Positions 1 through 64,000 of a stretch of 64,000 nucleotides of DNA are shown here, one piece after another. The position numbers and the translations under genes were made by a program. Within the stretch, counting starts at the first letter, position 1. Each line of letters starts with the position of its first letter. Under the pieces are notes generated by a model. The model was not told the DNA's origin, did no database searches, and worked only from the letters and a program-made list of their open reading frames with translations. Source of the DNA: a virus (taxonomy: Duplodnaviria > Caudoviricetes); the IMG/VR virus record IMGVR_UViG_2700988794_000001, positions 32,001 to 96,000 of that record; one strand, written 5' to 3'.

Positions 1-14
1 ATTCAGTTTCGGTC

Positions 15-3000
15 GTGCTGCCGAACGGCACGGTCGAAGAGCGTGATATCGTCGTTTCTTCTTACGACGTTCCTATCAACATCCTTGATGTCTCAGCGCC
101 CTTCAGCGTAACGCCTGACGAGGAAGCCCTTTGGGTTCTCGCGTCTGATACGCTCGTGCCCTCCTTGTGGAGTTGCATCTCTGTCCGTGAGAGCGAGCCG
201 CATATCTATGAAGTGGTGGGAGCGCAGTACGAGCCCGCCAAGTTCGAACATATCGACAACTCCGCCCGCTTCGATCCTCTGCCGACGCAGAACAATCCTG
301 TCGTGCAGCCGCCGATCAACCTGCTTGTGCAGGAAAGCATCTATACCCAGGACGGCGTTCCGCGCACGGCCTTGCTTGTATCGTGGACCTCGCCCGGCAT
401 CGAGTTTGCCGTGGTCGGTTACGAAGTCGCCTACGACGGCCCGGACGGCTATGTCCAGGTCGGCAGGGTTCCGTCCACGTCCGTGCAGATTTTGGATGCG
501 CCGCCCGGCGATTACACCTTCTATATTTCGAGCGTGTCGCTTAGCCAGCGCGTCTCTCTGCCAGCCACCATCGACTACGCAACTCTCGGCTGGCAGGGTA
601 CGCACAATGGCACCATCGCCAACGTTCGCCTGAAGGGCAAGACGCCCGACATCACGTCGTTCACGGGCTCCTCCCCGGAGTTCGTCTGGGATAACGTGTG
701 GCCCACGGGCACCATCTTCAATCCGGACGGCAGCAGCCCGATCTTCCGCAACAACCTCGTCAGCATCTATGACGAAGTCACCGAAGACCTTCTGCGCCAG
801 GAGTACACCCGCAACTCGAACTACGTCTACACGCTGTCGAAGAACCGCGCCGACAACGCTGTCTACAATCGTGGTCCGAGCCGCGCGTTCCGCGTCGAAG
901 TCCAGGTGTGCGACGTTTACGGACGCCAGTCCGATCCGGGCACCATCTCGGTAAGCAACCCGCCGCCTCCCGCCGTCGCCCCTGTAGGCATTCCGGGCTT
1001 TGGTCAGTTCGTCGTTCGCTGGTCTACTCTCAGCGATCCTGACCTTGCAGGCTTCTTGGTTTGGGTATCGAGCGCGCCGGGCTTCAACCCGCTGACCACG
1101 GAGCCCTACTTCGACGGCATGGTGAACGCCATCACCTATGCGGCGTCTTCCGGCACGACCTACTATGTCCGCGTTGGAGCCTACGACACCTTCGGCAAAA
1201 CCGGCCTCAACATCTCTGGCGAGATCGAGTGCACGGCGGTCGGCTCCGATGACCTTGACCCGCCGGACACTCCGACCGGCCTGACCTCGACTACGTCGCT
1301 GATTTCGGACGTTCAATCCCGCGTCATCTATACCTGGGATGCGAACACCGAACCCGACATGATGGGCTACACGCTGGAGATCAAGGAAGAGGGCGGCGAT
1401 TGGGTCGGCTTCAATACTTCAACGGCGATCTACCCGATCAACGTCCTGCCCTCCACCGCGCTCGATGCACGGGTAAGGGCCTACGACGTGAACGGCAACT
1501 ACTCCGCCTTCACCGCTGTCTACTCGACGGTAGCGGCAGGCGACCTCGTACCTCCGGCGGTCCCGACCAACTGGACGGCCAAGGGTGGCTTCGGTATCGT
1601 GTTCCTGGAAGGTGACCCGAACAGCGAACGCGACTTCCGCGCCTTCGAAGTCTATGCGAGCGAAGCGACTGATGCGCCCGATGGTGCAACTGTTGCAACG
1701 CATACCTCCTCCGCCAATCAGGTGTTCATCACCGATCTTGACGATAACCTGACCCTGAATTTTTGGGTAAGGGCCGTGGACACGTCTGGCAACAAGTCGG
1801 ACTGGACGGCGATGTTCTCCGCCACCACGGTCTCTTCCAACGTCCTCCTGACGACGGAAGCCCTGGAAGGCATCGTGGATCGCACCTCGTTCGCCACCTC
1901 CATCGAAGTGCCGGGCATCGGTAACGCGCTGCCTGACATCCCGTTCGATAGCTCGACGCCCAAGCAGTTCTTCCTTGCCACCGAAGGCAGGATGTACGTG
2001 CAGAAGGTGGACGGCACGGGATGGGTGCTGACCACTTCGACCACGATCCTTGACGGCCAGATCATCACAGGCCAGATCGCTGCCGGTGCCATCGGCACTG
2101 ATCAGCTTGCCGCCAACGCGGTCACGGCCAAGAACCTGTCGATCCGAGACTTCACCGTCCTCGCCGATAACGCAGACATGCAGCTTGGACCGGTGAAGGG
2201 CTGGGCGAATTCGTCCCGCATCTTCAACGACCCGGCGACGGCCTACCCCGGTCAGACGTGGGTGGCTAAGCTCATCGCCTCGGTAACGGTCACGGTCGCC
2301 AACGAACTGGAAGTCCCTTGCAAGGAAGGCGAGAAGTTCTATCTCTCCGCCAGCGTCAAGGCTTCCGGCGCGGCTGGCAGTGGCCGCAAGGGTGTGCGCG
2401 CTCAGTTCCTGGATAGCGCTGGAACGCTGCTCACGCCCGGCACCGCCGATACCACCAGCATCCCCGCCGATTGGGTATCGGTCTCCGGCTTCGCCACGGC
2501 ACCTGCTGGCGCTGTCCGCGTTCGCCTGGAAATGATCGCCTACAACAACGAAGGCGGCACGGTCTACATCGCCAATCCTCGGATGATGCGCGCCGCTGCC
2601 GTGCTTATCGAGCCGAACGGCATCACCTCCGACAAGATCACGACGGGCGAGTTCATCACGCTCTCCGCTCAGATCAAGGATGCGATCATCACCGACGCCA
2701 AGGTTGCCAACCTGTCGGCTGCAAAGTTGACGGCTGGCACCGCGCTTGCTGGAAGCATCACGGTTTCGGGCACGGCGCTTTCGACCATGCAGTCCCAGGC
2801 CAATGACCCGGCGACCCGCATCAATGCGCAGTCCACCCAGATCGACCCAGGCAAAATCCTGATCTCCGGCGCTACCACGCTGGCCTCTTGGCGCGACGGC
2901 ACCGATACCACCTTGATCGCGGGCGGCAAGCTGTCGGCGAACAGCGTGACCGCCAACAAGCTCACTATCGGCGCTCGCGGCATCAACCTGGAGAACATCC

Positions 3001-4536
3001 AGTTCTCCTACGACAAGACGGCTGGCACTGTCTCGTGGACGGCGGGAACGCTGCGCTACATGAGCACGAATGCCACGACCGGCGTTGTCGAACAGCGTGG
3101 CCTCGTGGTCTCGGTGCAGGCACTGCCACCTGGACAACCGGGCGTCTCTACATCTACTGGCAGAAGCCCGATCCCGACCCGGCGCAGTCCACGGCTATCA
3201 CGTTCTCCTCCACGAACGTCATCGCCACGGCGAACGCTTCCGATACCGTCGTCTTCGCCACCTACGACGGTGGAACGAAGTTCAACGCCAACTACGGCCA
3301 GACGATCATCGACGGCGCAACGATCCAGACCGGCACCATCGTAGCCGCACAGATCGCGGCGAACGCCATCACGTCGGACAAGATCACGGCGAACGCTGTC
3401 AACGCCACGCACATTGCCGCTGGCATCATCACCGGCAAGCATCTCGATGCTTGTCCGACTACTCGAACGTCGTTCAGGCTGGCGACTTCGATCAGTTGAC
3501 GGCGGCTGACCTGTGGACCTATGGCGGCGGTTCGATCAGCCCGCAGTATTCCGGCTTGTCGAACACGGGCAACTTCTATCTGGAAGCCAACGGTGCGCAG
3601 ACCGGCAAGTACCAGTTGGTTCTTGACCGCAAGAGCACGTCCTACGGCACCAACCTGAATGCCACCCTGGCAAACAAGTTCCCTGTCACCCAGGGCCAGA
3701 CCCTGACCGTGGAAACGTCCTTCTGCACCAAGGGCAGCGCCACGACGGCGGGCTTCTATCTGACGGTGTACTTCTACGACCAGGACGGCGTCCAGACTAG
3801 CTCGTCGTTCCTCTGGAACAACACGGCCATCCCGGCGGCTTATGCCACGGCGACCAAGAAGATCGTTGTCCCGGCGGGCTCGGTTTACTGCGCTATCCGT
3901 CTGACCCATGGCGTGGGCTCGAACTCACAGTACCTGTATGTGGACCGCGTTGCTGTCCGCTATGCGAATGCCGCCACGCTGCTGATCGACGGTAGCGTCA
4001 AGGCCAACCATATCCAGGTTGACGACCTTGCCGCCTTGCAGATCACGGTCAAGAACATCGACATCGAGACCGGCACGATTGGCGGCGAGAAGCTGACCAA
4101 CGGCGCAATCTCGGATGTCTACGTCGATAGCTCTGGATCGTCCATTTACCTTAACGGCTCCTCGAACATCCTCGTTCGTAACATCGCCGTGAAGGCAACA
4201 GAGCGCTTGATCTTCAATGCCACCTGGAACATCCGAAGCTTCATCGACTTTGACACGGAAATCTGCTGGTATGGTTATGCCCAGCTAGTCGTCAACAGCA
4301 CGGTTATTGCGCAGACTATGATTGTCGGGCCTGCCATTGACGGCTATACGTGTAGCAACCAGTCCATGGCTGGCGCGGCTATTATCGGTTCTGACCAGAC
4401 TGTCACCTGCTACTTCCGCTTCGTCATCGGTTCCGGCGGCACACCTCGTGCAGGCAGCTACAACGGCGGAGCGCTGTCGCAGAACCCGATGTCTAATGAC
4501 GGCGTCTACTGGACCATTCTGAGGGCAAAGAAATGA
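15..4536 (+). CDS. Large tail/host-specificity (central tail fibre J-like) protein, 5' truncated; split by apparent sequencing frameshifts near 3100 and 3445
   Basis: ORFs 15..3344, 2888..3499 and 3070..4536 join; FN3-like repeats (YYVRVGAYD, NFWVRAVDTSGN), ITSDKI/AIGTDQLAANAVT fibre repeats, two carbohydrate-binding-like beta domains. Confidence 0.85.
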
Positions 4537-4928
4537 TTTGGTTCCTACTTTACAGGCTGGACGGCTCCATCGCCCAGCACAGCAACGCCCACAACGAAGA
4601 GGAGGCACAGGCGCTCGCTGAGCTTCTTGACCTCTCTCTTCTTGTGCTGGAAGACCAGCTAGAGGATGTCCGTGACTGGTACGTCCTAGACGGCGCGCTT
4701 ACGCAGAGGAGCGAGATCGCCGCCGAAGACACTTACGATATCGTCGCTGATGGCGTGGCCGAAGTGTCCTTCCCCGTCCCGGCGGGAACGAAGATATTCT
4801 TCCAAAGGGAGTGGCACGTGTCGGACGGAACCTTGGCGTTCGCCACCGACACACCCGGCACCTATACTTTCTTCGTAGAGGGCTCGGTAAGCCACAAAGA
4901 AAAGAAGGTGACCATCAATGCGGTTTGA
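4533..4928 (+). CDS. Tail-associated hypothetical protein
   Basis: 131 aa ORF coupled (ATGA) to the tail gene. Confidence 0.65.
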   Translation: MIWFLLYRLDGSIAQHSNAHNEEEAQALAELLDLSLLVLEDQLEDVRDWYVLDGALTQRSEIAAEDTYDIVADGVAEVSFPVPAGTKIFFQREWHVSDGTLAFATDTPGTYTFFVEGSVSHKEKKVTINAV

Positions 4929-5328
4929 TGTCAAAGCTGGCTTGCAGTCCGTCAAGGACGAACTCAAGGCCAAGGTCGATTACGAAGCCTGGCAACTGCG
5001 CTCGCAGTACATCACCACCATCCCAGGGCAGGACATGGTCTACATGGAAAAGCGCCTGGAGGCAGAGATCGTCGTGGCCGACCCTGACCTCGGCGAGAAC
5101 CTGTCCGCTGCCGAAATCCCGCACGTGGCCAAGGAGGCTACCACCTCCGGCGTCAGTCGCTTCGACAAGTCCGTGGAAATCCTGACGCTGGCGAACCTGT
5201 GGAAGCAGGTGTCTCCGGCTATCGAGGATCGCCGCCTGTCAACGAAGAGCGCCATCGACGCGGCAATTACCGTAGCGGAAGCTCGTGCTCTGAGTGTAGT
5301 GGACTGGTCCGACCTGTCCCTTATGTAG
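4918..5328 (+). CDS. Putative tail fibre assembly/chaperone protein
   Basis: LRSQYIT..PGQDMVY..K..EA and C-terminal AIDAA.T..EA...VDW pattern typical of tail-fibre-adjacent proteins. Confidence 0.6.
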   Translation: MRFDVKAGLQSVKDELKAKVDYEAWQLRSQYITTIPGQDMVYMEKRLEAEIVVADPDLGENLSAAEIPHVAKEATTSGVSRFDKSVEILTLANLWKQVSPAIEDRRLSTKSAIDAAITVAEARALSVVDWSDLSLM

Positions 5329-5417
5329 TGCAACAGTTGCACCGCAGCAGTTTTTGCTTGACATTTATCTCGGCGATAACCTACACGTGTTTCTAATCGC
5401 ACTCGTAGGGATCAACA

Positions 5418-5711
5418 ATGTCCGGTGCTGCACCCAATTCCGTCATCGAGATTACGCGTTCGGAACTCGACGCTATTATCGATGCTGCCGCTGAGCGTGG
5501 CGCTATCAAAGCTTTGAAGAGCCTGGGTCTCGATGATGACAAGGCTCCTCACGATATCCGTGACATTCGTCAGTTGATCACGGCGTGGCGCGACATGAAG
5601 AGCGAAGCGCTGAAGACCGCTGCCAAGATGGTCACGACCGCGATCCTCACGGCCATCGTGATCGGCCTCGGGGTGCAGATGGGCGTGACCAAGCTTTTCG
5701 GAAGCCCCTGA
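5418..5711 (+). CDS. DUF6127-like small membrane protein, possible holin
   Basis: AAERGA..AL..LGL.D..A..DIRD...L..AWR with C-terminal TM helix; upstream of endolysin. Confidence 0.6.
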   Translation: MSGAAPNSVIEITRSELDAIIDAAAERGAIKALKSLGLDDDKAPHDIRDIRQLITAWRDMKSEALKTAAKMVTTAILTAIVIGLGVQMGVTKLFGSP

Positions 5712-5891
5712 TACCCACTGGACGTAGGGCTTCTTCAGCGCTATAAGGTTTTGCAGGCATCACCTAAACCTACACGTGGAGAAGCCAATGCCAAGTTTTG
5801 GGAAACGGTATCTGGTTTACCTCGCGCTGCTCACTACCCTTGCAATTGTCGTGGGCGTGAAAGTGCAACAGGTTGCAAACGGAGTACCGTC

Positions 5892-6566
5892 ATGACTACG
5901 CAGATCATTGCGCTGATGGGCGCTGCCGGTTCCGGCAAAACCACCGTATCGAAAAAACTTCAGGCCTATGGCTTCTCCCGCTACCGGTTCGCCGGAACGC
6001 TCAAGCTCATGCTCCGCACTCTGGGGCTGACCGAAGAGCAGGTGGACGGCAGCGAGAAGGAAATCCCCTCCGATCTTCTGTGTGGTCGGACGCCGCGCCA
6101 CGCCATGCAGACCATTGGCACCGAATGGCGTGACATGATCCACCCGCATCTCTGGACGCGGGTTCTGGAAGCGCAGATCGTCAACCAGATCGCCGCCAAT
6201 GAAAGCTACGATCCGCCGCGCCCGTCCTTCATCGTCATTGACGATTGCCGCTTCCCCCACGAGGTGGATATGATCAGGCGTCTTGGCGGCGAAATCTGGT
6301 GCATCCGTCGCGCCCAGACCGAGCCCGGCATCGTTACCCGGTGGGTGTCGAAGCTGCCGTGGCCGCTGAAGCGCTTGGCGGCTTTCGTCCTCAACATCAA
6401 GCCTCTGCATCCGTCCGAACTCTACTGGATGGACATTGACGAGGATGTGACCCTCTACAATAACACCTCCGAAGCCGACCTCATGGATACCGTCGAGACG
6501 GCGATCTACGAGCGCATCGAAGGTCCGACCAAGGACACGGAAAATGAACAACTCTCTCTTCTTTGA
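5892..6566 (+). CDS. Deoxynucleoside monophosphate kinase (T4 gp1-like)
   Basis: GAAGSGKTT P-loop, FAGTLK, TPRHAMQTIGTEW, IDDCRFPHE, HPSE motifs. Confidence 0.9.
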   Translation: MTTQIIALMGAAGSGKTTVSKKLQAYGFSRYRFAGTLKLMLRTLGLTEEQVDGSEKEIPSDLLCGRTPRHAMQTIGTEWRDMIHPHLWTRVLEAQIVNQIAANESYDPPRPSFIVIDDCRFPHEVDMIRRLGGEIWCIRRAQTEPGIVTRWVSKLPWPLKRLAAFVLNIKPLHPSELYWMDIDEDVTLYNNTSEADLMDTVETAIYERIEGPTKDTENEQLSLL

Positions 6567-7730
6567 CGCGGTCAAGCGGTCGCTCTTCGGCGGCTCGCTG
6601 ACGGACGAACAGCGTCGTGGCATGACGGCCATCCTCAACGTCTGGATTGCCCGTGGGACCAACGACGTTCGCCACCTAGCCTATGTGCTGGCCACGGCCT
6701 ACCATGAGACCGGGACACGCATGATCCCCGTCCGTGAGGGCCAGGGCCAGCGCAAGCTGTGGTCCGACGCCCAGGCACGCAATGCCGTCGCGCTCCTCCT
6801 GAAGGCCAAGAAGATCAAGCGCAACTACGCGCTGCCCGGCTCCTATGGCAACAGCTTCTATGGTCGCGGCTATGCCAGATCACCTGGGAGACGAACTACA
6901 AGCGGATGAGCCCGCTTACTGGCGTCGATCTTGTCCGCTACCCCGACAAGGCCCTGGAGCCGGAGATCGCCGCGATCATCCTTATCGAGGGTTCGACCAA
7001 GGGCGTATCGCTGAAGGGCGACTTCACCGTCTATTCGCTCGAAGACTTCATCGCCGGAGACAAGTGCGACTACGTCAACGCCCGCAAGGTCATCAACGGC
7101 CTGGACCGGGCTGGAGACGTTGCCAAGTACGCGCTGAAGTTCGAAGCCGCCCTGGAAGACGCGGGCTATGAGCACGTTCCGGCCAAGGCACCCAAGAAGA
7201 TCAAGGCTACCCCCGCCAAGCTCACCAGCGAGCAGCTACGTGGCATACAGCAGGCCCTGAAGGACAAGGGCTACACCATGGTCGGGCGCGTCGATGGTGA
7301 ATGGGGCGACAACACCGAAGACGCGATCCTCGCCTTCCGGCGCAAGAACGGCCTCCCACTCGTCCCGGTTATCGATGACGAATTCAAGGCTGCTCTCTGG
7401 TCCGGCGAGAACAAGGCCGTCAGCGATGTCCGCTCTACGGCAAAGCTGGCAGACCTGAAGGGCATTGCGCCCGGCGCTTCCGAAGTGGCCCTCCTGAAGA
7501 AGGGAGCTACTTATGTCGGTCTCGGCTCGTTCGCAACCGGCGGCGCGCTCTCGACCGACGACATCACCGGAGTGACCAGCAAGATCAGCGCCGCCAAGGA
7601 ACTGATGGCCATGCTGCCGTCGCCGGGAACGCTCTTCCTCATCGCAGGTGGCGCGCTCCTGCTCTACTTCCTGGTAACCCGCGTGGGTTCGAAGATCGTC
7701 CACGCCTACCGTGAAGGAAGCATCTCATGA
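6544..7730 (+). CDS. Endolysin: GH19 domain + peptidoglycan-binding domain + C-terminal TM; frameshift near 6875
   Basis: LAYVLATAYHET, FYGRGY|QITW..NY, ARKVING.DRA; IQQALKDKGY..GRVDG.WG..T..AI.AF PG-binding motif. Confidence 0.88.
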
Positions 7731-8026
7731 GCGCCTTGTTTCGGATCGGCGGAGAAGTCATCCCGTGGTTGATGAGCTTCAGCATCACCAGGGTTCTCCT
7801 CATGACAATCGCCGCCGGGGTTATGTGCTTCGGCGGTTACGTCTTCTTCAGCGGCCAGACTGCCAAGACGACGGTCGAGGTTCTACGCCGGGAAAACCAC
7901 ACGCTCGCCCGTGGCAAGGCGGCAATCGAAATGCGCGTCCAGTCAGACGGCAAGGTTGGCTCCCTGGAGAACGCCGCCAAGGTGAAGGAGCTACGCCGAT
8001 GGGCCGTAAGTACAAAAAAGGAATAG
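7727..8026 (+). CDS. Putative inner-membrane spanin (Rz-like)
   Basis: N-terminal TM then helical region, directly after endolysin. Confidence 0.6.
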   Translation: MSALFRIGGEVIPWLMSFSITRVLLMTIAAGVMCFGGYVFFSGQTAKTTVEVLRRENHTLARGKAAIEMRVQSDGKVGSLENAAKVKELRRWAVSTKKE

Positions 8027-8277
8027 ACTGGAACGGCGTCGTCTTCGCGATCTTCATGGTTGCCCTGGTCGCCGTCCTGTCGTCTTGCGTCACCACCAAC
8101 GCGGCGGTTGATCCCGGCAAGGCTCCGCTACCTAACTTCTGCGAAGTCCAGGTCGCCTACCGTCCGCCGGAAGCAGAGTTGCAACATGTTGCCAAGTCGC
8201 CGTACACGGTGGACTATCTCTTGAAGCTCAATCAGTTTGGGCAACAGGTATGCGGCTGGGAGGAAAGTGTGAAATAA
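7999..8277 (+). CDS. Putative outer-membrane lipoprotein spanin (Rz1-like)
   Basis: Signal peptide with lipobox LSSC; overlaps end of Rz-like gene. Confidence 0.65.
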   Translation: MGRKYKKGIDWNGVVFAIFMVALVAVLSSCVTTNAAVDPGKAPLPNFCEVQVAYRPPEAELQHVAKSPYTVDYLLKLNQFGQQVCGWEESVK

Positions 8278-8372
8278 TTTGTAATATGTCGTTGACATGT
8301 AGTGTGGATGTGTTACAACCAAATCGTTCCTTGAAGCCTGCCCTTTGGCTCTTTGGAGTTGCGACAAAATCG

Positions 8373-8407
8373 AGCCGTTTGATCTGCCCTGATCAAACGG
8401 CTTTTTT
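8373..8407 (+). terminator. Intrinsic terminator
   Basis: AGCCGTTTGATC-tgccct-GATCAAACGGCT-TTTTT. Confidence 0.85.
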
Positions 8408-8418
8408 CATTTTAGGTG

Positions 8419-8447
8419 TTGACAAAGGATCGTTCCCAAGTTAGACA
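8419..8447 (+). promoter_or_regulatory. Conserved phage sigma70-type promoter
   Basis: TTGACA-AAGGATCGTTCCCAAGT-TAGACA. Confidence 0.8.
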
Positions 8448-8499
8448 TATGGATGGCTACCACGAGCCACCACGAAACCTTAAACGGAGAGCACTGACA

Positions 8500-10173
8500 A
8501 TGGTCGGAGCACAGCTTACAAACGAACAGGCGGTTGTTCGAAATGCGGACGGGTTCCGCTCGAAACTCGCCATCCTCGATAAGGCCGCAGTCGGCGTTAT
8601 CCTCTGCCGCACCCGCGAGCCCTATCGCGCCCTGGACACCATCAAGGACTACGCATTCGGCGAAGACGTTGAATGCCGCCTCTGGACGGTCCTGTATGGT
8701 TGGGCCAAGTACAACAAGGCCGACCCGACCGCTGCGCCCCAGGTGGACAACCTGAAGGAAATCAACGGCGCTCTGATGGCCATCGGCGACATTGCTGGCA
8801 GCACGACCGGCTTCCCGAACGGCTTCTACGCCATGATGTACGCTCACTTCTGGCTGAAGCCGGGCCAAGCCAACCCGGTGACGATCCAGATCATCAAGGA
8901 ATATTGCCGCCTCTTCACGCAGAACGAAAAGCGCCTGATCCTTCTCGCGCCGCTCGGCTACAGCCTTCCGCAGGAACTGGAAGAAGACGTTCTGATCCTG
9001 GACTTCGACACGCCGTCGCACGCCGAGATGGGCGACATTTACGACGTGGTCATGGAAGGCTTCGGCGACAAGAAGCCGAACTTCAACAAGGACGCCAAGA
9101 ACCGCACGCTTGCGGCGGCGGCTGGCATGTCGCAGCAGGAGTTCGAAACCTCGCTGTCACGCGCCGTGGTCACGCACCGCAAGCATCTGCCGAATGTCGA
9201 TCCGGACCTGATTATCGGCGAGGTCATGCAGTCCAAGGTGGAAGTCGTCAAGCGCTCGGAAGTGCTGGAGGTGATGGAAGCCACCAACATGTCGAACGTC
9301 GGCGGTCTCGAAAACCTGAAGGAATGGTTGCGCAAGCGTGCTCCCACCTTCGGCGAGGATGCCAAGAAGTTTGGTATCGATGCACCCAAGGGCATGGCCC
9401 TGATCGGCCCTCCTGGTACGGGTAAGTCACTTTGCGCCAAGGCGACCGCCAACTTGCTCGGCTTGCCGTTGATCAAGTTTGACATCAGCCGCGTGTTCCA
9501 GTCGCTTGTCGGTCAGTCCGAGGAGCGTGTCCGGGCGGCGCTGAAGATGCTCGATGCCATGGCACCCTGTGTCGTCATGCTAGATGAAGTGGACAAGGCC
9601 TTTCAGATGGGCTCTGGCGGCGACAGCGGCGTCTCTCAGCGCATCTTGGGTCTTATCCTGACCCACATGCAGGAGACCCACGCTCCGCTCTTCTGGGTGG
9701 CGTCGGCGAACCGCGTCGATAACCTGCCTTCCGAGTTCCTTCGGCGCGGACGCCTGGACGAGGTGTTCTCTGTCTCGGTTCCGGAAGACGATGAACGGCT
9801 CGACATCATCAAAATCCATCTGCGCAAGCGCGGCCAAGACCCGGACAAGATCAAAGACCTGGACGTGGCAGTGCAGAAGTCGAACGGCTACGTTCCCGCA
9901 GAGTTGGAAGCGGCAGTCAAGGACGCCTTGATCGACGCCTTCAGCGACAACATTCCTGTGACCGGCGAACTGATCGGCAAGCAGCTTGGCAACATGAAGC
10001 CGCTGTCTGTCGCCTTCGCGGAACAGTTCCAGCGCATGACCGAGTGGGCGGATAACAACGCACGCCCGGCGTCGAAGTCCAAGGAGGAGAAGGTTGCCGT
10101 CCGTGCCCGGTCAAGAACCGCACCGGCAGTGGCTTCCTCCGGCAAACGTGCAGGTATGTCACTGGACAGCTAA
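8500..10173 (+). CDS. Ycf46-like AAA+ ATPase
   Basis: VGGLENLKEWL, GPPGTGKS Walker A, MLDEVDK Walker B, ASAN, LRRGRLDE Arg finger; inactive N-terminal AAA-like half. Confidence 0.88.
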   Translation: MVGAQLTNEQAVVRNADGFRSKLAILDKAAVGVILCRTREPYRALDTIKDYAFGEDVECRLWTVLYGWAKYNKADPTAAPQVDNLKEINGALMAIGDIAGSTTGFPNGFYAMMYAHFWLKPGQANPVTIQIIKEYCRLFTQNEKRLILLAPLGYSLPQELEEDVLILDFDTPSHAEMGDIYDVVMEGFGDKKPNFNKDAKNRTLAAAAGMSQQEFETSLSRAVVTHRKHLPNVDPDLIIGEVMQSKVEVVKRSEVLEVMEATNMSNVGGLENLKEWLRKRAPTFGEDAKKFGIDAPKGMALIGPPGTGKSLCAKATANLLGLPLIKFDISRVFQSLVGQSEERVRAALKMLDAMAPCVVMLDEVDKAFQMGSGGDSGVSQRILGLILTHMQETHAPLFWVASANRVDNLPSEFLRRGRLDEVFSVSVPEDDERLDIIKIHLRKRGQDPDKIKDLDVAVQKSNGYVPAELEAAVKDALIDAFSDNIPVTGELIGKQLGNMKPLSVAFAEQFQRMTEWADNNARPASKSKEEKVAVRARSRTAPAVASSGKRAGMSLDS

Positions 10174-10195
10174 GTCTGCCACGTGATATAAAGGG

Positions 10196-10306
10196 CTTGC
10201 TCGGCGCATCCGTTCGCCGGGCAAGGATGAGCGGGGCCGGTTCGTGGTTCCTTCATCCCGCAACCGGGAGGGTTTGAGGTGGTTCTCCGCCCTCCCGGCA
10301 TCCTTT
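10196..10306 (+). ncRNA. Putative three-hairpin sRNA with anti-RBS loops
   Basis: Stems 10196-206/10215-225, 10231-235/10257-261, 10264-272/10290-298, then U-rich tail; upstream TGGACA..TGnTATAAA; loops CGTGGTTCCTT and GGTGGTTCTCCG. Confidence 0.6.
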
Positions 10307-10356
10307 TGCAACATGTTGCATTAAGGCTTGACAAAGGAACGGTGCCAAGTTAAATT
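10307..10356 (+). promoter_or_regulatory. Palindrome + conserved promoter
   Basis: TGCAACATGTTGCA, then TTGACAAAGGAACGG..TAAATT. Confidence 0.8.
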
Positions 10357-10385
10357 CCTATTGTGAACCACCACGGAGAACCACA

Positions 10386-11024
10386 ATGCTCATTTCCGCA
10401 ATCACTGGCGACCAGAACTTCCCGAACGGCAGCGCGAAGCTGCATCTCTTTTTCGTCCCGACGCGGCAGCGCATGGGGCAGGAGGTTCATATTGGTCAGC
10501 TTGCCCGAGGCGTCAACCCAGACGTTCCCTGCTCTGCCACCAACATCCGCCGCTTCAATGCGATGAATGGCGCTCCCGAAACCCTTGGGAAGTGGACGCA
10601 GGCCAACTACGATGTCCCAGAGGGTGTCGTGCTCAAGCTCTTCGGCACCCGGCGCACCTCCATCCAGGGGCAGAACATCGGGTCCGCCTCCGCAGTCATC
10701 TATGTCCAGGCGCGCTCGAATGCGGCGCTGACAAGCATCGACTTCAGCCTTATCCCTAACGACCGTTCGCCGATCACGCGGGCAGAGTTGCAGGGTAGGT
10801 TCGACATTCTCACAGGTGCGGAACTCGCACAGCTTGGCGTCTCCATGAACCAACAGACGCTGATGTCCATGAGCGAGCGCAACGTGAGCCGGGTATTCGC
10901 GTTGAGAACCCTTGAACGGCAGCTTCAGGCAAAGCAGACCGTCCGGACCACCACCGTGAATAATTCTGATGGCGAAGCTGTCGTCATTCAGAAGCAGGTA
11001 GCAAGGCGTGCCGTCAAGCTCTGA
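10386..11024 (+). CDS. Hypothetical protein in the AAA+ module
   Basis: 212 aa, GGAGAACCAC RBS, ends RRAVKL. Confidence 0.75.
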   Translation: MLISAITGDQNFPNGSAKLHLFFVPTRQRMGQEVHIGQLARGVNPDVPCSATNIRRFNAMNGAPETLGKWTQANYDVPEGVVLKLFGTRRTSIQGQNIGSASAVIYVQARSNAALTSIDFSLIPNDRSPITRAELQGRFDILTGAELAQLGVSMNQQTLMSMSERNVSRVFALRTLERQLQAKQTVRTTTVNNSDGEAVVIQKQVARRAVKL

Positions 11025-11033
11025 ACATAGGCC

Positions 11034-11062
11034 TTGACAAAGGATTGGGGTTAAGTTAGATT
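11034..11062 (+). promoter_or_regulatory. Conserved promoter
   Basis: TTGACAAAGGATTGGGGTTAAGTTAGATT. Confidence 0.8.
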
Positions 11063-11102
11063 AGTCATAGTGGAATTGACCACGAAGGAAAGGAACCACG
11101 GA

Positions 11103-11546
11103 ATGTCTCATACCACCACACTGAAGGGCGTCCAGATCAAGGACATCGCCGCGCTTCGCGCAGCGGTCGCTGAACTCATCACCCAGGGCGTCAACTGCGC
11201 TCTCCTGGAGAACGCCAAGCCGCGCATGTTCTACGCGAGCCAGCACACCAACTGCGATTACGTCCTGAACCTGAAGGACAGCCAGTACGACGTTGGCTTC
11301 GACAAGCAGAAGGACGGCTCCTACGCTCCGGTGTTTGACGAATGGTCCAACCACGTCTCGGCGAAGATCGGCGCTTCCTGCCCGCTGCCGACCACGGCGG
11401 AAGGCAAAGCCCAGCACCAGATCGGCAAGCTGCTTCAGTCCTACCAGAAGCACGTCGCCATCAACGCCGCCGTCATGTCCGGCTACTCTGTCGAGAGCGC
11501 CGACTACGACAAGGAAGGCAACCTCCAACTCGTGATCAACGCGTAA
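11103..11546 (+). CDS. DUF1257/Ycf35-like protein
   Basis: MSH.T....I.D..AL..A..EL, YDVGF.KQ.DG.Y..V.DEW, LLQ.Y pattern. Confidence 0.75.
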   Translation: MSHTTTLKGVQIKDIAALRAAVAELITQGVNCALLENAKPRMFYASQHTNCDYVLNLKDSQYDVGFDKQKDGSYAPVFDEWSNHVSAKIGASCPLPTTAEGKAQHQIGKLLQSYQKHVAINAAVMSGYSVESADYDKEGNLQLVINA

Positions 11547-11600
11547 GGGCTCCGGCCCTTACCGCCCACCCTCGAAACACAGAAACGGAAAGCAACTCCA

Positions 11601-11819
11601 ATGAGCATGAAGCAGATCAAGGTCACCATCGATCCCATCGGCAACTCCAAGGTCGAAGCAATCGGCTACAACGGCGTCGGCTGCGAAGCCGCCACGAAGA
11701 CGGTCGAAGACGCGTTGGCCGGTGGCAAGGGCGGTGTTGACCGCGTCATGAAGCCGGAATGGTCGAACCCGAACACCGAAGAGCAGACCCAGCAGCAGGG
11801 CATCCCGACCTGGGGCTAA
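11601..11819 (+). CDS. DUF2997-like protein
   Basis: I.VTIDP.G...VEA.GY.G.GC..AT..VE.AL.G....R..KPE. Confidence 0.8.
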   Translation: MSMKQIKVTIDPIGNSKVEAIGYNGVGCEAATKTVEDALAGGKGGVDRVMKPEWSNPNTEEQTQQQGIPTWG

Positions 11820-11827
11820 GACGATCC

Positions 11828-11945
11828 GCGAGGGGCTGGCAACGGCCCCATCGCTTCCAAGGTGAAGCCAGCCTCCTCTCATAGCCGCCGCATCATATGA
11901 GAGTGACACTTAAACCCTTCCTCGTGGGGTTTGGCTGGCTTCTCC
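11828..11945 (+). ncRNA. Structured intergenic RNA (GCAA-tetraloop hairpin + three-way junction)
   Basis: GAAGCCAGCC/GGCTGGCTTC outer stem enclosing CTCTCATA/TATGAGAG and AAACCC/GGGTTT. Confidence 0.45.
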
Positions 11946-11971
11946 CTGCAAGCGAAGAGGAGAACCACCCT

Positions 11972-12340
11972 ATGCAGCAAGTCATCACAATCCAGCCGGA
12001 CGGCACCATGTCCGGCCTCCAGGTCAAGCCCGGCAAGGGCATCGACCTCACCAAGCTCGGAAAGGCCCACGTGGTCCGGGCTTCGGAAATCCTCTGGCAT
12101 GAAGAGAAGCAACTCTGGTATGTCAGCCTCCTGAATGAAGAGCGCCAGATGGACGGCCTCTTCGGAACGCTGACCTGGGATATGTGGACAGATGCCGGTC
12201 TCGACCACGAGCAGCTTCCAGCGGCCACCACCTTCTCGGTAGTCCGTGACAACCTCGCTATGTTCTTCCCGGACTATGACAGGGCAGTAATAGCGGAGAT
12301 TGCATACCTCGACGCCATGCGTCTGAAGGGCATCTTCTAA
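11972..12340 (+). CDS. Small protein of the type accompanying DUF2997/DUF1257 modules
   Basis: I.I.PDG, DL..LG...V.RAS.I.W, F..Y..A..AEI.YL; GGAGAACCACC RBS. Confidence 0.7.
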   Translation: MQQVITIQPDGTMSGLQVKPGKGIDLTKLGKAHVVRASEILWHEEKQLWYVSLLNEERQMDGLFGTLTWDMWTDAGLDHEQLPAATTFSVVRDNLAMFFPDYDRAVIAEIAYLDAMRLKGIF

Positions 12341-12526
12341 GACATCCGCCCTGCCGTGCAACCCGTTGCATTGCAGGGCTTTTTAGCGTCTAGTGGTAAG
12401 GAGGCGACACACCTACAAGATGTAGTAGGCTTGACATGTAGGCCCGTTAGGGCTTATGAATACCCCTCGATCCGGCCAGGGCACCTAGCAAGGTATCCGG
12501 ATCAAGTCGCACCCAAAGGAATAACA

Positions 12527-13945
12527 ATGCAGCATGTTCAAGTGCATGCGGAGAACGGCTATGTGTACGTTCCCGCCAATACCCCTCTGTCTCGTAAGCA
12601 CGTAGACCAACCCGTGGTCTCAGTGGCGCTCCCCACCGACAAGCGCCTCTATACGCTCAAGGTCAAGACCTTCCTGCATCAGCAAGCGTGCCGCCTCCTG
12701 GCACCTCTCCTCACCGCCGCACAGTTCACCGTCTTCTGCCAAATCTTCGACCGGTCGATTGGTTGGGGCCGGACGCAGTGCTTCACCACCGCCATCAACA
12801 TCGCCGAGGGTAACGGCAAAGACTGGCACGGGTGTGGCGTCACAGAGCGCACTGTAAAGCGCTGTGTGACAATCCTCTGCGAGATGGGCGTGATCTCCAA
12901 GACCTCCACCCGGAACCGTGGAACCCTCTTTACCGTCAACCTCGAATGGAAAGGCGATGAACCGATGCTGTCGATCCCCAAGCGTTTGAAGGGCGAACAG
13001 CCCGCGAAACAGGACCGTGTGTCCCTTATCGCACCCCGGAAAAGGGACATTGTGTCCCAAGGAATAGAAACAGAAAATCATTCCTTCCCTTCGGTCAGTC
13101 ATGATGAAACAGGATACTCGCCGGAAGCGAGGGAACCGGAAGAAGAAAAGGCTTCGCCGGAAGAGAGTGCAGGGAATTCCTTGGCCCGCGAAAATATCCA
13201 GGCCCTGGTAGAGCGCACCAACGCTCGCATCGAGAAGAAGCGGGAAAAGAACGTCGAGCGCGCCAAGCAGAAGGGCAACCCGCTCTCCCTCGAAACCATC
13301 TGGCGTCACGCCGTGGCGATGCACTTCCCGGAGATCGTGGTCGCCCCGGCCTGGACCAAGACGCAGCACGGGATCATCATGGCAATCGCTAAGAAGTGGA
13401 CGCAGGGCGGCAAGCTGGCGGACTTCGCGGCCTTCCTAGAATGGTGCGTCGTCTCGTGGCCCGCCATCATGCGCCAGCAGTTCAAGTGGATGACCAAGCA
13501 GAAGCCGCCGATGGCTCCAGACTTCCGGTTTTGGGCCAAGTTCCACGAGGAATTCCTCAACTGCTACCACTCCGGCAAGCTCTCAAAGTGGATGCGCGCC
13601 GCCGAACGCAGCCGCCTCGAATTCCTGAAGGCCCGTGGCAAGACCCACGAGGAAGCCTTGTTCATCATCGCCGAAGAGCAGGCGAAGGAAGCGATGTCCA
13701 GGGAGAACCGTGAGACCCTGAACGCCGTCCGGCAGACAGAGCAGCGCATCGCCCAACGCCAGAAGATGCTGCGTGAGCAGGAAGATAGGGGCGCTCGCGG
13801 CGTTCCGGTACACCCCAAGAGCGAGGAAGCGAAAAAAGCCTCTGGCGTGCAACCTGTTGCACCTATCCAGGAGCCGTCTTCTGATGTAGACCTGGACGAA
13901 CTGGAAAAGATGCTTGCCGATATTCCGGAGTGGAACGAAGAATGA
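12527..13945 (+). CDS. Putative replication initiator (N-terminal winged HTH)
   Basis: IFDRSIGWG...IAEG...G..ERTVKRCV..L.EMGVI resembles lambda O-type HTH; first gene of the replication operon. Confidence 0.55.
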   Translation: MQHVQVHAENGYVYVPANTPLSRKHVDQPVVSVALPTDKRLYTLKVKTFLHQQACRLLAPLLTAAQFTVFCQIFDRSIGWGRTQCFTTAINIAEGNGKDWHGCGVTERTVKRCVTILCEMGVISKTSTRNRGTLFTVNLEWKGDEPMLSIPKRLKGEQPAKQDRVSLIAPRKRDIVSQGIETENHSFPSVSHDETGYSPEAREPEEEKASPEESAGNSLARENIQALVERTNARIEKKREKNVERAKQKGNPLSLETIWRHAVAMHFPEIVVAPAWTKTQHGIIMAIAKKWTQGGKLADFAAFLEWCVVSWPAIMRQQFKWMTKQKPPMAPDFRFWAKFHEEFLNCYHSGKLSKWMRAAERSRLEFLKARGKTHEEALFIIAEEQAKEAMSRENRETLNAVRQTEQRIAQRQKMLREQEDRGARGVPVHPKSEEAKKASGVQPVAPIQEPSSDVDLDELEKMLADIPEWNEE

Positions 13946-14502
13946 GCCTCAGCGCCGATCACAAATGGTCATTGAACCGCGCCGGTATTGGAGCGGCCTA
14001 CCATGACAAAAGCATGATGACGGACTTCGGCCCGGAAGGCATCATGCTCGCACAGTGGGTGCAGGACAGCCGGAACAAGGTCAAGAGCGGGCATTCCGTC
14101 CTGATGACCGGGCTCCGCTCCAGGGAGCTTATGATGATGGTGGCGCGTGGCTTCCATCTCAATGGCATGGGCGTCTATGTCACGCCGCTTGTCCGCGTCG
14201 GTCAGGTGCTGTTCGACGCCGCCACCAAAGAGCAGGTGCGTGAGAACGAAATCCTCGTCATCACCGGGTTCCAGCAAGAGGGCGAGTGCCCGCTGAAGTC
14301 CAGCCTCCTCTACGAGACCGAGCATCTGATCAACGACCGTTCCGACCGTGGCAAGACCACCTTCGTGACGATCCCGATTGGCGATGAGCGCCAGCCCTTC
14401 GATCCGGAGAGCTTCGAAGGCTGGTGGTGGAGCATGGAGCTTGTCGATACCATCCTCGACCGCTACGAAATTCTTGATATGAGCAGCAGGGTTCGCACAT
14501 GA
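13942..14502 (+). CDS. Degenerate DnaC/IstB-like helicase loader
   Basis: Between initiator and DnaB; LINDRSDRGKTTFVT resembles the DnaC C-terminal motif; Walker motifs absent. Confidence 0.4.
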   Translation: MSLSADHKWSLNRAGIGAAYHDKSMMTDFGPEGIMLAQWVQDSRNKVKSGHSVLMTGLRSRELMMMVARGFHLNGMGVYVTPLVRVGQVLFDAATKEQVRENEILVITGFQQEGECPLKSSLLYETEHLINDRSDRGKTTFVTIPIGDERQPFDPESFEGWWWSMELVDTILDRYEILDMSSRVRT

Positions 14503-15797
14503 GCATTGGTCTACAGCTTGTCCGAGCGGCAATTGAAGGCGGCTCTCGGGAAGCCTTGCGGCAGGTTCCGATCACCCTGTTTACCCCAGACGAGTTGCCT
14601 CGCGTGCAGTTCGTCGTCAACCATATCAGCAACCACGGTGCCCTGCCCTCCATCCAGATTTGCACCGAGAACGGCATCACGTTCCCCGGCACAAATGGAG
14701 GTAACTTCTCCTATTTCATGACGCGCCTTCGTCAGCGCGCCATCACCAACTCGGCGACCGCTGGCGCTCAGGGGCTGCTCGCAGCTATCCGCGCCCGCAA
14801 CGACCAGGACATCGTCAGCATCGTAGAGAACATGCATGGTCAGATGACCTCTGTTTCTCAGAACGAAAGCACGATGCCTATCACGAACGCCATCCAGGCG
14901 GCGTGGCAGGAATACCATGAAGCCCGTGCAAACCCAGGCATGCGCGGCATCACGACCGGCTTCAGCGTCCTTGACCGCGTGACCGCTGGTCTCCGCCCCG
15001 GCGACGTTACGACCATCGTGGCACGCCCCGGCGTCGGCAAGTCCTGGACGATCCTGAACATGGCTCTTCGGGCTTGGCTGGCAGGAAACTCTGTCTGCTT
15101 CGTTTCGATGGAAATGACCGCCATCGAAACAGCACGCCGCCTGATCGGTATGGCGACTGGCGTCAACCCCGACTTCATCTCGCGTGGCACCGTCTCGCAT
15201 TGGGCGGAAGACAACGTCGAGCAGTGGATCGCCACCGTGCCGGGCCGTCCGCCGTTCATCCTCATGGTTGGCGACCTGTCGAAGTCCGTCCAGGACGTTG
15301 ACTACATGATCATGGAGTACGAGCCCGACATCTGCTATGTCGATGCCTCGTACCTCCTGAAGCCGACCGAAGGCAACATGTTCCGTGGCAAGCGCTGGGA
15401 GAGTGCCCAGCAAGTCGCCGAAGGCATCAAGGGTGTCGCCCTCAAGCGCCACCGCCATATCGTCCAGACCGTGCAGTTCAACCGCTCTCAGACGGTTGAC
15501 GAAGAGATGAGCCTCGACAACATCGGCGGCACCGACGCTTACGCGCAAATCTCCTCCCTCGCCATGGGTATCCGCATCGGCGCGGCTCCCAACGAACGTA
15601 GGCAACGCCGCTACGGCTTGCTGAAGAACCGCCACGGTATCGATTGGCTGACCTTCGAGACCAACTTCATCTTCGACCCGTTCAACATGGACGTTCTCGG
15701 CAGCAACCTCCCCGCTGACCTGGACACTGACGTGTTGCCTGAAGACGCTCCGGACCCGATCCCCGGCGAAAACTTCGGACACATGGAGAACCTGTAA
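14499..15797 (+). CDS. dnaB: Replicative DNA helicase (DnaB family)
   Basis: ITTGF..LD..T.GL.PG, ARPGVGKS, FVSMEM, YVDASY, VQFNR, KNRHG. Confidence 0.93.
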   Translation: MSIGLQLVRAAIEGGSREALRQVPITLFTPDELPRVQFVVNHISNHGALPSIQICTENGITFPGTNGGNFSYFMTRLRQRAITNSATAGAQGLLAAIRARNDQDIVSIVENMHGQMTSVSQNESTMPITNAIQAAWQEYHEARANPGMRGITTGFSVLDRVTAGLRPGDVTTIVARPGVGKSWTILNMALRAWLAGNSVCFVSMEMTAIETARRLIGMATGVNPDFISRGTVSHWAEDNVEQWIATVPGRPPFILMVGDLSKSVQDVDYMIMEYEPDICYVDASYLLKPTEGNMFRGKRWESAQQVAEGIKGVALKRHRHIVQTVQFNRSQTVDEEMSLDNIGGTDAYAQISSLAMGIRIGAAPNERRQRRYGLLKNRHGIDWLTFETNFIFDPFNMDVLGSNLPADLDTDVLPEDAPDPIPGENFGHMENL

Positions 15798-18624
15798 TGC
15801 CAGCTATGCGACCACGCCATGTGCAGCTTGAAGAAAAACGACCGGTGCAACAAGTTGCAGGCGCTACCCACATGCGTCGGGCGGAGGAAGGCGGTCGCCA
15901 CACCTTCAGCTTCGGACCCTACGACCACCCGGTAACCGATGAGAAGTGCGGCGACATCCTGGTTGTATGCGATGCGCAGAATTGGGATGCTCAGCGTTGG
16001 GGCTACCCGATGCATCCCGATAGCATGAGGATGTTCGCCAAAGCCGCAGAGAAGGCTGGAGTTCCTGACGGCAAGATCACCTTCCTCGGCCTCTGCCCGC
16101 CCGTGCCGACCCAGGACATCAAGTCCGCCGCCCGCACCTGGAAGCACGTCGAGAAGTTCGTGCCCGGCGTCATCGAGTACATCAATCAGCAGAAGCCGAA
16201 GGTCGTCGTCACCCTTGGCGCGCTCGCCAGCCGTGCCGTCTTCGACCGTTCCGTGTCGATCACCAAGGCCCGTGGCGTCCTCGTGCAGCCGCACCCCCAC
16301 CGCCCTCACGTCTTCCCGATGCTGTCGCCCGGCTTCATTGCCCGCGTCCCGGAACACCAGAAGACTTTCGAAGGCGACATTGGCACGCTCTCGAAGTTCG
16401 TACATGCCGGGTTCGATCCGAATGGCATCATGACGATGGAGACCGACTACCAGTGGTGCTACGATCTCCAGTTCATGATCGACAACCCGCCACAGGCCCT
16501 TGCCGTTGACACAGAAGGCACAGGGCTGCGTTGGCACCAGGACAGCACTCGGAACCTCACCGTACAGCTATCCCCTCGCCCAGGCGTCTCCTATATCATC
16601 CCCGTGGACGAAGCCTATGTGATGAAGTGGGCGAAGTTCTTCCCACCTCGGCTTGCCGGTCGCTTGGCCGGTTGCGCGAGCAGTTGAAGCAAATTCTGGA
16701 AAACCCCGACATCCAGAAGATGGGCCACAACATCAAGTTCGACCATATGATGATCCGCAAGATGGGCATCAATATGCAGAACGTCAAACACGATACGCAA
16801 ATGATGGCGTTCGGTGTTGACGAGAACATGATGTCCAAGACCCTGGACGATTGCGTCCGCGTCTGGGTTCCGCAGATGTCCGGCTATGCCGACGACTTCA
16901 ACACGCACGTTGACAAGAACAGGATGTTCGACGTGCCACCCGAAGACATCCTGGACGAAAACGGCAAGGTCATCCAGTACGGCATGCGCCGATACGCAGG
17001 CGGCGATACCGATGCCACCTTCCGGCTTGCCCGCGCCCTCTATCCGTTGCTTCGGCGCGAGCCCAGCCAGTGGAACATCTACGAGCGCATCCATATGCCC
17101 GCCCTGATGGCCTTCGCTAATCGCCTGGAGCGGTATGGCATGGTTATCGACCAGGAAGCGCTACGCAAGCTCTCTGGCGACGTGAAGGCATGGCTGAAGG
17201 ACGAGTTCCGGGCGCTGATCCGTATGGTGCCTCCTGCCGTCCGCCGCAAGCATCTCGAAGCCGGTCTCAAGTTCTCCCGTGACCAGTTCGTCCGTGATAT
17301 CCTCTTCAGCGAAGACGGCTTCAACCTCAAGCCCCAGGTCTTCACCAAGTCCACCGAAGACCTTTCGGATGAGACCAAGCGCGTGCCGTCCGTCTCGACC
17401 AAGGATCACATGCCCTACTTCGTGACCCGCAAGGACACGGCAGGGCAGTTCGTCACCCGTCTGATCGAGTACCAAAAGACCTCGAAGATGGATAGCACGT
17501 ATTGTGGCAACGAAGAGGAAAGGACCGGGTTCTGGCAATACCTGAATAGCAGCAGCCGCATCTTCCCATCCTTCGCGCTGCACAAGACCAACACAGGCCG
17601 CACCGCATCTAGCGATCCGAACGGCCAGAACTATCCGAAGCGTGGTCAGTGGGCCAAACCGTTCCTGAAGGTCTTCAAGCCCAACCCAGGCTACCGCTTC
17701 GTCGCCGCCGACTTGTCGCAGATCGAACTGCGCATCGCTGCCTGGGAAAGCGGCGATGAAACAATGCTTGACATTTATCGCAATGACGGCGATATTCACA
17801 TGATGACAGCGGCAGCAACTATGCGCCTCTCTGTCGAAGAATTCCTACAACAAGAACCTGCCATCCGTAAGTTTAAACGCTTCGCCGCTAAAGCTGTGAA
17901 TTTCGGCTTCGTTTACGGAATGGGTGCAAAAGGCTTCCGGACCTACGCTAAGACGCAGTACGGCGTGGATTACTCCGAGCGTGAAGCCTACGAGACCCGC
18001 GAACTGTTCTTTGCCACCTACCGGCAACTCATCGCATGGCACGAACGTCGCAAGACCGAAGCACGTCGCCAGGGCTTTGTGTCCTCGCTGCACGGCGCTA
18101 TCCGTCACCTGCCGTCGATCTACTCCAGCGACCAGGGCGTGGCGGCTATGGCAGAACGGCAGGCCGTCAACGCGCCTGTCCAGCGCTTCGGCTCCGACCT
18201 CGGCGTCATGGCCCTAACCCGTCTCTCATGGCAGGCAGACCCGGAAATCATGCGCCCGGTCGGCTTCGTCCATGACCAAGTCATCTGTGAGGCCAAGATC
18301 GGCCACGAACTGGAAGCGGCCAACGCCCTGGTATGGGCTATGGAAAACCCGCTGCTCGAAGAGTGGTTTGGCATCACCGCGCCGCTGCCGATCAAGGCCG
18401 AGCCGGATATCGGCGACACCCTCGGCACCACCCTCGAACTGAACGAAATGCCGAAGAACGAAGACGGCTCTCTGAAGGTTCCCGACTGGTGGAGCGAGAC
18501 TGGCATCGAGTGCGTCAACGTCAACGGCACATGGAAGGCCCCGTTCGCCCCGGCCAAGCCCACATGGTGGAACGACAATGAGGCAGAAGCGCAGGAGCAG
18601 TTCACCCGCTTCCTCCACGTTTAA
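15797..18624 (+). CDS. Family A DNA polymerase with N-terminal UDG-like domain and 3'-5' exonuclease; frameshift near 16668
   Basis: KPKVVVTLGA.A, AVDTEGTGL, GHNIKFD, YAGGDTD, TGRTAS.DPNGQN, ADLSQIELR, AKAVNFGFVYG, FVHDQ. Confidence 0.93.
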
Positions 18625-18625
18625 A

Positions 18626-18680
18626 TGCAACTTGTTGCACCATTTTAGGTGTTGACAAAGGATCGGTTCCAAGTTAGATT
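18626..18680 (+). promoter_or_regulatory. Palindrome + conserved promoter
   Basis: TGCAACTTGTTGCA; TTGACAAAGGATCGGTTCCAAGTTAGATT. Confidence 0.85.
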
Positions 18681-18734
18681 GCTTACAGGATCAAAGGAAC
18701 CGATCCTTCTGGAACCGCAACCGAGGAGTTTTTC

Positions 18735-19148
18735 ATGCCCCGTACAGCCCGCGCCGTCAACCTCAGCACCGAACTGACGGCTGACGAAAAAGAACAACAG
18801 ATGAAGGCCAAGCTGGCGAAAATCCGCCAGTACGCCAAGGCCGAGAGCAAGGCCCGCTCCGACAAGGACAAGCTCTTGCGTCAGCTTGAAAAAGAGATGA
18901 CGGCGGCTGGAAAGCGCAAGCTCGAAGTCTTTTACGACAACGAGACCATCATCGGCGAGATCGGCACTGGCGACCCGCGCAACGTCGTGGACACTGCCCT
19001 GCTCGCTTCCAAGATCACACATGCTCAGTTCGTGTCCATCGCCACCGTCGCTGGCGGCGCGGTCAAGGAAGCCTTCGGCACCGGCATCCTCAATCAGGTG
19101 CTTGTCGAAAAGGAAGGCGAGCGCAAGCTTCGCGTCGAGGTCGCGTAA
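18735..19148 (+). CDS. Hypothetical protein
   Basis: 137 aa with GAGGAG RBS. Confidence 0.7.
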   Translation: MPRTARAVNLSTELTADEKEQQMKAKLAKIRQYAKAESKARSDKDKLLRQLEKEMTAAGKRKLEVFYDNETIIGEIGTGDPRNVVDTALLASKITHAQFVSIATVAGGAVKEAFGTGILNQVLVEKEGERKLRVEVA

Positions 19149-19154
19149 TCCATC

Positions 19155-19658
19155 ATGTCGAAGGTTGTCACTCATTCGCGGTTTCAGCTTAGTGATATCA
19201 ACGCTGAAACCCTGAAGGGTATGGGGGTGGAAGTCCTAGCGGATTTCCCCTCCGACGCCGACCTGGGGCTTACCACCCCGGCCTACGGCGAGGAAGTGCT
19301 CGGCACCCTCTCTGTCGAAGAGTTCTCCATCTTTGTCGAGATGAACCATCTTAGCAAGGAAATCGAGCGCATCACCAAGTCTATCGCTGCCCGCAAAATG
19401 CGGGAAGTGGCAGATCGCATGGAAGGCGATGACGACCTTATGTCAGCCGCAGTCATGGGTGTTGAGAGCGCAGGGAAGAATTTCTTCGACAACGAAGAGG
19501 AGGAAGACCACTTCCATACCCTGAACGCCAAGTTCGCCCTTCTCCGGTCTACCCTCTATTGGGTTCTTGGGGAACGGTATCACGTCCACTCCTGGCGTTG
19601 CGGCATCCGTGCCAACCGCCGGTTCGTCAAAGTCGAGAAGCGCCTACCGAATGGATGA
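19155..19658 (+). CDS. Hypothetical protein
   Basis: 167 aa ORF in operon. Confidence 0.7.
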   Translation: MSKVVTHSRFQLSDINAETLKGMGVEVLADFPSDADLGLTTPAYGEEVLGTLSVEEFSIFVEMNHLSKEIERITKSIAARKMREVADRMEGDDDLMSAAVMGVESAGKNFFDNEEEEDHFHTLNAKFALLRSTLYWVLGERYHVHSWRCGIRANRRFVKVEKRLPNG

Positions 19659-20721
19659 AGCTCCGCTCCGCAGTATTCTCGCAAGGCTTGGGATTAGAAA
19701 TTTTCCCAAGCCTAACCATGCTGGATGGGGCCACGTGGCTTGCCCGTTCGCCCGCTACATGCCGCAGCACAAGTCCGGCGTTGACCGCTCACAGGGCTTC
19801 GCTATCAAGGTTGAGAAGGACGGGCCGTCTGCCTTCAACTGCCCTGTCTGCAAGATGCATGGCCGCATCTCCAACCTCGCCATGAACCTTGGCCGGTTCC
19901 ATGACCGGGACTACACCGAGGTGGCCTACGACGCCGACATGGCCGACCTGGACGCCCTCAACTACCTGCCCGCATTCGAAGCCGTCGAAGTGGACTTGCC
20001 GCCGACGCCCTTGGATGATGCGATCTTTGATGGCATGTTCGAAGAGCCCTGGAAGGTGCACAACCGCTACCCGCAGGCCGTACGCTTCCTCCAGGCCCGT
20101 GGCGTCTCCCAGGCGACCGCCGAGAAGCTCGGCCTCGGCTACGATCCAGAGAAGAAACGCATCACCTTCCCGGTGCGCGGCTTCAAGGGGGAGCTTTACG
20201 GCTTCTCCGGTCGAACGATCATGCCCGACCACAAACCGAAGGTGCTGGACTATGAGAACCTCCCCAAGCGTTGGCTCATTCTTGGCGTCGAGTTCTGGGT
20301 TCCCGGTCGCCCCATTGTCATGGTCGAAGGCCTGTTCGCCTACGCTCACTTCCATGAGATCGGCGCGGCTGAAAACTACAACGTCGGCGCTCTGCTTGGA
20401 TCGTATCTCACGCCCGAAAAGGCTGACATCCTTAAGTCCTATGACGAACCCGTGTACTGGTTCACCGATCCGGACCCGGCTGGCGATGATTGCCTCTTTG
20501 GCCGCGTTCTTCCGGGCCAGGATCAACTGCCAGAGGAAGACGACGAGCCGGGCGAGCGCGAGCTTCTCCGAGACCGCTCCACCTCTGCTCTATATGCGCT
20601 GAACGGTCACGTGCCGCAGTACGTCCCGAACTACCCCGTGGACGATCCGGACGATCTGACGGTGCAACAGTTTCACTGGATGATGGACAACGCCGAACTT
20701 TGGCTTCCCGACGCCAAGTAG
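19651..20721 (+). CDS. DNA primase (Zn finger + TOPRIM)
   Basis: CPFA..H..G.D...FNCPVC; RITFPV...G...GFSGR; VEG.F; FTDPDPAG; DPDDL. Confidence 0.88.
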   Translation: MDEAPLRSILARLGIRNFPKPNHAGWGHVACPFARYMPQHKSGVDRSQGFAIKVEKDGPSAFNCPVCKMHGRISNLAMNLGRFHDRDYTEVAYDADMADLDALNYLPAFEAVEVDLPPTPLDDAIFDGMFEEPWKVHNRYPQAVRFLQARGVSQATAEKLGLGYDPEKKRITFPVRGFKGELYGFSGRTIMPDHKPKVLDYENLPKRWLILGVEFWVPGRPIVMVEGLFAYAHFHEIGAAENYNVGALLGSYLTPEKADILKSYDEPVYWFTDPDPAGDDCLFGRVLPGQDQLPEEDDEPGERELLRDRSTSALYALNGHVPQYVPNYPVDDPDDLTVQQFHWMMDNAELWLPDAK

Positions 20722-20773
20722 GTAGCTTGACATCATTCGCCCTATATGTAACAAAGGATCAGGGAGTAGTTAC

Positions 20774-21004
20774 ATGGAAGACCTTTTCGAAAAACTATAC
20801 ATCCATCGTTACGTGGTGGGTAACATAGGTGAGAAGCGCTTATTCCTCGTGCTGCTCTCTAACACAAGCTTCATGGTCTCACTGGAAAATGACGGCTGCT
20901 ACGTTGTCGAAGGCATCGAGAAGCCGGTATTCTCCACAGACCTGATGGGCGCAGGGTTTGACTTCCTCACGGCCCTGCCGTCACTATTATCGTTGAGGAG
21001 CTAA
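20774..21004 (+). CDS. Hypothetical protein (lower GC)
   Basis: 76 aa with GGGAG RBS. Confidence 0.5.
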   Translation: MEDLFEKLYIHRYVVGNIGEKRLFLVLLSNTSFMVSLENDGCYVVEGIEKPVFSTDLMGAGFDFLTALPSLLSLRS

Positions 21005-21067
21005 GACAGTGGCTCGGAAGAGACCCTATGGCGGCGTCTGATGTACGCCTTTTGGAGAAGAGAAAAG

Positions 21068-22116
21068 ATGACTGACACACCTGAAGTCCGCACGCGTTCT
21101 CGCACAGCGGCACCATCCACGGAAAGCAATCAGGGCGAAGCAACGGGCGGCATGCGCCGTACCCGCGTTGCCATGGCTACCGGCTCGGCAGGATCGACCG
21201 GCGGCGAAGACACTTCGTGGATGCATACTGGCGACGAAGGCGCGGCCCAGGCCGACAAGGTTCGTCAGGAGCGTGCATCGCAGGACGCGGAAGCTGCCAA
21301 GCGCCCGTCAAGCCCATGCGCTTCAAGCTGGCGTGGAACTTCCAGGATAGCGGCTTCGGCGAAACTGCCGACGTGGTCATCCTCGACGCGAAGCCCGGCC
21401 CGCGCTTCTGGGAGCATACCGCTCGCAACCCGCGTACCGGCTACTGGACGGAATTCGAGCAGTGCCCCCATGAATGGGACAATTGCCCGCTTTGCCCTCC
21501 GGATGGCGAGAAGTCTCCCTACTATGTCATGATGCTTACCGTCATCGACATGCGCGAATTCACTGACCGCGAAGGCAAGGTATGGGCAGCGACCCGTAAA
21601 CTGCTTCCGGTCAAGATCGAGCAGCAGGGCTTCTTCGACGGGCTCTATAAGCAGCATGGATCGCTTCGCGGCATCCGTCTGATCATGACCCGCGATGGTG
21701 GCAAGATGTCGTCGCCGATTGGCAACAACATCCAGTTCGACTGCATCCACACTGAAGAGGAAATGACCGAATACTGCACGTCCTCCGGCCTCTGGGAAGA
21801 GTACAAGCAGGACAACGGTCGCGTCATCTGGGGTGAAGGCGAATTCATCCAGGCCTACAATTACGGCAAGATTTTCGAACGCCCTTCCGGTGCCAAGCTG
21901 CGCCTGAAGTACAACCCCAGCGGCCAGGGCGACACCATCGGTGGTCGCGACCAGCAGCAGGGCGAAGGCTGGCGTTCGGGAACCAATCCGGGCCGGGCAA
22001 CCGGCATGGCACAGCGTAGCTCGCAGCGCCGCGTCAATCTTGACGACACCAAGGGAACCGGCGGCTCGGCTGGCGGACCCAACAGTAACGAAATGGATGA
22101 CAACATTCCGTTTTGA
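21068..22116 (+). CDS. Single-stranded DNA-binding protein (gp32-like); frameshift near 21305
   Basis: FWEH...CPHEWDNCPLC, LTVIDMR, acidic tail DDNIPF. Confidence 0.75.
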
Positions 22117-22150
22117 TGAGTAACCGGCTTCTCCCGGTGCAACAGGTTGC

Positions 22151-23619
22151 ATGCGCATGAATGACATGGTCACAAACGTAGGGAATTCTACGCCGCTAGT
22201 GGGCTCACTCGGCGGCTGGCTCTACGTGCCTTACGATGTCATCGGCGACTATGCCGCCCTGCATCGGGAGAAGACGGCCTTAACCTATCTCCCGAAATTC
22301 GCAGAGACAGACAATGACACAGTTCGCCTATATGAAGATGTCCCTCGCCGCAGGGTTCTCGGCGTTCCGCGCGCTTACGGCCTGGAGCGCTTTGGTCATC
22401 TGCTCAACCCGCGAGACCTCCGTACCTTTGGCGAGCGTATGGGTCCGATCCCGCGTCTTCCAAGTCCAGATCATCCAAGCGTAAAAGACCCGCATGCGCA
22501 GGCCAAGTTTATGGCCGACCTCGAAGCCGCCGCCCGCCAGCACTTTCACTTTCTGGCAGAGGCACCGACCGGCTCCGGCAAGACCGTGTGCGCTATCCGC
22601 ACCGCTGCCGTGATCGGGCGCAAGACCGTGGTTAACGTCCACCTGGAGCGTCTTCTAGGCCAGTGGATGGACGAGATACACAACAAGACCGGCCTCCCCT
22701 ACGACCGCATCGGAATGGTGCAGGGCGACAAGTGGGATTGGCGTGATAAAGATTTCGTAGTGGCGATGATGCCCACGTTGGCCTCGCAGAATGGTCGCAT
22801 CGATCCGGCCTTCTTCCAGTCCTTCGGCACGGCTATCTATGACGAAGTGCACAGGGTCGGCGCTCCCATGCTTGGGCAGACGGCGCACCTCTACCCGGCT
22901 CACTATCGTTGGGGCTTCTCCGCCACGCTATACCGCAAGGACGGCGGCGAACGGACCTTCTACTGGCACATTGGGCCGGTGCGCGTGACCTCCCAGGCCG
23001 CTGCCCTGCCGATGACGGTCTACGTCAAGAAGTACACCGCATACGGAAAGCTATGGGGCAAGAACCACGGAAGCCGGATGCAGTGCCTGTCGCAGGATTG
23101 GTCCCGGAACCAATTGCTGGTGGTCTTCATCCGCCGCTTGCATCGCGCCGGGCGTCAGACGCTGATCGTCGGCGACAGTGTTCAACATCTACAGCACCTG
23201 ATGGACCTTTGCGCCCAGGCAGGTGTTTCCCGTGAAGACATGGGACAGTTTACGAGCGAGCGGCACATACTTCAGGAGTACGTGAACGAAAAAGGGGAAA
23301 AGAAGACACGGGTTCGGAAAATCAAGATCAAGCCGGAAGAACTGGATGCCGTTAAAGAGAACGCGCAACTGATCTTTGCCACGTATGGATGATGACGGAA
23401 GGTATCGACATACCCCGTCTCGACGCTGGCATCGACGTGCTACCACGAGGAGACGCAACACAACTTATTGGCCGCATTCGTCGGCCACGCCCTGGAAAGC
23501 CAGAACCTGTCTGGATCACCCTACTCGATACCAAATGCTTTATGAGCAAGAAGTATTTTGAGCGCAGGTGCAAGGACTATCAGGCTACCGGTGCGATAAT
23601 CAGAGAAGGTGCAATATAA
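22151..23619 (+). CDS. Superfamily 2 DNA helicase; frameshift near 23390
   Basis: APTGSGKT, YDEVH, GFSAT..RKDG, EGIDIPRLD, QLIGRIRR. Confidence 0.9.
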
Positions 23620-24095
23620 TGACCGCCGCCGCAGCAACTGACAAGACTTATAAGGATCGCAATGCGCGCCGCCGTGCTCGCTATGCGGAAGACCCTGCCT
23701 ATCGCCAGAGCATCATCGAACGTGAGCGCTCGAAGCGCACCACGGTCGTGACTGACTGCCGGGAGAATTTGGCCCACCTCGAAACGTTTGGCCACGTCCG
23801 CGAATACCACAAGCCGAATGGCGTGGTTGACACGGGCCTGACCTTCACCATCGAAGAAGCCGCCTCCGCCATGGGCCGGACACCGAAGAGCCTCTACAAA
23901 TATTATAGCAAGGACATGTTCCCTCGCCCGGTCTATACCGTGAAGGGTCCGACTGGCCTTGTGCAGGAGGCTTACACCGAAACGCAGATGCGCGCCCTGA
24001 TCAACGTCTTCGGCGCTCACCTCGCAGAAACGCCATACTACGGCGTCTACCACAAGCAGACCAGAGCAGCCCTCTTCGGCTGTATCGGTCAGTAA
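23619..24095 (+). CDS. Putative MerR-like HTH DNA-binding protein
   Basis: FTIEEAASAMGRTPKSLYKYYSKDMFPRP...YTETQM. Confidence 0.55.
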   Translation: MTAAAATDKTYKDRNARRRARYAEDPAYRQSIIERERSKRTTVVTDCRENLAHLETFGHVREYHKPNGVVDTGLTFTIEEAASAMGRTPKSLYKYYSKDMFPRPVYTVKGPTGLVQEAYTETQMRALINVFGAHLAETPYYGVYHKQTRAALFGCIGQ

Positions 24096-24106
24096 CAGGA
24101 GCAGTC

Positions 24107-24499
24107 ATGTCCACGGGAGATTTGACGGTGCGCACTCGTAACAGGGTGCCACCGCCGGAACCACAAGCCGCCCCTCGGAGGGCTGTCAACCTCCACGTCG
24201 AACCGGAATTGGTCATCCACGAAGGTTCGGTCCAGGTCAGTCGCGTCATGTACGGCGTCGAGACCGAGAGCGTCAACGAGAAGGTCGCCGTGCCGATCTT
24301 TCACACCGCTCCGGCTCGCGTCCGCATCAGCGGCGGCATCACCAAGAACCTCGGCGACTATAATAGCGCCCGGTTTGATGTCTCGATGGAGCTTCCCTGC
24401 TATCCGGAAGACAGCGAGATCGACAGAACGAAGAGCTACATATCGGCCAAGGTCGAGCAGTATCTTCTGGAAGAAATGGAACAAGCCGGAGTGCCATAA
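24107..24499 (+). CDS. Conserved phage protein
   Basis: GITKNLGDYNSARFDVS motif; GGAG RBS. Confidence 0.7.
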   Translation: MSTGDLTVRTRNRVPPPEPQAAPRRAVNLHVEPELVIHEGSVQVSRVMYGVETESVNEKVAVPIFHTAPARVRISGGITKNLGDYNSARFDVSMELPCYPEDSEIDRTKSYISAKVEQYLLEEMEQAGVP

Positions 24500-24500
24500 G

Positions 24501-25681
24501 ATGACTGAAGTCCGTTCCCGTAGCCGTCCCGCTGCCGCACCTGCCGCCGTGCAACCTGTTGCACCGACCATCGCCACACCCGCCTACAATCGTGGCGAGT
24601 TGGCTGGCGTCCTGAAGGCCGTCAACAAGAGCCATGGCGAGGGCATCATCTCCCGTGGCAACGTCAAGCCCGTGATCGAGCATATCCCCACCGGCATCTT
24701 TGCGCTCGACATGGCGACCTTCGGCGGCATCCCGCAGGGCCTTGTGACGCTGCTCTACGGCTGGGAAAGCTCCGGCAAGACGACACTCTCCATGAAGGCC
24801 ATCGCGGGCGCTCAGAAGAAGTACCCGTCGAAGGCTGTCACGGTTATCGACATCGAAGGCACCTTCGATATGAATTGGGCTCGCAACGGCCACGGCGTCG
24901 ATACCGACAGTCTGGTCTACGTCAGCCCGTCCTCTGGCGAGCAGGCGCTGGATATCGCCGATGGCATCTTGCGTGCCGAGGAGACCTCGCTGATCCTGGT
25001 GGATAGCTTGGCCGCGCTCATCCCCACCAAGGAACTGGAGAAGAGCTTCGAAGACGGCGTCGTCGGCGAGCAGGCGCGTCTGATCGGTCGCTTCGTCCGC
25101 AAGGTGCAGCAAGCCGTCCTGGAAGAACGTCGCCGTGGGCACGCTCCTGCCATCATCCTGGTCAACCAGTGGCGCTACAAGGTCGGCGTCATGCACGGCG
25201 ATCCTCGCACCCTTCCGGGCGGCATGGCGCAGCACTACGTGGCCGGTCTCAAGATCGATATCAAGAACAAGGAAAAAGCCGGTCGCGATGATCGTAACAT
25301 CGAAGTGATCGACTACAACGAGCACTCGTTCACCATCGCCAAAAACAAGATGGGCAACGGCATCCGCACGGGTGAGTTCGAGATGATCCGCAACCCGTCG
25401 CATTGGCTCGGGCCGGGCTTCATTGACGACGCCAAGACCGTTGTCTCCTACGCCATCAAGATGGGCCTTGTCGGCGGCTCCGGGGTCGCTACACCTTTGA
25501 CGGCCTCCCCAATGAGACCTTCCGCAAGTACGATGACATCGCCGAATACATGTACCAAGACCTGGACTTCTTCGACGCCACCAAGCATCGCCTGATCTCG
25601 CTTCAGCGCATTGCTTCCGGCCTCGAAGGCACGGGCTGGTACGTACCGGAAAGCCAGCAACTCTTGCAGGCCGCAGAATGA
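24501..25681 (+). CDS. recA: RecA recombinase; frameshift in G-run near 25485
   Basis: IPTG..ALD.A..GGIP.G, YGWESSGKTT, IDIEG, LVDSLAAL, VNQWR, PGG, KNK. Confidence 0.92.
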
Positions 25682-25805
25682 GGGGCTACATCGGTATCAT
25701 CGTTGTCATGGTCGGCGTCAGCGTCGGCCTTGTCACCCTCAAGTATAGCGCTTGCCGATACGAGAACCTCGGCAGGCTCTACTGCGCTTTCCAGAGCATC
25801 CGCTG

Positions 25806-26171
25806 ATGGCCCTCGCAACTCCCAAGCGGCTGCAAGCGCCGACACCCTCACATGCCCGCTCCAAGGTGCAGGAGAAGACGCAAGCCAAGCGCGTCGGCGG
25901 CAAGGTCACTACCGGCTCTGGCAACAAATATGAGAAGGGCGATGTCCGACTGAAAGGTGTCGCCCGGATCGAAGCCAAGACCACGAAGAACTCCAGCTAC
26001 AGCGTCACCAAAGAGACGATCCGCAAGCTGGAAGACGCGTGCTTCGGAGCGGGGGAAATCCCGATCCTCCACGTCGAGCTTGAGCTTGGCAACTGCAAGT
26101 TTGTCGTCATGCCAGATTATGCCCTGGACATGGTTCTGGACGTACTGAGGGAAAAGAATGGCACTGCTTAG
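25806..26171 (+). CDS. PD-(D/E)xK nuclease, Holliday-junction-resolvase-like
   Basis: QEK..AK..GG..T.GSG....KGDV......IEAKTT. Confidence 0.7.
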   Translation: MALATPKRLQAPTPSHARSKVQEKTQAKRVGGKVTTGSGNKYEKGDVRLKGVARIEAKTTKNSSYSVTKETIRKLEDACFGAGEIPILHVELELGNCKFVVMPDYALDMVLDVLREKNGTA

Positions 26172-27089
26172 GAACATTGTCCGGGCCGCACAGGGCAGCA
26201 CAGCAGCCAGGGAGGGCCAACCAATGACGGGATACCCGTGGCCCCTCGCGGCCTCATGCCACGCATGCCGACGATCCCTGATGACTACATTAAGGAAACC
26301 GTCAAGCGCCTGGACAACGCTCCGCAGGCGTCCCGGCTCAACCACCCAGGCTATGTGCACGTCTCCTCCCTGATCAACGTCTGTGCCCGGCAATACGCCC
26401 TCGCACACCGCTACCAAGTCGAGGTGATGGAAGCTAGCCCGACCGGCGGTCACCGTGTCATGTGGAAGATCGGGCGCGCTGTCGAAAAGCATGTCCGGTC
26501 GCAGTTCATCGTTGGGCAGGGCCGTCAAGGTATCTATGGCGTCTGGAAGTGCATGTGCGGTCGCATCGACCATCTCGGCATGTTCCCCGCCCGCACATGT
26601 AACTATTGTGGAGAGCAGGCCACCAAGTATTGCGAGCCTGTTCTTCATGATGACGAGAACAAGATCGTCGGTTCGCCGGATATCACCTTCCTCGTCGGGC
26701 GCTATTACTTCGTGCCGGTCGAACTGAAGTCTATGAACAAGACGGATTGGGATGCGCTCGAAGCGCCAGTGCCCGATCATATCGCCCAGGCGGCAATGTA
26801 TCGGCACCTCTACTCTATCAAGGGCTACCACGTTCACGACAACGTGAAATTCGTCTACACGACCAAGGACTTCAAATGGGGTGATCCCTATAAAGAGTAT
26901 CAGGTCGATTGCACCCAAGAAGCCGTCGTCAACGTGGTTAACGCCATGGTCGAAGCGGCTCGCCGTATCAGGGTGTCGGGCGAGACCCGCACCTTGCCAA
27001 ATCGTACCGTGTGCCGGACGGCGGGCAATTCCCGCGCCAAGGCTTGCCCGGTCGCACACCTTTGTTTCTCTATGGGAGAGAGCCAGTGA
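26158..27089 (+). CDS. Cas4/RecB-like PD-(D/E)xK exonuclease; frameshift near 26235
   Basis: VSSL..C.RQ, G.PD, VELKS, Q...Y, C-terminal C...C..C. Confidence 0.75.
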
Positions 27090-27688
27090 ACAACGACATA
27101 TACGCACAGTTCCTCCGGTCATCGCAGCCGGTCGAGGGCTATGAGCATGGCATGACCGTCATGGGTATCGATCCGAGCCCGAACAACACAGGCATCGCTA
27201 TCCTCTCGATGGGCAGGATCAAGTTCTTCACCATCGGTTGGGGAACCGAGGTCAATCAGGTGGAACGGCTGGCGCTCTTCAGCGAGGAGATCGACGGCAT
27301 CTTGAGCCGCTACGAGCCGAAGGCTATCGCCATTGAGGGCTACTCGTTCGCCTCCAAGTTCTCGCAGTCGCACAAGCTTGGCGAACTCGGCGGCACGATC
27401 AAGCTGGCGATCCGGCGCTACTCGAAGCAGACCAACGCCCCGCTGATCATCACCCCGCCGACGACCCTGAAGCAGTTCGTTCGCGGCATCGGCAAGGGCA
27501 GCAAAGCGGACATGCTCAAGGACGCCAAAGCCCGCTGGGAATTTAAAACATCTCAAAACGACGAAATCGACGCGGGTGCACTTGCATTTGTAGCCGCCAC
27601 GGTGCAGTACCGTGCAGACCAAAAATTCGGTCATGTCCTCTTCCACGATGGGAAGGGCAAGGGAGGGGTGGAAGTCTTTAAGTGGTGA
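27086..27688 (+). CDS. ruvC: RuvC-like Holliday junction resolvase
   Basis: MGIDPSPNNTG, IAIEGY, ELGG, P..LK.F..G.G...K, DEIDA. Confidence 0.82.
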   Translation: MNNDIYAQFLRSSQPVEGYEHGMTVMGIDPSPNNTGIAILSMGRIKFFTIGWGTEVNQVERLALFSEEIDGILSRYEPKAIAIEGYSFASKFSQSHKLGELGGTIKLAIRRYSKQTNAPLIITPPTTLKQFVRGIGKGSKADMLKDAKARWEFKTSQNDEIDAGALAFVAATVQYRADQKFGHVLFHDGKGKGGVEVFKW

Positions 27689-27696
27689 TATTTTGT

Positions 27697-27747
27697 TGCA
27701 ACTTGTTGCAGCGAGGTGTTGACAAAGGATTATTCCTCCCTTAGATT
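27697..27747 (+). promoter_or_regulatory. Palindrome + conserved promoter
   Basis: TGCAACTTGTTGCA; TTGACAAAGGATTATTCC..TAGATT. Confidence 0.8.
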
Positions 27748-27794
27748 GCAGTTGTGAAGTGAAGATTGGAAGCCAACAAATGGAGGTTTTACCT

Positions 27795-29150
27795 ATGGCA
27801 TCCGAGTACAAGCAAGGCGACATTGTCGCGTTCAAAGACTACGAAGACAGCGCCAAGGCGGCTGAAGGTTTTGTGGCCATCCTGGAACCCGGCCAGACCC
27901 TTCGGATCGAAAAGGTCGGCGATGACGGTTCTCTGATCGTCGTTGCGATTGACGAGGAAGGCGCTGCCATTCTCGGCGACGACAACAAGCCGGTCGCAGA
28001 TCAGGTGTTCCCGGAAGAAGTCGAAGAACTCGCTGGCGACGAAGCCACCGAAGAAACCGACACGGACGGCGCATCCGCCACCGACGCCGCCACGGCTGAA
28101 GAAGCCGCTCCGGCCAAGACCGAAGCCCCGGCCCCGGCTGGCAAGCGTGCCGCTGGAACCGGCAAGGCAAAGCCCGCTGCTGCCGTGAAGGAAAAGGCAC
28201 CTACCGCCGCCGAGAAGAAGGCGAAGGAAAAGGCCGACGCCAAGGCGGCTGCTGAAAAGGCAAAGGCTGACGCCGCTGCCAAGAAGCTCGCCGACAAGGA
28301 AGCTGCCGACAAGGCCAAGGCGGACGCCAAGGCTGCGAAGGAAGCCGAGAAGCAGAAGAAGGCCGAAGCCAAGCTGGCAACGCCGGACAATGATGACCCG
28401 CTGATGATCCGGGTGGACGAGACCAAGACGGTCACCGAAATCCTGAAGGACCAGTCGGCTCTCGAAGCGGCCAAGATGCTGGTCAATCGTTCGGAGCAGA
28501 CCGACTTCACCCTCGGCGGCGTTCTGCACAACATCTACGTGACCGGCGCGTTCAAGTCGATTGGCTACGACGGCAAGCGCGGCTTCTCCGACTACGTGGA
28601 AAGCGAACTCGGCGTTCAGTACCGCAAGGCGCGCTACCTGATCACCATCTACACCACGTTCGCCCAGGTGTTCCGCGCCAAGGGTATCACGGAAGACGAC
28701 CTCCTGAAGCTCGGCTGGTCGAAGGCCAAGGAACTCGCCCGTATCCCGGTCAACAAGCTGGTCGAAGACTACGACAAGCTCATCGCCATGGCCGTGGACA
28801 AGGAGAAGTCCCGCGACGATCTCATCGCGCACATCAAGGACAACTACGAAGTCGTCCAGCGTGAAGAAACCGTCAAGGCCATCGACCTGAAGTTCCGTCT
28901 GGTCGCCGACGCCGCTGACGTGGTCAATCAGGCCCTGGAAAAGGCCAAGGGTCTCGTCGGCGAAGGCGCTGACCTCAACAAGGCCCTGGAATACATGGCT
29001 GGCGATTGGCTGAACACAGCCGCAAGCGAAACGACGATGACGCTCCAGTCGTTGATCGACTTGGCTTCGGCTCAGTTCGGTGTTACCCTGGTCGCCGCCG
29101 AGGAAGGTTCCACTTCGGAAGCCGGTGAAGTAGCCGAACAGGCCGCTTAA
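27795..29150 (+). CDS. Ala/Lys-rich protein with a putative DNA-binding C-terminal domain
   Basis: AEKKAKEKADAKAAAEKAK linker; FTLGGVL..I....F...GY....F.DYVE.ELG..YRKA.YL, LGWSKA. Confidence 0.65.
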   Translation: MASEYKQGDIVAFKDYEDSAKAAEGFVAILEPGQTLRIEKVGDDGSLIVVAIDEEGAAILGDDNKPVADQVFPEEVEELAGDEATEETDTDGASATDAATAEEAAPAKTEAPAPAGKRAAGTGKAKPAAAVKEKAPTAAEKKAKEKADAKAAAEKAKADAAAKKLADKEAADKAKADAKAAKEAEKQKKAEAKLATPDNDDPLMIRVDETKTVTEILKDQSALEAAKMLVNRSEQTDFTLGGVLHNIYVTGAFKSIGYDGKRGFSDYVESELGVQYRKARYLITIYTTFAQVFRAKGITEDDLLKLGWSKAKELARIPVNKLVEDYDKLIAMAVDKEKSRDDLIAHIKDNYEVVQREETVKAIDLKFRLVADAADVVNQALEKAKGLVGEGADLNKALEYMAGDWLNTAASETTMTLQSLIDLASAQFGVTLVAAEEGSTSEAGEVAEQAA

Positions 29151-29154
29151 TCAG

Positions 29155-29230
29155 GCGGGGGAGGGGAGGTGGTTAGCCTCCATTCTCCTCTCCCCTCCCA
29201 TACATAGGCCCGCTTCGGCGGGCTTTTTCT
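29155..29230 (+). terminator. Anti-SD-loop hairpin followed by intrinsic terminator
   Basis: GGGAGGGGAG/CTCCCCTCCC stem; GGCCCGC-TTCG-GCGGGCT-TTTT. Confidence 0.8.
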
Positions 29231-29231
29231 T

Positions 29232-29282
29232 TGCAACTTGTTGCACTTAGCTGTTGCCAAAGGAACGGTTCTACGTTAGATT
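29232..29282 (+). promoter_or_regulatory. Palindrome + conserved promoter
   Basis: TGCAACTTGTTGCA; TTGCCAAAGGAACGGTTC..TAGATT. Confidence 0.8.
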
Positions 29283-29310
29283 ATAAACATCGAAACGGAG
29301 AACCACCGCA

Positions 29311-29901
29311 ATGAACACCCCCACTACTGCAAAGCATCTCCAGGGCGTAATGCACCTCCTCCCGGCCAAGGACCAGTCCTTCGCGAAGAGCCTGATCAGC
29401 GCCCGTAACCCGACCGAGAAGCAACTCTTCTGGATCGGCAAGCTGTTCGACCGCGCCGTAGGTGCCGAGTGCAAGCCGGAGCGCGAGACCGCCACGGTCG
29501 GCGACATGGCTGGCATCAACGCAATGTTCGACCGCATCGGCAAGACCAAGCTCCGCCGCCCGGCTATCGTGCTCCACACCGACTACTGCGGAGATGTCCG
29601 CCTCAACGTCGCCGGTCCCGGTGCCCAGGTGCCCGGCTCGATCAACGTGGTCGCTGTCGATGGCGGACAGTGGTTCGGTCGCGTCACCAAGTCTGGCGTG
29701 TTCGAGAAGTCCTTCAAGCATGAGACGCCCGACAGTGTCGTGGACATCCTCCGCGAGTTCGCCGCCGAGCCCCTGGAGGTTGCGGCTCGCCACGGCAAGC
29801 TGACAGGCCGCTGCTGCTTCTGCAACCACGGTCTGAAAGACCCGAAGTCCACCGCCCGTGGCTACGGCCCTATTTGTGCTCGTGCCTGGGTTGGGGCGTA
29901 A
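29311..29901 (+). CDS. DUF6011-like Zn-finger protein
   Basis: HGKLTGRCCFC...L.DP.S..RGYGPICA. Confidence 0.7.
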   Translation: MNTPTTAKHLQGVMHLLPAKDQSFAKSLISARNPTEKQLFWIGKLFDRAVGAECKPERETATVGDMAGINAMFDRIGKTKLRRPAIVLHTDYCGDVRLNVAGPGAQVPGSINVVAVDGGQWFGRVTKSGVFEKSFKHETPDSVVDILREFAAEPLEVAARHGKLTGRCCFCNHGLKDPKSTARGYGPICARAWVGA

Positions 29902-30019
29902 GCCCTTCCTCACGGTGAAACTTGTTGCACTCGAATTTTGTTGCCTACATATGTTGACCTGTATATAGTGGTACGCTGGGAACGGCACCCACCACATACA
30001 GACATCATTGGAGCAATGG

Positions 30020-32433
30020 ATGAGTACCGAAGCGGCAACGTATCGCCAGTTCGCGCCCGGCATGGGCCAAGCAGTAGCAGAGCGGACCATTCTCCGCAAA
30101 ATTCTCAAGGATGGTATCGAACTTCCGAGCCTTCTCTCGGTTCACCCCAAAGACCCAGATCGTGGTCATATCATCCGCATCTGCCAGGAACGTGGCATCG
30201 GCTTCGCTCTCGACCCGGAACAAGAAATCCGCTTCGCGAACTACCTGGAATGGGAGAATTGGGCCACGTCGCCGACCGCGTATCGCACGGCAACTCCCTT
30301 CTTGACCCTCGTGGCTCAGTCCACCGTGCAGACGAATTCTTCTCGATGCTGCACCATCTCCGCCAAGCTTCGATCCTGATGTCCGGTCGCCACCTTCAGC
30401 ACGGCGACGAAAATCAGCCCACCCGCAACATGGAAGTCTTCACCAACTGCTCCACGGCGGCAACTACCTTCCTCCTCTTCTATCTCCTCCTCAATGGTTC
30501 TGGCGTCGGTCGCTCATACGATGACGCCATGATCAAGGCCGACCTCAACTTCATGCCCATCGTCGTGCCGACCATCGAATGGTCACACCCAGATGCAGCA
30601 AGCGGCGCGGTCACCGGCTTCCTCACGAAGCGCGATGCCGAGCATCTCTATGCCGGTCGCAAGATCACCGTCTTCAACGTCCCTGATGACCGCGAAGGAT
30701 GGGCCAAGGCAATCGAGAAGATCGAAGTCATGGCTCGCCAGAAGCGCCGCGAGGAAGTGCTGATCCTGGAGTTCTCTGGCGTCCGCGAGAAGGTCGCCCG
30801 ATCATGGGCATGCAGGTCGCCCGGCTTCCGGTCCCGGCCCGCTGATGTCCGCCATCGCCAACATCGCCAAGCTTCGTGACGCAGGCATGGAACCGTGGCG
30901 CGCTACCATGTACGCCGACCACTACGCCGCCGAGTGCGTGCTCGTGGGTGGTGCCCGCCGTGCCGCTCGCATGGCTACCAAGCACTGGAAAGACAAGACC
31001 ATCTTCGGCTTCATCGAACTGAAGCGTGGTGGGTTCCTCTGGTCTTCGAACAACTCCATCGCCATTGACGATGAGTTCCGCCAGCGCGTGACGAAGGTGG
31101 TCAACCTGATCGGCTCCCAGGACGTTCCTGGTTCTGTCGGTTACGCAACGATCCTCCGTTGCTCTGGTCAGATCGATGAGTGGGACTTGCATGCCTATAA
31201 GGTTCTCTGCGAACTGGCGAAGGCTGCGTACCACGACAAGACCGGCGAGCCGGCCTGATCAACGTGGACAAGCTCACCCACAAGAACGACGGCATTCAGG
31301 CATACGTTGACGGCCTCTACGCCGAGGGCAACAAGTACGCTCCCGACGAAGACGCTCGCCAGCTTATGATCGACATCGCCGAGGTGGTGCTGGGTCTCAG
31401 CTACACGATGATCACCAATCCGTGTGGCGAGATTTGTTTGCTACTCTTAGGTGCATACTGTGTCATCGCCGACGTGGTGCCCTTCCATGCGCAGAACGAT
31501 GACGACGCCGAAGACGCCTTCCGCACCGCCGTCCGTGCCCTCATCCGTACCAACCTCATGGACTGCCTCTATAACCGCGAGGTGTCGCGCACCAACCGCA
31601 TCGGCGTCGGCATCACCGGGTTCCATGAATGGGCCTATGCCCGCTTCGGCTTCACGTGGCACGATCTCGTGGACGAGGAGAAGTCCAAGGAACTCTGGAT
31701 GACGCTTGCCCGGTTCAAGCGCGCCATTGACGACGAAGCCCAGACCTATTCGAAGGTGCTTGGCGTCACCGTCCCGCACACCAACACGACGTTCAAGCCC
31801 GCAGGCACAACGTCCAAGCTGTTCGGCCTCACTGAAGGCGCACACCTTCCGTCGATGCGCGAATACCTTCGCTGGGTGCAGTTCCGCCACGACGACCCGC
31901 TCGTGCAGCAGTACGAAGAACGCGGCTACCCGATCATGCACCTGAAGAGCTACGAGGGAACCACAGTTGTAGGCTTCCCGACAAGGCCGACCATCTGCGA
32001 TCTCGGAAGCTCGGAATGGGTGGTCACCGCCGCCGAGGCAACGCCGGAAGACCAGTACCAGTTCCTCCGCAACCTGGAGAAATACTGGATACACGGCGTG
32101 GACGAAGACGGTGCCCCGCTTCCCGGCGAAACTGGCAATCAGGTCAGCTACACCCTGAAGTACGATCCGGAAGTCGTGACGTTCGAGCAGTTCTTCCACA
32201 CCCTGATCGAAGGTCAGTTCTCCATCCGTTGCTGCTCTGTCATGCCGCAGGCCGACACGTCCGCCTACGAGTACCAGCCGGAGACGCCTGTCTCGAAGCA
32301 TGAGTTCGAGATGATCGCCGAGCAAATCGCTGAAGCCGGTCGCATGGATGAAGACATCGGCAAGGAGCATATCGACTGCTCGACGGGCGCTTGCCCTGTT
32401 GACTTCGTGGCCGATGAGAAAGAGGATGCATGA
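30020..32433 (+). CDS. nrdJ: Class II (B12-dependent) ribonucleotide reductase; four apparent G-deletion frameshifts
   Basis: FTNC, GSGVG, VGGARRAA, TNPCGEI, RIGVGITG, TTFKPAGTTS, C-terminal CSTGACP. Confidence 0.88.
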
Positions 32434-32645
32434 GCACTAAAGCCTACCGGAAATACCGGAAGAACTATGACAAGGTCCGGGCGGACCCGACAGACCTGAA
32501 AGCAGGTATCAAGATGCTCTATTGGGCGTCCAAGGCCTACGAGCAGGGTCATCCAGAGGTAAGCTGGGCTTGGTTCCAGCGCTTACAGGTGGATTTCCTT
32601 CAGGTTGTGGTCGCATGGAGAGCGAAACAGGAGGGGGCTTTATAG
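32430..32645 (+). CDS. Hypothetical protein
   Basis: Coupled to nrdJ stop. Confidence 0.5.
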   Translation: MSTKAYRKYRKNYDKVRADPTDLKAGIKMLYWASKAYEQGHPEVSWAWFQRLQVDFLQVVVAWRAKQEGAL

Positions 32646-32709
32646 CCCCCTTTCTCTTGCAACGTGTTGCACGATACTATATGGTCGCGAACACATGTAG
32701 GAGATAGGC

Positions 32710-32916
32710 ATGGACGCAACGGAAAGTCTGCCGCCAGCGTTGAAGGGGTTCCTGATCAACATGATCAAAGAAACCATGTATGACGCGGGCTACAATGCCG
32801 AGCAAGTGCTCAAGCATCTTGCCGAGGTAGAGCCGACGCTCGACAAGATGAGCCACGAAGAAGTAACGCTGAAGCTCCTGCATGAGATGTCGGACAGCGC
32901 CTATCACTTTTGCTGA
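32710..32916 (+). CDS. Hypothetical protein
   Basis: 68 aa with AGGAG RBS. Confidence 0.6.
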   Translation: MDATESLPPALKGFLINMIKETMYDAGYNAEQVLKHLAEVEPTLDKMSHEEVTLKLLHEMSDSAYHFC

Positions 32917-33383
32917 TGGGCAAGAAGCGCCGACATACGCGGGTGCCGCCCAAGCCCAAGAGCTACAGCCGGGCGCTCCCTGGTCAGTGCCGGTTCTGCG
33001 CTAAGCCCATCTTCAAGAACGGCTTCATCCACAAGCGGGCGCAATGGCATCCTATGTGCGCCCTCACCTGGACGATCATGAACAGCCCCAAGGACGCCCG
33101 GCGGTTCGTCTTCATCCGAGACCACGGTATCTGCGCACACTGCAACTACGATTGCTCTCCGCAGGGACCGGACCACGCCCGGCAGATCGTCCAAAAGCTC
33201 ATGCAGGGCTTCGAGGTGCGGAAGCTGGGAAACTGGCAGCTTGACCATATCGTGCCGCTGTTCGCCGCTCAGGGTAACCCAGATATGTGGAAGCTGCCGA
33301 ACATGCAGACGTTGTGCGAGAAGTGCCACGTCAAGAAGTCGAAACAAGACAACGAAACCTATTCGGAGTTCCTCTGCTCATGA
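32916..33383 (+). CDS. HNH endonuclease
   Basis: RDHGICAHC, WQLDHIVPL, NMQTLCEKCH..K. Confidence 0.85.
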   Translation: MGKKRRHTRVPPKPKSYSRALPGQCRFCAKPIFKNGFIHKRAQWHPMCALTWTIMNSPKDARRFVFIRDHGICAHCNYDCSPQGPDHARQIVQKLMQGFEVRKLGNWQLDHIVPLFAAQGNPDMWKLPNMQTLCEKCHVKKSKQDNETYSEFLCS

Positions 33384-33987
33384 GCGCGAAGCCAACCATC
33401 AAGTTCGAGACCTCGATCCAGCAGAAGGGCAAGATCGCCCTGGTCCCGGTCATTCACCAGCCTTCATCGTCCTGATGGATAGCCTCTACCCGACCCTCGT
33501 CTCCGGCTCGACCGAACGCAAGGGTGAAGGCTTCAGCGCCTTCCGGGTGGACGGTGACATGCCGGAGTTCATCGGCTCGTTCACTGGCATGTGCCTCGCT
33601 TCGGTGCGCAAGAACCCGTGGTTCGAGGATGACCAGCAGTGGTTCCTTCGCGCCTTGCTGGCAGGCATGAGCCTCAAGGGCTTCCAGGAGGATCACCGCT
33701 CCCGCTGCCACCCACACAACTATGGAACGCTCCGCCTCTGGGATAAGTTAGGCCTGGGAGCCAAGCGCACGACCCGTGGCGACTACATCAGCGTGACCCG
33801 CGATGAAGCCAGCCATGAGATGCTCCGGCTCGCCATGCGCGTCTGCAAGGAAGGCTACGGCGATATCCGCGCCTACGCAGAGAAGAAGATGACGGCGATC
33901 ACGGAAGAGCAGCTTGACAAGATCATGCCCTGCCCGACACTCGCCTTCCACGTCAATGCCGTCCGCGTGGACTGCTCCTTGACTTAG
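33380..33987 (+). CDS. Hypothetical protein, possible GNAT-like fold; frameshift near 33458
   Basis: CHPHNYGTLRLWDKLG resembles GNAT motif B (N..S.RL..KLG). Confidence 0.35.
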
Positions 33988-33990
33988 CCC

Positions 33991-34019
33991 TTGACAAAGG
34001 ATTAGGGGGTTGTTAGATT
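33991..34019 (+). promoter_or_regulatory. Conserved promoter
   Basis: TTGACAAAGGATTAGGGGGTTGTTAGATT. Confidence 0.75.
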
Positions 34020-34024
34020 GTAGC

Positions 34025-34596
34025 ATGACAAATAATCCCCTATCCGCTCGCAAGTTTGGTCATTGGCATTGGGAGAAGCCCGACTTCGATGACCTGAAAA
34101 TCCAACGGCTGGTCGAAGAGCACGTGCTCTTGGGCGCTCGCAATGGCCTAAGTGGTCATGGCCTATCCCCGGCCCCTACAACGGCCACACAGGGCTTGAG
34201 AGGGTCGAGGGATGGAAGCGGGTATGGTTGGCTGTCCGCATGGGCCTGTTGCCTTCTCCGGCGCAGTGCTCCATCTGCTTCACCCGCACCGGCAGCTTCC
34301 AGTACCACAACGAAGACTACTCGCGCCCGCTCCAGGCTAAGCCGGTCTGCCAGTCCTGTCACAAGATCGTCCATATCCGTTTCAAGAACCCTGACAGTTG
34401 GTTGCAACTTGTTGCACGGCATCGCGTCGAGGGTTATCGGCAGTGGTTCGAAGACGCCCGGATGGCAGAGCGTAACACGGTCGATGGCAGGCACTTGCTC
34501 CAGATCACCACGAGGGTTGCCACCAAAGGCATGATGGCTCGCTCGCCTCGCACGGTTCGCCTGGAAGTAAGGCAAAGAACCCGCAAGACCGACTAG
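34025..34596 (+). CDS. HNH-like Zn-binding protein; frameshift near 34148
   Basis: YNG....R...W, CSIC, HNEDYSRP, VCQSCH..VH. Confidence 0.6.
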
Positions 34597-34657
34597 ACAA
34601 AGCCCACCCGAACATGTAGGTTTCCGTGATCTAGGCATCACACAGAGGGAAGCCAAC

Positions 34658-35295
34658 ATGAAGATCACGCTAGAACAGCGTGCGCTCGACAGTCTACAGC
34701 CATACGAGCGCAACTCCAAGAACCACGGCGACGGCGACATCGAAGCCATCGCCTCCTCCATCACCCGCTTCGGCTTCAACGATCCCATCGGCATCACGCC
34801 GGATGGCGTCATCGTTGAGGGCCATGGCCGCTACGAAGCCGCCCACCGCCTGGGCTCGACACCGTGCCGGTCATCGTGATCGAAGGCGCAACAGAGCGCC
34901 AGATCGACCTCTACCGCATCGCTCACAACAAGATCGCCCTGTCCACCGGCTTCGACTTCGAAGTCTTGGTGGATACGCTGCGCGAGGTGTCAGAGCATGG
35001 CGAGGTGCAGATCGCCGACATGGGCTTCTCCATGGAAGCCTACGACAACCTCTGCCAGATGTTCGCCCCCAACGAGGTGCGCGCCCGGCAGAACGGTTCG
35101 CGGCCTCAGTCGCACGAATACGATATCATCTTCGACAACAAGGAGCAGAAGGATACCTTCTCGAAGTTCCTCAAGCGGATGAAGGCTAAGCATCCCGACC
35201 TGGAAGAGGGCAGCGCCTTCCTCCTGTTCGCCAAGGAGCACATCGGAGACATCAGTGTCGGTGCCGCCCAGCAGGAGGAACAGCACAATGGCTAA
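34658..35295 (+). CDS. ParB/Srx-like N-terminal domain protein; frameshift near 34857
   Basis: L.PYERN.K.H, SI..FGFNDPI, IVEGHGRYEAA..LG, YRIAHNK. Confidence 0.82.
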
Positions 35296-35983
35296 GCAAG
35301 CCGTCAGCGAGATGCGCAACATCGCAATCGGTCTGCTCGACCCGGACCCGCGCAACGCCAAGGAGCACACGCCGACCCAGGTGGACCAGATCGTGGCGTC
35401 CATCACCGAATACGGCTTCGCCGACCCGGTTGGCGTCATCGAGCGGCCCGGCGGTCGCTACATGATCGTGGAAGGCCATGGGCGCGTCCTGGCATCTGGC
35501 AAGCTTGGCCTTGCCGAGGTGCCGTGCATCATCCTACCTCCGATGAGCGAGAACGAACGGAAGGCCTACGCCATCGCCCACAACCAAATCCAGTCCATCA
35601 CCGGCCTCGACATGGGCATTGTCGCTGAAGAGTTCGAACGCCTCGACGTGGGTGACAGCGACCACATGTCGCTCGGCTTCACCAGCGAAGACGTGCTCTT
35701 CCTCCTGCCCGACCCATCCGACAGCCCTGGCGGCAACGGTGGTCAGCTTGAAGATGGAAGCGACAGCGAGGAGGGCTACAACTCGAATAGCTGGAAGGGC
35801 TTCATCCCTCCGGTCTACAAGTCGAACCTCCGCTTCAACACCGAAGGCGACCAGCTTGCCTTCTATCAGTTCGTCAACGTTCTGCGCGGTCGCTACCTGA
35901 CCGCTGCAACAATTGCAGAGCGTTTCGTCCTCTTCGTGGAAGAGTTCGACAAGTCGGAGGAGAGCGCCGATGCTGACGTTTGA
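35288..35983 (+). CDS. ParB/Srx-like N-terminal domain protein (paralog)
   Basis: RNAKEH...QV.QI.ASI.EYGF.DP, IVEGHGR.LA...LG, YAIAHN. Confidence 0.85.
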   Translation: MAKQAVSEMRNIAIGLLDPDPRNAKEHTPTQVDQIVASITEYGFADPVGVIERPGGRYMIVEGHGRVLASGKLGLAEVPCIILPPMSENERKAYAIAHNQIQSITGLDMGIVAEEFERLDVGDSDHMSLGFTSEDVLFLLPDPSDSPGGNGGQLEDGSDSEEGYNSNSWKGFIPPVYKSNLRFNTEGDQLAFYQFVNVLRGRYLTAATIAERFVLFVEEFDKSEESADADV

Positions 35984-37191
35984 GCAAGAGCGCCTGATCG
36001 CGCCGCAGATCGGCCCATCCCGTTCGCCGAGAACCGCGTCCGCTACCTGGACAGCGACGTGCTGACGGAAGCCTACAAGCGCATCGAGCGCGTGGTGATG
36101 ATGTACGATAATGTCTTCGTCAGCTACTCCGGCGGCAAGGACAGCCTCGCGGTCGCCTACCTCGTCCGTGAAGTCTTCGACAACATGGGCATGAAGGACC
36201 GGCCTGTCATCCTCGCCTTCCGTGACGAAGAGCTTATCCCGGATGACGTGATCGAGTTCGTCCAGTCCTTCAAGGATGATCCTCGCTGGGATTTGCGCTA
36301 CTACGCCTTCCCGATGGAAAGCCACCTGTTCTTCATGGGCCGTCACCTGCCCTACGTCCAGTGGGACGAGAAGCGGCGCGGCAACTGGATCAGGGAAAAG
36401 CCGGATTACGCCATCGAGCAAATCCATCCGGACAACATCCCGCTGCATCAGTCGATGACCTCGGCTTTGACCGTGCTTCACATGGGCCTCAAGGGCCGTA
36501 CAGCGATTTTCAACGGCATCCGTGCCCAAGAGAGCCTGATACGTTTCCGCGCGTCCACGGCCAGCACCGGCAAGGAGAGCTACATCTCCGGCGACATGGG
36601 CGGTGCCAAGCATATCAGCTTCGTCAAGCCGATCTTCGACTGGAGCGAGAAGGACATCTTCAGGTACTTCTACGACAAGAAGATTTCCTACTGCAAAATC
36701 TACGAAGCCGAGCTTTGGGCTGGCGCTCCGCTCCGCGTCTCGACGCCGCTGCATGACGCCGCCTACGACTACCTGTCCAGGCTCCGCGTGATGTATCCGA
36801 CGTTCTTCGAGCAGATCGTGAACATCTGGCCGGAGGTGGCCGCGCAGGAGCGCTACTGGAAGAGCTTCGACCGCAACGGCATGATCCATCGCTACCCGAA
36901 GTCCTTCGAGGGCATCATCCAGTTCATCGAAGAGAACATGGAAGAGCCTCGCGAAAAGAAGAAGGCTATCGAAGTCGTGAAGCAGTGCCGCTCTTCCCGC
37001 GAGAAGAACAAGCGCACCGGCAAGTACGCCGACTTGTGTGGCAATGGCTACCCACTCCTGCACGTGTTCAAGGCTATCGTCACTGGCAAGTTCATGAAGG
37101 GCGTCCAAGCCACGTGGCTCCGGACAACGCCATGATCGAATACGAGAAGCAGGCTGACCTGGAAAAGGCCACAGCCATCAAAGGCGCTTGA
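35970..37191 (+). CDS. PAPS-reductase-family (IbrA/DndC-like) protein; frameshifts near 36005 and 37110
   Basis: VSYSGGKDS PP-loop, FRDEE, GIRAQES..R, KPIFDW...D, LRVS.P.H. Confidence 0.85.
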
Positions 37192-37251
37192 CATCGCCGA
37201 CACGAGTAGGATACCTTAACAATCGTGCAACACGTTGCACCCAGGGCTCAC

Positions 37252-37782
37252 ATGAAACTTTCCGATCATCCGATTGCCAACATCCAGTGGGTAGAGGTGT
37301 CTCGCCTTCAGGCGAACGACTACAACCCGAACGTTGTGGTGACACCCGAATTCAAGCTGCTCAAGTTCTCGCTCCTGAAGCAGGGCTGGATACAGCCGAT
37401 CCTCGCTTGCCCGGTTCCTGGCAGCGACACCGCGCTGGAAATCATTGACGGCTTCCACCGCGCCACCCTTGCCAAGACGGACAAGGAAGTCTCCGAGATG
37501 GCCGAGGGCAAGGTGCCCGTCTCGATCCTTTCCCTGGACGTGGCCGAGCGCAAGATGCTGACCATCCGCATCAATCGCGCCAAGGGCTCACACGTCGCCG
37601 TCAAGATGCACGACATCGTGGTCTCCCTGATCAACGACCATGGCCTGTCCATCAAGGACGTTTGCCAAGGCATCGGCGCTGACAAGTCTGAAGTCGAACT
37701 CCTGCTCACGGACAACGTCTTCAAGAAGCTCGACATCGAGAACACCCCCTACTCCCGCGCCTGGGAGCCCAATCCGAAATAG
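37252..37782 (+). CDS. IbrB-like ParB-domain protein
   Basis: HPI..IQWV....L.ANDYNPN.V, QPI, IIDGFHR, TIRINRAKG.H. Confidence 0.85.
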   Translation: MKLSDHPIANIQWVEVSRLQANDYNPNVVVTPEFKLLKFSLLKQGWIQPILACPVPGSDTALEIIDGFHRATLAKTDKEVSEMAEGKVPVSILSLDVAERKMLTIRINRAKGSHVAVKMHDIVVSLINDHGLSIKDVCQGIGADKSEVELLLTDNVFKKLDIENTPYSRAWEPNPK

Positions 37783-37785
37783 CTT

Positions 37786-37870
37786 GGCAGGGTGCCTAGA
37801 CAACACCGTTCCCTTCGAACACTGCCTCGCTATAGGCCCGCCGGTTATCCCCTCTCCGGCGGGCCATTTT
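37786..37870 (+). terminator. Two-hairpin 3' element ending in a terminator with anti-SD loop
   Basis: GGCCCGCCGG-ttatcccctct-CCGGCGGGCC-ATTTT. Confidence 0.75.
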
Positions 37871-37874
37871 CGTC

Positions 37875-37903
37875 TTGACAAAGGATTGGTTCTAAGTTAT
37901 TCC
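37875..37903 (+). promoter_or_regulatory. Conserved promoter
   Basis: TTGACAAAGGATTGGTTCTAAGTT. Confidence 0.75.
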
Positions 37904-37931
37904 TATACGTGTAGAATAACGGAGAACCACC

Positions 37932-38225
37932 ATGCTCACCAAGAGCCAGAAAATCTTCTACAAGCAAGTCGGCTATTACACCACCGCTGGCGTAGGCAGT
38001 GCCTTGTTCGTCGGCATGGTGATCGGCGGGCTGTTCGCCATCCTGATCAACCTGACATCCTGGAATGAAGTGGACGCCACGGACAAGAGCGCAAGCCAGC
38101 GTTCCGGCGTCAGACTGGTCAACGACTACGGCAACGGATGCCAATACCTCATGAGCAAAGAAGGCCATCTCACCCCTCGTATGGGCGTGGACGGCAAGCA
38201 GATATGCAATGGAGAAAAGAAGTGA
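37932..38225 (+). CDS. Small membrane protein
   Basis: TM helix, D.TD....RSG..L..D...GCQYL.....LTPR. Confidence 0.7.
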   Translation: MLTKSQKIFYKQVGYYTTAGVGSALFVGMVIGGLFAILINLTSWNEVDATDKSASQRSGVRLVNDYGNGCQYLMSKEGHLTPRMGVDGKQICNGEKK

Positions 38226-38456
38226 CACAGATACTCACGCTGGCTGCTACGCTAGCTGTTTTCATCGCCTCGATTTACACGGTTCGTCTTGTTGACCGTG
38301 AGCGCTATGCTGATCGTGCCTCGGAAGTCTCCTGCCCGGCTGGCAAGGTTCTGGTTCTCGACTTCAGCCGCAAGTTCGTCTGCCTCGACGGGCAGAAGCC
38401 AGAGCACAAAGATTAAATTTCCAGGGCTATCCACATTCGCATAGGAGAATGCACAC

Positions 38457-38648
38457 ATGCCGAAATATAAAGTGATCCTGCGCCGCGTTGTCACACAGAC
38501 AGCCGAACACATCATCGACTGTGACCCAGGCGAGACACCCTTCGACAAGGCCAGCAAGCAGCTTGAGGCTGGCGAGATCGAAAGCAAATGGGTGGACAAG
38601 GACATCGCCGGTCTCTCTCACGACGTGTCGTTCATCGACGCCGAATAA
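38457..38648 (+). CDS. Hypothetical protein
   Basis: AGGAG RBS, 63 aa. Confidence 0.6.
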   Translation: MPKYKVILRRVVTQTAEHIIDCDPGETPFDKASKQLEAGEIESKWVDKDIAGLSHDVSFIDAE

Positions 38649-38681
38649 CTGCAACTTGTTGCACGTCTCTGGGAGAGAACG

Positions 38682-39926
38682 ATGCTTAATCCTTTTCGCC
38701 GGGCAGTGGACCTCTCTGATGTTCCCTCGCCCGGCAACTTCCTGACACGAGCCTTCAGCCGTCTCTTCGGCAAGGGCCGCAAGCAGGCGCACCAAGCCGA
38801 GCTTACCAGGGCTATCAATGGTGGGCTCGCCCGACAAGCCGAGCTTTCCAGGGCGCTCGCTTCCGGCGGTCCTGCCAACCATGTGCCCGCTGGCACACCT
38901 ATACCAGTTGTGACCGTGCAGGTAAGCGGCGACGTGCAGGCCGCTGACACAATGGGGCGCGTAGCCTCAGCCATTAGGGATCAGTTCGCCATCAACAACG
39001 CTGCCGTCGCCCGGCGACGAAGCAGAGATGCCGTCGCTAGGGCTATCCACATTGATACGACCGTAAAGGAGCAACCCATGCCAGAGAAGCAGGAGACGAA
39101 GCGTAAGGTTTGGCTGGGTGAGGATAGACCATCCGTCATTGCCCAGCGTGAGGCCAAGGAGAGGGCAGAGCGGCTCGCCAAGGAGGCAGCAGAGCGCCGG
39201 GCACGCATCGAAGCGGAGGAGGCTCAGCGGAAGGCTATGGCCCTCGTGGAAGCCGAGCGTGCGCTGGCAGAGCGACGGGCACAGTTGGAGGCGAGCCGTC
39301 AGCAGGGCTATGCACCTGCCAATACGTCGGTGAGTGCCGAGGCATCCGTCCTCCGGATCGATGAGCTTCTGACCGTCAAGGCTAACCGTGTCCTGCCCGT
39401 GCACTACCGCGAAACAATCGAGGGCTACTACGATGCCTTGAGAGGCGACAACGTCTATCAGACCACGGGCGTGCTGTCGCCACCTCCGGCCAACTACAGC
39501 TACTATCTCTTGACAAAGGACACCGTAGGGCTACCCGTCTCCGCTGATCGCCCGGCTCGCTTTTCTGCATCGATCATCATGCCGGAAGTCAACAAGGGCG
39601 GTCAGGTCAACATCCAGTCCAGGTCCATGTACGTCCACCATGCCTTCGTCATGCCTATCGAGTTGACGCTCGCCTTGCGTGGAAAGCTACCCAAGGAAAT
39701 GGCTGACCGCTTGGGCGCTGTCGTCGTCATGGAAGACGAAGGCCGTGGCGATCTCCGGCAGTACCGCGTGGACCACGAGATATTGAACGATGTCTTGAGC
39801 GGTGGCGGTCTCTACGATTGGGGCAAGTCGATCAATCGGGACTTCAAGATGTTTGGCGCTCGCGCCGCCTTCGGCTCAGCGGAGACCGCGTTTCGTGGCG
39901 CGTCCACCAGCATTGTGTACCGATAA
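38682..39926 (+). CDS. Hypothetical protein with coiled-coil (possible internal start 39078)
   Basis: 414 aa ORF; second RBS AAGGAG before MPEKQ. Confidence 0.7.
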   Translation: MLNPFRRAVDLSDVPSPGNFLTRAFSRLFGKGRKQAHQAELTRAINGGLARQAELSRALASGGPANHVPAGTPIPVVTVQVSGDVQAADTMGRVASAIRDQFAINNAAVARRRSRDAVARAIHIDTTVKEQPMPEKQETKRKVWLGEDRPSVIAQREAKERAERLAKEAAERRARIEAEEAQRKAMALVEAERALAERRAQLEASRQQGYAPANTSVSAEASVLRIDELLTVKANRVLPVHYRETIEGYYDALRGDNVYQTTGVLSPPPANYSYYLLTKDTVGLPVSADRPARFSASIIMPEVNKGGQVNIQSRSMYVHHAFVMPIELTLALRGKLPKEMADRLGAVVVMEDEGRGDLRQYRVDHEILNDVLSGGGLYDWGKSINRDFKMFGARAAFGSAETAFRGASTSIVYR

Positions 39927-39932
39927 AAAAAT

Positions 39933-39983
39933 TGCAACATGTTGCATTTAGGTGTTGCCAAAGGATCGGTTCTACGTTAGGTT
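39933..39983 (+). promoter_or_regulatory. Palindrome + conserved promoter
   Basis: TGCAACATGTTGCA; TTGCCAAAGGATCGGTTC. Confidence 0.8.
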
Positions 39984-40021
39984 ATAAGCATCGAAGCAAA
40001 CAAGCCAACCGGAGAACCACC

Positions 40022-40414
40022 ATGGCACGCAAGATCAAAGTTACCGCCTCTGAACTCCAGCGCTCGAAGCAGAGCCTGAACTACGGCCAGATCGAAATGG
40101 CCAAGCTGTTCACCTCTGAAGACGCGGTCACCAAGGTTCACGCAGACGGCACGGTCGAACGTCTGAACCGCGCGACCATGGAGCAGATCGGCTACTTCCT
40201 CAAGGGCAAGCGCGCCGTTGACGGTGTAGAGATCATGGAAGAACTGAACAAGGATTGCATCGCGCTCCTGGTACAGGGCGGCTACGTCAAGGCCGAGAAG
40301 CGTTGCAAGAGCGCAAAGCATGACATGTACTGGATCACCGCCAAGGCGGCTGAGCGTTTCAACCTGAAGCCGGTCACCTCGTTCGGCCTGCCCTTCAAAT
40401 TCCTGGAGGCGTAA
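40022..40414 (+). CDS. Hypothetical early protein
   Basis: GGAGAACCACC-ATG. Confidence 0.75.
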   Translation: MARKIKVTASELQRSKQSLNYGQIEMAKLFTSEDAVTKVHADGTVERLNRATMEQIGYFLKGKRAVDGVEIMEELNKDCIALLVQGGYVKAEKRCKSAKHDMYWITAKAAERFNLKPVTSFGLPFKFLEA

Positions 40415-40770
40415 GGTGGAGAAGACAGTCGGCCTCGCCGTCACCATCGCAGCTTTTGTATGGGTCGCGTACTTTGTTGCTACCGACCACAGTATGGAGA
40501 AGTGCCAGAAAGCAGGACATTACTTCGACACGTGCGTCACCGCTTTTCGGTGACGCATTTCTTCTTGGAGGGAAGAAAAATGGACAAGATGATAAAGCAT
40601 ACGCATGCAGCGCATCGCCTGTTCATCGCGGGTTACATGTCTCATTACGACATGCAGTCGCTCCTGTTCGTCCACCATCCGGACACTGGCCACGTCGCCA
40701 GTCTGCCCGTGATCGGCAACAACGTCTGCGCCAAGGCCGTCCAAGCCCTTGAGAACGCAGCAAAAAATAT

Positions 40771-40821
40771 TGCAACTTGTTGCACTTAACCCTTGTCAAA
40801 GGATCGTTCCTTCGGTATCTT
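40771..40821 (+). promoter_or_regulatory. Palindrome + conserved promoter
   Basis: TGCAACTTGTTGCA; TTGTCAAAGGATCGTTCC. Confidence 0.75.
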
Positions 40822-40856
40822 ATAAACATCGAAGGAACGAACCAAGGACTAAGACA

Positions 40857-41285
40857 ATGGCACTGATCGAAGCAATCGAAGACCTCAAGGCCGAGCTTGA
40901 GGCAGGCAAGTCAGTTGACGCAGTGATCGAGCAGATCGCAGAGGATCACGACCTGAAGCCGGTCTTCCTGCGCAACCGCGCCATCGCCGCCATCGGCGAC
41001 CTGGACAACTACGCAGAGCGCGCCGCCGCTGCTCGCGAGGCAAACAAATCCAACATCGAAGGGGCAAAGCGCAAGATCGCGCTGTCTCGCGTAAAGGCGC
41101 AGATCGAAGCGCACAATGCTGGCACCGCTCGCGTCAGCGACGGACAGCTTCGCATCCTGATCGCCGCCGCCAACGAACTCGGTGCCAACTATCAGTTGGT
41201 GCAGCGTGGCCAGCGCCTGCCCGCTACCCCGGCGCAGCAGTTCGAGCGTGACATGCGCCGCCTGATCAAAATGCTGATGGCATAA
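40857..41285 (+). CDS. Hypothetical early protein
   Basis: Helical 142 aa ORF after promoter. Confidence 0.7.
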   Translation: MALIEAIEDLKAELEAGKSVDAVIEQIAEDHDLKPVFLRNRAIAAIGDLDNYAERAAAAREANKSNIEGAKRKIALSRVKAQIEAHNAGTARVSDGQLRILIAAANELGANYQLVQRGQRLPATPAQQFERDMRRLIKMLMA

Positions 41286-41291
41286 AAAAAG

Positions 41292-41343
41292 TGCAACTTG
41301 TTGCAACATAAGTGTTGCCAAAGGATCGGTTTGTGGTTAGATT
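41292..41343 (+). promoter_or_regulatory. Palindrome + conserved promoter
   Basis: TGCAACTTGTTGCA; TTGCCAAAGGATCGG..TAGATT. Confidence 0.8.
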
Positions 41344-41371
41344 ATAACCATAGAAACAAGGAGTTAAGCAG

Positions 41372-41575
41372 ATGGCCATCCAGATCAAGACAGAGCGCTA
41401 CGAGTTCGCACACGGCAAGGCACCGAAGGGTACTGGCGGCTGGGCATTCGAGGGCGAGATGTTCGACAAGCCCGTCTTCGCTCCGGCATTCATGAGCTAC
41501 CGCGAAGCCTGCGCCTGGGTCCGGCAGATCGTCCGCCGCACCCACCAGGACGCAACCATCCACGTCGCATCGTAA
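41372..41575 (+). CDS. Conserved small phage protein
   Basis: YEFAHGKAPKG.GGWAF motif. Confidence 0.7.
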   Translation: MAIQIKTERYEFAHGKAPKGTGGWAFEGEMFDKPVFAPAFMSYREACAWVRQIVRRTHQDATIHVAS

Positions 41576-41977
41576 TCAACCACGGCAACTCAGGAGAACC
41601 ACCATGGCCGTCGTCAAGTACAACGCAGAGACCAACAAGCATGACGTGATCATCTTCGGCGCGGACACCGTGTCGTTCGATCACGAAGACGAGGCGGAAG
41701 GCTTCGCAGAGTTCGTCAATGGAGGCGACAATGACTGAGAACGAATACCTGATCGCCCGGTCCCGCAAGTACACCGTGGTGGAGGTTCTCCTCTTCCTGG
41801 GGATCGCGGTCACCCTGTTCTTCCTCGGCTGGCAGAAGGTCGCCATCTGTTTTCTGATTTGGGCCTGCTTGTCCCTGATCACCCACCACAGACGCGTGAA
41901 GCGTTACTACTACATCGACTAACCCACAGGGGAGGGCTTCGCGGCTCTCCTCTGCAACTTGTTGCATGGAGGCAACC

Positions 41978-42490
41978 ATGATCCATTTCGTTGAAGGCCG
42001 CGATGAGTGGTTTATCCTTTCCTGGCGTACCGTCTCCGGCGCACCACGCTGGTACACTGGACACACCCGCGAAGACATCGCCGAACTCGTGCGGCAACTG
42101 AAGGAAGTCAATAGACAGTGCATCGCCGTCTACCACGTCCGGCCCAAGCCACGCTATGTCGTCACGCCGTATGAGGAGGGCTGGGTCATCCGCGACAATC
42201 TGAAGGGAACGATCACCACAATCGGCGGCATGCGCAAGGAAGCCCTAGAGAGCATCGCCGACTATCTCAGCAAGGAGCACGTAAAGTTCTCGCGCCCTCC
42301 GGAGACCATAAGACACGTAAGCCGCCAAGAGCACAGGATGGGTAGAGCCACCCGTGACGTTAAAGGAAAGCCGCCCGTCGTCGTGCAGGATTTCGCGGCC
42401 CTTCAAGAAAAGCCTAAGAGAACACGTAAGAAGAAAGAGGAGTACGTAAACCCCCTCGGCTTCCCAGACGTAAAGATTTCCCCCTACTGA
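41978..42490 (+). CDS. Hypothetical protein
   Basis: GGAGG RBS. Confidence 0.65.
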   Translation: MIHFVEGRDEWFILSWRTVSGAPRWYTGHTREDIAELVRQLKEVNRQCIAVYHVRPKPRYVVTPYEEGWVIRDNLKGTITTIGGMRKEALESIADYLSKEHVKFSRPPETIRHVSRQEHRMGRATRDVKGKPPVVVQDFAALQEKPKRTRKKKEEYVNPLGFPDVKISPY

Positions 42491-42603
42491 ACACTAGAGA
42501 GGAGAGAGACAGATAGAGATAACAGAGACCAATCTCTCTCCTCCCTGATAGCCTGCAACATGTTGCAAATTCTGATAACGAAACCAGAAATGGATCACTC
42601 CCT

Positions 42604-43263
42604 ATGATTTCCTCTTCAACACAGTCTTCTCGCTTGGAAACTCCTATCCCGGAACGCATGCAGCACCTGGACAGAGATGAGCGTGGCTACCCGATCCCGT
42701 TCAATCTCTTCCGGGATAAATCGGGTAAGGCGCACTTCACCATCAACGATGAGAACCGGAGACAGATGATCATCGCGAAGGACTTGTGCGCTATCTGTGG
42801 CAAGGGTCTCTTACGTGGGCGCTGGTTCGTCGGTGGCCCGGCCAGTGCGTTCCATGACACGGGCAACTATATCGACACCGCCATGCACTATGAGTGCGTC
42901 GAGTATGCGCTGAAGGTTTGTCCATATCTCGCGGCTCCCTCCTACGCCCGGCGCATTGACGACAAGACGCTGAAGTCGGAGAACCGTGACACCCACGACA
43001 TCTTCCAAGACCCGACGATGGATGCTCAGCGCCCGCGCGTGTTTGTCGCCGTCATGGACGTGCGGACAGATTACACCGTGCATCCGACCATCGGCCACGT
43101 CGTCTACGTCAAGCCGCGCGGCCCCTATAAGATTGTCGAGTTCTGGCGGCAGGGTGTGCGCATTGATGGTGCGACCGGCCTCGCCATTGCCGCCGAACGT
43201 GTTGACCCGGCGATGATCGCCAGGAAGATCGACAAGAAGACGCAGATCAGGTGGACCGAATAA
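42604..43263 (+). CDS. Conserved Zn-binding phage protein
   Basis: D.RGYPIP, C.ICG, FVGGP, H.EC..YA...CPYL. Confidence 0.75.
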   Translation: MISSSTQSSRLETPIPERMQHLDRDERGYPIPFNLFRDKSGKAHFTINDENRRQMIIAKDLCAICGKGLLRGRWFVGGPASAFHDTGNYIDTAMHYECVEYALKVCPYLAAPSYARRIDDKTLKSENRDTHDIFQDPTMDAQRPRVFVAVMDVRTDYTVHPTIGHVVYVKPRGPYKIVEFWRQGVRIDGATGLAIAAERVDPAMIARKIDKKTQIRWTE

Positions 43264-43266
43264 AGT

Positions 43267-43317
43267 TGCAACATGTTGCACTTAGGCCTTGCCAAAGGAT
43301 CGGTTCGTTGTTAATCT
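43267..43317 (+). promoter_or_regulatory. Palindrome + conserved promoter
   Basis: TGCAACATGTTGCA; TTGCCAAAGGATCGGTTC. Confidence 0.8.
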
Positions 43318-43335
43318 CTTATTACTGAAACGGAG

Positions 43336-43790
43336 ATGACGACCATGAGCCACTGGACAGAGAAGATGAACGAGGCGGAAGCAGCCGCCAGTGCCGCATG
43401 GGAACGCATGCAACAGGCCCGCAAGGATGGCAACCGCCGCGCCGAGAACAAGGCATGGCGGGAGCACTCCAAGCACAAGGATGCCGCCAGCCGCTTCCGC
43501 GCCTTCGCCAACCCCATGGAGGTTAGCGCCTCCGGTTTCGCATCGTAAGGAGAACCACCATGGCAGAGAAGCACAGCAACCTGATCGACCGCCGCGCCAC
43601 ACAGGAAGCCAAGGTAGGCATCTGCCAGTTGGCAGGCAAGCAGTGGGTCGAACTCCTTGACCCGGCAACGAAGGCACCTTACCGCTTCGCAGACAAGAAG
43701 ACCTGCATGAAGACGGTCACCCGCCTCGTGCTCAAGGGCACGCACAACATCATGCCTTTCAACGCATCGACCGGCGAACTGCTCGGCTAA
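43336..43790 (+). other. Two small hypothetical genes (43336..43548, 43560..43790)
   Basis: RBSs GGAG and GGAGAACCACC. Confidence 0.65.
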
Positions 43791-43820
43791 CAAGGGAGGG
43801 GGCTTAACGCCCCCTTTCTC

Positions 43821-44021
43821 TTAGAGTGGGTATTTGCAGCGTTCGATGATCGCAGCCGCGTCCACCGCAGGGTGGTTGGCCTCGATCCATTCCTGGAAGA
43901 GCGTGTCGTGGTCAGCCCTATAGGCGTAGCTGTCGCGCAGTTCTTCGCCAATGTCGTTGGCCCATGCCCGGAAGAGGTCGATGACTTCGGTGGAGGTGGG
44001 GAGGTTCGCAGGTATGTTCAT
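43821..44021 (-). CDS. Only convincing minus-strand gene; 66 aa hypothetical
   Basis: Minus-strand ACGGAGAACCACC-ATG; converges on hairpin 43793-43820. Confidence 0.7.
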   Translation of the reverse strand: MNIPANLPTSTEVIDLFRAWANDIGEELRDSYAYRADHDTLFQEWIEANHPAVDAAAIIERCKYPL

Positions 44022-44086
44022 GGTGGTTCTCCGTTGTTTGCCTGATCATATTGCCCTAGCGCCTCGCCGATCTCAAACGGTTTGTT

Positions 44087-44138
44087 TGCAACTTGTTGCA
44101 ATATATCCGTTGACAAAGGATCGGTTCGTTGTTAAGTT
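44087..44138 (+). promoter_or_regulatory. Palindrome + conserved promoter
   Basis: TGCAACTTGTTGCA; TTGACAAAGGATCGGTTC. Confidence 0.8.
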
Positions 44139-44163
44139 AAGAGCATAGAAACGGAGACGCCAG

Positions 44164-45301
44164 ATGTTCCACTTTGTGTTTTTCTACTGCGCCGCATTCC
44201 TGCCGCTCCTGGCAAGCGAAGTGATCAGCATGGCCATCTGGCGCGAAGATCGTGTTCGCGGCTACCGCCGCCGTTGGAAGAAGTGAGGAGAGCCGACATG
44301 GCCCGCAATATCCGCATCGACGCAAACAAGTGCTACTGGTTCAACACCCTGAACGACGCACTCGCCTCCGAGAACCTCGTAAACCTGTGGCCGTTCGGCA
44401 AGACCATGCTCTACGGCGAGACCGTGGGCTTCGCTGCCGCCGGGCGCTGGATCAGCGTCTATCGCTCCGAGAGCGGTCGCTATGAGCGGCCAATCCACTA
44501 CGCCACCCTGATGGAAGACACCTACCCCAGGGAGGCAGCGTAATGGCCAAGTTCAGACCGCATAGGGCTCGCTCGCCGACGCCATGGCGGAAGTGAAGGA
44601 AATAAACAACCGGGCGGCGCTGATCGCCCTGATCAAGGCAGAACTCGATCCCTTCAGCCCGGTCGAGCATCCGCTGGCGCAATACGACCGTGTCACGCTG
44701 GTCAAGCCCTACGGCTGGGATGAGCGCATTGGCTGGGAGACGCATATCGTCCTGGTCAGCGGCTACGGCGTCTTCGGCTTCACCGATGGACCACTGGAGG
44801 AATAGCCATGGGCCTCTCCTCCAGCAAGATAGAGGCTGCGTTGATCGCAGAGGGTGCCCACCCAAGCGTCAGCGTAGTGAGGCACAAGCAGCGTGGTAAG
44901 CCGTGGTATCAGATAGTGTCGCCTGACATACTGGCTGGCACAGTCATCGCCATGCGTGAAGACTGCACCGATCTAAAACTGTCCGACCCTATAGAGGAGT
45001 GGATAGCTGCTACAACCGAGAGAGAAAGGCATCGAGCCTATGAAGAAGGAATACACCATCCACATGGGCTCGTGCCCTCCGCCGGTCATCGAAGCTGATA
45101 GCGCCGAGGAAGCACTGGTCATTCTGCGCGAAGCCGCCAAAGAGCAGGGCATGTATCTCCCGGTCCCTTATACCGTCAAGGTGACCGCTGAAGACTTCGA
45201 AGGCGAGGTGACGGCGTGAGTGAGAACGTCCTCATCTGCGTACTGACAGTGGTCGTGATCGGCTACATCGCTTTCGTCCTGCACACGGTCGGCGCGTTTT
45301 A
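44164..45301 (+). other. Operon of small hypothetical genes (incl. 44298..44543, ~44543..44805, 44808..45098)
   Basis: Tandem coupled ORFs with RBSs. Confidence 0.55.
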
Positions 45302-45303
45302 GG

Positions 45304-45355
45304 TGCAACCTGTTGCACGGTAGTGGTTGACAAAGGATCGGTTTCTCGTTAGATT
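45304..45355 (+). promoter_or_regulatory. Palindrome + conserved promoter
   Basis: TGCAACCTGTTGCA; TTGACAAAGGATCGG..TAGATT. Confidence 0.8.
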
Positions 45356-45381
45356 ATAAGCATCAAAGGAGAACCACGCCA

Positions 45382-47729
45382 ATGAACACCACCTTCGCCC
45401 TGATCGCCTTCCTCGCCCTCAACCCTGCCGAACCGCAGGAGATGGACGCCTTCAAGATCGACTACGCCATGAGCGAGCAGGATTGCTACGAGGCAGTCAA
45501 GCACGTGCAGCGCTTCGAGATCGCTCCCGGCGTCACTGCCGTCATCCAGCCCGAGAACCTCTCATGCGAGGAGGAGTACAAGTGAGCGAGATAATCCTGA
45601 AGGTGAGCATCACCCTGTCCGATGAGCCTAGCCCGGACGAGCGTCGGGATGTCGAGCATTACATCGCCATGGCGCTGAAGAGCGTAGAGGGCATGCGTCC
45701 TACCCGGCGCGCGCCCCTCACCATCAATCGCGCTTTCATCGTGGAGGAAGAGAAGTGAGCATCGCCGCCATCATCGCAGCCGCTGCCGCATCCACGCAGA
45801 TGCAGATCATGCATCAGGAGCAGTTGCACCAAGCCGCCGCCTTCCTGTTGCGCCCGCAGCCCACGCGCTTGTCAGTGAGCAACGTCGATACCAGGAAGGC
45901 CGATCCTTCTATCCCGGCCCCTACGGAGTGGAAGCCATGAACACCGCCCTCCTCAAACTGGCAAGCGTTCGACGCCAAGGGTATCGCCGCTGGGACGTGC
46001 CCGGCAAGGCTGACAGATACGTCGCCTTCAAGTACACCACGCTCTACGCCAGCGGCAAGGCACGTGAGCGCTGGCTGGTCTGGCATATCCATCCGCACCA
46101 TAGTGGCAGTGGCGGCATCCATGTTGACTACTCGCAAAGGCACTATGCCGAGGCGCTGGATAAGGCGCTGACATGGGTAGGCCGTGCGTTCGATCCTGCC
46201 CGCGCAGTAGGAAGGAAGAAGCCATGACCCTGAAACTGTCCAAGCATATTCTCGATAGCGAGAAGAAAACCGAGGTCGCTATCAACGAGCTTGCTACGTG
46301 GCTCTACGAGAACAGTGCGGCCTTCGATGAGCCGGGCACGGTAAGCACGCAGTCTGCAAGGGCGCTGGCGGAACGCATGATAGAGGAGGCAAGCCGTGAG
46401 AAGCATCCGTCTCGATGACGCCCGGCGCACAGAGAGCCCTACCGAAAAGGTGATGATGTTCACCTGCCCGGAGCGCGACTTCATTGAGGGCATGGAGAGT
46501 GCCTGGAAGCTCGGCTACCTCGCAGGCGGCGGCAAGGATACGTTCGTGGATGTAGCATGGGGCATGTCAGAGATGCGTGCGCTCCTGATCGCCAGAGGAT
46601 ACGAAGCGTGAAACATGTTGCACGGCGAAACGTCCGCCTCGACGGGGAGCGCCAGCGGCCAGCCCCTGTACGCTACTACCAGTGCTCCGGCTGCAACCGG
46701 CGCTGCGATGATCCAGTATATGACTTGGATATGATCCGGGAAGCAGGGTGTATATCGTGCTGCCCTGAACGCAAGATGAAGCTATACGTCGATCACAAAC
46801 TGGTGAAGAAGTAGCCATGAGAAAAGTACGCCTGGAAGAACCGAAGCCGCCGTCCGAGACCACCATCGTCACGCTGTCTGTCCCGGCAGGCATCGACGTG
46901 GCCGATCTGGTCCGGCGCTACAACGAGCAGTGCGAAGCCAATGGCCTGCCGCCGATCCTCGACGCCAAGCTGGTGGATATCGAGAAGGCCAGATGGCCTG
47001 CCGCCTACCATGAGTACCGCGAGCGCCTGGAATACCTCAACCGTGGCAAGAAGCCCTCCACGCCCTTGACCATGGAGGTGTTCGGCACCAAGCTACAGCA
47101 GATTATGGAGCGCACCGGATGGCCTGCCAGTTCTGCCACCGGCCTGATCCTCATACAGGAGCACCCAGACATTGCCTAAGAGACATGTTCGCCTGGACGA
47201 TCAGCGCCAGAAGCCCAAAGTCAAAGAGACCAAGCTGAAGATCACGCCCCTATCCGACCTCACCCGAGAGGAGCTTGTCGAGCGTTGGGCTGGCATCAAT
47301 CGTATGAGCGTGGACATCGAGAGCATCGACTATGCATCGCTCATCCGACCCTCGGGCGCTGCCATCACTCCGGCCAGGGTACGCAACAGCATGATAGTCA
47401 ACACTGACGAGGGCGCTGTCTTTCGCTTGGAACTAGACGGCAACCCTATAGAGCTAACGCGAGATGTCATAGGCGGAAACCGCAGATCGGCACAGATCGG
47501 CAGGGACTACGGCATAGGCGGGTACGACACCGCCGAAAGCGGCTTCCTGCAAAGGGCACAGGAGATGACTACGCCGCGTCCTCCTGAAGCTCAGCGCGCC
47601 CGGCCTCCCTTTCCCGGCTGGTCAAACTGGTATCTCTCCCACACCGACGAAGACGGCAACCGCCATGAGGTCAGGGTGCATAACACCTCGGGCAACACAG
47701 AGCGCCGCGTGATCAGACGCATCCCTTGA
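45382..47729 (+). other. Operon of nine small genes (starts 45382, 45582, 45755, 45937, 46224, 46396, 46608, 46817, 47172)
   Basis: Overlapping starts and stops; last four begin with an R-x-[VI]-R-L-[DE] motif. Confidence 0.65.
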
Positions 47730-47733
47730 TCGG

Positions 47734-47785
47734 TGCAACCCGTTGCAACTTAGGTGTTGACAAAGGATCGTTCCCAAGTTAGATT
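47734..47785 (+). promoter_or_regulatory. Palindrome + conserved promoter
   Basis: TGCAACCCGTTGCA; TTGACAAAGGATCGTTCCCAAGTTAGATT. Confidence 0.85.
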
Positions 47786-47815
47786 TGATCATTGCCAACC
47801 AAGGGGAGAACCGCC

Positions 47816-48978
47816 ATGGCAGACGAAAGCTACATTGTCCTCTACCGCCTTGGCGGATGGGCCACTTGCGAGTGGAGACGCACCGCCAACATCATTGGCA
47901 CCCTGGAGCGCGCCGAGGCTGAAGTCGCCTCGTTGGAGCGCATGGGCTTCAAGGCCATTTACCGCACCCAGGCGGAGCACGACTTGATCGGCTTCCCGCT
48001 CGGCTGGCACTGGAAGGTCGTAGACCACGCCATGGACACCATCAACATCACCCCGTGGGAGAGCCAGCACAGCATCCACCCGTCGCGCTTCGAAGAAGTC
48101 CGTGCCCTGGTCGAGAGGGAGCGCCTGAAGTGAGAAGCTTCCAGGAGAGCAAAGACGCCATGCTGCACCACCTCGACGGCGCAGGCGAGCTTGGCTGGAT
48201 ATTCTCGCGGCTCTCCGCCTATGAGAAGGAAGTGGCGCATGCGCTCATCTCCGAGGGGCTGGCAGTGATCGCCAACAGTCGTCTTGTGCTGACAGAGGAA
48301 GGAAAGGAGCACCTGAAGTGAAGCCAGCCGTAGGTCAACAGGTCAGAGGGCGCTTGCCCTTCATCACGGGCATCAAAACCTGTGTCATCGTCGCCCGGCG
48401 CGTACCCAAGGAAGGCGAGTACGCCATGAGCAGGGACGGTTCGTTCTTCCGGCGGCAGGGCAGCAAGTTCCTCTCTAAGGTGGACGCCGCCCGCGAATAC
48501 TGGATCATAGAGGAAGTGAAATGACCCGAGAGCAACTCGAAGCCATGCGCAAGAGCGTCGAGACCAGCTTCCACTTCCATACGCGAGCCAAGGACAAGGC
48601 CGAGTATGATCGGAAGATGAACCGCAACGACAGTAGCCCGGAACGCGACATGCACCAGACGGTGGCCTGTGTCTGCAACGTGTTGCACAAGGCGCTTGTC
48701 GCCGCCATCAACGTCACGGCTGACGACAAATGAAGCGGCATGTCCGCCTAGACGACAACAAGCCCCGCCAGGGCAAGCGTAGGCCCCAGAGCGACTATGA
48801 GGCCTACCTGGGGCGGATATGCGGCTGCATGCACCCGAACGCACACCCGCCCTGCTCCGGCTGCACGAGCGCCATTGACGAAGAGCAGTTCGAAAAGGAA
48901 ATGGCCGAGGAACTGGCAGACTGCCTGTCCACCTATAGGGCCATAAGTCATATCATCGAGAGGCACCATGACTACTAA
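47816..48978 (+). other. Small hypothetical genes (starts 47816, 48130, 48318, 48521, 48730)
   Basis: Coupled GTGA/ATGA junctions. Confidence 0.6.
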
Positions 48979-49381
48979 GCACCACGCCCTTCCGGCTCCC
49001 TGCAAGTCCTGCCCCTACCGCAAGGACGTTCCTTCCGCCATATGGGCAGAGGAGGAGTACGAGAAACTACCCATGTTCGATGGAGAGATCGTAGAGCAGG
49101 TGATCAACGGCGGCACCCAGCTTTTCCTCTGTCATCAGCGCAACAACGCCTTGTGCTCCGGCTGGCTTGGCTGTCACGGCCCCGAGAACCTTCTAGCGCT
49201 CCGCCTGCATGGCAACGAGGTAGAGCCCGAGGTGTTCGACTACCAGACAGACGTGCCGCTCTTCTCCTCCGGCGCTGAAGCCGCCGCCCATGGCATGAAG
49301 GACATGGCCAAGCCCTCGGAAGCAGCCGAGCGTACCATGGGGCGTCTCCTGAAGAAGAAAGGTATCAAGACCCGTGATTGA
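48968..49381 (+). CDS. DUF6283-like Cys-rich protein
   Basis: PCKSCPYR.DVPS.IW...EY.KL..FD, F.CHQ....CSGW..CH. Confidence 0.7.
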   Translation: MTTKHHALPAPCKSCPYRKDVPSAIWAEEEYEKLPMFDGEIVEQVINGGTQLFLCHQRNNALCSGWLGCHGPENLLALRLHGNEVEPEVFDYQTDVPLFSSGAEAAAHGMKDMAKPSEAAERTMGRLLKKKGIKTRD

Positions 49382-49645
49382 CGAAATCGTAGCCAAGCAC
49401 GTCGCCCGGCAGCTAAGGCGCATCGCCTCCAACTGGTGTGACCACAACCACTTGTCCGGCCCTGAAGCCATACACCAATGCGCCAATGACCTGGACCCAC
49501 CGAAGGAGTGGTTTGATCCTGTAGCAGCCACGCTGCTTGGGTTCGTCAACGAAAGCCGTGTCAGTCGCGGCCTCCCTCCGCATCAGCGTCCAGGTGCGCC
49601 AGATGCACCTGACCTACCGAAAAGCAGGAAGGTCGATCTTAGCCC

Positions 49646-49687
49646 TTGACAAAGGATCGGTTCCAAGTTACTTTGCAACATGTTTCA
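49646..49687 (+). promoter_or_regulatory. Conserved promoter with a variant palindrome downstream
   Basis: TTGACAAAGGATCGGTTCCAAGT; TGCAACATGTTTCA at 49674. Confidence 0.75.
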
Positions 49688-49700
49688 AAGGGGAACCGAC

Positions 49701-52700
49701 ATGACTAAGAAGCCCACCATCACCATCGTCCTCAAGCCGGTCGAGCCCACCGCCGACGAACTGGCATGGGACCAGAAGGTTCGCAACGAAGCCGCACGCC
49801 GAGGAGGCGTCTATTAATGAGCTACAGCACGCTCTACATTCTCAACCAGAAGAGCACGCGCGAGGTCGCCGAGTACCGCAACGGATGGGGCAGCGGCCCT
49901 ATGTGCTGGGATTACCTCGCCGACAAGTACCTGGGGCATCTCAACTTCACTGACTATAACCGCACCGATTACATCGGCTTCGAGCGCAAGTGGAAGATGG
50001 TCTGGGATTTGGCCAACGATCCCAAGCTCCAGCGCTGCGAGCACATCGCCATGCGCATGACCTTTGACGGCGCATACGCTGCCAACGCAGACCTGAAAGA
50101 AGTCGGCGAGCTTTGCCAAGAGTTCTTTACCCTGGTCTGCAAGGACACGAAGCGGCTCGGCATGGTCAACCACTTCATGGTGCTCGGCCTCGACTTGGTG
50201 AAGCTCTCGAAAGAGCGGCGTCGTTCCCGGCACATGCGCGGCGCAGTGCTGAACTGCACGTCTGTCAATAACGTCTGGTGGACGCCGACCCAGGAACTGC
50301 TCGGCAAGGCGTGGTCGATCATGGATGAGTTCCGGTCTCAAGAAAAGGAATGGCTCGATGGCCTACGGTGATTACAATGGCCCTGACAAGCCCGACAAGG
50401 GCCATGAGGGCGGTTCCTGCAACAGAGGGCGGTGCCAGTCCTCTCCGGCCCTCTACTACAACCACGGCTCATTCTCGTGGTACTGCCTCGATTGCCGGAA
50501 CCAGATCGCCCTCGACCCGGTCAACCGCAGAAGCTGGCAGAAGGACTTCGAGCCCACGTGCCATCATCAGCAGTTCGAGACCCGCGCCGAGATGGACAAG
50601 CGCAAGGCCGAGGCGCACCTCTACGAGGAGTTCGATGACTGCGTCTGGAGCGGCCTCTACTGTAACAGCGTGACCGCCCACGACATGATGATCGACCTGA
50701 TGATCAAGCATGACCTCGGCTTCATGCAGAACCCCGGCGGCGGACAGTTCACCCACCGTGCAACAGGTTTCAACTGCCAAGTCACCTTGTGTGACGAAGT
50801 CCTGGACCTGAACACCCTCCGCAACGCCATCAAGGAGAAGTTCGGTGCCTCCACTGAATAAGAACGCCGCCTTGCTCGAAGCCATCCGTGGCGATGGCGA
50901 GCACGGCACCATCAAAGAGCACCGGGATTTGCTCATCAACCTCCGAGACGGCGCGCTGAAGGGCGGTCATTTCGAATGGGCAGTTCCCCTTTCCCACACC
51001 ATAGCCTACCTGTCCAAGCTGGCAGAGGCCGCAGGAGTTGAAGTCTGATGCCACAAGTTTACATCCCCGAAATCGGCGACCTCTGGAAGCTGGAAACGCC
51101 CTGGGATTTCACCCTTTATAACGAGTATCGCAACAGCGATCTCTGGGAAGCCTGAACGCTGACCACCATCCGTCACTCCAGGCCGTCCGCGACCAAGTCG
51201 CCGCTGTGGACGCCGAGATGAGGGCTCTCGAAAACAGCATGATCACGCAGCCCGTCCCTCATACCGTCTGGCGCAGCGGACGCTACGAGGAAGTCACCCA
51301 CCAGCGGAAGGTCTTTCCCAGCGCAGAAGTCCAGAACCGCTTCTACGAGTTGCGCAATGAGCGCTACGGGCTCTGGAATAACCGCAGCATACCGGCCACC
51401 CTCCCGCGCGGCACAATCCTCCGGGTGGATCGCATCTACATCCGCAAGGGCAACGAGGATTACTCCTCGCTGTCGTTCTACATCACAGAGACGGCCCATG
51501 CGGCGCTTCAGCCGGTCAAGACGAAGAAGGGCTTCAAGAAAGGCCGGAAGCGTTTCTGGGCCAAGCTCGCAGAGGTGAACACCCTCCGCGTCGAACACGT
51601 GCAACCTGTTGCAGAGGTGGCAGCGTAATGCGCTCTTGGTCGATCCAGGTCCACTACCAGACGCAAGACGATGCGGGGCGCACCTTTCGCGCTACCGCCG
51701 TCTTCCACTGCGAAGCCGCCGACATTCCGTCCGCCTATCAGGCGGCAGCAGAAGCGTTCGGTCCCGACAAAAAGCTTGGCGCGATCATGCCGGGCAAACA
51801 CTTGAGGTTCCCATGACTGTCTTCGACGCCAGCCACTATACGTGGCCCTATTCGGTCAAGTACCTGCAAGAGACGCCGATGTTCTCCGATTGGATGATCT
51901 TTGGCGAGTACCCTGGCACTGACCTCGTGGATATCGCCGACACTGCGCGTGGTAACTCTGACATCATGCTCAAGGTGCCGCGTGCCAAGGCCGAAAAGAT
52001 CGTGGCGGCTCGCGAGGAGTTCGCCCGCAAGCTGCTCGTCATAATGAACGATACGGAGCCGACATGAACGTGCAGAACCAAGTCATCTCAGCCTGATCCG
52101 GGGTTTGGGCTACCGGGTGGCGCGTGGCTTGCCATGGTGGCTTGCCGCGCTTGTCCTCCTCGGCTTCTATCTCTTCGGAGGCAAGGCATGAGCAAGAACC
52201 TCGATAAAGGATGGCGCTGCTTTCACTGCGATGAGTTCTTCGAGCACTCGCAAGCGGCCCGTGAGCACTTCGGCTATACCGAAGACGCCAAGCCCGCCTG
52301 CCTGATCGCCAACGCTGATCGCGGCCTCCTCAAGCAACTGAGAGAGACCGAACGCGAGCTTGCCAACCTCTGGGTATCCGTGCACAACGAAGGCACTGAA
52401 GCCGCCCGCGCAATGCTGGCGCAGGACAGTCGGCACTACACCCAACTCATCCAGGCTGAAGAAAGCGGATACGCTCGCGCGCTCCGAGACGCCGCCGAGG
52501 CGCGGGAATTCCGGCACGGGCAACACCTCTTCAACAAGGCCCAAGAGCTTGGGTGGAAGCAGGACGATACAGAAGGCCCCTACGAGTTCGTATCCCGCAA
52601 GCATTACGAGCAGGGATGGGAAGATGCCAAGAAGCAGGAGGGCGGAGAGCGATGATCACCAAGATAAGAATGCTGGCAGCGACAACGCTGATGTGGATCG

Positions 52701-53354
52701 GCGCTAACGTAGGCCCACGAGAGATGCGCCCTGTCATCACGAGTATGATCGACGCTTGGGCTGGCATCCCCGGCCAACGTCACCAAGGCCGCACGGGCGG
52801 CTTGATCATGGCTCCCTGGTGGGTAGACATCAAAGGCGAGAACCTTGCCCGGCAGCAGTACAAGGAATGCACCCAGACCGCCTACCACGTCCGGCAGTAC
52901 ATTGAGAACCCTCCTCCGCCTGGATTGTGCGGCGAGATACCCCTTCCACTGGAGCCGAGGGACGTGCCATGAGCCGCGTCAGCAACTTCTGCATCATCGG
53001 CCCTTCCGCCTACGAGGGAGACTACCTTCAGCAACTGAATAATGCCCTCTTCGACCTTGGTACTAATGATCAGTTTTTCTCGCATCTGACCGGAGAGGGC
53101 GGCGCTAAGCACTACGAGTGGTTTATCTACGGCATGGCGGGCGACTTCATGGACGAGACGATGGTCATGGCCGCTATGCAGGCGGTGCCCTGGGAGAACC
53201 GGCTGGCGTCATTCTCGTATATAAAGAGCAGGATGACGAGGCACCTCACGTCCTGGAGTGGCGGGAAAGCATGGAAGACGAACCTGTGGTCCGTCCGCCC
53301 CCGCCTCAGACCATGAAGCAGCCGAAGGGATCGCGGAAGACCCGCATCGACTGA
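49701..53354 (+). other. Operon of small hypothetical genes (starts 49701, 49817, 50358, 50845, 51048, 51628, 51813, 52188, 52652, 52969)
   Basis: Tandem coupled ORFs; two carry apparent frameshifts. Confidence 0.6.
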
Positions 53355-53355
53355 G

Positions 53356-53407
53356 TGCAACTTGTTGCAAGGGAATGCTTGACAAAGGATCGTTCCCTTG
53401 TTACTCT
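53356..53407 (+). promoter_or_regulatory. Palindrome + conserved promoter
   Basis: TGCAACTTGTTGCA; TTGACAAAGGATCGTTCC. Confidence 0.8.
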
Positions 53408-53431
53408 ACATCATTGAATAGGAGAACCACC

Positions 53432-54966
53432 ATGCTCATGAAACTCGTTGTCGAGAGCACTAAAAAGGTAGACTACGGCACCCAAAAGGCCGAGATCACC
53501 TTCAAGGGCAGTTCGCCAGAAGGCGTGGCGCGCGCCGTCGAGCGCTACTTGCGCGACCTCGGCATGAACGGCCCGTCCTACTCCTACACCCTTGAGCAAC
53601 TGGTGGATAAGCGGTGAGCAGGCATACGTGGCAAGAACTGGTGGCTCCGCACGTCCGGCGCTTCACCGTAGCGGCCAAGTTCGGCGGCTCGGCGTCCTGG
53701 AATGCAGAGGGCTCCGCTGCCATGGCAGAACTGCTCTCCACCATGGCCAAGATCATTGACGAAGAAGTGCTCGCCCGGTCGCATGAGGGCGTTGCCCAGG
53801 CCGAAGCCCGCGCTCTCGGCAATAAGGCCGCACAGAAGCTCGTAGAGGCCCTAGAGAGGGATATGCGGCGCATGCACGGCATCATACCGCCGGAATACAA
53901 GCTCGTCGCCAAGCTCTACAAGGCGCACAGGAGGGGCAAGTGAACAGACGCGTCCGGCTGGCAGACAGAGCGCCGAAGTCCTTCAAAGAGAGGATGATCC
54001 AGGCCGCAAAGGAAGGCGAGGAGCTTCGCCGGGCAAAGGTCGTCAAGAAGTTATGGCGGCTCTCCCAGAGGGACCGGTCGGAGTACGACACTTATGACCG
54101 CGCCGTCGTGGTTGCCGTCAACGAAGACATGGCCAGACGGATACATCCGAACAATCCGGCAGCAGCGGATTATGATTGGAGCAAAGACGACACATGGGCT
54201 CGCTCTCCAGAGCACGTGACCGTCAAGTACCTCGGCATATGTGAAGACGACAGTTATGATCTGGGAGATGTCGTCTGTGAGAGTTTTAACGCAGGCTGAA
54301 AGGAGCCAAAATGAGTACGCATATCATGCATTACGTTGTCTGGGGCGTGAAGCTTCCCGACTTCGACCACGATGAGCAGGAGGAGCTTATCGACAAGTAC
54401 AAGTCCGACCGGTATTCCCGCAAGAAGACCAAGCAGGACAACGCGGTCGATGATATCTCGCTGGTCTGCTCCGGCATGGACGACTTCGAGTATTTCGCCG
54501 GGCACGTCGCCCGCATGGCCGATGGCTACGATGGCGAGGGCATCGACTACATCAGCCTGCCCGCGATCCCCGAGAAGGCAGACGAGTGGATGCAGGCCAC
54601 ATTCCGGCTCTGTGAAAAGCTCGGCCTGCCAAAGCCCGCCGGATACGATTTCGGCTGGCACGTTTTCACGCAGTGGACTTAACCGGCGAGGAGCCAACCA
54701 TGAAAGAGTACCTGTTCTACATCGCGGAAGAAGATGAAACCAAAGGCACGCCCGTGCTGATCGTCTCCCGCGAATATTGGGAAGCGGAACACGCCATCGA
54801 AAGCGTGCACCTCTTTGACGACCTCCAGGATCGTCTTCCCGAGTGCATCAGCGATGAGCTTGCCGAAAGCATGTTCGTCTCTGACAAGGGCCGCGATGAC
54901 ACCAAGGCCGACATGGAAGCCGCTGGTTTCATCTGGGAACCGGCACTGGCCAACGCGGGTCAATAA
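53432..54966 (+). other. Operon of small hypothetical genes (starts 53432, 53614, 53940, 54311, 54700)
   Basis: RBS-preceded tandem ORFs. Confidence 0.65.
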
Positions 54967-54988
54967 CCCGTCCGGGCTAGCCCGAAAG

Positions 54989-55118
54989 AACCCTATCAAA
55001 TGTCAGTGATCAGGGTTACAAGTGTCGCCGTGGGTGTTGGGGTTTCAGTTGCGCCCACGGAACGACCTGTTAGTGAGCGAGTAACAGGAGCCCTTCTATT
55101 CACCCTTTCGAAGGGTTC
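54989..55118. ncRNA. Putative four-hairpin structured RNA
   Basis: AACCCT/AGGGTT, CCGTGGGTGT/GCGCCCACGG, CCTGTTA/TAACAGG, AGCCCTTC/GAAGGGTT stems in tandem. Confidence 0.4.
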
Positions 55119-55175
55119 CTGTTGCAACCTGTTGCATGCCGCGCTACGGTAGATTTAGCAACAGGAGAGGGCTCT

Positions 55176-57034
55176 ATGGCAACTGCACCGAAAATCTTCG
55201 CCAGCGGCATCATGCTCGGCAATCCCAAACTCAGCAACGAAGTGATCATCCCCGTGTACGAGGCACCCGTCATGCCTCCATCTTACACGTTATGGACCGG
55301 CGCGAATAACAAGTACGGCTTCCTCGGCAACATGGTCACCGAAGCCAATGCACCCGCCGGGCAGTTCATCGGCGCGGTCAAGGCGATCAACCATCCCAAC
55401 CCTGCCGCCGTCTACTCGATGAGCGGCCAGACAGCGGGCCTCGGCATCCTGGCCGACACCGGCTTGATCTATGTGGTCAACGGCACATTGCTGGCGGTCG
55501 GCACCAGAACGATCACCATTACCGCGACCAACAGCCTCGGCAGTTCTTCGACCACGCTACAGATCAAAGTCGTCGGCACCGCCACCAACGTCATCTACAT
55601 CGATCCGCTCGGCGGCGCGGACGCCAACACCGGCATCAAGCCATCCCAGGCGATCAAGACGTGGGCCGGGCGTAGCGGCAAGGGCTCCGGCACCAAGACC
55701 TACCTGATCAAGAACGGCTCCAACCTTGTCGCGGCTGTCACCCTGGCGAATGGCGAGACGATTGGCGCTTATGGCGACCCGTCGCAGCCCCGCGCGAAGA
55801 TCACCACCACCGCCAACTTCGGCGTCACCGGCACGAGCCTGAACAACGCCACGGTCAAAGACCTGGATATCACCGCAGCCCAGCGCGCCATCCATATCAG
55901 CGTCGGCAGCAACTTCGACGTTCGCCGCTGCACCTTCCGGGTGCCCACGGACGGCACCAACCGCGCTCCCTTCTATACGACCGGCATGACCGGCCTGAAG
56001 CTGCTCCATTGCTGGGTGCCTGCCAACTCCTACGGCGACAACGTCTACTGCCGTGGCCTCAAGAATGCCGAGATCGCATACAACCTGCTTGAGACGCCGC
56101 TCGGCAGCACGGCTGACAACCTCCAGGTCACCTCGGAGCGCAACTCGGCCTACCTCTGCAACGACGTGTGGATACATCATAACACGATGATCAACATGGG
56201 CGGCACCTCGGCCAAGGGCAACTGCGTGATCGAAGGTTGCGTGCGTGCCTGGTAGAAGACAACGACTTCAGCGGCCTCTATTTCTGCCTGTCGTCGGTCT
56301 CCTCGCTGAACACGCTGCGCAACAACCGCATGAACAACGCCACCTATAGCTCCAACTCGTTCACCATGGGTATCGGCTCGACATACAGCATTGGTGACCA
56401 GCAGTGGTACGATAACCACGCATTCGGGCCGGGCAACCGCGCCTTTGTCATCTCTGGATCGGGCGAGGCCTCCGGCGCTCCGTTGTGGTCGCGCTACGAC
56501 CTGGAAATCAACGACAACATCGGCGAAGGCCACACGACGTTCTTCTTCCAGAACCGCCTGATGTCCGGATACTTCCAGAACAACGTCGGGCAGTCCAACG
56601 TCAGCAATACTGTGACCGGCGTGACCACCGTGGCGACCGGCGGCGACTATACCACCCGCACCGTCACCCCGAACTTCCTCAACGCCGCGCCTGGACCCGT
56701 CTGCACCGCCAAGGGACAGGTCACAGGCACGGTCCAGGATGGTCAGACGGTCACCGTGTCGGCTCCGACCTTCGAGGGCGCTGTCAGCATCCAGTACCAG
56801 TGGCGCTTGAACGGCAAGTACGTCGCGGGCGCAACCACGCAGAGCTTCACCATCCCGGCGGGCTTCAGCGCCACGGTCTCTGATAGGGTGCCCACCACGG
56901 CGGCGACCGGCTTCCCTGGCGGCTCGGCTGGCGAACTGTCCTGCATCACCCGTGGCGTGGACGCGGCTGGCAACGTCATGATCGCTCCGGCCAAGTTCGC
57001 AAATGACGAATACTACATGCCCATCGCCGCATAG
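55176..57034 (+). CDS. Right-handed beta-helix (pectate-lyase-like) protein with cadherin/Ig-like domains; frameshift near 56250
   Basis: IYIDP..G.DANTG......IKT, IGAYG....R, repeated I..N.. rungs, YQWRLNG..V.GAT Ig repeat. Confidence 0.7.
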
Positions 57035-57036
57035 CG

Positions 57037-57091
57037 TGCAACACGTTGCACCATCTTAGTCCTTGACAAAGGATTGTTCCCCTGTTACTGA
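57037..57091 (+). promoter_or_regulatory. Palindrome + conserved promoter
   Basis: TGCAACACGTTGCA; TTGACAAAGGATTGTTCC. Confidence 0.75.
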
Positions 57092-57117
57092 TCTAGCGTC
57101 TTTAACAGGGGATTTTC

Positions 57118-58337
57118 ATGAAATACTATATCGAACGGAAGCTCGTGCTTCCCGCGAACCATGACCGTGGCACTGTCACCGAATGGCGCAAGGTCACCGT
57201 CAACACGACCACAATTCCGATGGAATTCCTCAATAGGGATGACGGATACCGCCACATGTCCCGCATCGACACGCCCGGCCAGTACCGCCTCGTGGACGAG
57301 AACGGCAAGGATTGCGCCGGTCTGCTCGTGACAAGCTGGAAGGGCGCGGCCTGATGTACGGCGGGTTCATCATCTTCCTCATATGGATGGTTTTCATCTT
57401 CGATCCCGAGTTCATCGGGCGGCGGCTGGCGAGGATGATGCACGAATACCGCAAACAGATGCAGAAGAAAGGATGGGAATACAAGTGAAGCTCTTCATGA
57501 TCCTCTATACGATGGGGCAGATCGGCGGCACCGCCGGGCCGCTGCCCTACGACATCAACGAATGCAAGCAGCGCGCCGCCGCGCTCCAGGCAAACGTCAC
57601 GCAGATCGTCGCCACCGGTCGCTCGACCAATGGCAAGAACGAGGAAGTCGGAGCGGAAGACATGGAAAAGTTCAAAACCATGCGCTTCTCTTGCGAGCAT
57701 CGGGCCTCGAAGCCTGAATTGGGAGAAAAGGAACCCAGCATATGACCAACGAAGAAATCCTCGAAATCATTTCGCAGGTGACATACAAGCCGGGCTGGAA
57801 AGTCCTGTTCGGCATCGACGGCGAGGACACGGACAATCCCCGCGCCTTCGCGCAGATCAGCGTTGACGGCACCACAGAAGCCTCCCTGGACGCTTGCGCC
57901 CGTGACGGCACCCGAACACCCTGGAAGGGCTCCAAGCGCTTCTTTAGCCCCTATATGTGCCGCCAAGAGATCGTCGGCGCGTGCTTCGGCCTCATCCAGG
58001 ACGCCGAGAGCCACGAGATGCGCGAATGGTTCCGTTACAGGGGCGCGAGCATCTACAATCCGCACCTCGACCCGGAAGCCTGGTCTCCATCGCCCGCAAG
58101 AAGGCCAACTTCAACGTCCGCGAAAACGCCATGACGCTCGAAGAGCCGCCGATCAAGAAGGCCAAGAGCCCGGAATGGTTGCCCATGTTCGCGGCAGCGG
58201 CCATGACCGGCAGCTATAACCCTCCGGCTCCTGGCGACCGTGGCGGCGGACGTGCCGAGAACAACGAGGGCGACACCCTCGAAGGCATCGTGGTCGATCC
58301 CTACGATCAGACCCGTGGAGGCGCATATGTCAAGTGA
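57118..58337 (+). other. Small hypothetical genes (starts 57118, 57354, 57485, 57742 frameshifted)
   Basis: Coupled ORFs; HEMREWFRY.G..I.NPH motif in the last. Confidence 0.6.
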
Positions 58338-58689
58338 CATCGCAGACATCAACCTGATCAAGATCGGCGCTGTCATCAAGCACGTCAGGACCGGCGGCAT
58401 CTACAGCGTCATCGGTCGCTGCGACAAGCACAGCCCCTTCGTCCTGCTCGACATGTGCGATGCCATCTTCATCGTCCGCGACAGCATCGACGGCGCGCAA
58501 GCCTTGCTCGATCTTAGCGTGGACCCAAGTCTGACGATGCCGATACTCGCCTTGCCGGTACGCATCCAGGTCAGTGACCCAAGAGGACGCCCCATCCGCT
58601 GGATCATCTATCGCAGCCTGATGGATGGCGGATGCTGGGCTCGCCCGGCTGACGAGTTCCAGAACCGGTTCGTGCAGCACTACACTTAA
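58327..58689 (+). CDS. DUF1653-like protein
   Basis: KH..TGGIY.V, IYRSL.DG..WARP..EF..RF. Confidence 0.65.
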   Translation: MSSDIADINLIKIGAVIKHVRTGGIYSVIGRCDKHSPFVLLDMCDAIFIVRDSIDGAQALLDLSVDPSLTMPILALPVRIQVSDPRGRPIRWIIYRSLMDGGCWARPADEFQNRFVQHYT

Positions 58690-58758
58690 CAGCGTGCAAC
58701 ATGTTGCAAAACCCTCATTGTGTGCTATGGTCCTATAGCTACACATGAGGGTTTTTCT

Positions 58759-59295
58759 ATGCGCATGATTTATGGGGTTGCATACGCATTCTGGCTACTG
58801 TTCCTCTCCAGTGCAACAGTTGCACCAGCGCAGACGTTCACCACGCCGCCATTCGGCTACACGCTGTTCTGCGCCAAGTACAAAACCAACTGCGCCAGCA
58901 GCGGCCCGGCCTCCATCGCGCAGACTGCCAAGCTCATGGCCGACCTGAAGCTAATCAACGCCCGCGTAAACGCCGCGATCACCCCGACGCCCGATGCATA
59001 CGAAAGCTGGGATTTATACCCGAAGCTCGGCGACTGCGATGACTTCGTCATGACGAAGCGAGATGTCCTGATCAAGATGGGCTACCCTGTGTCGGCGTTC
59101 CGGCTCTACGTGGTCGAGACCGGCTCCCGCGAGCTACACCTCGTCTTGGTTGTATCCACCGACAAGGGCGATCTTGTTCTCGACAACCTGAAGCAGACAA
59201 TCGTGCCTTTGCAGGCCTCCGGCTACACCCTGGTCAAGCACAGCACCGAAAATCCTAACGTCTGGGTTGTCGATAAAGGCTATACCAGCACTTGA
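58759..59295 (+). CDS. Transglutaminase-like cysteine peptidase (BTLCP/LapG family) with signal peptide
   Basis: L..IN..VN..I, W, GDCDDF...KR..L...G.P, H.VLVV.TDKGDLVLDN; C-H-D triad intact. Confidence 0.88.
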   Translation: MRMIYGVAYAFWLLFLSSATVAPAQTFTTPPFGYTLFCAKYKTNCASSGPASIAQTAKLMADLKLINARVNAAITPTPDAYESWDLYPKLGDCDDFVMTKRDVLIKMGYPVSAFRLYVVETGSRELHLVLVVSTDKGDLVLDNLKQTIVPLQASGYTLVKHSTENPNVWVVDKGYTST

Positions 59296-59320
59296 CAAAG
59301 GATTGGTTCTAAGTTACTCT
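59292..59320 (+). promoter_or_regulatory. Conserved promoter
   Basis: TTGACAAAGGATTGGTTCTAAGTT. Confidence 0.75.
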
Positions 59321-59345
59321 CCTAAGTGTTCAATAGGAGAGAACT

Positions 59346-59726
59346 ATGACCATCAACGAAGACAGTGCAGCCCAGCGTGACGCCCGTCGCCGCAAAACGC
59401 TCGACATCATTGCCAGCAACATCCGGTTCCAGGGATACACCCAGGCCCTGAATTCCGCCAGGGAAAAGCATGGTATCGAGGCCTACTGGCGCGAGGTTGA
59501 CGACTTTGCCGATCAGCTTGATGCCGAAGAGGCGGCGCGCAAGGCGCAGGAGGAAGAGGATGCCCGCTTTGCCGCCCTCTCCGACACCGAAGCGGTCAAG
59601 GAACTCAGCAAGGCCCGGCAGGCATTCGCCTCCACCATGGTCCGTGTCCGGGATAAGGGCCTTCGCGTCACCCTGACGGTGACGGACAACCGCCTCGGCT
59701 TCGAAGTCGTGAGGCCGATCTCTTGA
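59346..59726 (+). CDS. Hypothetical protein
   Basis: AGGAG RBS. Confidence 0.65.
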   Translation: MTINEDSAAQRDARRRKTLDIIASNIRFQGYTQALNSAREKHGIEAYWREVDDFADQLDAEEAARKAQEEEDARFAALSDTEAVKELSKARQAFASTMVRVRDKGLRVTLTVTDNRLGFEVVRPIS

Positions 59727-60280
59727 CACGCAAGCTTTTCCTCGATCTCGACGGCGTCATGGCCGACTTCGACACGCACTTCTATCAGTGCTTCGATTGC
59801 CATCCTCCCTCCAAGGGTGGCGTCAGCGACGACGAACTGTGGCGGCTCGTGCACGGCCACGGCTCATTCTTCCGGACCATGCCCATGTACGACGGGGCCA
59901 AGTCCTTCTTCGATATGCTGGTCGCCTACGGGCTTAACCCGATCATCCTGACGGCGGCATCGAAGAAGCACTACCACGACATGGCCCGGCAGAAGCGTGC
60001 ATGGGTACGCGGGAACCTCACCACCGAACACCTGATCCTTCCTGTCCAGGGCGGCAGCGCCAAGCCTCTCTTCATGCATGCGCCCGGCGACGTGCTCATT
60101 GATGATTGGTGGCGGAATTGCGAGCGCTGGATGGAAGAAGGCGGCACGGCAATCCACCATACCGACTTCGCCACCACCTCGCTCCGGATCGGCATGATTT
60201 GGGGCATGGACAGCAGGCGCGAGAGCCAGGGCCTGCCCTTCCAGCCGGTCTACACCGAGGAGGATTTCCTCAATGTCTGA
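59723..60280 (+). CDS. 5'(3')-deoxyribonucleotidase, HAD family
   Basis: FLDLDGVMADF, ILTA, QKRAWV, K, LIDDW..N...W...GG..I.H. Confidence 0.85.
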   Translation: MTRKLFLDLDGVMADFDTHFYQCFDCHPPSKGGVSDDELWRLVHGHGSFFRTMPMYDGAKSFFDMLVAYGLNPIILTAASKKHYHDMARQKRAWVRGNLTTEHLILPVQGGSAKPLFMHAPGDVLIDDWWRNCERWMEEGGTAIHHTDFATTSLRIGMIWGMDSRRESQGLPFQPVYTEEDFLNV

Positions 60281-62136
60281 TGCACTCGTGAGCAAATGGT
60301 GGATGGCGCGCTCGCTGTCCACCGCAGAGCGTGCGACCTTGACGCCCGAGCAGAAAGCCGAGCGCCGGGCGCAGGCAGTCCACTGGCGTCTCGAAGATGC
60401 CGAGAAGAAGCTGACAGTCAGCCGCCGCAAGCGCATGACACGCTGGCTGAACCAGTGGTTCCGTGGCGAAGTCATGCGCGAACTACTCTATAACGAGGAA
60501 ACCGGCGGCTTCTACAGCCTGAAGGCCTTCATCCGCAGCGAATTCATCGACGCCGTCCGGGTGGCACTGCGCGGCACCGATCAGGCGTCCATGCTGGAGA
60601 GGATCATCCGTGGCGAGGTCGGCAAGGTTCTCAGAGGCAACGCCTACGGCACCGACGCCGATGGGCAAGCGAAAATGGAAGAATACATCCAGAAGCTTGT
60701 CAAGGAAGAAGTCAAAAAGCAGGTGATGAGCAGCCTTAGCATCGACATCGCCGTAACGGGCCGCGTCTTCTCGCCTCCGGCAGGGCAGCGGCGCGTTGAT
60801 CTGGGAGCACCTGAATAATGGCAATGAAGCATATCAGCGACAAGCAGGTGTGCGAGGCCTACCTCGCCGCCCGGCTCGACAGCGAGCGTTTTCCTTACGA
60901 CTACCTCATGGAGGTGACCGGCCAGCCGTTCAAGGTCTGCTACCGCTGCATGGAACGCGCCTGTGATCGCGGCATGATCGAGTACGGCGTCTCGCTGCGC
61001 ACCGGCTGGCTAACCGAGTACGGCTTCCGGGTGGCGGAGATCGAGCCCTTCAAATGGTGCGAGGGGAAGGAATTCGTGCCGATCCCTTACAAGCCGCCCA
61101 ACTTCAACCCCGCCCTGGAGCGGATGGCGATGGACCTCCTCAACGGTATTGTTGACGACATTGAGGAAATCCTCGTCAAAGGACACAACGGAGAGAAACG
61201 TGACTGAAATTCCCTACCCGCACGCCAGCACGGAACCGCTGGAGACCATCAGGTCCAACGAATGCGAAAGCCAGCACGGCTCGCTCTGCACCCGGCGCTT
61301 CCAAGCGTTCTGGAACGAGATCGTCCGGCTCCGCGATAAGGTATCCGAACTGGAAGGCGCAAATCCTGCCAAGGAAGCGTTGCAACTGTTGCAGCCCGCA
61401 ACGCCAGAGCAGCGCGCCAACATCGCGCCGCCCGAGAAGCCGAACGTCGTGGCCAGCTACTATCACGAGTTCGTCATGACGCCGGACACCATCGACATCG
61501 AAGACCAGGGCATGGCGATGATCGTGCACGCCGACGCCGATACGCCGGACAGCGATCCGAACACCATGGCCGTCCGGTTCCACTCCTGGGATGAAACCAA
61601 GGAGCATGAGCATCTCCGCTCGTTCGCTGGCAAGTTCGTCACCATCACCGTCGAGGCGTTCAATGTCTAATAGCGTCCTTGCGCCGTGGATCGGCGAGCT
61701 TGGCCTTCAGCAACAGTCCGTTCTCATCCTCGCCTTGCGCGGGCCGGACGGCGACAAGAAGCATACGCCCTTCAAGCACCTCCTCCGGCCTTACCGAGGC
61801 ACGATCCTGAAGGCGGCGAAGTTCAACCGCATGCTCCTCATTGACGAGGAGGCCGACAGCTTCATGACCATGGAGAACTTCGGCGACCCGGTGCGTTGGA
61901 ACTACGTGGTCAAGGACTTCCTGGAAAACGAGGCAGACGGCTCGGTCCTGCACCACTATACCCACTTCATGCACGCCGCGCAGATCATCGGCTACAAGCA
62001 TCCCGAGGTGGACTACCGCGACCGCTGGCAATGGCTCTACATCCAGTTTTGCAACAGGTTGCACGTCAACGTGGAGACCGAAGAGCAGATGGATCGCCGC
62101 CTCTGCGACTGGAACAAAGTGTTCTGGACCTCTTGA
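60273..62136 (+). other. Hypothetical genes (60273..60818, 60818..61207, 61200..61670, 61663..62136)
   Basis: Coupled ORFs. Confidence 0.65.
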
Positions 62137-62161
62137 CAAAGGATCGGTTCTAAGTTAAATT
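62133..62161 (+). promoter_or_regulatory. Conserved promoter
   Basis: TTGACAAAGGATCGGTTCTAAGTTAAATT. Confidence 0.8.
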
Positions 62162-62184
62162 CTTAGTGTCTGAAAGGGGATAAC

Positions 62185-64000
62185 ATGACTGAAGAGACCA
62201 AAAACCGCTGGGAAGGTATCGTCAAGATACAGTTGCCGCTCGCTGGCAGTGTTTCCGATGCGCTGATCTACGACAAGACCAAGCACGTTCACGTGTTTCT
62301 GCCGGTCGGCGACGTGGAAGAGATCGCGAAGGGCCGTGTCAAGTTCTTCACGAAGGCGCGCATCGACAGCGATGGCTTCCTTCATATCGAAGAAGATGCG
62401 GAGGAGCAAACGTGGTGAGGGATGTCCGTCTCGATGACACGAGACCAAACGACCGTCTAGGGACGGACAAATCTCCGATCCCGGAGGGCGGTTTGCCGAA
62501 AGGCGAAGCCTCGCACTCGGTTCGCGGTTACTTCGTAAAGGAAGTTGGCAAAGCCGTGATCTTCGACGTGCGTGACATGCAGGTGGGGAACCATAAGAAC
62601 ATTATGCTCCCCACCTCGCAGGTTCATATCAAGCAACTCGGCGGCATGTCGGTAGACATCTATATGCGCGGGTGGCTTTACAAGGAGAAGTTCCGATGAC
62701 CGAAGAGAAAGAGAAGACGGGCTATCTCGCCTTCCACAGGGCAAGGCCTTCCCGCTCTCGGCAGCGACCACCAAGGACGCCTATGATCAGGCGGCAAAGC
62801 ACTTCGGCGTGCCCAAGCGCACTGCCCACAGGCATATCCACCTCGAAGAAGCGCCGGTCGGCCAGGGGAGTAACCCCTAATGTGGTATAAGCTGGGAGAT
62901 GACCACATTCCCGTCGAGACCACGATGGAAGAGGCAAACGCGGACGGCTTCGGCACCACTAAGGGCGTCGTGCGGCAGGACGTTCACCTGAGAGGCGCGC
63001 TCTCCACAGTCTTCCTTTATCTCGACCACCGTTTCGGCGACGGCCCTCCGATGCTTTTCGAGACCATGTGGTTCCCATACGATGACAACGACGGGTCCGA
63101 AGTGCTGGATCGCTACCCGACGTGGGACGAAGCTCTTGCCGGGCACATGCGCCACGCTGAAGAGCTTGGCATCGCCGCCGAGATGCAGCAGCGCGATCTG
63201 AAGGCAGAGGATGCCAAGGCCGCAGAGAAGAGGAGGCGCAGACATGTCAATCTCGATGACTAGCCCACGTCGCGTCCGCCTCGGCAAGGACTTGGAACCG
63301 GCCAAGCGCTTCGTCCGCCCGGACAAGATCGCCGTCGCCATCACCATTGAGGCGCTGGATAAGAGCAGAACGTCGGGCGGGTGGTGCCATCCGAACAGGC
63401 CAGAGAACATGGAGCCTGTGTGGGAGAAGCTTTCCGAGCTTTGCGACTACTACCACGAGAAGGAAGTGCCCTTCAACGTCTGGTATCAGGTGGAATTGCA
63501 CAGCATGGGCGTGGTTGTCACTACCGGAAGCTGGCAGCAGTACCCAAGGGTTCTTGAGCAGGCCCAACTGCTCCTCGAAGAGTGCCTGAAGGCCAAAGGG
63601 CGCATCGACGCCGAAGACTATAATAAAGAAAGGGTGGAATATCGTGGCGGCTAAGAAATTACGACCATCGACACCGGGCCATAAGCAAAAGGGCTACTAT
63701 GGCGCTGATCCGGTCAAGGAAGGCCAGGAGACGCCGATCATCGCCGTCAAGAAGGGCATGCAGAGGGCGATCAAGACGCCTTGCGTAGAGTGCCCTTCCG
63801 GCGAGACAGCGCGTCCGGCTACCTCGGAGGCTATACGCCCGAGATGTACTTGGATGCCGTCCATTCCCCGGCCTCGCTCGCTTGCCACCGGTCGCCCGGC
63901 TTCCACGAAGGTGACATCGAGAAGCAGCGCGTCTGCACCGGCCTCGCTGCCTTCCGCGCCAACATCGGTCACATTGCCTCCACCGACGCCATGGTTGAGC
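62185..64000 (+). other. Small hypothetical genes (starts 62185, 62412, 62696, 62880, 63256) and a truncated Cys-rich gene from ~63644
   Basis: Coupled ORFs; last has PCVECP...GYLGG...LACH...CTG. Confidence 0.6.

Follow-up and report, generated by a model that had tools for sequence, protein, structure and literature searches.

The operators (OB) of KorB on plasmid RK2 are perfect palindromes of 13-16 bp dispersed over a mobile genome and precede their promoters by either 4-10 bp or 45 to >1000 bp (PMC11790492). In the related ParB-parS and Noc-NBS systems, a dimeric helix-turn-helix (HTH) domain reads a 16-bp palindrome. KorB operators number about a dozen, and Noc has tens of scattered sites. 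Repeated units of promoter plus stem-loop, or of palindromic sequence, are also found at gene boundaries as the PeSL cassettes of phage T4 and the REP elements of bacteria. The stoperators of cluster A mycobacteriophages, read by repressors of the L5 gp71 type, comprise tens of near-identical 13-14-bp sites distributed across the genome, mostly in short intergenic gaps, and repressor specificity diversifies among relatives (PMC9283540, PMC6550527); stoperators are asymmetric and oriented with transcription, and their reader, an immunity repressor of temperate phages, is monomeric (PMC9283540). Additionally, the virulent T1-like siphophage TLS, which uses the host RNA polymerase, carries dispersed 21-nt repeats of unassigned function, characterized in the cited portion of the source as direct, oriented, non-palindromic and only intergenic, ~76 nt before start codons, and discussed by the authors as stoperator-, enhancer- or UP-like (PMC11447400).

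The array described here belongs to a 109.6-kb Rhizobium phage (G000; virus record of 109,558 bp), of which bases 32001-96000 constitute the 64,000-nucleotide stretch analysed, hereafter the window. As reported in the initial annotation, the 14-base palindrome TGCAACNNGTTGCA occurs in 30 perfect copies in the window, the first at 5864 and the last at 62050; 0.02 copies were expected, and the maximum among 100 dinucleotide shuffles was 1. The whole genome holds 47 copies, and a reversed control pattern returned 0 in the 109,558-bp record. The 13-bp variants previously listed at 1685, 5329, 58812 and 61381 are real sites with a 1-base centre (TGCAAC[A/T]GTTGCA), a form that fills long genes and is present in 12 copies genome-wide, giving 59 perfect sites in total; arm spacings of 0 and 3-8 yielded no sites in the genome. 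Likewise, the TGAAAC/GTTTCA variants at 29916, 46609, 49674 and 50759 proved to be genuine one-mismatch sites. Genome-wide there are 9 one-mismatch sites (0.3 expected), and two-mismatch sites occur at chance level: in this phage, sites are perfect or absent. According to gene calls made with our own heuristic, 21 of the 59 sites lie in coding sequence, and most sites are intergenic. The coding placements given earlier, at 13848 (initiator-like), 15846 (UDG/PolA), 24550 (RecA), 34403, 48674, 51600 and 62050, were recovered. The features are listed below in window coordinates, with sites and site variants given without strand.

5864..5877, site; intergenic, dNMP-kinase-like gene start 14 bp downstream
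10307..10320, site; -35 of conserved promoter 7 bp downstream
12357..12370, site; within strong terminator-like hairpin (-22.2 kcal/mol, z -4.7), upstream of initiator-like gene
13848..13861, site; in O-like initiator gene
15846..15859, site; in UDG/PolA gene, 49 nt from gene start
18626..18639, site; PolA stop codon 1 bp before, -35 12 bp downstream
22138..22151, site; intergenic, helicase gene downstream
24550..24563, site; in RecA, 49 nt from start
27697..27710, site; promoter of candidate binder gene (27719-27747) 8 bp downstream
27795..29150, + strand, candidate binder gene, 451 aa; SH3/KOW-like N-domain, disordered linker, ParB/KorB-fold helical domain, C-terminal helices
28407..28862, + strand, ParB/Spo0J/KorB-like DNA-binding fold, residues 205-356; model pLDDT 88.8
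29232..29245, site; intrinsic terminator on one side, promoter on the other, 8 bp to -35
32658..32671, site; intergenic, preceded by terminator-like hairpin
34403..34416, site; coding sequence
37226..37239, site; on called start of IbrB-like ParB_N gene
38650..38663, site; stop codon 1 bp before, next start codon 18 bp after
39933..39946, site; -35 8 bp downstream
40771..40784, site; -35 8 bp downstream
41292..41305, site; -35 9 bp downstream
41953..41966, site; start codon 11 bp downstream
42554..42567, site; intergenic
43267..43280, site; -35 8 bp downstream
44087..44100, site; -35 9 bp downstream
45304..45317, site; -35 9 bp downstream
47734..47747, site; -35 9 bp downstream
48674..48687, site; coding sequence
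51600..51613, site; coding sequence, stop codon 15 bp further on
53356..53369, site; -35 9 bp downstream
55123..55136, site; intergenic
57037..57050, site; -35 12 bp downstream
58695..58708, site; intergenic, then terminator-like hairpin
62050..62063, site; coding sequence
1685..1697, 13-bp variant, 1-base centre; in large tail J-like gene
5329..5341, 13-bp variant; intergenic
58812..58824, 13-bp variant; coding sequence
61381..61393, 13-bp variant; coding sequence
29916..29929, one-mismatch site, TGAAAC arm; intergenic
46609..46622, one-mismatch site, TGAAAC arm; intergenic
49674..49687, one-mismatch site, GTTTCA arm; directly downstream of -10, promoter at 49646
50759..50772, one-mismatch site, GTTTCA arm; coding sequence
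8180..8193, one-mismatch site, last base C; coding sequence

A lineage-specific palindrome is found in all 16 whole genomes analysed, in 16-59 copies each and with arms including TGCAAT, TGCAAA, TGCAGG, TGAAAT, TGAACC, ATAAC and others. Aeromonas phage HJ05 carries the motif of G000 (16 copies), JP1 carries TGCAAA (33 copies) and RcMenchie TGCAAT (21 copies), and phages of Rhizobium and Agrobacterium have differing motifs; of 12 further whole genomes, 11 were analysed, each with its own palindrome in 18-48 copies. The 38 Mb of five Rhizobium genomes contain a single site, about chance. These distributions lend no support to the earlier suggestion of a host factor as binder: a LacI-type or other global regulator of the host would be at odds with an identical motif in Rhizobium and Aeromonas phages, different motifs in phages of related hosts, and a near-empty Rhizobium sequence. 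The outer bases TGCAA-N4-TTGCA, and the CG centre of JP1, RcMenchie and HJ05, may resemble LacI-family operators and would speak for such a protein; a CG centre occurs, however, at 0 of 92 sites in G000 and its relative RHph_I4, and of all explanations weighed here this is the least probable.

Comparison with the Rhizobium phage RHph_I4, in which 43 of the 59 sites are alignable, revealed that all 12 arm bases are kept at 42 of the 43, identity being 99.0% in the arms as against 72.5% in the centre and 82.5% in the flanks; the arms are under strong purifying selection. The sites are also evenly spaced, with a coefficient of variation of 0.52 versus 0.98 for random placement (reached in 0 of 2000 shuffles) and a widest gap of 4443 bp, and even spacing at P<=0.02 is observed in 10 of 16 genomes. 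A nicking or cleaving endonuclease, a modification enzyme, the phage's own helicase-nuclease and RecA (for which the sites would be a Chi-like signal), or replication/priming machinery, rather than a regulator, might recognise such sites, which would then mark phage DNA as self. Consistent with this are the all-or-none conservation (59 perfect, 9 one-mismatch), the even spacing with 1-base-centre variants in long genes, the 21 coding sites, the 12 fixed bases that hold the motif near chance in genomes of the host genus (1 site per 38 Mb), and a recombination and nuclease set that comprises RecA, an SF2 helicase, a Cas4-like exonuclease, RuvC, a second resolvase, an HNH protein and nuclease-type ParB_N proteins. 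An enzyme would not predict the fixed distance of 7-12 bp to the -35 at 15 promoters, nor the conservation of a site ahead of the candidate HTH-fold gene discussed below; Pfam detected no methyltransferase domain in this genome, which also weighs against it, as does the fact that we know of no Chi, priming or nick signals with 12 fixed palindromic bases. We consider an enzymatic reader unlikely.

The symmetry of the sites extends to their flanks (K-TGCAAC-NN-GTTGCA-M, with G/T before and C/A after), and, of the 9 other genomes tabulated, 5 show the centre in either orientation along the coding strand (AA 25/TT 17 in G009; CC 22/GG 12 in G002; CC 14/GG 10 in G003; CA 11/TG 11 in G016; TG 13/CA 9 in G014). 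Two sets of observations count against a symmetric reading. Firstly, the centre shows some strand bias in G000 (T before the right arm at 31 of 47 sites) and is also one-sided in JP1 (CA 9, TG 0) and HJ05 (TG 8, CA 1). Secondly, two half-site spacings coexist in one genome, N1 and N2 in G000 and N2 and N3 in G020, which is unusual for a rigid dimer. The same T bias and the N1 versus N2 loop lengths would suit a hairpin of RNA or single-stranded DNA acting in the processing, stability or termination of long one-directional transcripts, or in replication, as would changes between relatives that preserve arm complementarity, the many sites 0-8 bp past a stop codon or just before a ribosome-binding site, ~10 sites in JP1 that start ~10 bp after a -10-like element (transcript 5' ends), and the site inside a strong terminator at 12357. 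Isolated hairpins are nevertheless weak, at -3.1 to -3.6 kcal/mol with z from -0.45 to -1.07 for 3 of 4 sequences folded, one stem sequence per genome goes beyond what structure demands, both centre orientations appear on the coding strand, transcription would hardly reach a site that has a terminator on one side and a promoter on the other, and the palindrome matched no Rfam family; a hairpin function is accordingly improbable. Since the lineage-specific centres are mostly bidirectional and the RNA hairpin is weak, the palindrome is best read as double-stranded DNA recognised by a symmetric, phage-encoded binder, and not as a host-factor site or an RNA element. This reading, which agrees with the proposal of the initial annotation and draws on symmetric flanks, mostly bidirectional centres and arm selection, is given a probability of roughly three in four; it rests on sequence comparison, from which binding, dimerisation and a physiological effect are inferred.

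At thirteen sites in the window, as had been noted previously, the -35 of the conserved TTGNCAAAGGA promoter follows the palindrome after 7-12 bp, with gaps of 7, 12, 8, 8, 8, 8, 9, 8, 9, 9, 9, 9 and 12 bp, in order. In the whole genome, 15 of 28 conserved early promoters have a site at this distance, and in G005 the layout recurs with another promoter sequence. The 13 of 28 promoters without a site and the 44 of 59 sites without a promoter count against the symmetric-binder reading. The 15 site-plus-promoter units share extended similarity and cluster among small early genes at 39-58 kb of the window, as might be expected were the sites passive, binder-free remnants of a duplicated palindrome-plus-early-promoter cassette, like T4 PeSL, or recombination boundaries. 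Remnants would not account for the promoter-free sites, the 21 coding sites (where a 14-bp insertion is impossible), arms kept at 42 of 43 orthologous sites as centres and flanks drift, the even spacing, or the same architecture built from differing sequences in 16 genomes, and such an origin is very improbable.

Among the four binders initially named, the 451-aa product of 27795-29147 emerges as the best candidate on the strength of modelling and gene context, with about even odds of being the reader. Members of its family occur in all 16 of the 16 genomes, and its DNA-binding-fold domain was modelled with a pLDDT of 88.8. In a structure comparison against 48,161 chains, only 8 reached a Z of at least 5, namely four Raf1 and four ParB-family DNA-binding domains: the ParB-parS complex 6s6h (Z 8.4, rmsd 4.2, 114 aligned), Spo0J 1vz0 (Z 7.6), the KorB-operator complex 1r71 (Z 6.5) and KorB 8qa8 (Z 5.9). 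Lower scores, of Z 3.9-4.5, were obtained for VirB, SopB and P1 ParB. Raf1, which is no DNA-binding protein, ranks above ParB (Z 9.9), and Z values of 6-8.4 fall in the grey zone for helical domains. Foldseek returned no match at E<=0.001, its best rows being Spo0J-parS, ParB and Noc; Pfam, NCBIfam and PDB sequence searches with the protein were blank; and hhalign against five rhizobial ParB/RepB proteins gave a probability of 15.9% in the wrong region, hence no sequence-level link to ParB.

A palindrome of the genome's own type lies 75-162 bp upstream of the candidate gene in 12 of 16 genomes, as compared to 0-7 of 14-16 for other universal genes and a background of 9-26% among genes in general (binomial P of 1e-7 for p=0.15 and of 6e-5 for p=0.26), and in 12 of 20 further relatives with a defined motif; its absence from 4 of 16 and 8 of 20, respectively, counts against the candidate. 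Because a site stands upstream of its own gene, autoregulation is likely. The ratio of within-class to between-class identity is highest for the fold domain (1.45, where the 12 remaining universal families give 1.11-1.33), in a co-variation test confounded by shared ancestry. Also counting against the candidate, RcMenchie/L265 and G016-type phages have a common TGCAAT motif and quite different putative recognition segments. The HTH protein at 23619 was set aside, its recognition helix varying among motif-sharing phages and the protein not being found in RcMenchie; the ParB_N-like proteins, in which GHGR/GHTR/GHHR replaces the GERR box, found no support either, showing no HTH and forming four subtypes that fail to track the motif. 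That a symmetric phage protein reads the sites, with the ParB-fold protein as leading though uncertain reader, is judged somewhat better than an even proposition.

Set against the described systems, the array shares with KorB operators its perfect, dispersed palindromes, the candidate binder shares the fold of the KorB DNA-binding domain, and the promoter-proximal sites (7-12 bp) resemble those operators 4-10 bp from promoters, more distant sites occurring in both. Unlike KorB operators, the phage sites number 59, are evenly spaced and in many cases genic; the N-terminal CTPase domain of ParB is missing from the candidate, a search for families in the genome identified no partner resembling KorA, and the element is a phage without detected lysogeny genes rather than a plasmid. 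As stated initially for the window, no integrase or CI-type family was found by Pfam (E<=0.01) among its 113 proteins, nor among the 59 proteins encoded elsewhere in the genome. Noc and ParB offer a palindrome reader of similar fold; in the phage, however, ParB_N domains reside on separate proteins, ParA was not found, and sites are genome-wide rather than confined to an origin-proximal zone. The stoperator analogy of the initial annotation holds for dispersal, to which motif diversification can be added, and fails for asymmetry, orientation and the monomeric immunity repressor (PMC9283540), the phage sites being palindromic and largely orientation-free; KorB operators are the closer parallel. 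TLS repeats differ in being direct and intergenic, whereas the phage sites are palindromic and also genic. In contrast to PeSL and REP units, the phage core is a fixed 14-bp sequence also present in coding regions, and no RAYT-type transposase was detected in Pfam scans of the window and the rest of the genome.

Of the dimeric regulator or dispersed roadblock first envisaged, the symmetric double-stranded site is supported, and regulation, blocking or organisation would follow by analogy. A phage-encoded symmetric, dimeric protein would bind the palindromes as double-stranded DNA, and the array would work like the KorB operator network of RK2, a regulatory role that we advance tentatively, as possible rather than probable. 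Sites upstream of the -35 at about half of the early promoters, the binder's own included, would tune or shut these promoters; the other sites, between and inside genes ~2 kb apart, would load the same protein along the chromosome, where it may form roadblocks or bring about silencing, or else provide a self-mark organising phage DNA. Across this family of 75-110-kb siphophages, site and protein specificity appear, from their sequences, to have diversified together.

The palindrome TGCAACNNGTTGCA, in which the arms TGCAAC and GTTGCA enclose a two-base centre, occurs 30 times in the window, where dinucleotide shuffles predict 0.02 copies, and 47 times in the whole 109,558-bp genome of this Rhizobium phage, of which the window covers bases 32001-96000 and in which the reversed control pattern is absent (0 copies). 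Twelve further copies have the 13-bp form TGCAAC[A/T]GTTGCA, bringing the perfect copies to 59, and no other arm spacing between 0 and 8 bases is found in the genome. The sites are close to all-or-none: nine copies with one mismatch are present (0.3 expected over 20 shuffles), five of the seven with the 14-bp form carrying C3 to A or the mirror change G12 to T, and copies with two mismatches occur at the chance level. The initial annotation had listed 13-bp variants, TGAAAC/GTTTCA variants, thirteen promoter-proximal copies and copies within genes, and each of these lists was confirmed. Symmetry extends into the flanks, the site being preceded by G or T in 38 of 47 cases and followed by C or A in as many. 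The centre is free, but is never CG in this phage or its relative RHph_I4 (0 of 92 sites), and usually lengthens one arm to TGTTGCA, the right arm being preceded by T at 31 of the 47 sites.

As judged by our own codon-usage gene calling, 33 of the 47 14-bp sites and 38 of all 59 are intergenic, although non-coding DNA makes up just 12-13% of the genome, and the other 21 of 59 lie within genes. Called genes share one strand in 172 of 177 cases; the credible genes are all on the + strand, where long open reading frames have a third-position G+C of approximately 0.75, and the long minus-strand frames look like antisense shadows. Many sites start 0-8 bp past a stop codon, while others end 11-18 bp ahead of a start codon, leaving no space for a promoter between, and those within genes are read in frames giving harmless peptides such as VQxVA, LQLVA, xATVA and VQQLQ.

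The sites are linked to promoters. The genome contains 28 copies of a conserved sigma-70-like promoter, TTGNCAAAGGA...TAGATT, several of which are recovered by a generic promoter scan; at 15 of the 28 a site ends 7-12 bp, mostly 8-9 bp, upstream of the -35 element, and at several of the remaining 13 a terminator T-run occupies that position instead. The same arrangement (site, about 8 bp, then TTGACA) is found with a different promoter sequence in the IMG/VR relative G005, and in Agrobacterium phage JP1 about ten sites follow a -10-like element by approximately 10 bp, where transcripts probably start. Forty-four of the 59 sites are without a nearby promoter, and promoter control is therefore not their sole role. 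Conservation of the early promoter itself (window positions 10328, 18652, 27719, 29254 and 39955, among the 28 genome-wide) extends well past the hexamers into the spacer (TTGACAAAGGATCGGTTC...GTTAGATT) and some of the 5' leader, and the conserved spacer suggests either a second factor or recent spread of a cassette.

Comparison with Rhizobium phage RHph_I4, the nearest named relative (84% nucleotide identity over part of the genome, 93% in PolA), which carries 45 copies of the same motif, shows how closely the arms are maintained. When the 43 of 59 sites that could be aligned through their flanks are considered, some of which may match paralogous cassettes, all 12 arm bases are kept in 42, where about 4 unchanged sites would be expected at flank-level divergence, and identity is 99.0% in the arms, 82.5% in the flanks and 72.5% in the centre. 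The 59 sites are also much more evenly spaced than random points (coefficient of variation 0.52 versus 0.98) with a largest gap of 4443 bp, and none of 2000 random placements reaches either the gap or the variation value. Most of the 13-bp copies are found in long structural genes, and this form occupies the biggest gaps between the 14-bp copies. Significantly even spacing (P<=0.02) was measured in 10 of 16 genomes, and spacing was not significantly even in Aeromonas phage HJ05, Rhodobacter phage RcMenchie or the IMG/VR relatives G002, G006, G007 and G016.

Beyond RHph_I4, the sample comprised eighty IMG/VR loci that surround PolA homologues, together with twelve more whole genomes, taken for 12 of the 20 relatives bearing G handles, of which eleven were analysed; G012 was excluded from the protein-family and spacing analyses, its low G+C defeating the orientation and gene-calling heuristic. 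HJ05, with a PolA 48% identical, carries 16 copies of the same motif. The exact motif is absent from JP1, RcMenchie and Pseudomonas phage SM1; JP1 has instead 33 copies of TGCAAANNTTTGCA, and RcMenchie 21 of TGCAATNNATTGCA. Each of the eleven further genomes has a palindrome of its own in 18-48 copies, the types being TGCAAC with a two-base or a one-base centre, TGCAAT, TGCAGG, TGAAAT, TGAACC, TGACC-N3, TTGCA-N5 and ATAAC with a three- or two-base centre. TGCAAA is also among the variants of the family, and centres range from 1 to 3 bases, or up to 5 as written for G018. All analysed members maintain 16-59 copies of their own perfect palindrome, even within genes. The centre dinucleotide is lineage-specific, and of the nine other genomes tabulated five have it in both coding-strand orientations, as follows.

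Centre dinucleotides in relatives of the phage, with copy numbers
G009: AA 25, TT 17
G002: CC 22, GG 12
G003: CC 14, GG 10
G016: CA 11, TG 11
G014: TG 13, CA 9
JP1 (one-sided): CA 9, TG 0
HJ05 (one-sided): TG 8, CA 1
G007: mostly the symmetric CG

In G009, whose motif is TGCAGG[AA/TT]CCTGCA, many sites lie 0-5 bp from start codons (for example at 4546, 16392 and 46159), with AGGA within the palindrome at Shine-Dalgarno distance, such that a site may double as a ribosome-binding site. In G005, G006, G011 and G018 the structural module has been replaced, and the replication module and palindrome system persist. A separate observation concerns GANTC, the CcrM/HinfI-type site: it is completely absent from this phage (109.6 kb) and RHph_I4 (108.4 kb), and occurs 9 times in JP1, 6 times in RcMenchie and 195 times in HJ05. 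HJ05 contains no GATC where about 290 copies are expected, and ACCGGT is found once in JP1 and never in RcMenchie; this rarity is strong site avoidance, unrelated to the palindrome.

Several lines of evidence bear on what reads the sites. An isolated RNA hairpin would be weak (-3.1 to -3.6 kcal/mol in the three folded, with shuffles equally good), the exception being the site at 12357, which sits inside a strong terminator-like hairpin. Rfam returned no family match in the window, and the sites show neither the stable hairpin with a T-run nor the curated RNA family expected of an intrinsic terminator or RNA element. One fixed stem sequence per genome, symmetric flanks, asymmetric centres that are mostly orientation-free and the placement of copies between terminator and promoter are evidence for double-stranded DNA read by a symmetric protein. 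The identical motif in Rhizobium and Aeromonas phages, differing motifs in phages of related hosts and the lack of the motif in host genomes (a single copy in five Rhizobium genomes totalling 38 Mb, approximately the chance number) argue that this reader would be phage-encoded. All-or-none conservation, even spacing, in-gene copies and absence from the host would also fit the main rival reading, in which the sites serve self-marking or recognition by an enzyme, a role that we consider unlikely.

The initial annotation had put forward four binders: the 27795 protein, an HTH protein at 23619, the ParB-like proteins and a host factor. Only the first gains support, from its predicted fold and from comparisons among genomes. 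The window features concerned, with others noted alongside them, are as follows.

8500-12337, ahead of the initiator gene: genes for an AAA ATPase (557 aa), DUF1257, DUF2997 and a 122-aa protein
21316-22113: family-universal protein with a CxxxxxxCPxC zinc-ribbon motif and an acidic tail ending DDNIPF/DDDIPF, listed as unknown in PHROGs
23619-24092: 158-aa protein with a conserved arginine-rich N-terminus, RNxRRRxRYxxDPxYR, then an excisionase-type HTH
27795-29147, + strand: 451-aa candidate reader
30250-32430: ribonucleotide reductase in three open reading frames in different frames (209, 137 and 389 aa); one 805-aa gene in RHph_I4
34658-35292: ParB_N-like gene in two overlapping open reading frames (73 and 143 aa); annotated as one 213-aa gene in RHph_I4

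Clustering of proteins over the 16 genomes yielded nine families present in all (AAA ATPase, DUF2997, the 122-aa protein, PolA, primase, helicase, RecA, the 27795 protein and an SSB-like protein with a zinc ribbon and DDxIPF tail) and four more in 14-15 (DUF1257, DnaB, resolvase and exonuclease). The whole-protein model of the 27795 product (pLDDT 69) consists of an SH3/KOW/Tudor-like N-domain and a disordered charged linker, followed by a long helix, a helical domain and C-terminal helices. Modelled alone, residues 205-356 reach a pLDDT of 88.8 and a pTM of 0.83, and this domain is predicted to contain an HTH of the ParB/Spo0J/KorB fold. Compared with 48,161 chains it matched only eight at Z>=5, followed by VirB, SopB, pNOB8 ParB and P1 ParB at Z 3.9-4.5; these values lie in the grey zone for helical folds, and Raf1 (Z 9.9) outscores ParB.

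Structural matches of the 27795 domain at Z>=5
Raf1 alpha-domains, four chains: Z 9.9-7.3
ParB-parS, 6s6h: Z 8.4, rmsd 4.2, 114 aligned
Spo0J, 1vz0: Z 7.6
KorB-operator, 1r71: Z 6.5
KorB, 8qa8: Z 5.9

Similarly, the top rows of a Foldseek search with the domain are Spo0J-parS, ParB and Noc, all with E near 1, and neither the whole protein nor the domain finds anything in the PDB at E<=0.001. Homology to ParB profiles was not detected in sequence: Pfam and NCBIfam searches with the domain and PDB sequence searches were blank, and hhalign against five rhizobial ParB/RepB proteins gave a probability of 15.9%, indicating no homology. The polypeptide also lacks an N-terminal ParB_N CTPase with a GERR-type box, the ParB_N domain being confined to other proteins of the phage.

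Support for the 27795 protein as the candidate comes from two comparisons. Firstly, when identity within the TGCAAC class is divided by that between classes, its ParB-fold domain gives the highest value, 1.45, and the 12 other universal families give 1.11-1.33, with RHph_I4 omitted as a near-duplicate of the genome under study. Segments of the protein follow the motif, reading GW[S/A]KAKEL in TGCAAC phages versus GWTKASKIA in eight TGCAAT phages, but RcMenchie and one further relative (L265) combine a TGCAAT core with a different segment type. Secondly, the phage's own palindrome lies 75-162 bp upstream of the 27795 homologue in 12 of 16 genomes (binomial P of 1e-7 at p=0.15 and 6e-5 at p=0.26), whereas the next best universal gene has one in 7 of 16, the rest in 0-4, and the background is 9-26% of genes. 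Among 23 further relatives, 20 of them with a defined motif, that motif is found <=250 bp upstream of the homologue in 12 of the 20. Of about 450 relatives in IMG/VR, 36 could be used here. In the window, the site at 27697 is 8 bp upstream of the promoter at 27719, and the gene starts at 27795, an arrangement that looks like conserved autoregulation.

The 23619 family, present in 32 of the sources searched, does not behave as a specific reader: its recognition helix varies widely among phages with an identical motif, it occurs in phages in which no repeated palindrome was detected in the approximately 20-kb PolA locus, and it was not found in RcMenchie. Its arginine-rich N-terminus is reminiscent of lambda N-type arginine-rich motifs. 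ParB_N-like proteins are found by HMM in all 16 genomes and match Noc, ParB and KorB by the N-domain only (boxes GHGR/GHTR/GHHR); no HTH was seen in them, and their four subtypes do not track the motif. The split of the ParB_N-like gene at 34658-35292 is possibly a frameshift or sequencing error, and that of the ribonucleotide reductase region may reflect gene breakage, frameshifts or faulty assembly. A presence/absence screen for proteins limited to TGCAAC phages produced no clean candidate, inspection by eye of p11972, the primase zinc domain and the SSB-like protein found no class-specific pattern, and a lead from the DLP5 phagemid was set aside as belonging to a different phage group. The 21316-22113 product, the tail of which ends in the E. 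coli SSB tail motif, is probably a phage gp32-like single-strand-binding protein. Within the 8500-12337 cluster, three of the four genes occur in all 16 genomes and DUF1257 in 15, and a palindrome lies upstream of the AAA gene in 7 of 16.

By analogy, the closest working model would be KorB, a ParB-family protein of plasmid RK2, which silences genes across the plasmid and reads palindromic operators lying 4-10 bp or 45 to >1000 bp upstream of promoters (PMC11790492). The phage sites, 47 of 14 bp and 12 of 13 bp, resemble the operators of KorB in being perfect palindromes within the range of 13-16 bp, some directly upstream of promoters: the KorB operator OB lies 4-10 bp upstream (PMC11790492), and 15 phage sites end 7-12 bp upstream of a -35 element. 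On this model, a dimer of the 27795 protein would bind every palindrome, promoter-proximal copies would let it modulate or shut early promoters, its own included, and the distal copies, at their even intervals, would serve as roadblocks, silencers or organising marks on the one-directional 110-kb chromosome. Binding and dimerisation are inferred here, as are any partnership with the separate ParB_N proteins and the sense of the regulation.

Other dispersed elements resemble the array less closely. The likeness to mycobacteriophage stoperators proposed initially holds for dispersal, both consisting of tens of sites mainly in short intergenic gaps, but not for orientation, stoperators being asymmetric and in one orientation to transcription whereas the arms and flanks here are palindromic. 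Nor does it hold for lifestyle, stoperators belonging to temperate phages with an immunity repressor: consistent with the earlier claim, scanning 172 called proteins against Pfam at E<=0.01 turned up neither an integrase nor a CI-type family, a search that small, fast-evolving repressors could escape. REP elements are exclusively extragenic and accompanied by a RAYT (Y1) transposase, whereas 21 of 59 phage sites lie inside genes and Pfam scans of the phage proteins revealed no transposase family.

A specific form of self-marking, which we hold to be improbable, would be a 'split ParB' system. An orphan ParB-fold HTH protein, with an SH3/KOW-like N-terminus and no CTPase, would recognise about 20-60 even, lineage-specific, centromere-like palindromes that are virtually missing from the host chromosome; separately encoded ParB_N-type proteins would be recruited to them, and together they would coat, silence or organise the whole viral chromosome. 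If true, phage nucleases, recombination or packaging could thereby tell phage DNA from that of the host, and sites and readers that diversify rapidly together would behave in the manner of immunity groups.

Dispersed repeats of a comparable, unexplained kind are described in the T1-like phage TLS (PMC11447400), and the general phenomenon is thus already known. No description of the present sites was found by full-text searches for motif strings or in the relatives' publications, supplementary files lying outside this search; those publications are genome announcements, and the Rhodobacter phage paper covering the RcF cluster contains neither 'palindrom' nor 'motif'. What is new is the array, which is palindromic, even and reaches into genes, together with its diversification across the family and an orphan candidate reader with a ParB fold. 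Arrays of dispersed operators are already known for KorB on a plasmid and as the stoperators of temperate mycobacteriophages; here, every analysed member of a family of large siphophages infecting alpha- and gammaproteobacteria carries a dispersed palindrome array, in this member with no lysogeny genes found. The 27795 protein, whose family is unassigned by Pfam and NCBIfam domain searches, provides a testable candidate. Across the family, sites and readers vary in matched pairs, a natural series that could show how DNA-recognition specificity evolves, and the array could reveal a mechanism of chromosome-wide control or self-marking in lytic phages.

Follow-up and report, generated by a model that had tools for sequence, protein, structure and literature searches.

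Antisense control of single phage genes has long been known from RNAs such as c4, sar and OOP, and phage or satellite sRNAs with multiple targets are now emerging. The c4 RNA is processed from the very transcript in which its targets lie and directs two loop sequences against two sites. Phage T4 encodes the protein RegA, which represses a large set of phage mRNAs jointly by binding where their translation initiates. The AbcR1/2 and CcsR or 'cuckoo' RNAs are encoded by the bacterial host and use repeated hairpin-loop seeds, C/U-rich anti-Shine-Dalgarno (anti-SD) sequences, to pair with the SD of several mRNAs. For c4 of phages P1 and P7, loop complementarity around the ribosome-binding site (RBS) is described as blocking translation (review, PMC12197685). 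CisR is a host sRNA derived from a 3'UTR that acts on the cep mRNA of the filamentous phage CTX-phi (PMC13250501), and SviR of the PLE satellite is a trans-acting sRNA that lowers phage gene translation at several targets (bioRxiv 10.1101/2022.04.08.487710).

We analyzed a window of 64,000 nucleotides from a caudoviricete genome (positions 32,001 to 96,000 of IMGVR_UViG_2700988794_000001), in which an initial annotation had proposed a phage sRNA directed against the RBSs of the phage's own genes. The candidate element resembles c4 in that two GUGGUUC words face two GAACCAC words in the adjacent leader, much like the two loops and two sites of c4. In contrast, c4 is one component of a temperate immunity system and acts on one operon, whereas the word studied here is found on 14-17 genes. 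The annotation of the related Rhizobium phage RHph_I4 lists no integrase among 168 products, and the element did not match the covariance model of the c4 family in Rfam (C4). With the alphaproteobacterial anti-SD sRNAs the element shares repeated seeds displayed in loops, but it is phage-encoded, has no Rfam match, and its seed covers the SD together with the spacer (AACCACC), which would amount to phage-specific addressing. Unlike RegA, the proposed factor is a base-pairing RNA. CisR likewise is a regulatory RNA at the 3' end of a coding transcript with other mRNAs as targets but is host-encoded, whereas our candidate lies in the 3'UTR of the phage's own ATPase gene; SviR is encoded by a satellite and directed against phage ICP1, whereas here a phage would act on its own genes via one shared RBS.

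Results

The gene upstream of the element encodes an AAA-ATPase and runs from 8500 to 10173 on the + strand (ORF 8416-10173). Its start was placed by mapping to the RHph_I4 ortholog EVC24_084, an 'ATPase domain-containing protein' with 89% amino acid identity, and the tblastn matches of the gene are annotated as AAA-ATPase. Between this gene and the next promoter, three hairpins are predicted at 10196-10298. The fold has a minimum free energy (MFE) of -61.9 kcal/mol and a z-score of -3.98, and 0 of 200 shuffles were equally stable, in line with the three hairpins described initially. Hairpin 1 (10196-10225, + strand) is predicted to have 11 bp and an 8-nt loop whose sequence is not conserved. 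For hairpin 2 (10225-10258, + strand) the prediction gives a 7-bp outer stem and a G.U-rich 7-bp inner stem, and for hairpin 3 (10264-10298, + strand) an invariant 5-bp base (CCGGG/CCCGG) below a variable upper stem.

The apical region of hairpin 3 carries GGUGGUUCUCCG at 10278-10289. Positions 10278-10288 are the exact reverse complement of the RBS 11-mer GGAGAACCACC, and opening of the GUGGUU within them is predicted to cost only 0.95 kcal/mol, which upholds the claim that the hairpin-3 loop is antisense to the commonest RBS word of this phage. A second loop had been proposed in hairpin 2. Here the sequence match stands, with CGTGGTTCCTT at 10243-10253 complementary to AAGGAACCACG at 11090-11100, but the location in a loop does not: in the MFE structure the RNA word CGUGGUUCCUU is taken up in the 3' side of the inner stem, which includes 3 G.U pairs, and freeing this word costs 4.9-6.2 kcal/mol. 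Regarding exposure, the predicted fold leaves the seed of hairpin 3 open and masks that of hairpin 2.

No coding function was found for this region. The + strand holds no ORF of at least 30 aa at 10187-10362, and the element contains no conserved ORF, the gaps between homologs (1, 3, 6, 5 and 1 nt) not being multiples of three overall. A possible micro-ORF in hairpin 2 starting from (A/G)UG was rejected; it comprises 16 codons, 7 codons or is open-ended in the homologs, and an SD-like word directly adjoins its start codon. We also discarded a gene on the minus strand for which the antisense copy would serve as RBS; the next ATG is 21 nt off, and RHph_I4 loses the GG of the SD. Searches for tRNA and tmRNA found none. 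Rfam gave no family at gathering score in the whole window, and at E values of up to 10 only two chance matches to unrelated families at 10100-10420.

We asked how widely the RBS word is distributed. Allowing at most one mismatch, the window has 13 occurrences of GGAGAACCACC, where 1.15 would be expected (maximum of 5 in 100 shuffles). Nine of the 13 are exact copies, comprising seven on the + strand and one on the - strand before a start codon plus the antisense copy at 10278-10288. Outside the element an ATG follows 0-3 nt after 11 of 12 matches, the exception being 41781 on the - strand. The shared RBS is therefore present before the start codons for which it had been reported. Exact 11-mers with a promoter upstream are located on the + strand at 29297-29307 (gene 29311-29901, DUF6011), 37921-37931 (gene 37932-38225), 40011-40021 (gene 40022-40414) and 53421-53431 (gene 53432-53617), and those without a promoter upstream at 41593-41603 (gene 41604-41738) and 43549-43559 (gene 43560-43790). 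Further exact copies are found at 11959-11969 (+ strand, gene 11972-12340) and 44022-44032 (- strand, gene 44021-43821). Two variants on the + strand also have a promoter upstream: 45368-45378 with one mismatch (gene 45382-45585) and 47805-47815 with an A-to-G change that keeps the pairing as G.U (gene 47816-48133). Across the whole 109,558-bp genome, the promoter core TTG[AC]CAAAGGA lies 1-90 nt upstream of 11 of 14 GGAGAACC[AG]C sites, which agrees with the statement that most targets sit behind conserved promoters. Against a regulatory role, duplication of a promoter-leader cassette could by itself explain why the shared RBS persists. Among 167 starts examined in RHph_I4, the leading 7-mer is GAACCAC with 16, and 16 of its 27 + strand genome copies are located at starts. 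Altogether, about one tenth of the phage genes, 14-17 scattered genes, carry the shared word. None of the 10 target proteins scanned has a known function, and the label 'early genes' given to the targets is an assumption. GTGGTTC occurs as a second pair at 33618 and 33639, but there it encodes Trp-Phe and the sequence is unstructured (z -0.56); we regard this pair as a coincidence.

Immediately downstream of the element, and outside of it, the palindrome TGCAACATGTTGCA (10307-10320) forms the upstream part of the next promoter module. TGCAACNNGTTGCA has 47 copies in the genome and 18 near-matches in the window against 0.01 expected, and all relatives retain the palindrome, Aeromonas phage HJ05 and Agrobacterium phage JP1 among them. 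It is followed by a sigma-70-type promoter (10328-10356, + strand; TTGACA-17-TAAATT, 10 matches out of 12); the genome contains 27 TTG[AC]CAAAGGA cores, of which this is one. This promoter serves a gene for a 212-aa protein (10386-11024, + strand), the predicted adjacent target. Its leader (10363-10385, + strand) contains GAACCAC at 10365 and 10378, 13 nt apart, the second being the RBS, and the final 27 nt through the ATG are identical in RHph_I4. The 212-aa protein belongs to no Pfam or PHROG family; homologs were found only in RHph_I4 (79%) and in the metagenome contig L014 (45%), and tblastn against phages gave RHph_I4 alone. The following gene (11103-11546, + strand) encodes a DUF1257 protein (PF06868, E 4.8e-09) and has its own promoter at 11034-11062 and the RBS word AAGGAACCACG at 11090-11100. 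Our literature search on DUF1257 and DUF2997 found no function.

The homolog set comprises three loci: the window, RHph_I4 and L014, a 1.5-kb contig that was the one relative found in metagenome contig scans. Scans of viral contigs yielded nothing close and one distant ATPase with 24% identity, and scans of genome contigs found no relatives. A further 61 viral-contig loci were dismissed as chance, as 0 of 61 had the palindrome or GTGGTT at the hairpin-3 position. Each of the three homologs is predicted to form three hairpins with differing stem sequences (z -3.98, -2.87 and -4.65), and in each the + strand is more stable than the - strand (MFE -61.9, -67.8 and -70.2 versus -51.1, -58.4 and -61.3 kcal/mol). 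Hairpin 1 is present in all three with different stem and loop sequences. Hairpin 2 retains the blocks GAGCGGGGCC and UCGUGGUUC unchanged between the window and RHph_I4. In hairpin 3, GUGGUU(C) is kept in the loop of 3/3 homologs and is predicted to be open in all of them, with opening costs of 0.95, 0.89 and 0.26 kcal/mol. The base-anchored pairs of this hairpin comprise 6 identical ones and 5 of 11 changed on both sides, and the stem is lengthened by paired insertions in RHph_I4. RNAalifold scored 3 of 12 pairs of hairpin 3 as compensatory and none of hairpin 1. The MAFFT alignments of hairpins 1 and 2 are not structure-consistent, hairpin 2 has no alignment usable for RNAalifold, and base-anchored pair counts for both hairpins are inflated by register shifts and unreliable. 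Formal covariation is thin because there are only three homologs.

The flanks of the hairpin-3 loop differ between homologs, yet they stay complementary to a single consensus, with the register shifted: the partner is (C)GGAGAACCACC in the window and GAGAACCACCAUG, which includes the start codon, in RHph_I4. The hairpin-2 sequence of L014 is GUGGUUUC, and GAAACCAC is present in the leader of its DUF1257 gene. Co-conservation of loops and RBSs in relatives was thus found in part: the DUF1257 leader is matched in all three, but the 212-aa leader of L014 lacks a site. In the distant relatives HJ05 and JP1, the corresponding site between the ATPase gene and the palindrome with its promoter is occupied only by a plain terminator, a single hairpin with a U-tract and without a GUGGUUC loop, whereas our element consists of three hairpins followed by a U-tract that is weak or missing.

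How might the element be transcribed? Hairpin 1 begins 22 nt past the ATPase stop codon in the window (~9 nt in L014), and the element therefore represents the ATPase 3'UTR. It lies downstream of a same-strand stop codon with no terminator called in between, as is typical of 3'UTR-derived sRNAs. A putative promoter on the + strand (10163-10192) consists of TGGACA (10163-10168), which falls in the last ATPase codons, an 18-nt spacer and a TG-extended TATAAA (10184-10192). It had been considered plausible, but our consensus scan did not call TGGACA-N18-TATAAA, and the putative -10 box is kept in RHph_I4 while the 13-nt stretch holding it is missing in L014. A conserved promoter of its own, as expected for a primary trans-acting sRNA, was thus not found. 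The supposedly U-rich end fared no better: it is a run of 4 T (10304-10307, + strand) that starts 5 nt after hairpin 3 and overlaps the next palindrome. The corresponding position reads CCGCTTGC in RHph_I4 and CCCTTGC in L014, neither of which has a U-tract. The terminator scan called none at 10264-10310 or at the RHph_I4 homolog, and the GC-rich stem with an immediately following U-tract that defines an intrinsic terminator is absent. Lacking a conserved own promoter and a terminator, the locus does not support a discrete primary sRNA gene; since there is no canonical terminator, a discrete RNA would need processing. Together, the missing conserved promoter, the weak U-run and the masked hairpin 2 favour an antisense element made at least as ATPase 3'UTR over a stand-alone sRNA. 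Elsewhere in this genome, terminators keep T5-6 runs, and 7 of 27 promoters are preceded by one.

To rank possible targets, predicted pairing was compared with shuffled and internal controls. The DUF1257 leader is complementary to apical segments of the element in 3/3 phages and the 212-aa leader in 2/3. Loop duplexes with the DUF1257 leader were equalled by 1 of 500 shuffles in the window and 24 of 500 in RHph_I4, and those in L014 by 4 and 9 of 500 loop shuffles; for hairpin 2 of the window against the DUF1257 RBS, 1 of 500 loop shuffles was as good. Hairpin 3 against the 212-aa leader was matched by 3/500 shuffles in the window and 0/500 in RHph_I4. The 212-aa leader of L014, where 489/500 and 73/500 shuffles did as well, lacks a site, and the target set is therefore not fixed. 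After correction for accessibility, 6 of 114 mapped starts but 0 of 114 internal controls reached -8 kcal/mol or lower in this genome, and 10 of 166 starts but 0 of 167 controls reached -10 kcal/mol or lower in RHph_I4. Starts ranked by predicted energy are thus enriched over internal sites and loop shuffles. The best predicted target in this genome is the gene at 41604-41738 (-12.0 kcal/mol). Net pairing energies are predicted to be moderate (-6 to -15 kcal/mol), and structure within the mRNA gives several RBSs with the exact motif poor scores (40022: -5.9). An accessible seed complementary to initiation regions, a hallmark of trans-acting sRNAs, is predicted in all three homologs, GUGGUU being open in 3/3. 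A full-length duplex scan was set aside, as it ignores intramolecular structure and its top matches are GC-rich coding DNA.

Discussion

The locus is structured, conserved and complementary to a shared RBS word, with matches in excess of shuffles and internal sites. Our preferred explanation, to which we give somewhat less than an even chance, is an anti-RBS antisense element, borne at least by the ATPase 3'UTR, that blocks translation of the genes sharing the word. This explanation rests on the inference that such an RNA builds up, pairs with its targets in vivo and acts as a repressor. The region 10196-10298 (~105 nt) would be a conserved structured non-coding RNA of the + strand, transcribed at least within the 3'UTR of the AAA-ATPase mRNA, and its own short promoter may add transcription in the window phage and RHph_I4. 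The hairpin-3 loop would expose GUGGUU(C), with flanks extending the antisense to 11-13 nt against GGAGAACCACC(AUG), and hairpin 2 would provide a second, masked copy of the antisense word. As an exposed loop is antisense to the shared RBS word, the element may switch off translation. The RNA would most likely pair with ribosome-binding regions and block 30S binding. It would act first on the leaders of two nearby genes, those for the 212-aa protein and DUF1257, and the other dozen or so word-bearing genes could be reached in trans. A bolder version, which we consider doubtful, is that a virulent phage has placed one RBS 'address' on about one tenth of its genes and silences the set together by a single 3'UTR-released RNA with two seed hairpins. 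Just as doubtfully, the genes sharing the address would mostly be the first behind host-type promoters.

It is rather unlikely, in our view, that the element is only a structural 3'UTR that ends or stabilises the ATPase transcript, as a degenerate terminator or an exonuclease block, and that the loop complementarity has no regulatory role. The plain hairpin-plus-U-tract terminator followed by the palindrome at the same position in HJ05 and JP1 speaks for this reading, as do the start of hairpin 1 ~9 nt past the stop codon in L014 and the non-conserved own promoter; moreover, a single match over 11 nt to one RBS or another is nothing unusual for an element of 110 nt (estimate ~0.09). What remains unexplained by structure is the retention of GUGGUU(C) in hairpin 3 in three lineages despite changing stems, the second copy in hairpin 2, the antisense flanks in shifted register, and the L014 leaders that match the changed loops. 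In addition, the U-tract was lost in 2/3 homologs though other terminators of the genome keep T5-6. Even if the element were merely a terminator relic, its conserved loops would still need explaining.

The antisense words might also act in cis only. In read-through RNA from the ATPase gene the GUGGUUC words would pair with the downstream GAACCAC and hide the RBS, whereas RNA started at the 10328 promoter would lack the antisense part and be translated. The same cis logic operates at gene e of phage T4, whose RBS is hidden in read-through transcripts. Read-through is likely because there is no real terminator, the promoter sits between the antisense and sense parts, and in both the window and RHph_I4 the read-through MFE pairs the hairpin-2 word with that of the leader, for RHph_I4 also in the centroid. 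However, the predicted cost of opening RBS and AUG rises by only 1-3 kcal/mol in read-through RNA, from 4.7 to 5.7-7.7 kcal/mol in the window and from 4.75 to 5.9-6.4 kcal/mol in RHph_I4, and the window centroid retains the local hairpins. L014 has no such pairing, its 212-aa leader lacking a site, and the match to a word common to 14-17 scattered genes is left unexplained. Both halves of this cis scheme appear improbable to us. We consider it more improbable still that the conserved loops are bound by some protein or further RNA that has nothing to do with the RBS, or that the word acts at the DNA level. In favour of this, the hairpin-2 block GAGCGGGGCC, for which there is no counterpart among the RBSs, is likewise unchanged between the window and RHph_I4, and the phage is rich in further DNA signals such as the 47 palindromes. 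Against this, the strand bias in stability and the G.U pairs point to a + strand RNA, GAACCAC clusters at starts, where 16 of the 27 + strand copies in RHph_I4 lie, no Rfam family matches, and the sequence on either side of the loop word follows the RBS consensus.

The idea of an anti-RBS element is directly testable, since culture collections hold RHph_I4 and its host strain, Rhizobium phaseoli N771. If true, an RBS 'address' combined with one antisense loop would be a design rule of interest for synthetic circuits. For phage biology, one RNA by which a virulent phage acts against a dozen or more of its own genes via a shared RBS word would represent a new layout of temporal control of gene expression. 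Such a self-targeting viral regulon, with co-evolving loop and RBS, would parallel T4 RegA at the RNA level.

Results

A shared RBS word and its antisense copy

The window spans bases 32001-96000 of a virus record of 109,558 bp (G+C 59%), and nearly all genes lie on the + strand. The sole close named relative of the virus is Rhizobium phage RHph_I4 (MN988552, 108 kb); identity is about 80% over 8400-12400 and 73.5% over the intergenic stretch. Allowing at most one mismatch, the window contains 13 copies of GGAGAACCACC where 1.15 would be expected; nine of the copies are exact. Outside the three-hairpin element (10196-10298, + strand), 11 of 12 copies are followed by ATG after 0-3 nt, and one exact copy is antisense, within the element (10278-10288). 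The whole genome holds 11 GGAGAACCAC copies on the + strand and two on the - strand, one in the element and one serving as RBS of the sole minus-strand gene; RHph_I4 holds 16 on its + strand. GAACCAC, with 27 copies on that strand, is the top 7-mer at -22..-1 of RHph_I4 starts (16 of the 167 plus-strand starts entered, one minus-strand CDS being left out). A TTG[AC]CAAAGGA promoter core stands no more than 90 nt ahead of 11/14 GGAGAACC[AG]C sites in this genome and of 13/17 in RHph_I4, and the word accompanies 11/27 and 13/26 of these promoters, respectively. The RBS coordinates of the initial annotation and its statement that these are mostly first genes behind promoters were therefore right. 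The RBS word and its antisense copy are a real observation, well above chance.

In the host-type promoter module, TTG[AC]CAAAGGA is accompanied by a conserved spacer (..CGGTTC..) and by a -10 resembling TAGATT; the module has 27 copies in the genome (window 8419, 10328, 11034, 18652 and 27719 among them) and 26 in RHph_I4; the spacer suggests an operator within the promoter. In RHph_I4, the annotated EVC24_148 start (100715) falls within such a module, and a GGAGAACCACC word at 100725 suggests that the true start lies a few bases downstream. The EVC24_044 leader (RHph_I4 25887-25913) carries GTGGTTCT 8 nt upstream of AGAACCAC in its own RBS, words predicted to pair as a local hairpin hiding the RBS. 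No such arrangement occurs in the orthologous gene of this genome. Two GTGGTTC words 21 nt apart at 33618-33645, both also present in RHph_I4, are coding (Trp-Phe codons). This region is unstructured (z -0.56), so the pair is probably a coincidence.

The locus and its relatives

The element is flanked by an AAA-ATPase gene (8500-10173, +) and by a gene for a 212-aa protein of unknown function (10386-11024, +), which is followed by DUF1257 and DUF2997 genes. The AAA-ATPase, DUF1257 and DUF2997 set (8500-11820) is present again at the homologous RHph_I4 locus, where CDS are the only annotated features. ATPase homologs also occur in Aeromonas, Agrobacterium, Rhodobacter, Pseudomonas and Mycobacterium phages, and a literature search on DUF1257 and DUF2997 found no function. 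Scanning metagenome contigs with the promoter-module pattern recovered a third homolog, L014, a 1523-bp contig holding the ATPase end, element, palindrome, promoter, 212-aa homolog (45% identity), promoter and DUF1257. In the more distant Aeromonas phage HJ05 (ATPase 44% identical) and Agrobacterium phage JP1, a single ordinary terminator followed by the same palindrome occupies the position of the element; the three-hairpin form is thus an elaboration within the Rhizobium-phage clade.

This palindrome, TGCAACNNGTTGCA, is probably recognized by a conserved DNA-binding regulator of the phage. It has 47 copies in the 109.6-kb genome, at 10307-10320 and 46 other places (e.g. 5864, 18626, 29232, 39933, 53356), often immediately 5' of TTGACAAAGGA promoters and also within genes and directly before start codons; the copy after the HJ05 ATPase terminator has a variant form in JP1. 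Several large genes (16531-18624, 31264-32433 and others) aligned to their RHph_I4 orthologs only from deep inside the protein, with offsets of 732 nt (DNA polymerase I), 1245 nt (ribonucleotide reductase) and 1632 nt (pectin-lyase-fold protein). Frameshifts, inserted elements, assembly errors in the record or divergent N-termini are possible causes.

The element had been proposed to possess its own promoter and a U-rich end. A consensus scan called neither a promoter nor a terminator for it in the window, and no terminator in the RHph_I4 homolog. The putative -35 falls in the final ATPase codons; TG-TATAAA is present in RHph_I4, its 13-nt stretch is missing from L014, and the 4-U run is replaced by other sequence in both relatives. 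A stand-alone sRNA gene is thus unsupported as a conserved feature. Together with hairpin 1 of L014, which begins about 9 nt past the ATPase stop, these findings argue for transcription at least as the 3'UTR of the ATPase mRNA.

Fold and loop exposure

Positions 10193-10305 folded into three hairpins (10196-10225, 10225-10258 and 10264-10298) at -61.9 kcal/mol (z -3.98), a stability reached by 0/200 shuffles. The homologs gave -67.8 kcal/mol (RHph_I4, z -2.87) and -70.2 kcal/mol (L014, z -4.65). Folded hairpin by hairpin, all three sequences formed the same three hairpins; the whole-element MFE of RHph_I4 pairs hairpin 2 differently. In every homolog the minus strand was less stable by 9-11 kcal/mol, which fits G.U pairs and an RNA transcribed from the + strand. 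Stem sequences are divergent: hairpin 3 keeps a 5-bp base below upper stems that are unrelated in the three phages and lengthened in RHph_I4 by insertions in both arms. Anchored at this base, six pairs are identical and five are changed on both sides, and RNAalifold on a MAFFT alignment found 3/12 pairs compensatory; hairpins 1 and 2 were poorly aligned by MAFFT. These changes show conservation of the modelled structure, from three sequences and not as a statistical covariation test.

The initial annotation placed antisense words in two loops, which held for hairpin 3. There, GUGGUUC lies in the apical part in all three homologs, and opening GUGGUU costs 0.95 (window), 0.89 (RHph_I4) and 0.26 (L014) kcal/mol. 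The hairpin 2 copy (GUGGUUC in the window and RHph_I4, GUGGUUU in L014) is no loop in the first two, where it forms a G.U-rich inner stem with a conserved GGGGCC block; opening it costs 4.9-5.2 kcal/mol there and 2.7 in L014.

Complementarity to leaders

The hairpin 3 loop is antisense to (C)GGAGAACCACC in the window. In RHph_I4 it is complementary to GAGAACCACCAUG, allowing for two wobbles, and thereby covers the start codon; it also exactly matches a 10-nt word of the 212-aa leader. Although altered, the core-word flanks therefore continue to fit the same consensus, with the register shifted. Orthologous genes retain the RBS word, and three A-to-G differences (GAACCGCC) still pair as G.U; this is weak evidence because whole leaders are 75-88% identical too.

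Duplexes of apical segments with leaders were scored against a background of 500 loop-segment shuffles, counting shuffles that did as well. For the 212-aa leader, hairpin 3 gave 3/500 in the window, 0/500 in RHph_I4 and 73/500 in L014 (no site), and hairpin 2 gave 101/500, 10/500 and 489/500 (no site). For the DUF1257 leader, the corresponding counts were 38/500, 69/500 and 9/500 with hairpin 3 and 1/500, 24/500 and 4/500 with hairpin 2. The L014 DUF1257 leader carries GAAACCAC and GGAACCAC, matching the changed hairpin 2 word and the hairpin 3 word at 8/8 each. The DUF1257 leader is therefore the sole target region complementary in all three phages.

Starts were ranked by a helix-based score combining hybrid energy with the opening energies of both RNAs, with positions +150 nt as internal controls. 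Among the 114 starts of this genome whose genes have an ortholog in RHph_I4 and start consistently, 6/114 reached ≤ -8 kcal/mol against 0/114 controls, four motif genes lacking orthologs (37932, 43560, 53432 and 44021 (-)) being left out. RHph_I4 gave 10/166 starts against 0/167 controls at ≤ -10 kcal/mol, and 13 against one at ≤ -8 kcal/mol. Predicted energies were moderate, and some exact-motif sites had poor scores owing to folding of the mRNA (40022: -5.9). In the leader of gene 18735 (18700-18735), a crude duplex calculation paired GGAACCG..AACCG words with the hairpin 2 apical segment at -31.3 kcal/mol for the hybrid and -12.7 net; the stricter helix scan gave only -4.3.

Discussion

The initial annotation proposed a stand-alone sRNA silencing early genes through one RBS word. 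This interpretation is supported in part: the open hairpin 3 seed antisense to that word stands, whereas a stand-alone sRNA gene is unsupported as a conserved feature. We tentatively favor an antisense element, produced as the 3'UTR of the ATPase mRNA, that pairs with ribosome-binding regions through hairpin 3. That the element is a structural 3'UTR and nothing else seems unlikely to us. Action in cis alone is less probable still. Lacking a terminator, a read-through RNA would hold both antisense and sense words, and in its MFE, for both the window and RHph_I4, the hairpin 2 word is joined to that of the leader. RBS opening energy rises by just 1-3 kcal/mol in this RNA, and L014 is without any such pairing; these folds are nested and leave loop-loop kissing outside, which limits the test. 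Any other explanation appears improbable.

No Rfam family matched the element. In logic, the closest known system is T4 RegA. In mechanism it is the c4 RNA of P1 and P7, whose loops pair around an RBS according to passages of a review (PMC12197685). Neither those passages nor the listings and abstracts from full-text searches of the open literature yielded a virulent-phage RNA that addresses numerous genes of the same phage by way of a single RBS word. The sole paper mentioning RHph_I4 deals with Rhodobacter phages (PMC8601537).

In the antisense reading that we favor, the 3'UTR RNA might also have a separate start site and might undergo processing. Its open hairpin 3 seed would pair with ribosome-binding regions, hairpin 2 providing a second, masked seed. 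Neighbouring leaders would be the conserved targets, repression of translation would be the default result of such pairing, and the shared RBS word would widen the reach of the element to 14-17 genes.

Follow-up and report, generated by a model that had tools for sequence, protein, structure and literature searches.

Why do some 25 mutually unrelated proteins of one phage, about one seventh of its proteome, carry the same short peptide at their extreme start or end? The question is raised by a Rhizobium phage with a genome of 109.6 kb, of which a 64,000-nt part of IMGVR_UViG_2700988794_000001, the window, was analyzed here; all features described below lie on the + strand and are numbered within the window. 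The peptide, which we call tag A, consists of five to seven residues and reads R-x-[VI]-x-L followed by Asp, Glu, Gly or the C-terminus. Its carriers include the polymerase, SSB, the portal, an AAA+ ATPase and many small proteins, presumably early proteins. A preliminary description had listed ~19 instances and proposed that they form a docking or sorting signal; all 19 were found where it placed them, and the set proved larger than it said, with the additional window copies RHIHLEE (62830) and RAGMSLDS, the latter at the end of the AAA+ ATPase.

Among the copies near N-termini, the Arg occupies position 2–9 of the protein, the exception being position 25 in the 24107 protein, and a GGAG-like Shine-Dalgarno sequence lies upstream of most of the gene starts. 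The UDG-PolA polymerase (start 15797) carries RHVQLE at residues 7–12 (15815..15832; RNVQLDD in the ortholog from the related, separately annotated phage RHph_I4), and the 137-aa protein 18735-19148 carries RAVNL at residues 6–10 (18750..18764), a copy that is kept in RHph_I4 and reads RRGTNLD in the counterpart from the related genome G001. RAVNL also occupies residues 25–29 of protein 24107-24499 (24179..24193). The 414-aa protein 38682-39926 contains RAVDL at residues 7–11 (38700..38714) and RKVWLG (39102..39119), which lies 9 residues past an internal ATG (39078) with AAGGAG upstream and is absent from RHph_I4. Small protein 46396-46611, in which AGGAGG precedes a GTG start, has RSIRLD at residues 2–7 (46399..46416), small protein 46608-46814 has RNVRLD at residues 7–12 (46626..46643) and protein 46817-47179 has RKVRLE at residues 2–7 (46820..46837). 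RHVRLD is found both at residues 4–9 of protein 47172-47729 (47181..47198) and at residues 3–8 of protein 48730-48978 (48736..48753). The remaining N-terminal copies are RRVRLA(D) at residues 3–8 of protein 53940-54299 (53946..53963), RDVRLD at residues 3–8 of protein 62412-62699 (62418..62435) and RRVRLG at residues 9–14 of protein 63244-63654 (63268..63285).

In the C-terminal cases the Leu is 0–24 residues from the stop. RAVKL is flush with the C-terminus of a 212-aa beta-rich protein encoded beside the AAA+ ATPase (11007..11024), and RHVNLDD forms the end of protein 62880-63263 (63240..63263). RRVNLD is located in the SSB C-terminal tail, 24 residues ahead of its ...DDNIPF end (22027..22044). 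RTVRLE, 10 residues from a C-terminus (34549..34566), is the sole alignable copy that RHph_I4, with TSMRLE, does not retain. RKVDL lies 2 residues before the stop of ORF 49374-49649 (49626..49640), an ORF rejected by the gene caller, RRVDLG is separated by 4 residues from the end of protein 60273-60818 (60789..60806), and the extra copy RHIHLE by 11 residues from the end of ORF 62672-62880 (62830..62847). The AAA+ ATPase ends with the variant RAGMSLDS (10147..10173), for which close relatives have, for example, GRAMSLDG or PRAVNLDG at the very end.

A second terminal motif, V-R-T-R-x-R-P (motif B), accompanies tag A. It appears as VRTRNR at residues 8–13 of protein 24107-24499 (24128..24145), 11 residues ahead of the tag A of that protein, as VRARSR in the disordered AAA+ C-terminal tail (10099..10116), where R537 and R539 are nearly invariant, and as VRSRSR at residues 4–9 of the RecA-like recombinase (24510..24527). 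SSB, the portal, the AAA+ ATPase, the 24107 protein and protein 8587-9192 of genome G000 each bear both motifs. In SSB motif B sits at the N-terminus and resembles the basic cooperativity motif found N-terminally in T4 gp32.

Terminal enrichment was assessed against 300 shuffles preserving local composition, with the first 20 aa, the last 20 aa and the interiors counted separately. Among the 123 window proteins the first 20 aa contain R.[VI].L 10 times against a mean of 1.36 (reached by 0/300 shuffles), N-terminal counts being approximate because the gene starts are our own calls, guided by RHph_I4 orthologs; the last 20 aa contain it 4 times against 1.07 (5/300) and the interiors 8 times against 7.58 expected. 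With [DEG] or the terminus required, the window counts are 6 against 0.28 and 4 against 0.35 for the first and last 20 aa, respectively (0/300 each). The whole genome (190 proteins) gave 14 against 2.10 and 8 against 1.85 (0/300 each), with 23 against 15.0 in interiors, a count reached by 12/300 shuffles, and the GenBank annotation of RHph_I4 (168 proteins) gave 15 against ~2.2 and 9 against ~1.9 (0/300 each), with 22 against ~16 in interiors. Overall, terminal counts in the window, the whole genome and RHph_I4 are 4–7 times expectation, the tag with its following D/E/G or chain end being enriched about 7-fold at protein ends, and interiors are without clear excess; the terminal excess over a shuffled proteome that the preliminary description anticipated is thus present at both ends, and genome-wide no shuffle equals it. 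Reversed and permuted control motifs were not in excess at N-termini, nor was any terminal excess of theirs comparable; one gapped control, R..[VI].L, gave a high count for the last 20 aa (6, with ~1.8 expected; 2–3/300 shuffles). When gapped words of three letters were scanned without bias, R.V.L had the highest count (21 proteins, with 3.9 expected) and ranked second. Tag A therefore recurs above chance in non-homologous proteins, as short linear motifs do.

The tag is also conserved as a peptide. Between the window genome and RHph_I4, 21 of the 22 alignable copies are retained, even in orthologs that are 24–26% identical overall; the ortholog of protein 46817-47179, for instance, is 24% identical and retains RHVRLGD. 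In this ortholog comparison 31 synonymous and 4 non-synonymous changes fall within the 63 core codons, compared to 53 and 80 in the flanks, and such peptide-level conservation with drifting flanks is characteristic of short linear motifs. The preliminary description was right that codons differ between copies. Arg codons in 25 copies are a mixture of CGN (14) and AGR (11), skewed toward AGA/AGG in the N-terminal copies, third codon positions are nearly information-free, and the choice of Val and Leu codons follows genome usage (p = 0.66 and 0.15, respectively), so that neither third positions nor Val/Leu usage revealed DNA-level constraint on the tag. It was also right, at the BLASTP level, that the carriers are unrelated, as 0 non-self pairs at E < 0.1 were obtained among the 25 carriers with the motif masked. 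The motif is short and degenerate, which together with the AGA/AGG skew could point to an artefact, whether of chance, of a paralog family or of an element that acts at gene boundaries as DNA or RNA. This reading is contradicted by the shuffles (0/300 for the genome-wide terminal counts; 5/300 for the last 20 aa in the window), by the excess of synonymous changes in the core codons, by the codon usage and by the BLASTP result, and at the sites checked the tag and the Shine-Dalgarno sequence of the following gene do not overlap; we reject it, and its probability is negligible.

Structure models were obtained for two carriers, the AAA+ ATPase and its 212-aa neighbor, and in both the tails have pLDDT values below 60, falling below 50 for residues 200–212 of the neighbor. 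The 25 residues flanking the tags are less hydrophobic (0.22–0.27 versus 0.29–0.32; p = 0.0006, 0.03 and 0.008), and the two models and the flank composition together place the tag in flexible or disordered regions, the usual setting of short linear motifs. In the monomer models neither tail docks onto its own body. Thus, our data show that purifying selection acts on tag A, a short linear peptide tag carried on flexible N- and C-terminal tails. The alternation of Arg, Val and Leu would place the three side chains on the same face of an extended strand and, because a carboxylate from Asp, Glu or the chain end is needed right behind the Leu, strand-type docking in a groove with a basic clamp is suggested. 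Class II PDZ ligands end hydrophobic-x-hydrophobic-COOH, and internal PDZ ligands use Asp as a carboxylate mimic; similarly, tag A ends hydrophobic-x-hydrophobic-COOH or has an acidic residue after the last hydrophobic position. PDZ and TPR domains had no Pfam match at E <= 0.001 in 111 + 12 phage proteins, many of which match no family at all.

Three genomes are tag-rich, the window genome, RHph_I4 and G001, and the AAA+ ATPase is present in all three. At least 10 small proteins of a 93-kb metagenomic relative have the tag flush with the C-terminus. In G001 the chain end reads [RK]x[VIFT]x[LI] in 8 of 124 proteins, and the last 20 aa contain 10 copies where 1.37 are expected. Small proteins have the tag N-terminally in the window genome and RHph_I4 and flush at the C-terminus in G001, demonstrating that it is portable between termini in different lineages. 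In the distant G003 (198 kb) three proteins encoded within 6 kb of one another have tagged tails, namely the AAA+ ATPase, a SLOG protein and a DUF3150 protein, and a C-terminal screen of G003 revealed no such tails outside the AAA+ neighborhood. RcMenchie, G002, G003 and G004 encode the AAA+ ATPase (32–45% identical) and show no proteome-wide tag enrichment; the ATPase is therefore insufficient for expansion of the tag.

The AAA+ ATPase (8500..10173) is a tandem (D1-D2) Cdc48/p97-like enzyme without an N domain and is a candidate reader of the tag. Its model has a pLDDT of 89.9, and Foldseek matched it across D1-D2 to Cdc48, p97, NVL, Drg1 and Rix7 (E ~1e-22). It is classed as classic-clade, and its Walker A, Walker B and LVGxSE stretches, the last of which we take to be a pore loop, are invariant or nearly so. 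The phage hence encodes an unfoldase with intact ATPase and pore-loop-like motifs, as an AAA+ recognition tag would call for. The last 16 residues of AAA+ homologs contain the relaxed tag in 70 of 118 cases and the strict tag in 32 of 118, against 3.5 and 0.1, respectively, in shuffled tails; across the wider family, sampled as 119 representatives at 50% clustering, the strict tag is found in 1/119 and the relaxed tag in 16/119 (shuffled mean 4.2, maximum 14). In the 212-aa neighbor R208 is invariant, and the ending is RAVKL in 9 and RAVRL in 2 of 12 homologs; no other part of its last 30 residues is as well conserved as RRAVKL at the stop, and the tail is kept in homologs 25–79% identical. 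Both proteins thus keep their C-terminal tag across close relatives. The same conserved gene group includes two untagged members, a DUF1257 protein (11103..11546), which is a candidate receptor, and a DUF2997 protein (11601..11819). As the AAA+ ATPase carries the tag itself, it could be a fellow client as well as the reader.

These results uphold the general idea of a protein-level docking or sorting signal, based on terminal enrichment, purifying selection, portability between N- and C-termini and disordered tails. The preliminary description had named three possible hubs, and only the phage AAA+ ATPase gained circumstantial support, from its Cdc48/p97-like fold, its own tag and that of its neighbor, and the tags adjoining the AAA+ gene in G003; nothing computed supported capsid loading or a host protease. 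We tentatively favor a single phage-encoded reader, most likely the Cdc48/p97-like ATPase or its partner DUF1257 or DUF2997 protein, that binds all carriers. Tagged proteins would be brought to the unfoldase for remodeling or timed removal, and the tails of the ATPase and the 212-aa neighbor may also bind at this site, serving as tethers or acting as a pseudo-substrate for self-inhibition. Known tags for AAA+ unfoldases and proteases of the host, such as ssrA, the ClpX N- and C-motif classes and the basic C-terminal tail of MuA, are short, are read at either terminus on flexible ends and depend on a free C-terminal carboxylate. Tag A is likewise short, found at either terminus of unrelated proteins and on flexible ends, where the carboxylate of the chain end would matter too, in a phage that encodes an AAA+ protein, but it differs in sequence, in that the putative reader is itself tagged and in having essential replication and structural proteins as carriers. 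The polymerase, SSB and portal are essential and thus odd unfoldase targets, which counts against an AAA+ reader, as do the undocked tails of the monomer models, the four genomes that have the ATPase but no expansion of the tag and the single strict tag in the wider AAA+ family. Cofactors of p97/Cdc48 bind its N domain through peptide motifs, and PUB and PUL domains bind its extreme C-terminal tail; the phage ATPase resembles p97/Cdc48 in both rings and in a disordered C-terminal tail with a conserved end motif but has no N domain. Pfam identified no PUB, PUL or UBX domain in 123 phage proteins, and no ubiquitin-like conjugation genes were recognised.

The tag might instead dock its carriers on another phage platform, such as SSB-coated DNA or a replication or packaging factory, with the AAA+ ATPase merely a client. 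The identity of the carriers (SSB, polymerase, AAA+, portal and proteins flanking the RecA-like gene), the frequent co-occurrence with the basic motif B and the fact that the ATPase bears the tag rather than visibly reading it are in keeping with this, yet the analysis yielded no candidate for such a platform, tiny proteins of unassigned function and without a link to DNA make up many of the carriers, and in G003 the tag is limited to the AAA+ neighborhood; we consider such a platform possible but doubtful. Reading by a conserved host protein, either a ClpX-, ClpA- or Lon-type unfoldase-protease or another hub, would make the tag a degron or host-docking signal. Host AAA+ proteases do recognize terminal tags and the tag core is identical in phages of 49% and 59% GC, which presumably have different hosts, but neither tag A nor motif B occurs in the 66 proteins from the first 50 kb of RHph_TM16, another phage of Rhizobium, and tag A recurs on the phage AAA+ and its neighbors across lineages, which makes a host reader unlikely.

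A capsid-targeting or prohead-protease signal is very improbable. As with the T4 capsid-targeting sequence and encapsulin cargo peptides, one short terminal peptide is common to unrelated proteins of a viral or virus-derived shell system; moreover, the motif ends hydrophobic-x-acidic, the phage encodes a prohead protease and the portal is tagged near its N-terminus in all three tag-rich genomes. The T4 signal, however, is N-terminal, borne by packaged proteins and removed by the prohead protease, while tag A is found at both termini and mostly on non-structural carriers, its flush C-terminal copies leave no residue to cleave, the major capsid protein and the putative scaffold (annotated RNase E/G-like and encoded between the genes for the prohead protease and the capsid protein) lack it, and polymerase, SSB and AAA+ are unlikely cargo. 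More improbable still is an RVxF-like docking motif for a phage PPP-family (ApaH/lambda-phosphatase-like) phosphatase. PP1 RVxF motifs have basic-x-[VI]-x-hydrophobic spacing and lie in disordered regions, preceded by a basic and followed by an acidic flank; tag A, as [RK]-x-[VI]-x-hydrophobic, shares the spacing, disorder and flank charges, and the genome encodes a Metallophos enzyme. The last position, for which RVxF requires an aromatic Phe or Trp, is nevertheless Leu (rarely Ile) in all copies, the enzyme's best relatives of solved structure are ApaH enzymes, and G001, rated 100% complete and strongly C-terminally enriched, gave no tblastn phosphatase match at E <= 1e-4.

The more specific form of the AAA+ reading, a ubiquitin-free "tag-and-unfold" code in which a Cdc48-like unfoldase reads a hard-wired terminal peptide on ~15% of the phage proteome, is conceivable, though we regard it as rather unlikely. 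If it is true, the tag would schedule the removal or remodeling of early proteins and service replication and packaging complexes, and a portable tag would have spread to dozens of new genes within one phage lineage.

The preliminary description listed 19 places in the window with the terminal peptide R-x-[VI]-x-L, followed by Asp, Glu, Gly or the C-terminus (tag A), and all 19 were confirmed. In the N-terminal copies the Arg is residue 2-9, with the exception of the protein at 24107, where it is residue 25, and a GGAG-type ribosome-binding sequence lies upstream of most N-terminally tagged starts. The Leu of the C-terminal copies is 0-24 residues from the stop. The window holds one further copy, RHIHLEE at 62830, and the tandem Cdc48/p97-like AAA+ ATPase (8500-10173, + strand) terminates in the variant RAGMSLDS. 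Elsewhere in the same genome, the portal bears RAVRLDD at its N-terminus, two other N-termini carry M-RYVRLDDD and V-RKIKLD, and four C-termini end in RKINLD, RKVSLD, RNVKL and RLIDLSD. The shared terminal tag is a real and robust observation.

The parent of the window is a single 109,558-bp phage contig (window bases 32001-96000); the window has a G+C content of ~59% and nearly all genes are on the + strand. The closest public record is Rhizobium phage RHph_I4 (MN988552, 108,441 bp), with DNA ~83% identical across the helicase-polymerase region, and the whole RHph_I4 record, with 168 annotated CDS, served as an independent gene annotation. Frameshifts split many genes of this genome whose RHph_I4 counterparts are intact, including those for the polymerase, ribonucleotide reductase and SSB (15797-18624, 29938-32433 and 21041-22116) and at least seven further genes, among them the tape measure, endolysin, ParB-like and tail protein genes. 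In the polymerase and reductase genes all of the frame-breaking differences are 1-nt deletions within short G or C runs, and the splits look like assembly or sequencing error and not biology. In the polymerase, the 3'-5' exonuclease and family-A polymerase domains are preceded by a fused N-terminal uracil-DNA-glycosylase-superfamily domain (15872-16684; Pfam UDG, E = 4.5e-06).

Comparison with shuffled proteins revealed terminal enrichment of R.[VI].L in the window, the whole genome and RHph_I4. RHph_I4 has 15 matches within the first 20 residues (shuffled mean ~2.2) and nine within the last 20 (~1.9), counts matched by 0 of 300 shuffles in either case, and the excess persisted whether whole proteins or local segments were shuffled. 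Protein interiors contain 22 matches against ~16 expected, which is not significant. The corresponding counts for the first and last 20 residues are 10 (1.36 expected) and 4 (1.07) for the 123 called proteins of the window, and 14 (2.10) and 8 (1.85) for the 190 proteins of the whole genome. Control motifs that were reversed, permuted, shifted in spacing, or substituted with Lys for Arg or Ala for Val nearly all lacked a terminal excess; the sole high control was R..[VI].L (6 against ~1.8 in the last 20 residues, reached in 2-3 of 300 shuffles). In an unbiased scan of three-letter gapped words in RHph_I4, R.V.L was the word present in the most proteins (21, with 3.9 expected) and ranked second.

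The preliminary description held that conservation is at the protein level and that the carriers are unrelated, and both statements are borne out by our data. Third codon positions of the tag carry little information, Arg is encoded by CGN in 14 and AGR in 11 of 25 copies, and the choice of Val and Leu codons follows genome usage (p = 0.66 and 0.15); the excess of AGA/AGG fits the usual codon bias just after a start. A DNA-level element or a promoter at the gene borders was rejected on these grounds. RHph_I4 retains 21 of the 22 window-genome instances that can be aligned, and the tag persists even in orthologs that are 24-26% identical overall. The 63 core codons of these ortholog pairs show 31 synonymous versus 4 non-synonymous differences, and the flanking codons 53 versus 80. 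With the tag masked, BLASTP found 0 pairs among 25 carriers at E < 0.1, which excludes a paralog family, and Pfam revealed no family common to them. The residues beside the tags are poor in hydrophobics, and the two carrier tails that were modelled have low pLDDT.

The AAA+ ATPase belongs to a conserved gene group (8500-12340) that also encodes a 212-aa β-rich protein, DUF1257, DUF2997 and a 122-aa protein (phrog_38408). It has more than 1000 homologs, many of them on 90-110-kb contigs that are presumably related phages; a single AAA+ sequence as query found no related loci in viral contigs, and an alignment as query found 31, five of them full-length. The AlphaFold2 model (103 homologs, pLDDT 89.9) contains two AAA-type rings' worth of fold followed by a tail that is disordered from ~residue 534. 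Foldseek matched both AAA+ domains to Cdc48, p97, NVL, Drg1 and Rix7 (E ~1e-22 to 1e-20, TM ~0.6-0.67), and the top NCBIfam models were CDC48, PAN and FtsH, none of which reached its family cut-off. The Walker A, Walker B and LVGxSE stretches, the last of which we take, from p97, to be the pore loop, are invariant or nearly so.

The tail is present in 118 of 120 close homologs, and 101 of these 118 contain a basic motif (R-x-R-x-R or [VIP]-R-x-R; motif B, described below). Within the last 16 residues, 70 of the 118 tails carry a relaxed tag A (3.5 when shuffled) and 32 a strict one (0.1 when shuffled), the commonest position of the Leu being two residues before the end, as in LDG. Among 119 representatives of the wider family (50%-identity clusters) basic tails are common, the strict tag occurs once, and the relaxed tag is weakly enriched (16 of 119; shuffled mean 4.2, maximum 14). 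The 212-aa neighbor (10386-11024) likewise has a disordered tail, which ends in RRAVKL or a near variant in 12 of 12 aligned homologs (25-79% identical), with R208 invariant; its counterpart in Rhodobacter phage RcMenchie ends in RKITI. Neither its tail nor that of the AAA+ ATPase docked on its own body in AlphaFold2 monomer models, which are blind to inter-subunit binding. For the fold of the 212-aa protein, a Foldseek search of the PDB was empty at E <= 0.001, and VIA-align showed no clear match over 48,161 chains (best Z 4.6). No function for the small proteins of the group emerged from PHROGs, NCBIfam or PADLOC, and the protein atlas yielded DUF1257 clusters only. The AAA+/DUF1257/DUF2997 group is widespread, being found in phages of Rhizobium, Rhodobacter, Pseudomonas (SM1) and Mycobacterium (Corndog), with relatives in cyanobacteria. 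AAA+ homologs of the last three phage groups likewise end in basic or tag-like tails, such as KVRVLDL at the Corndog C-terminus. PMC4284462 lists a DUF2997-DUF1257-ferredoxin gene cluster of cyanobacteria.

A different arrangement was observed in G001, a complete IMG/VR relative (93,409 bp, 49% G+C, portal ~48-50% identical). At least ten of its small proteins end flush in [KR]-R-A-[VI]-x-L, 8 of its 124 proteins end in [RK]x[VIFT]x[LI], and the last 20 residues contain 10 matches, a count that 0 of 300 shuffles reached (mean 1.37), whereas N-termini show no excess. Similarity between these small proteins and the tagged small proteins of the window was not detectable. The tag can thus be carried at either terminus, and it appears that the Asp or Glu found after the Leu elsewhere can be replaced by a free carboxylate. 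Proteome-wide enrichment was not found in RcMenchie (141 annotated proteins) or in three other IMG/VR relatives, G002, G003 and G004, nor was it seen by eye in RHph_TM16, for which the 66 proteins encoded in the first 50 kb were inspected. In G003 (198 kb) such tails were found only on three proteins, all within 6 kb: the AAA+ ATPase (ending GRRIDA), a DUF3150 protein (GRVIDIE) and a SLOG/YpsA-DprA-like protein (GRIIDIED). The SLOG/YpsA-DprA-like and DUF3150 proteins are encoded at 5647-6861 and 12833-13885 of G003, beside the AAA+ and DUF1257 genes, and all three share the ending G-R-x-I-D-[IA]. We regard the tag as an old feature of the AAA+ gene group that spread over the proteome within the window's lineage.

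A second terminal motif, B ([VI]-R-[TS]-R-x-R-[PGV]), is present at the N-termini of the 24107 protein (24128-24145) and a RecA-like protein (24510-24527) and in the C-terminal tail of the AAA+ ATPase (10099-10116). It also occurs at the SSB N-terminus in RHph_I4 and the portal C-terminus, and is triplicated near the C-terminus of the RHph_I4 protein at 18757-19446. Genome-wide there are four copies in the first 20 residues, two in the last 20 and five in interiors, with 0.1 or less expected, and tag A often lies 8-15 residues downstream. The SSB (21217-22116) combines three peptide motifs: an N-terminal motif B, visible in the RHph_I4 ortholog, which is intact; tag A, 24 residues from the C-terminus; and an acidic tip, DDNIPF, like that of bacterial SSBs. 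Other lineages have different basic motifs on the same orthologs (SSB and RecA N-termini, AAA+ C-terminus, portal, terminase), namely x-V-[KR]-P-[KR]-P in RcMenchie, L-V-F-K-(P)-K in RHph_TM16 and M-A-F-[KV]-[KR]-[KR] in G001 and RcMenchie. The last resembles the basic N-terminal cooperativity (LAST) motif of T4 gp32.

That tag A is a docking tag in the general sense is well supported, and it is best described as belonging to the general kind of terminal peptide tags. Of the docking or sorting signal proposed in the preliminary description, what stands is a selected peptide at the flexible ends of unrelated carriers; the capsid-loading hub is unlikely, as the flush C-terminal copies and carriers such as the polymerase, SSB and AAA+ ATPase fit neither capsid targeting nor protease cleavage. 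A PPP-phosphatase hub was attractive because of the tag's resemblance to RVxF and because the phage has a gene for an ApaH/lambda-phosphatase-like enzyme. We disfavor it, since RVxF has an aromatic residue at its last position where tag A has Leu, and since G001, rated 100% complete, has the tag and no match to the phosphatase.

Because Arg, Val and Leu alternate in the tag, an extended strand would present all three on the same face; together with the apparent need for an acidic group right after Leu, this suggests that tag A docks by strand addition, with the acidic group held in a basic clamp. We infer, with less confidence, that the tag is read by the Cdc48-like unfoldase or by DUF1257/DUF2997, its small partners, which are untagged. 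Such a reader would deliver tagged proteins to remodelling or timed removal, and the many small tagged proteins in a long array of small ORFs would fit the removal of early proteins. The tag of the AAA+ ATPase could then be a tether or a pseudo-substrate, although it fits equally well a role as one more client of another hub, which the ATPase may be. The reader may also be a host protein; the only hint against this is that RHph_TM16, also a Rhizobium phage, lacks the tag in the examined half (first 50 kb).

A description of tag A was not found in the main text of papers on RHph_I4, DUF1257/DUF2997, phage Cdc48-like AAA proteins or phage short linear motifs. The word 'motif' is absent from the retrieved portion of PMC8601537, in which RHph_I4 is named as having the capsid most closely related to that of the RcF cluster. 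Phage genomes are rich in small proteins of unknown function, and the tag groups some 25 of them into one testable interaction network that also takes in the polymerase, SSB, portal and an unfoldase, with a 6-residue peptide as the handle by which the hub could be traced. Should the Cdc48-like ATPase prove to be the reader, bacterial viruses would have their own counterpart of tag-directed unfolding, in which the tag is encoded in the genes themselves, and this would provide a first function for the widespread AAA+/DUF1257/DUF2997 gene group.
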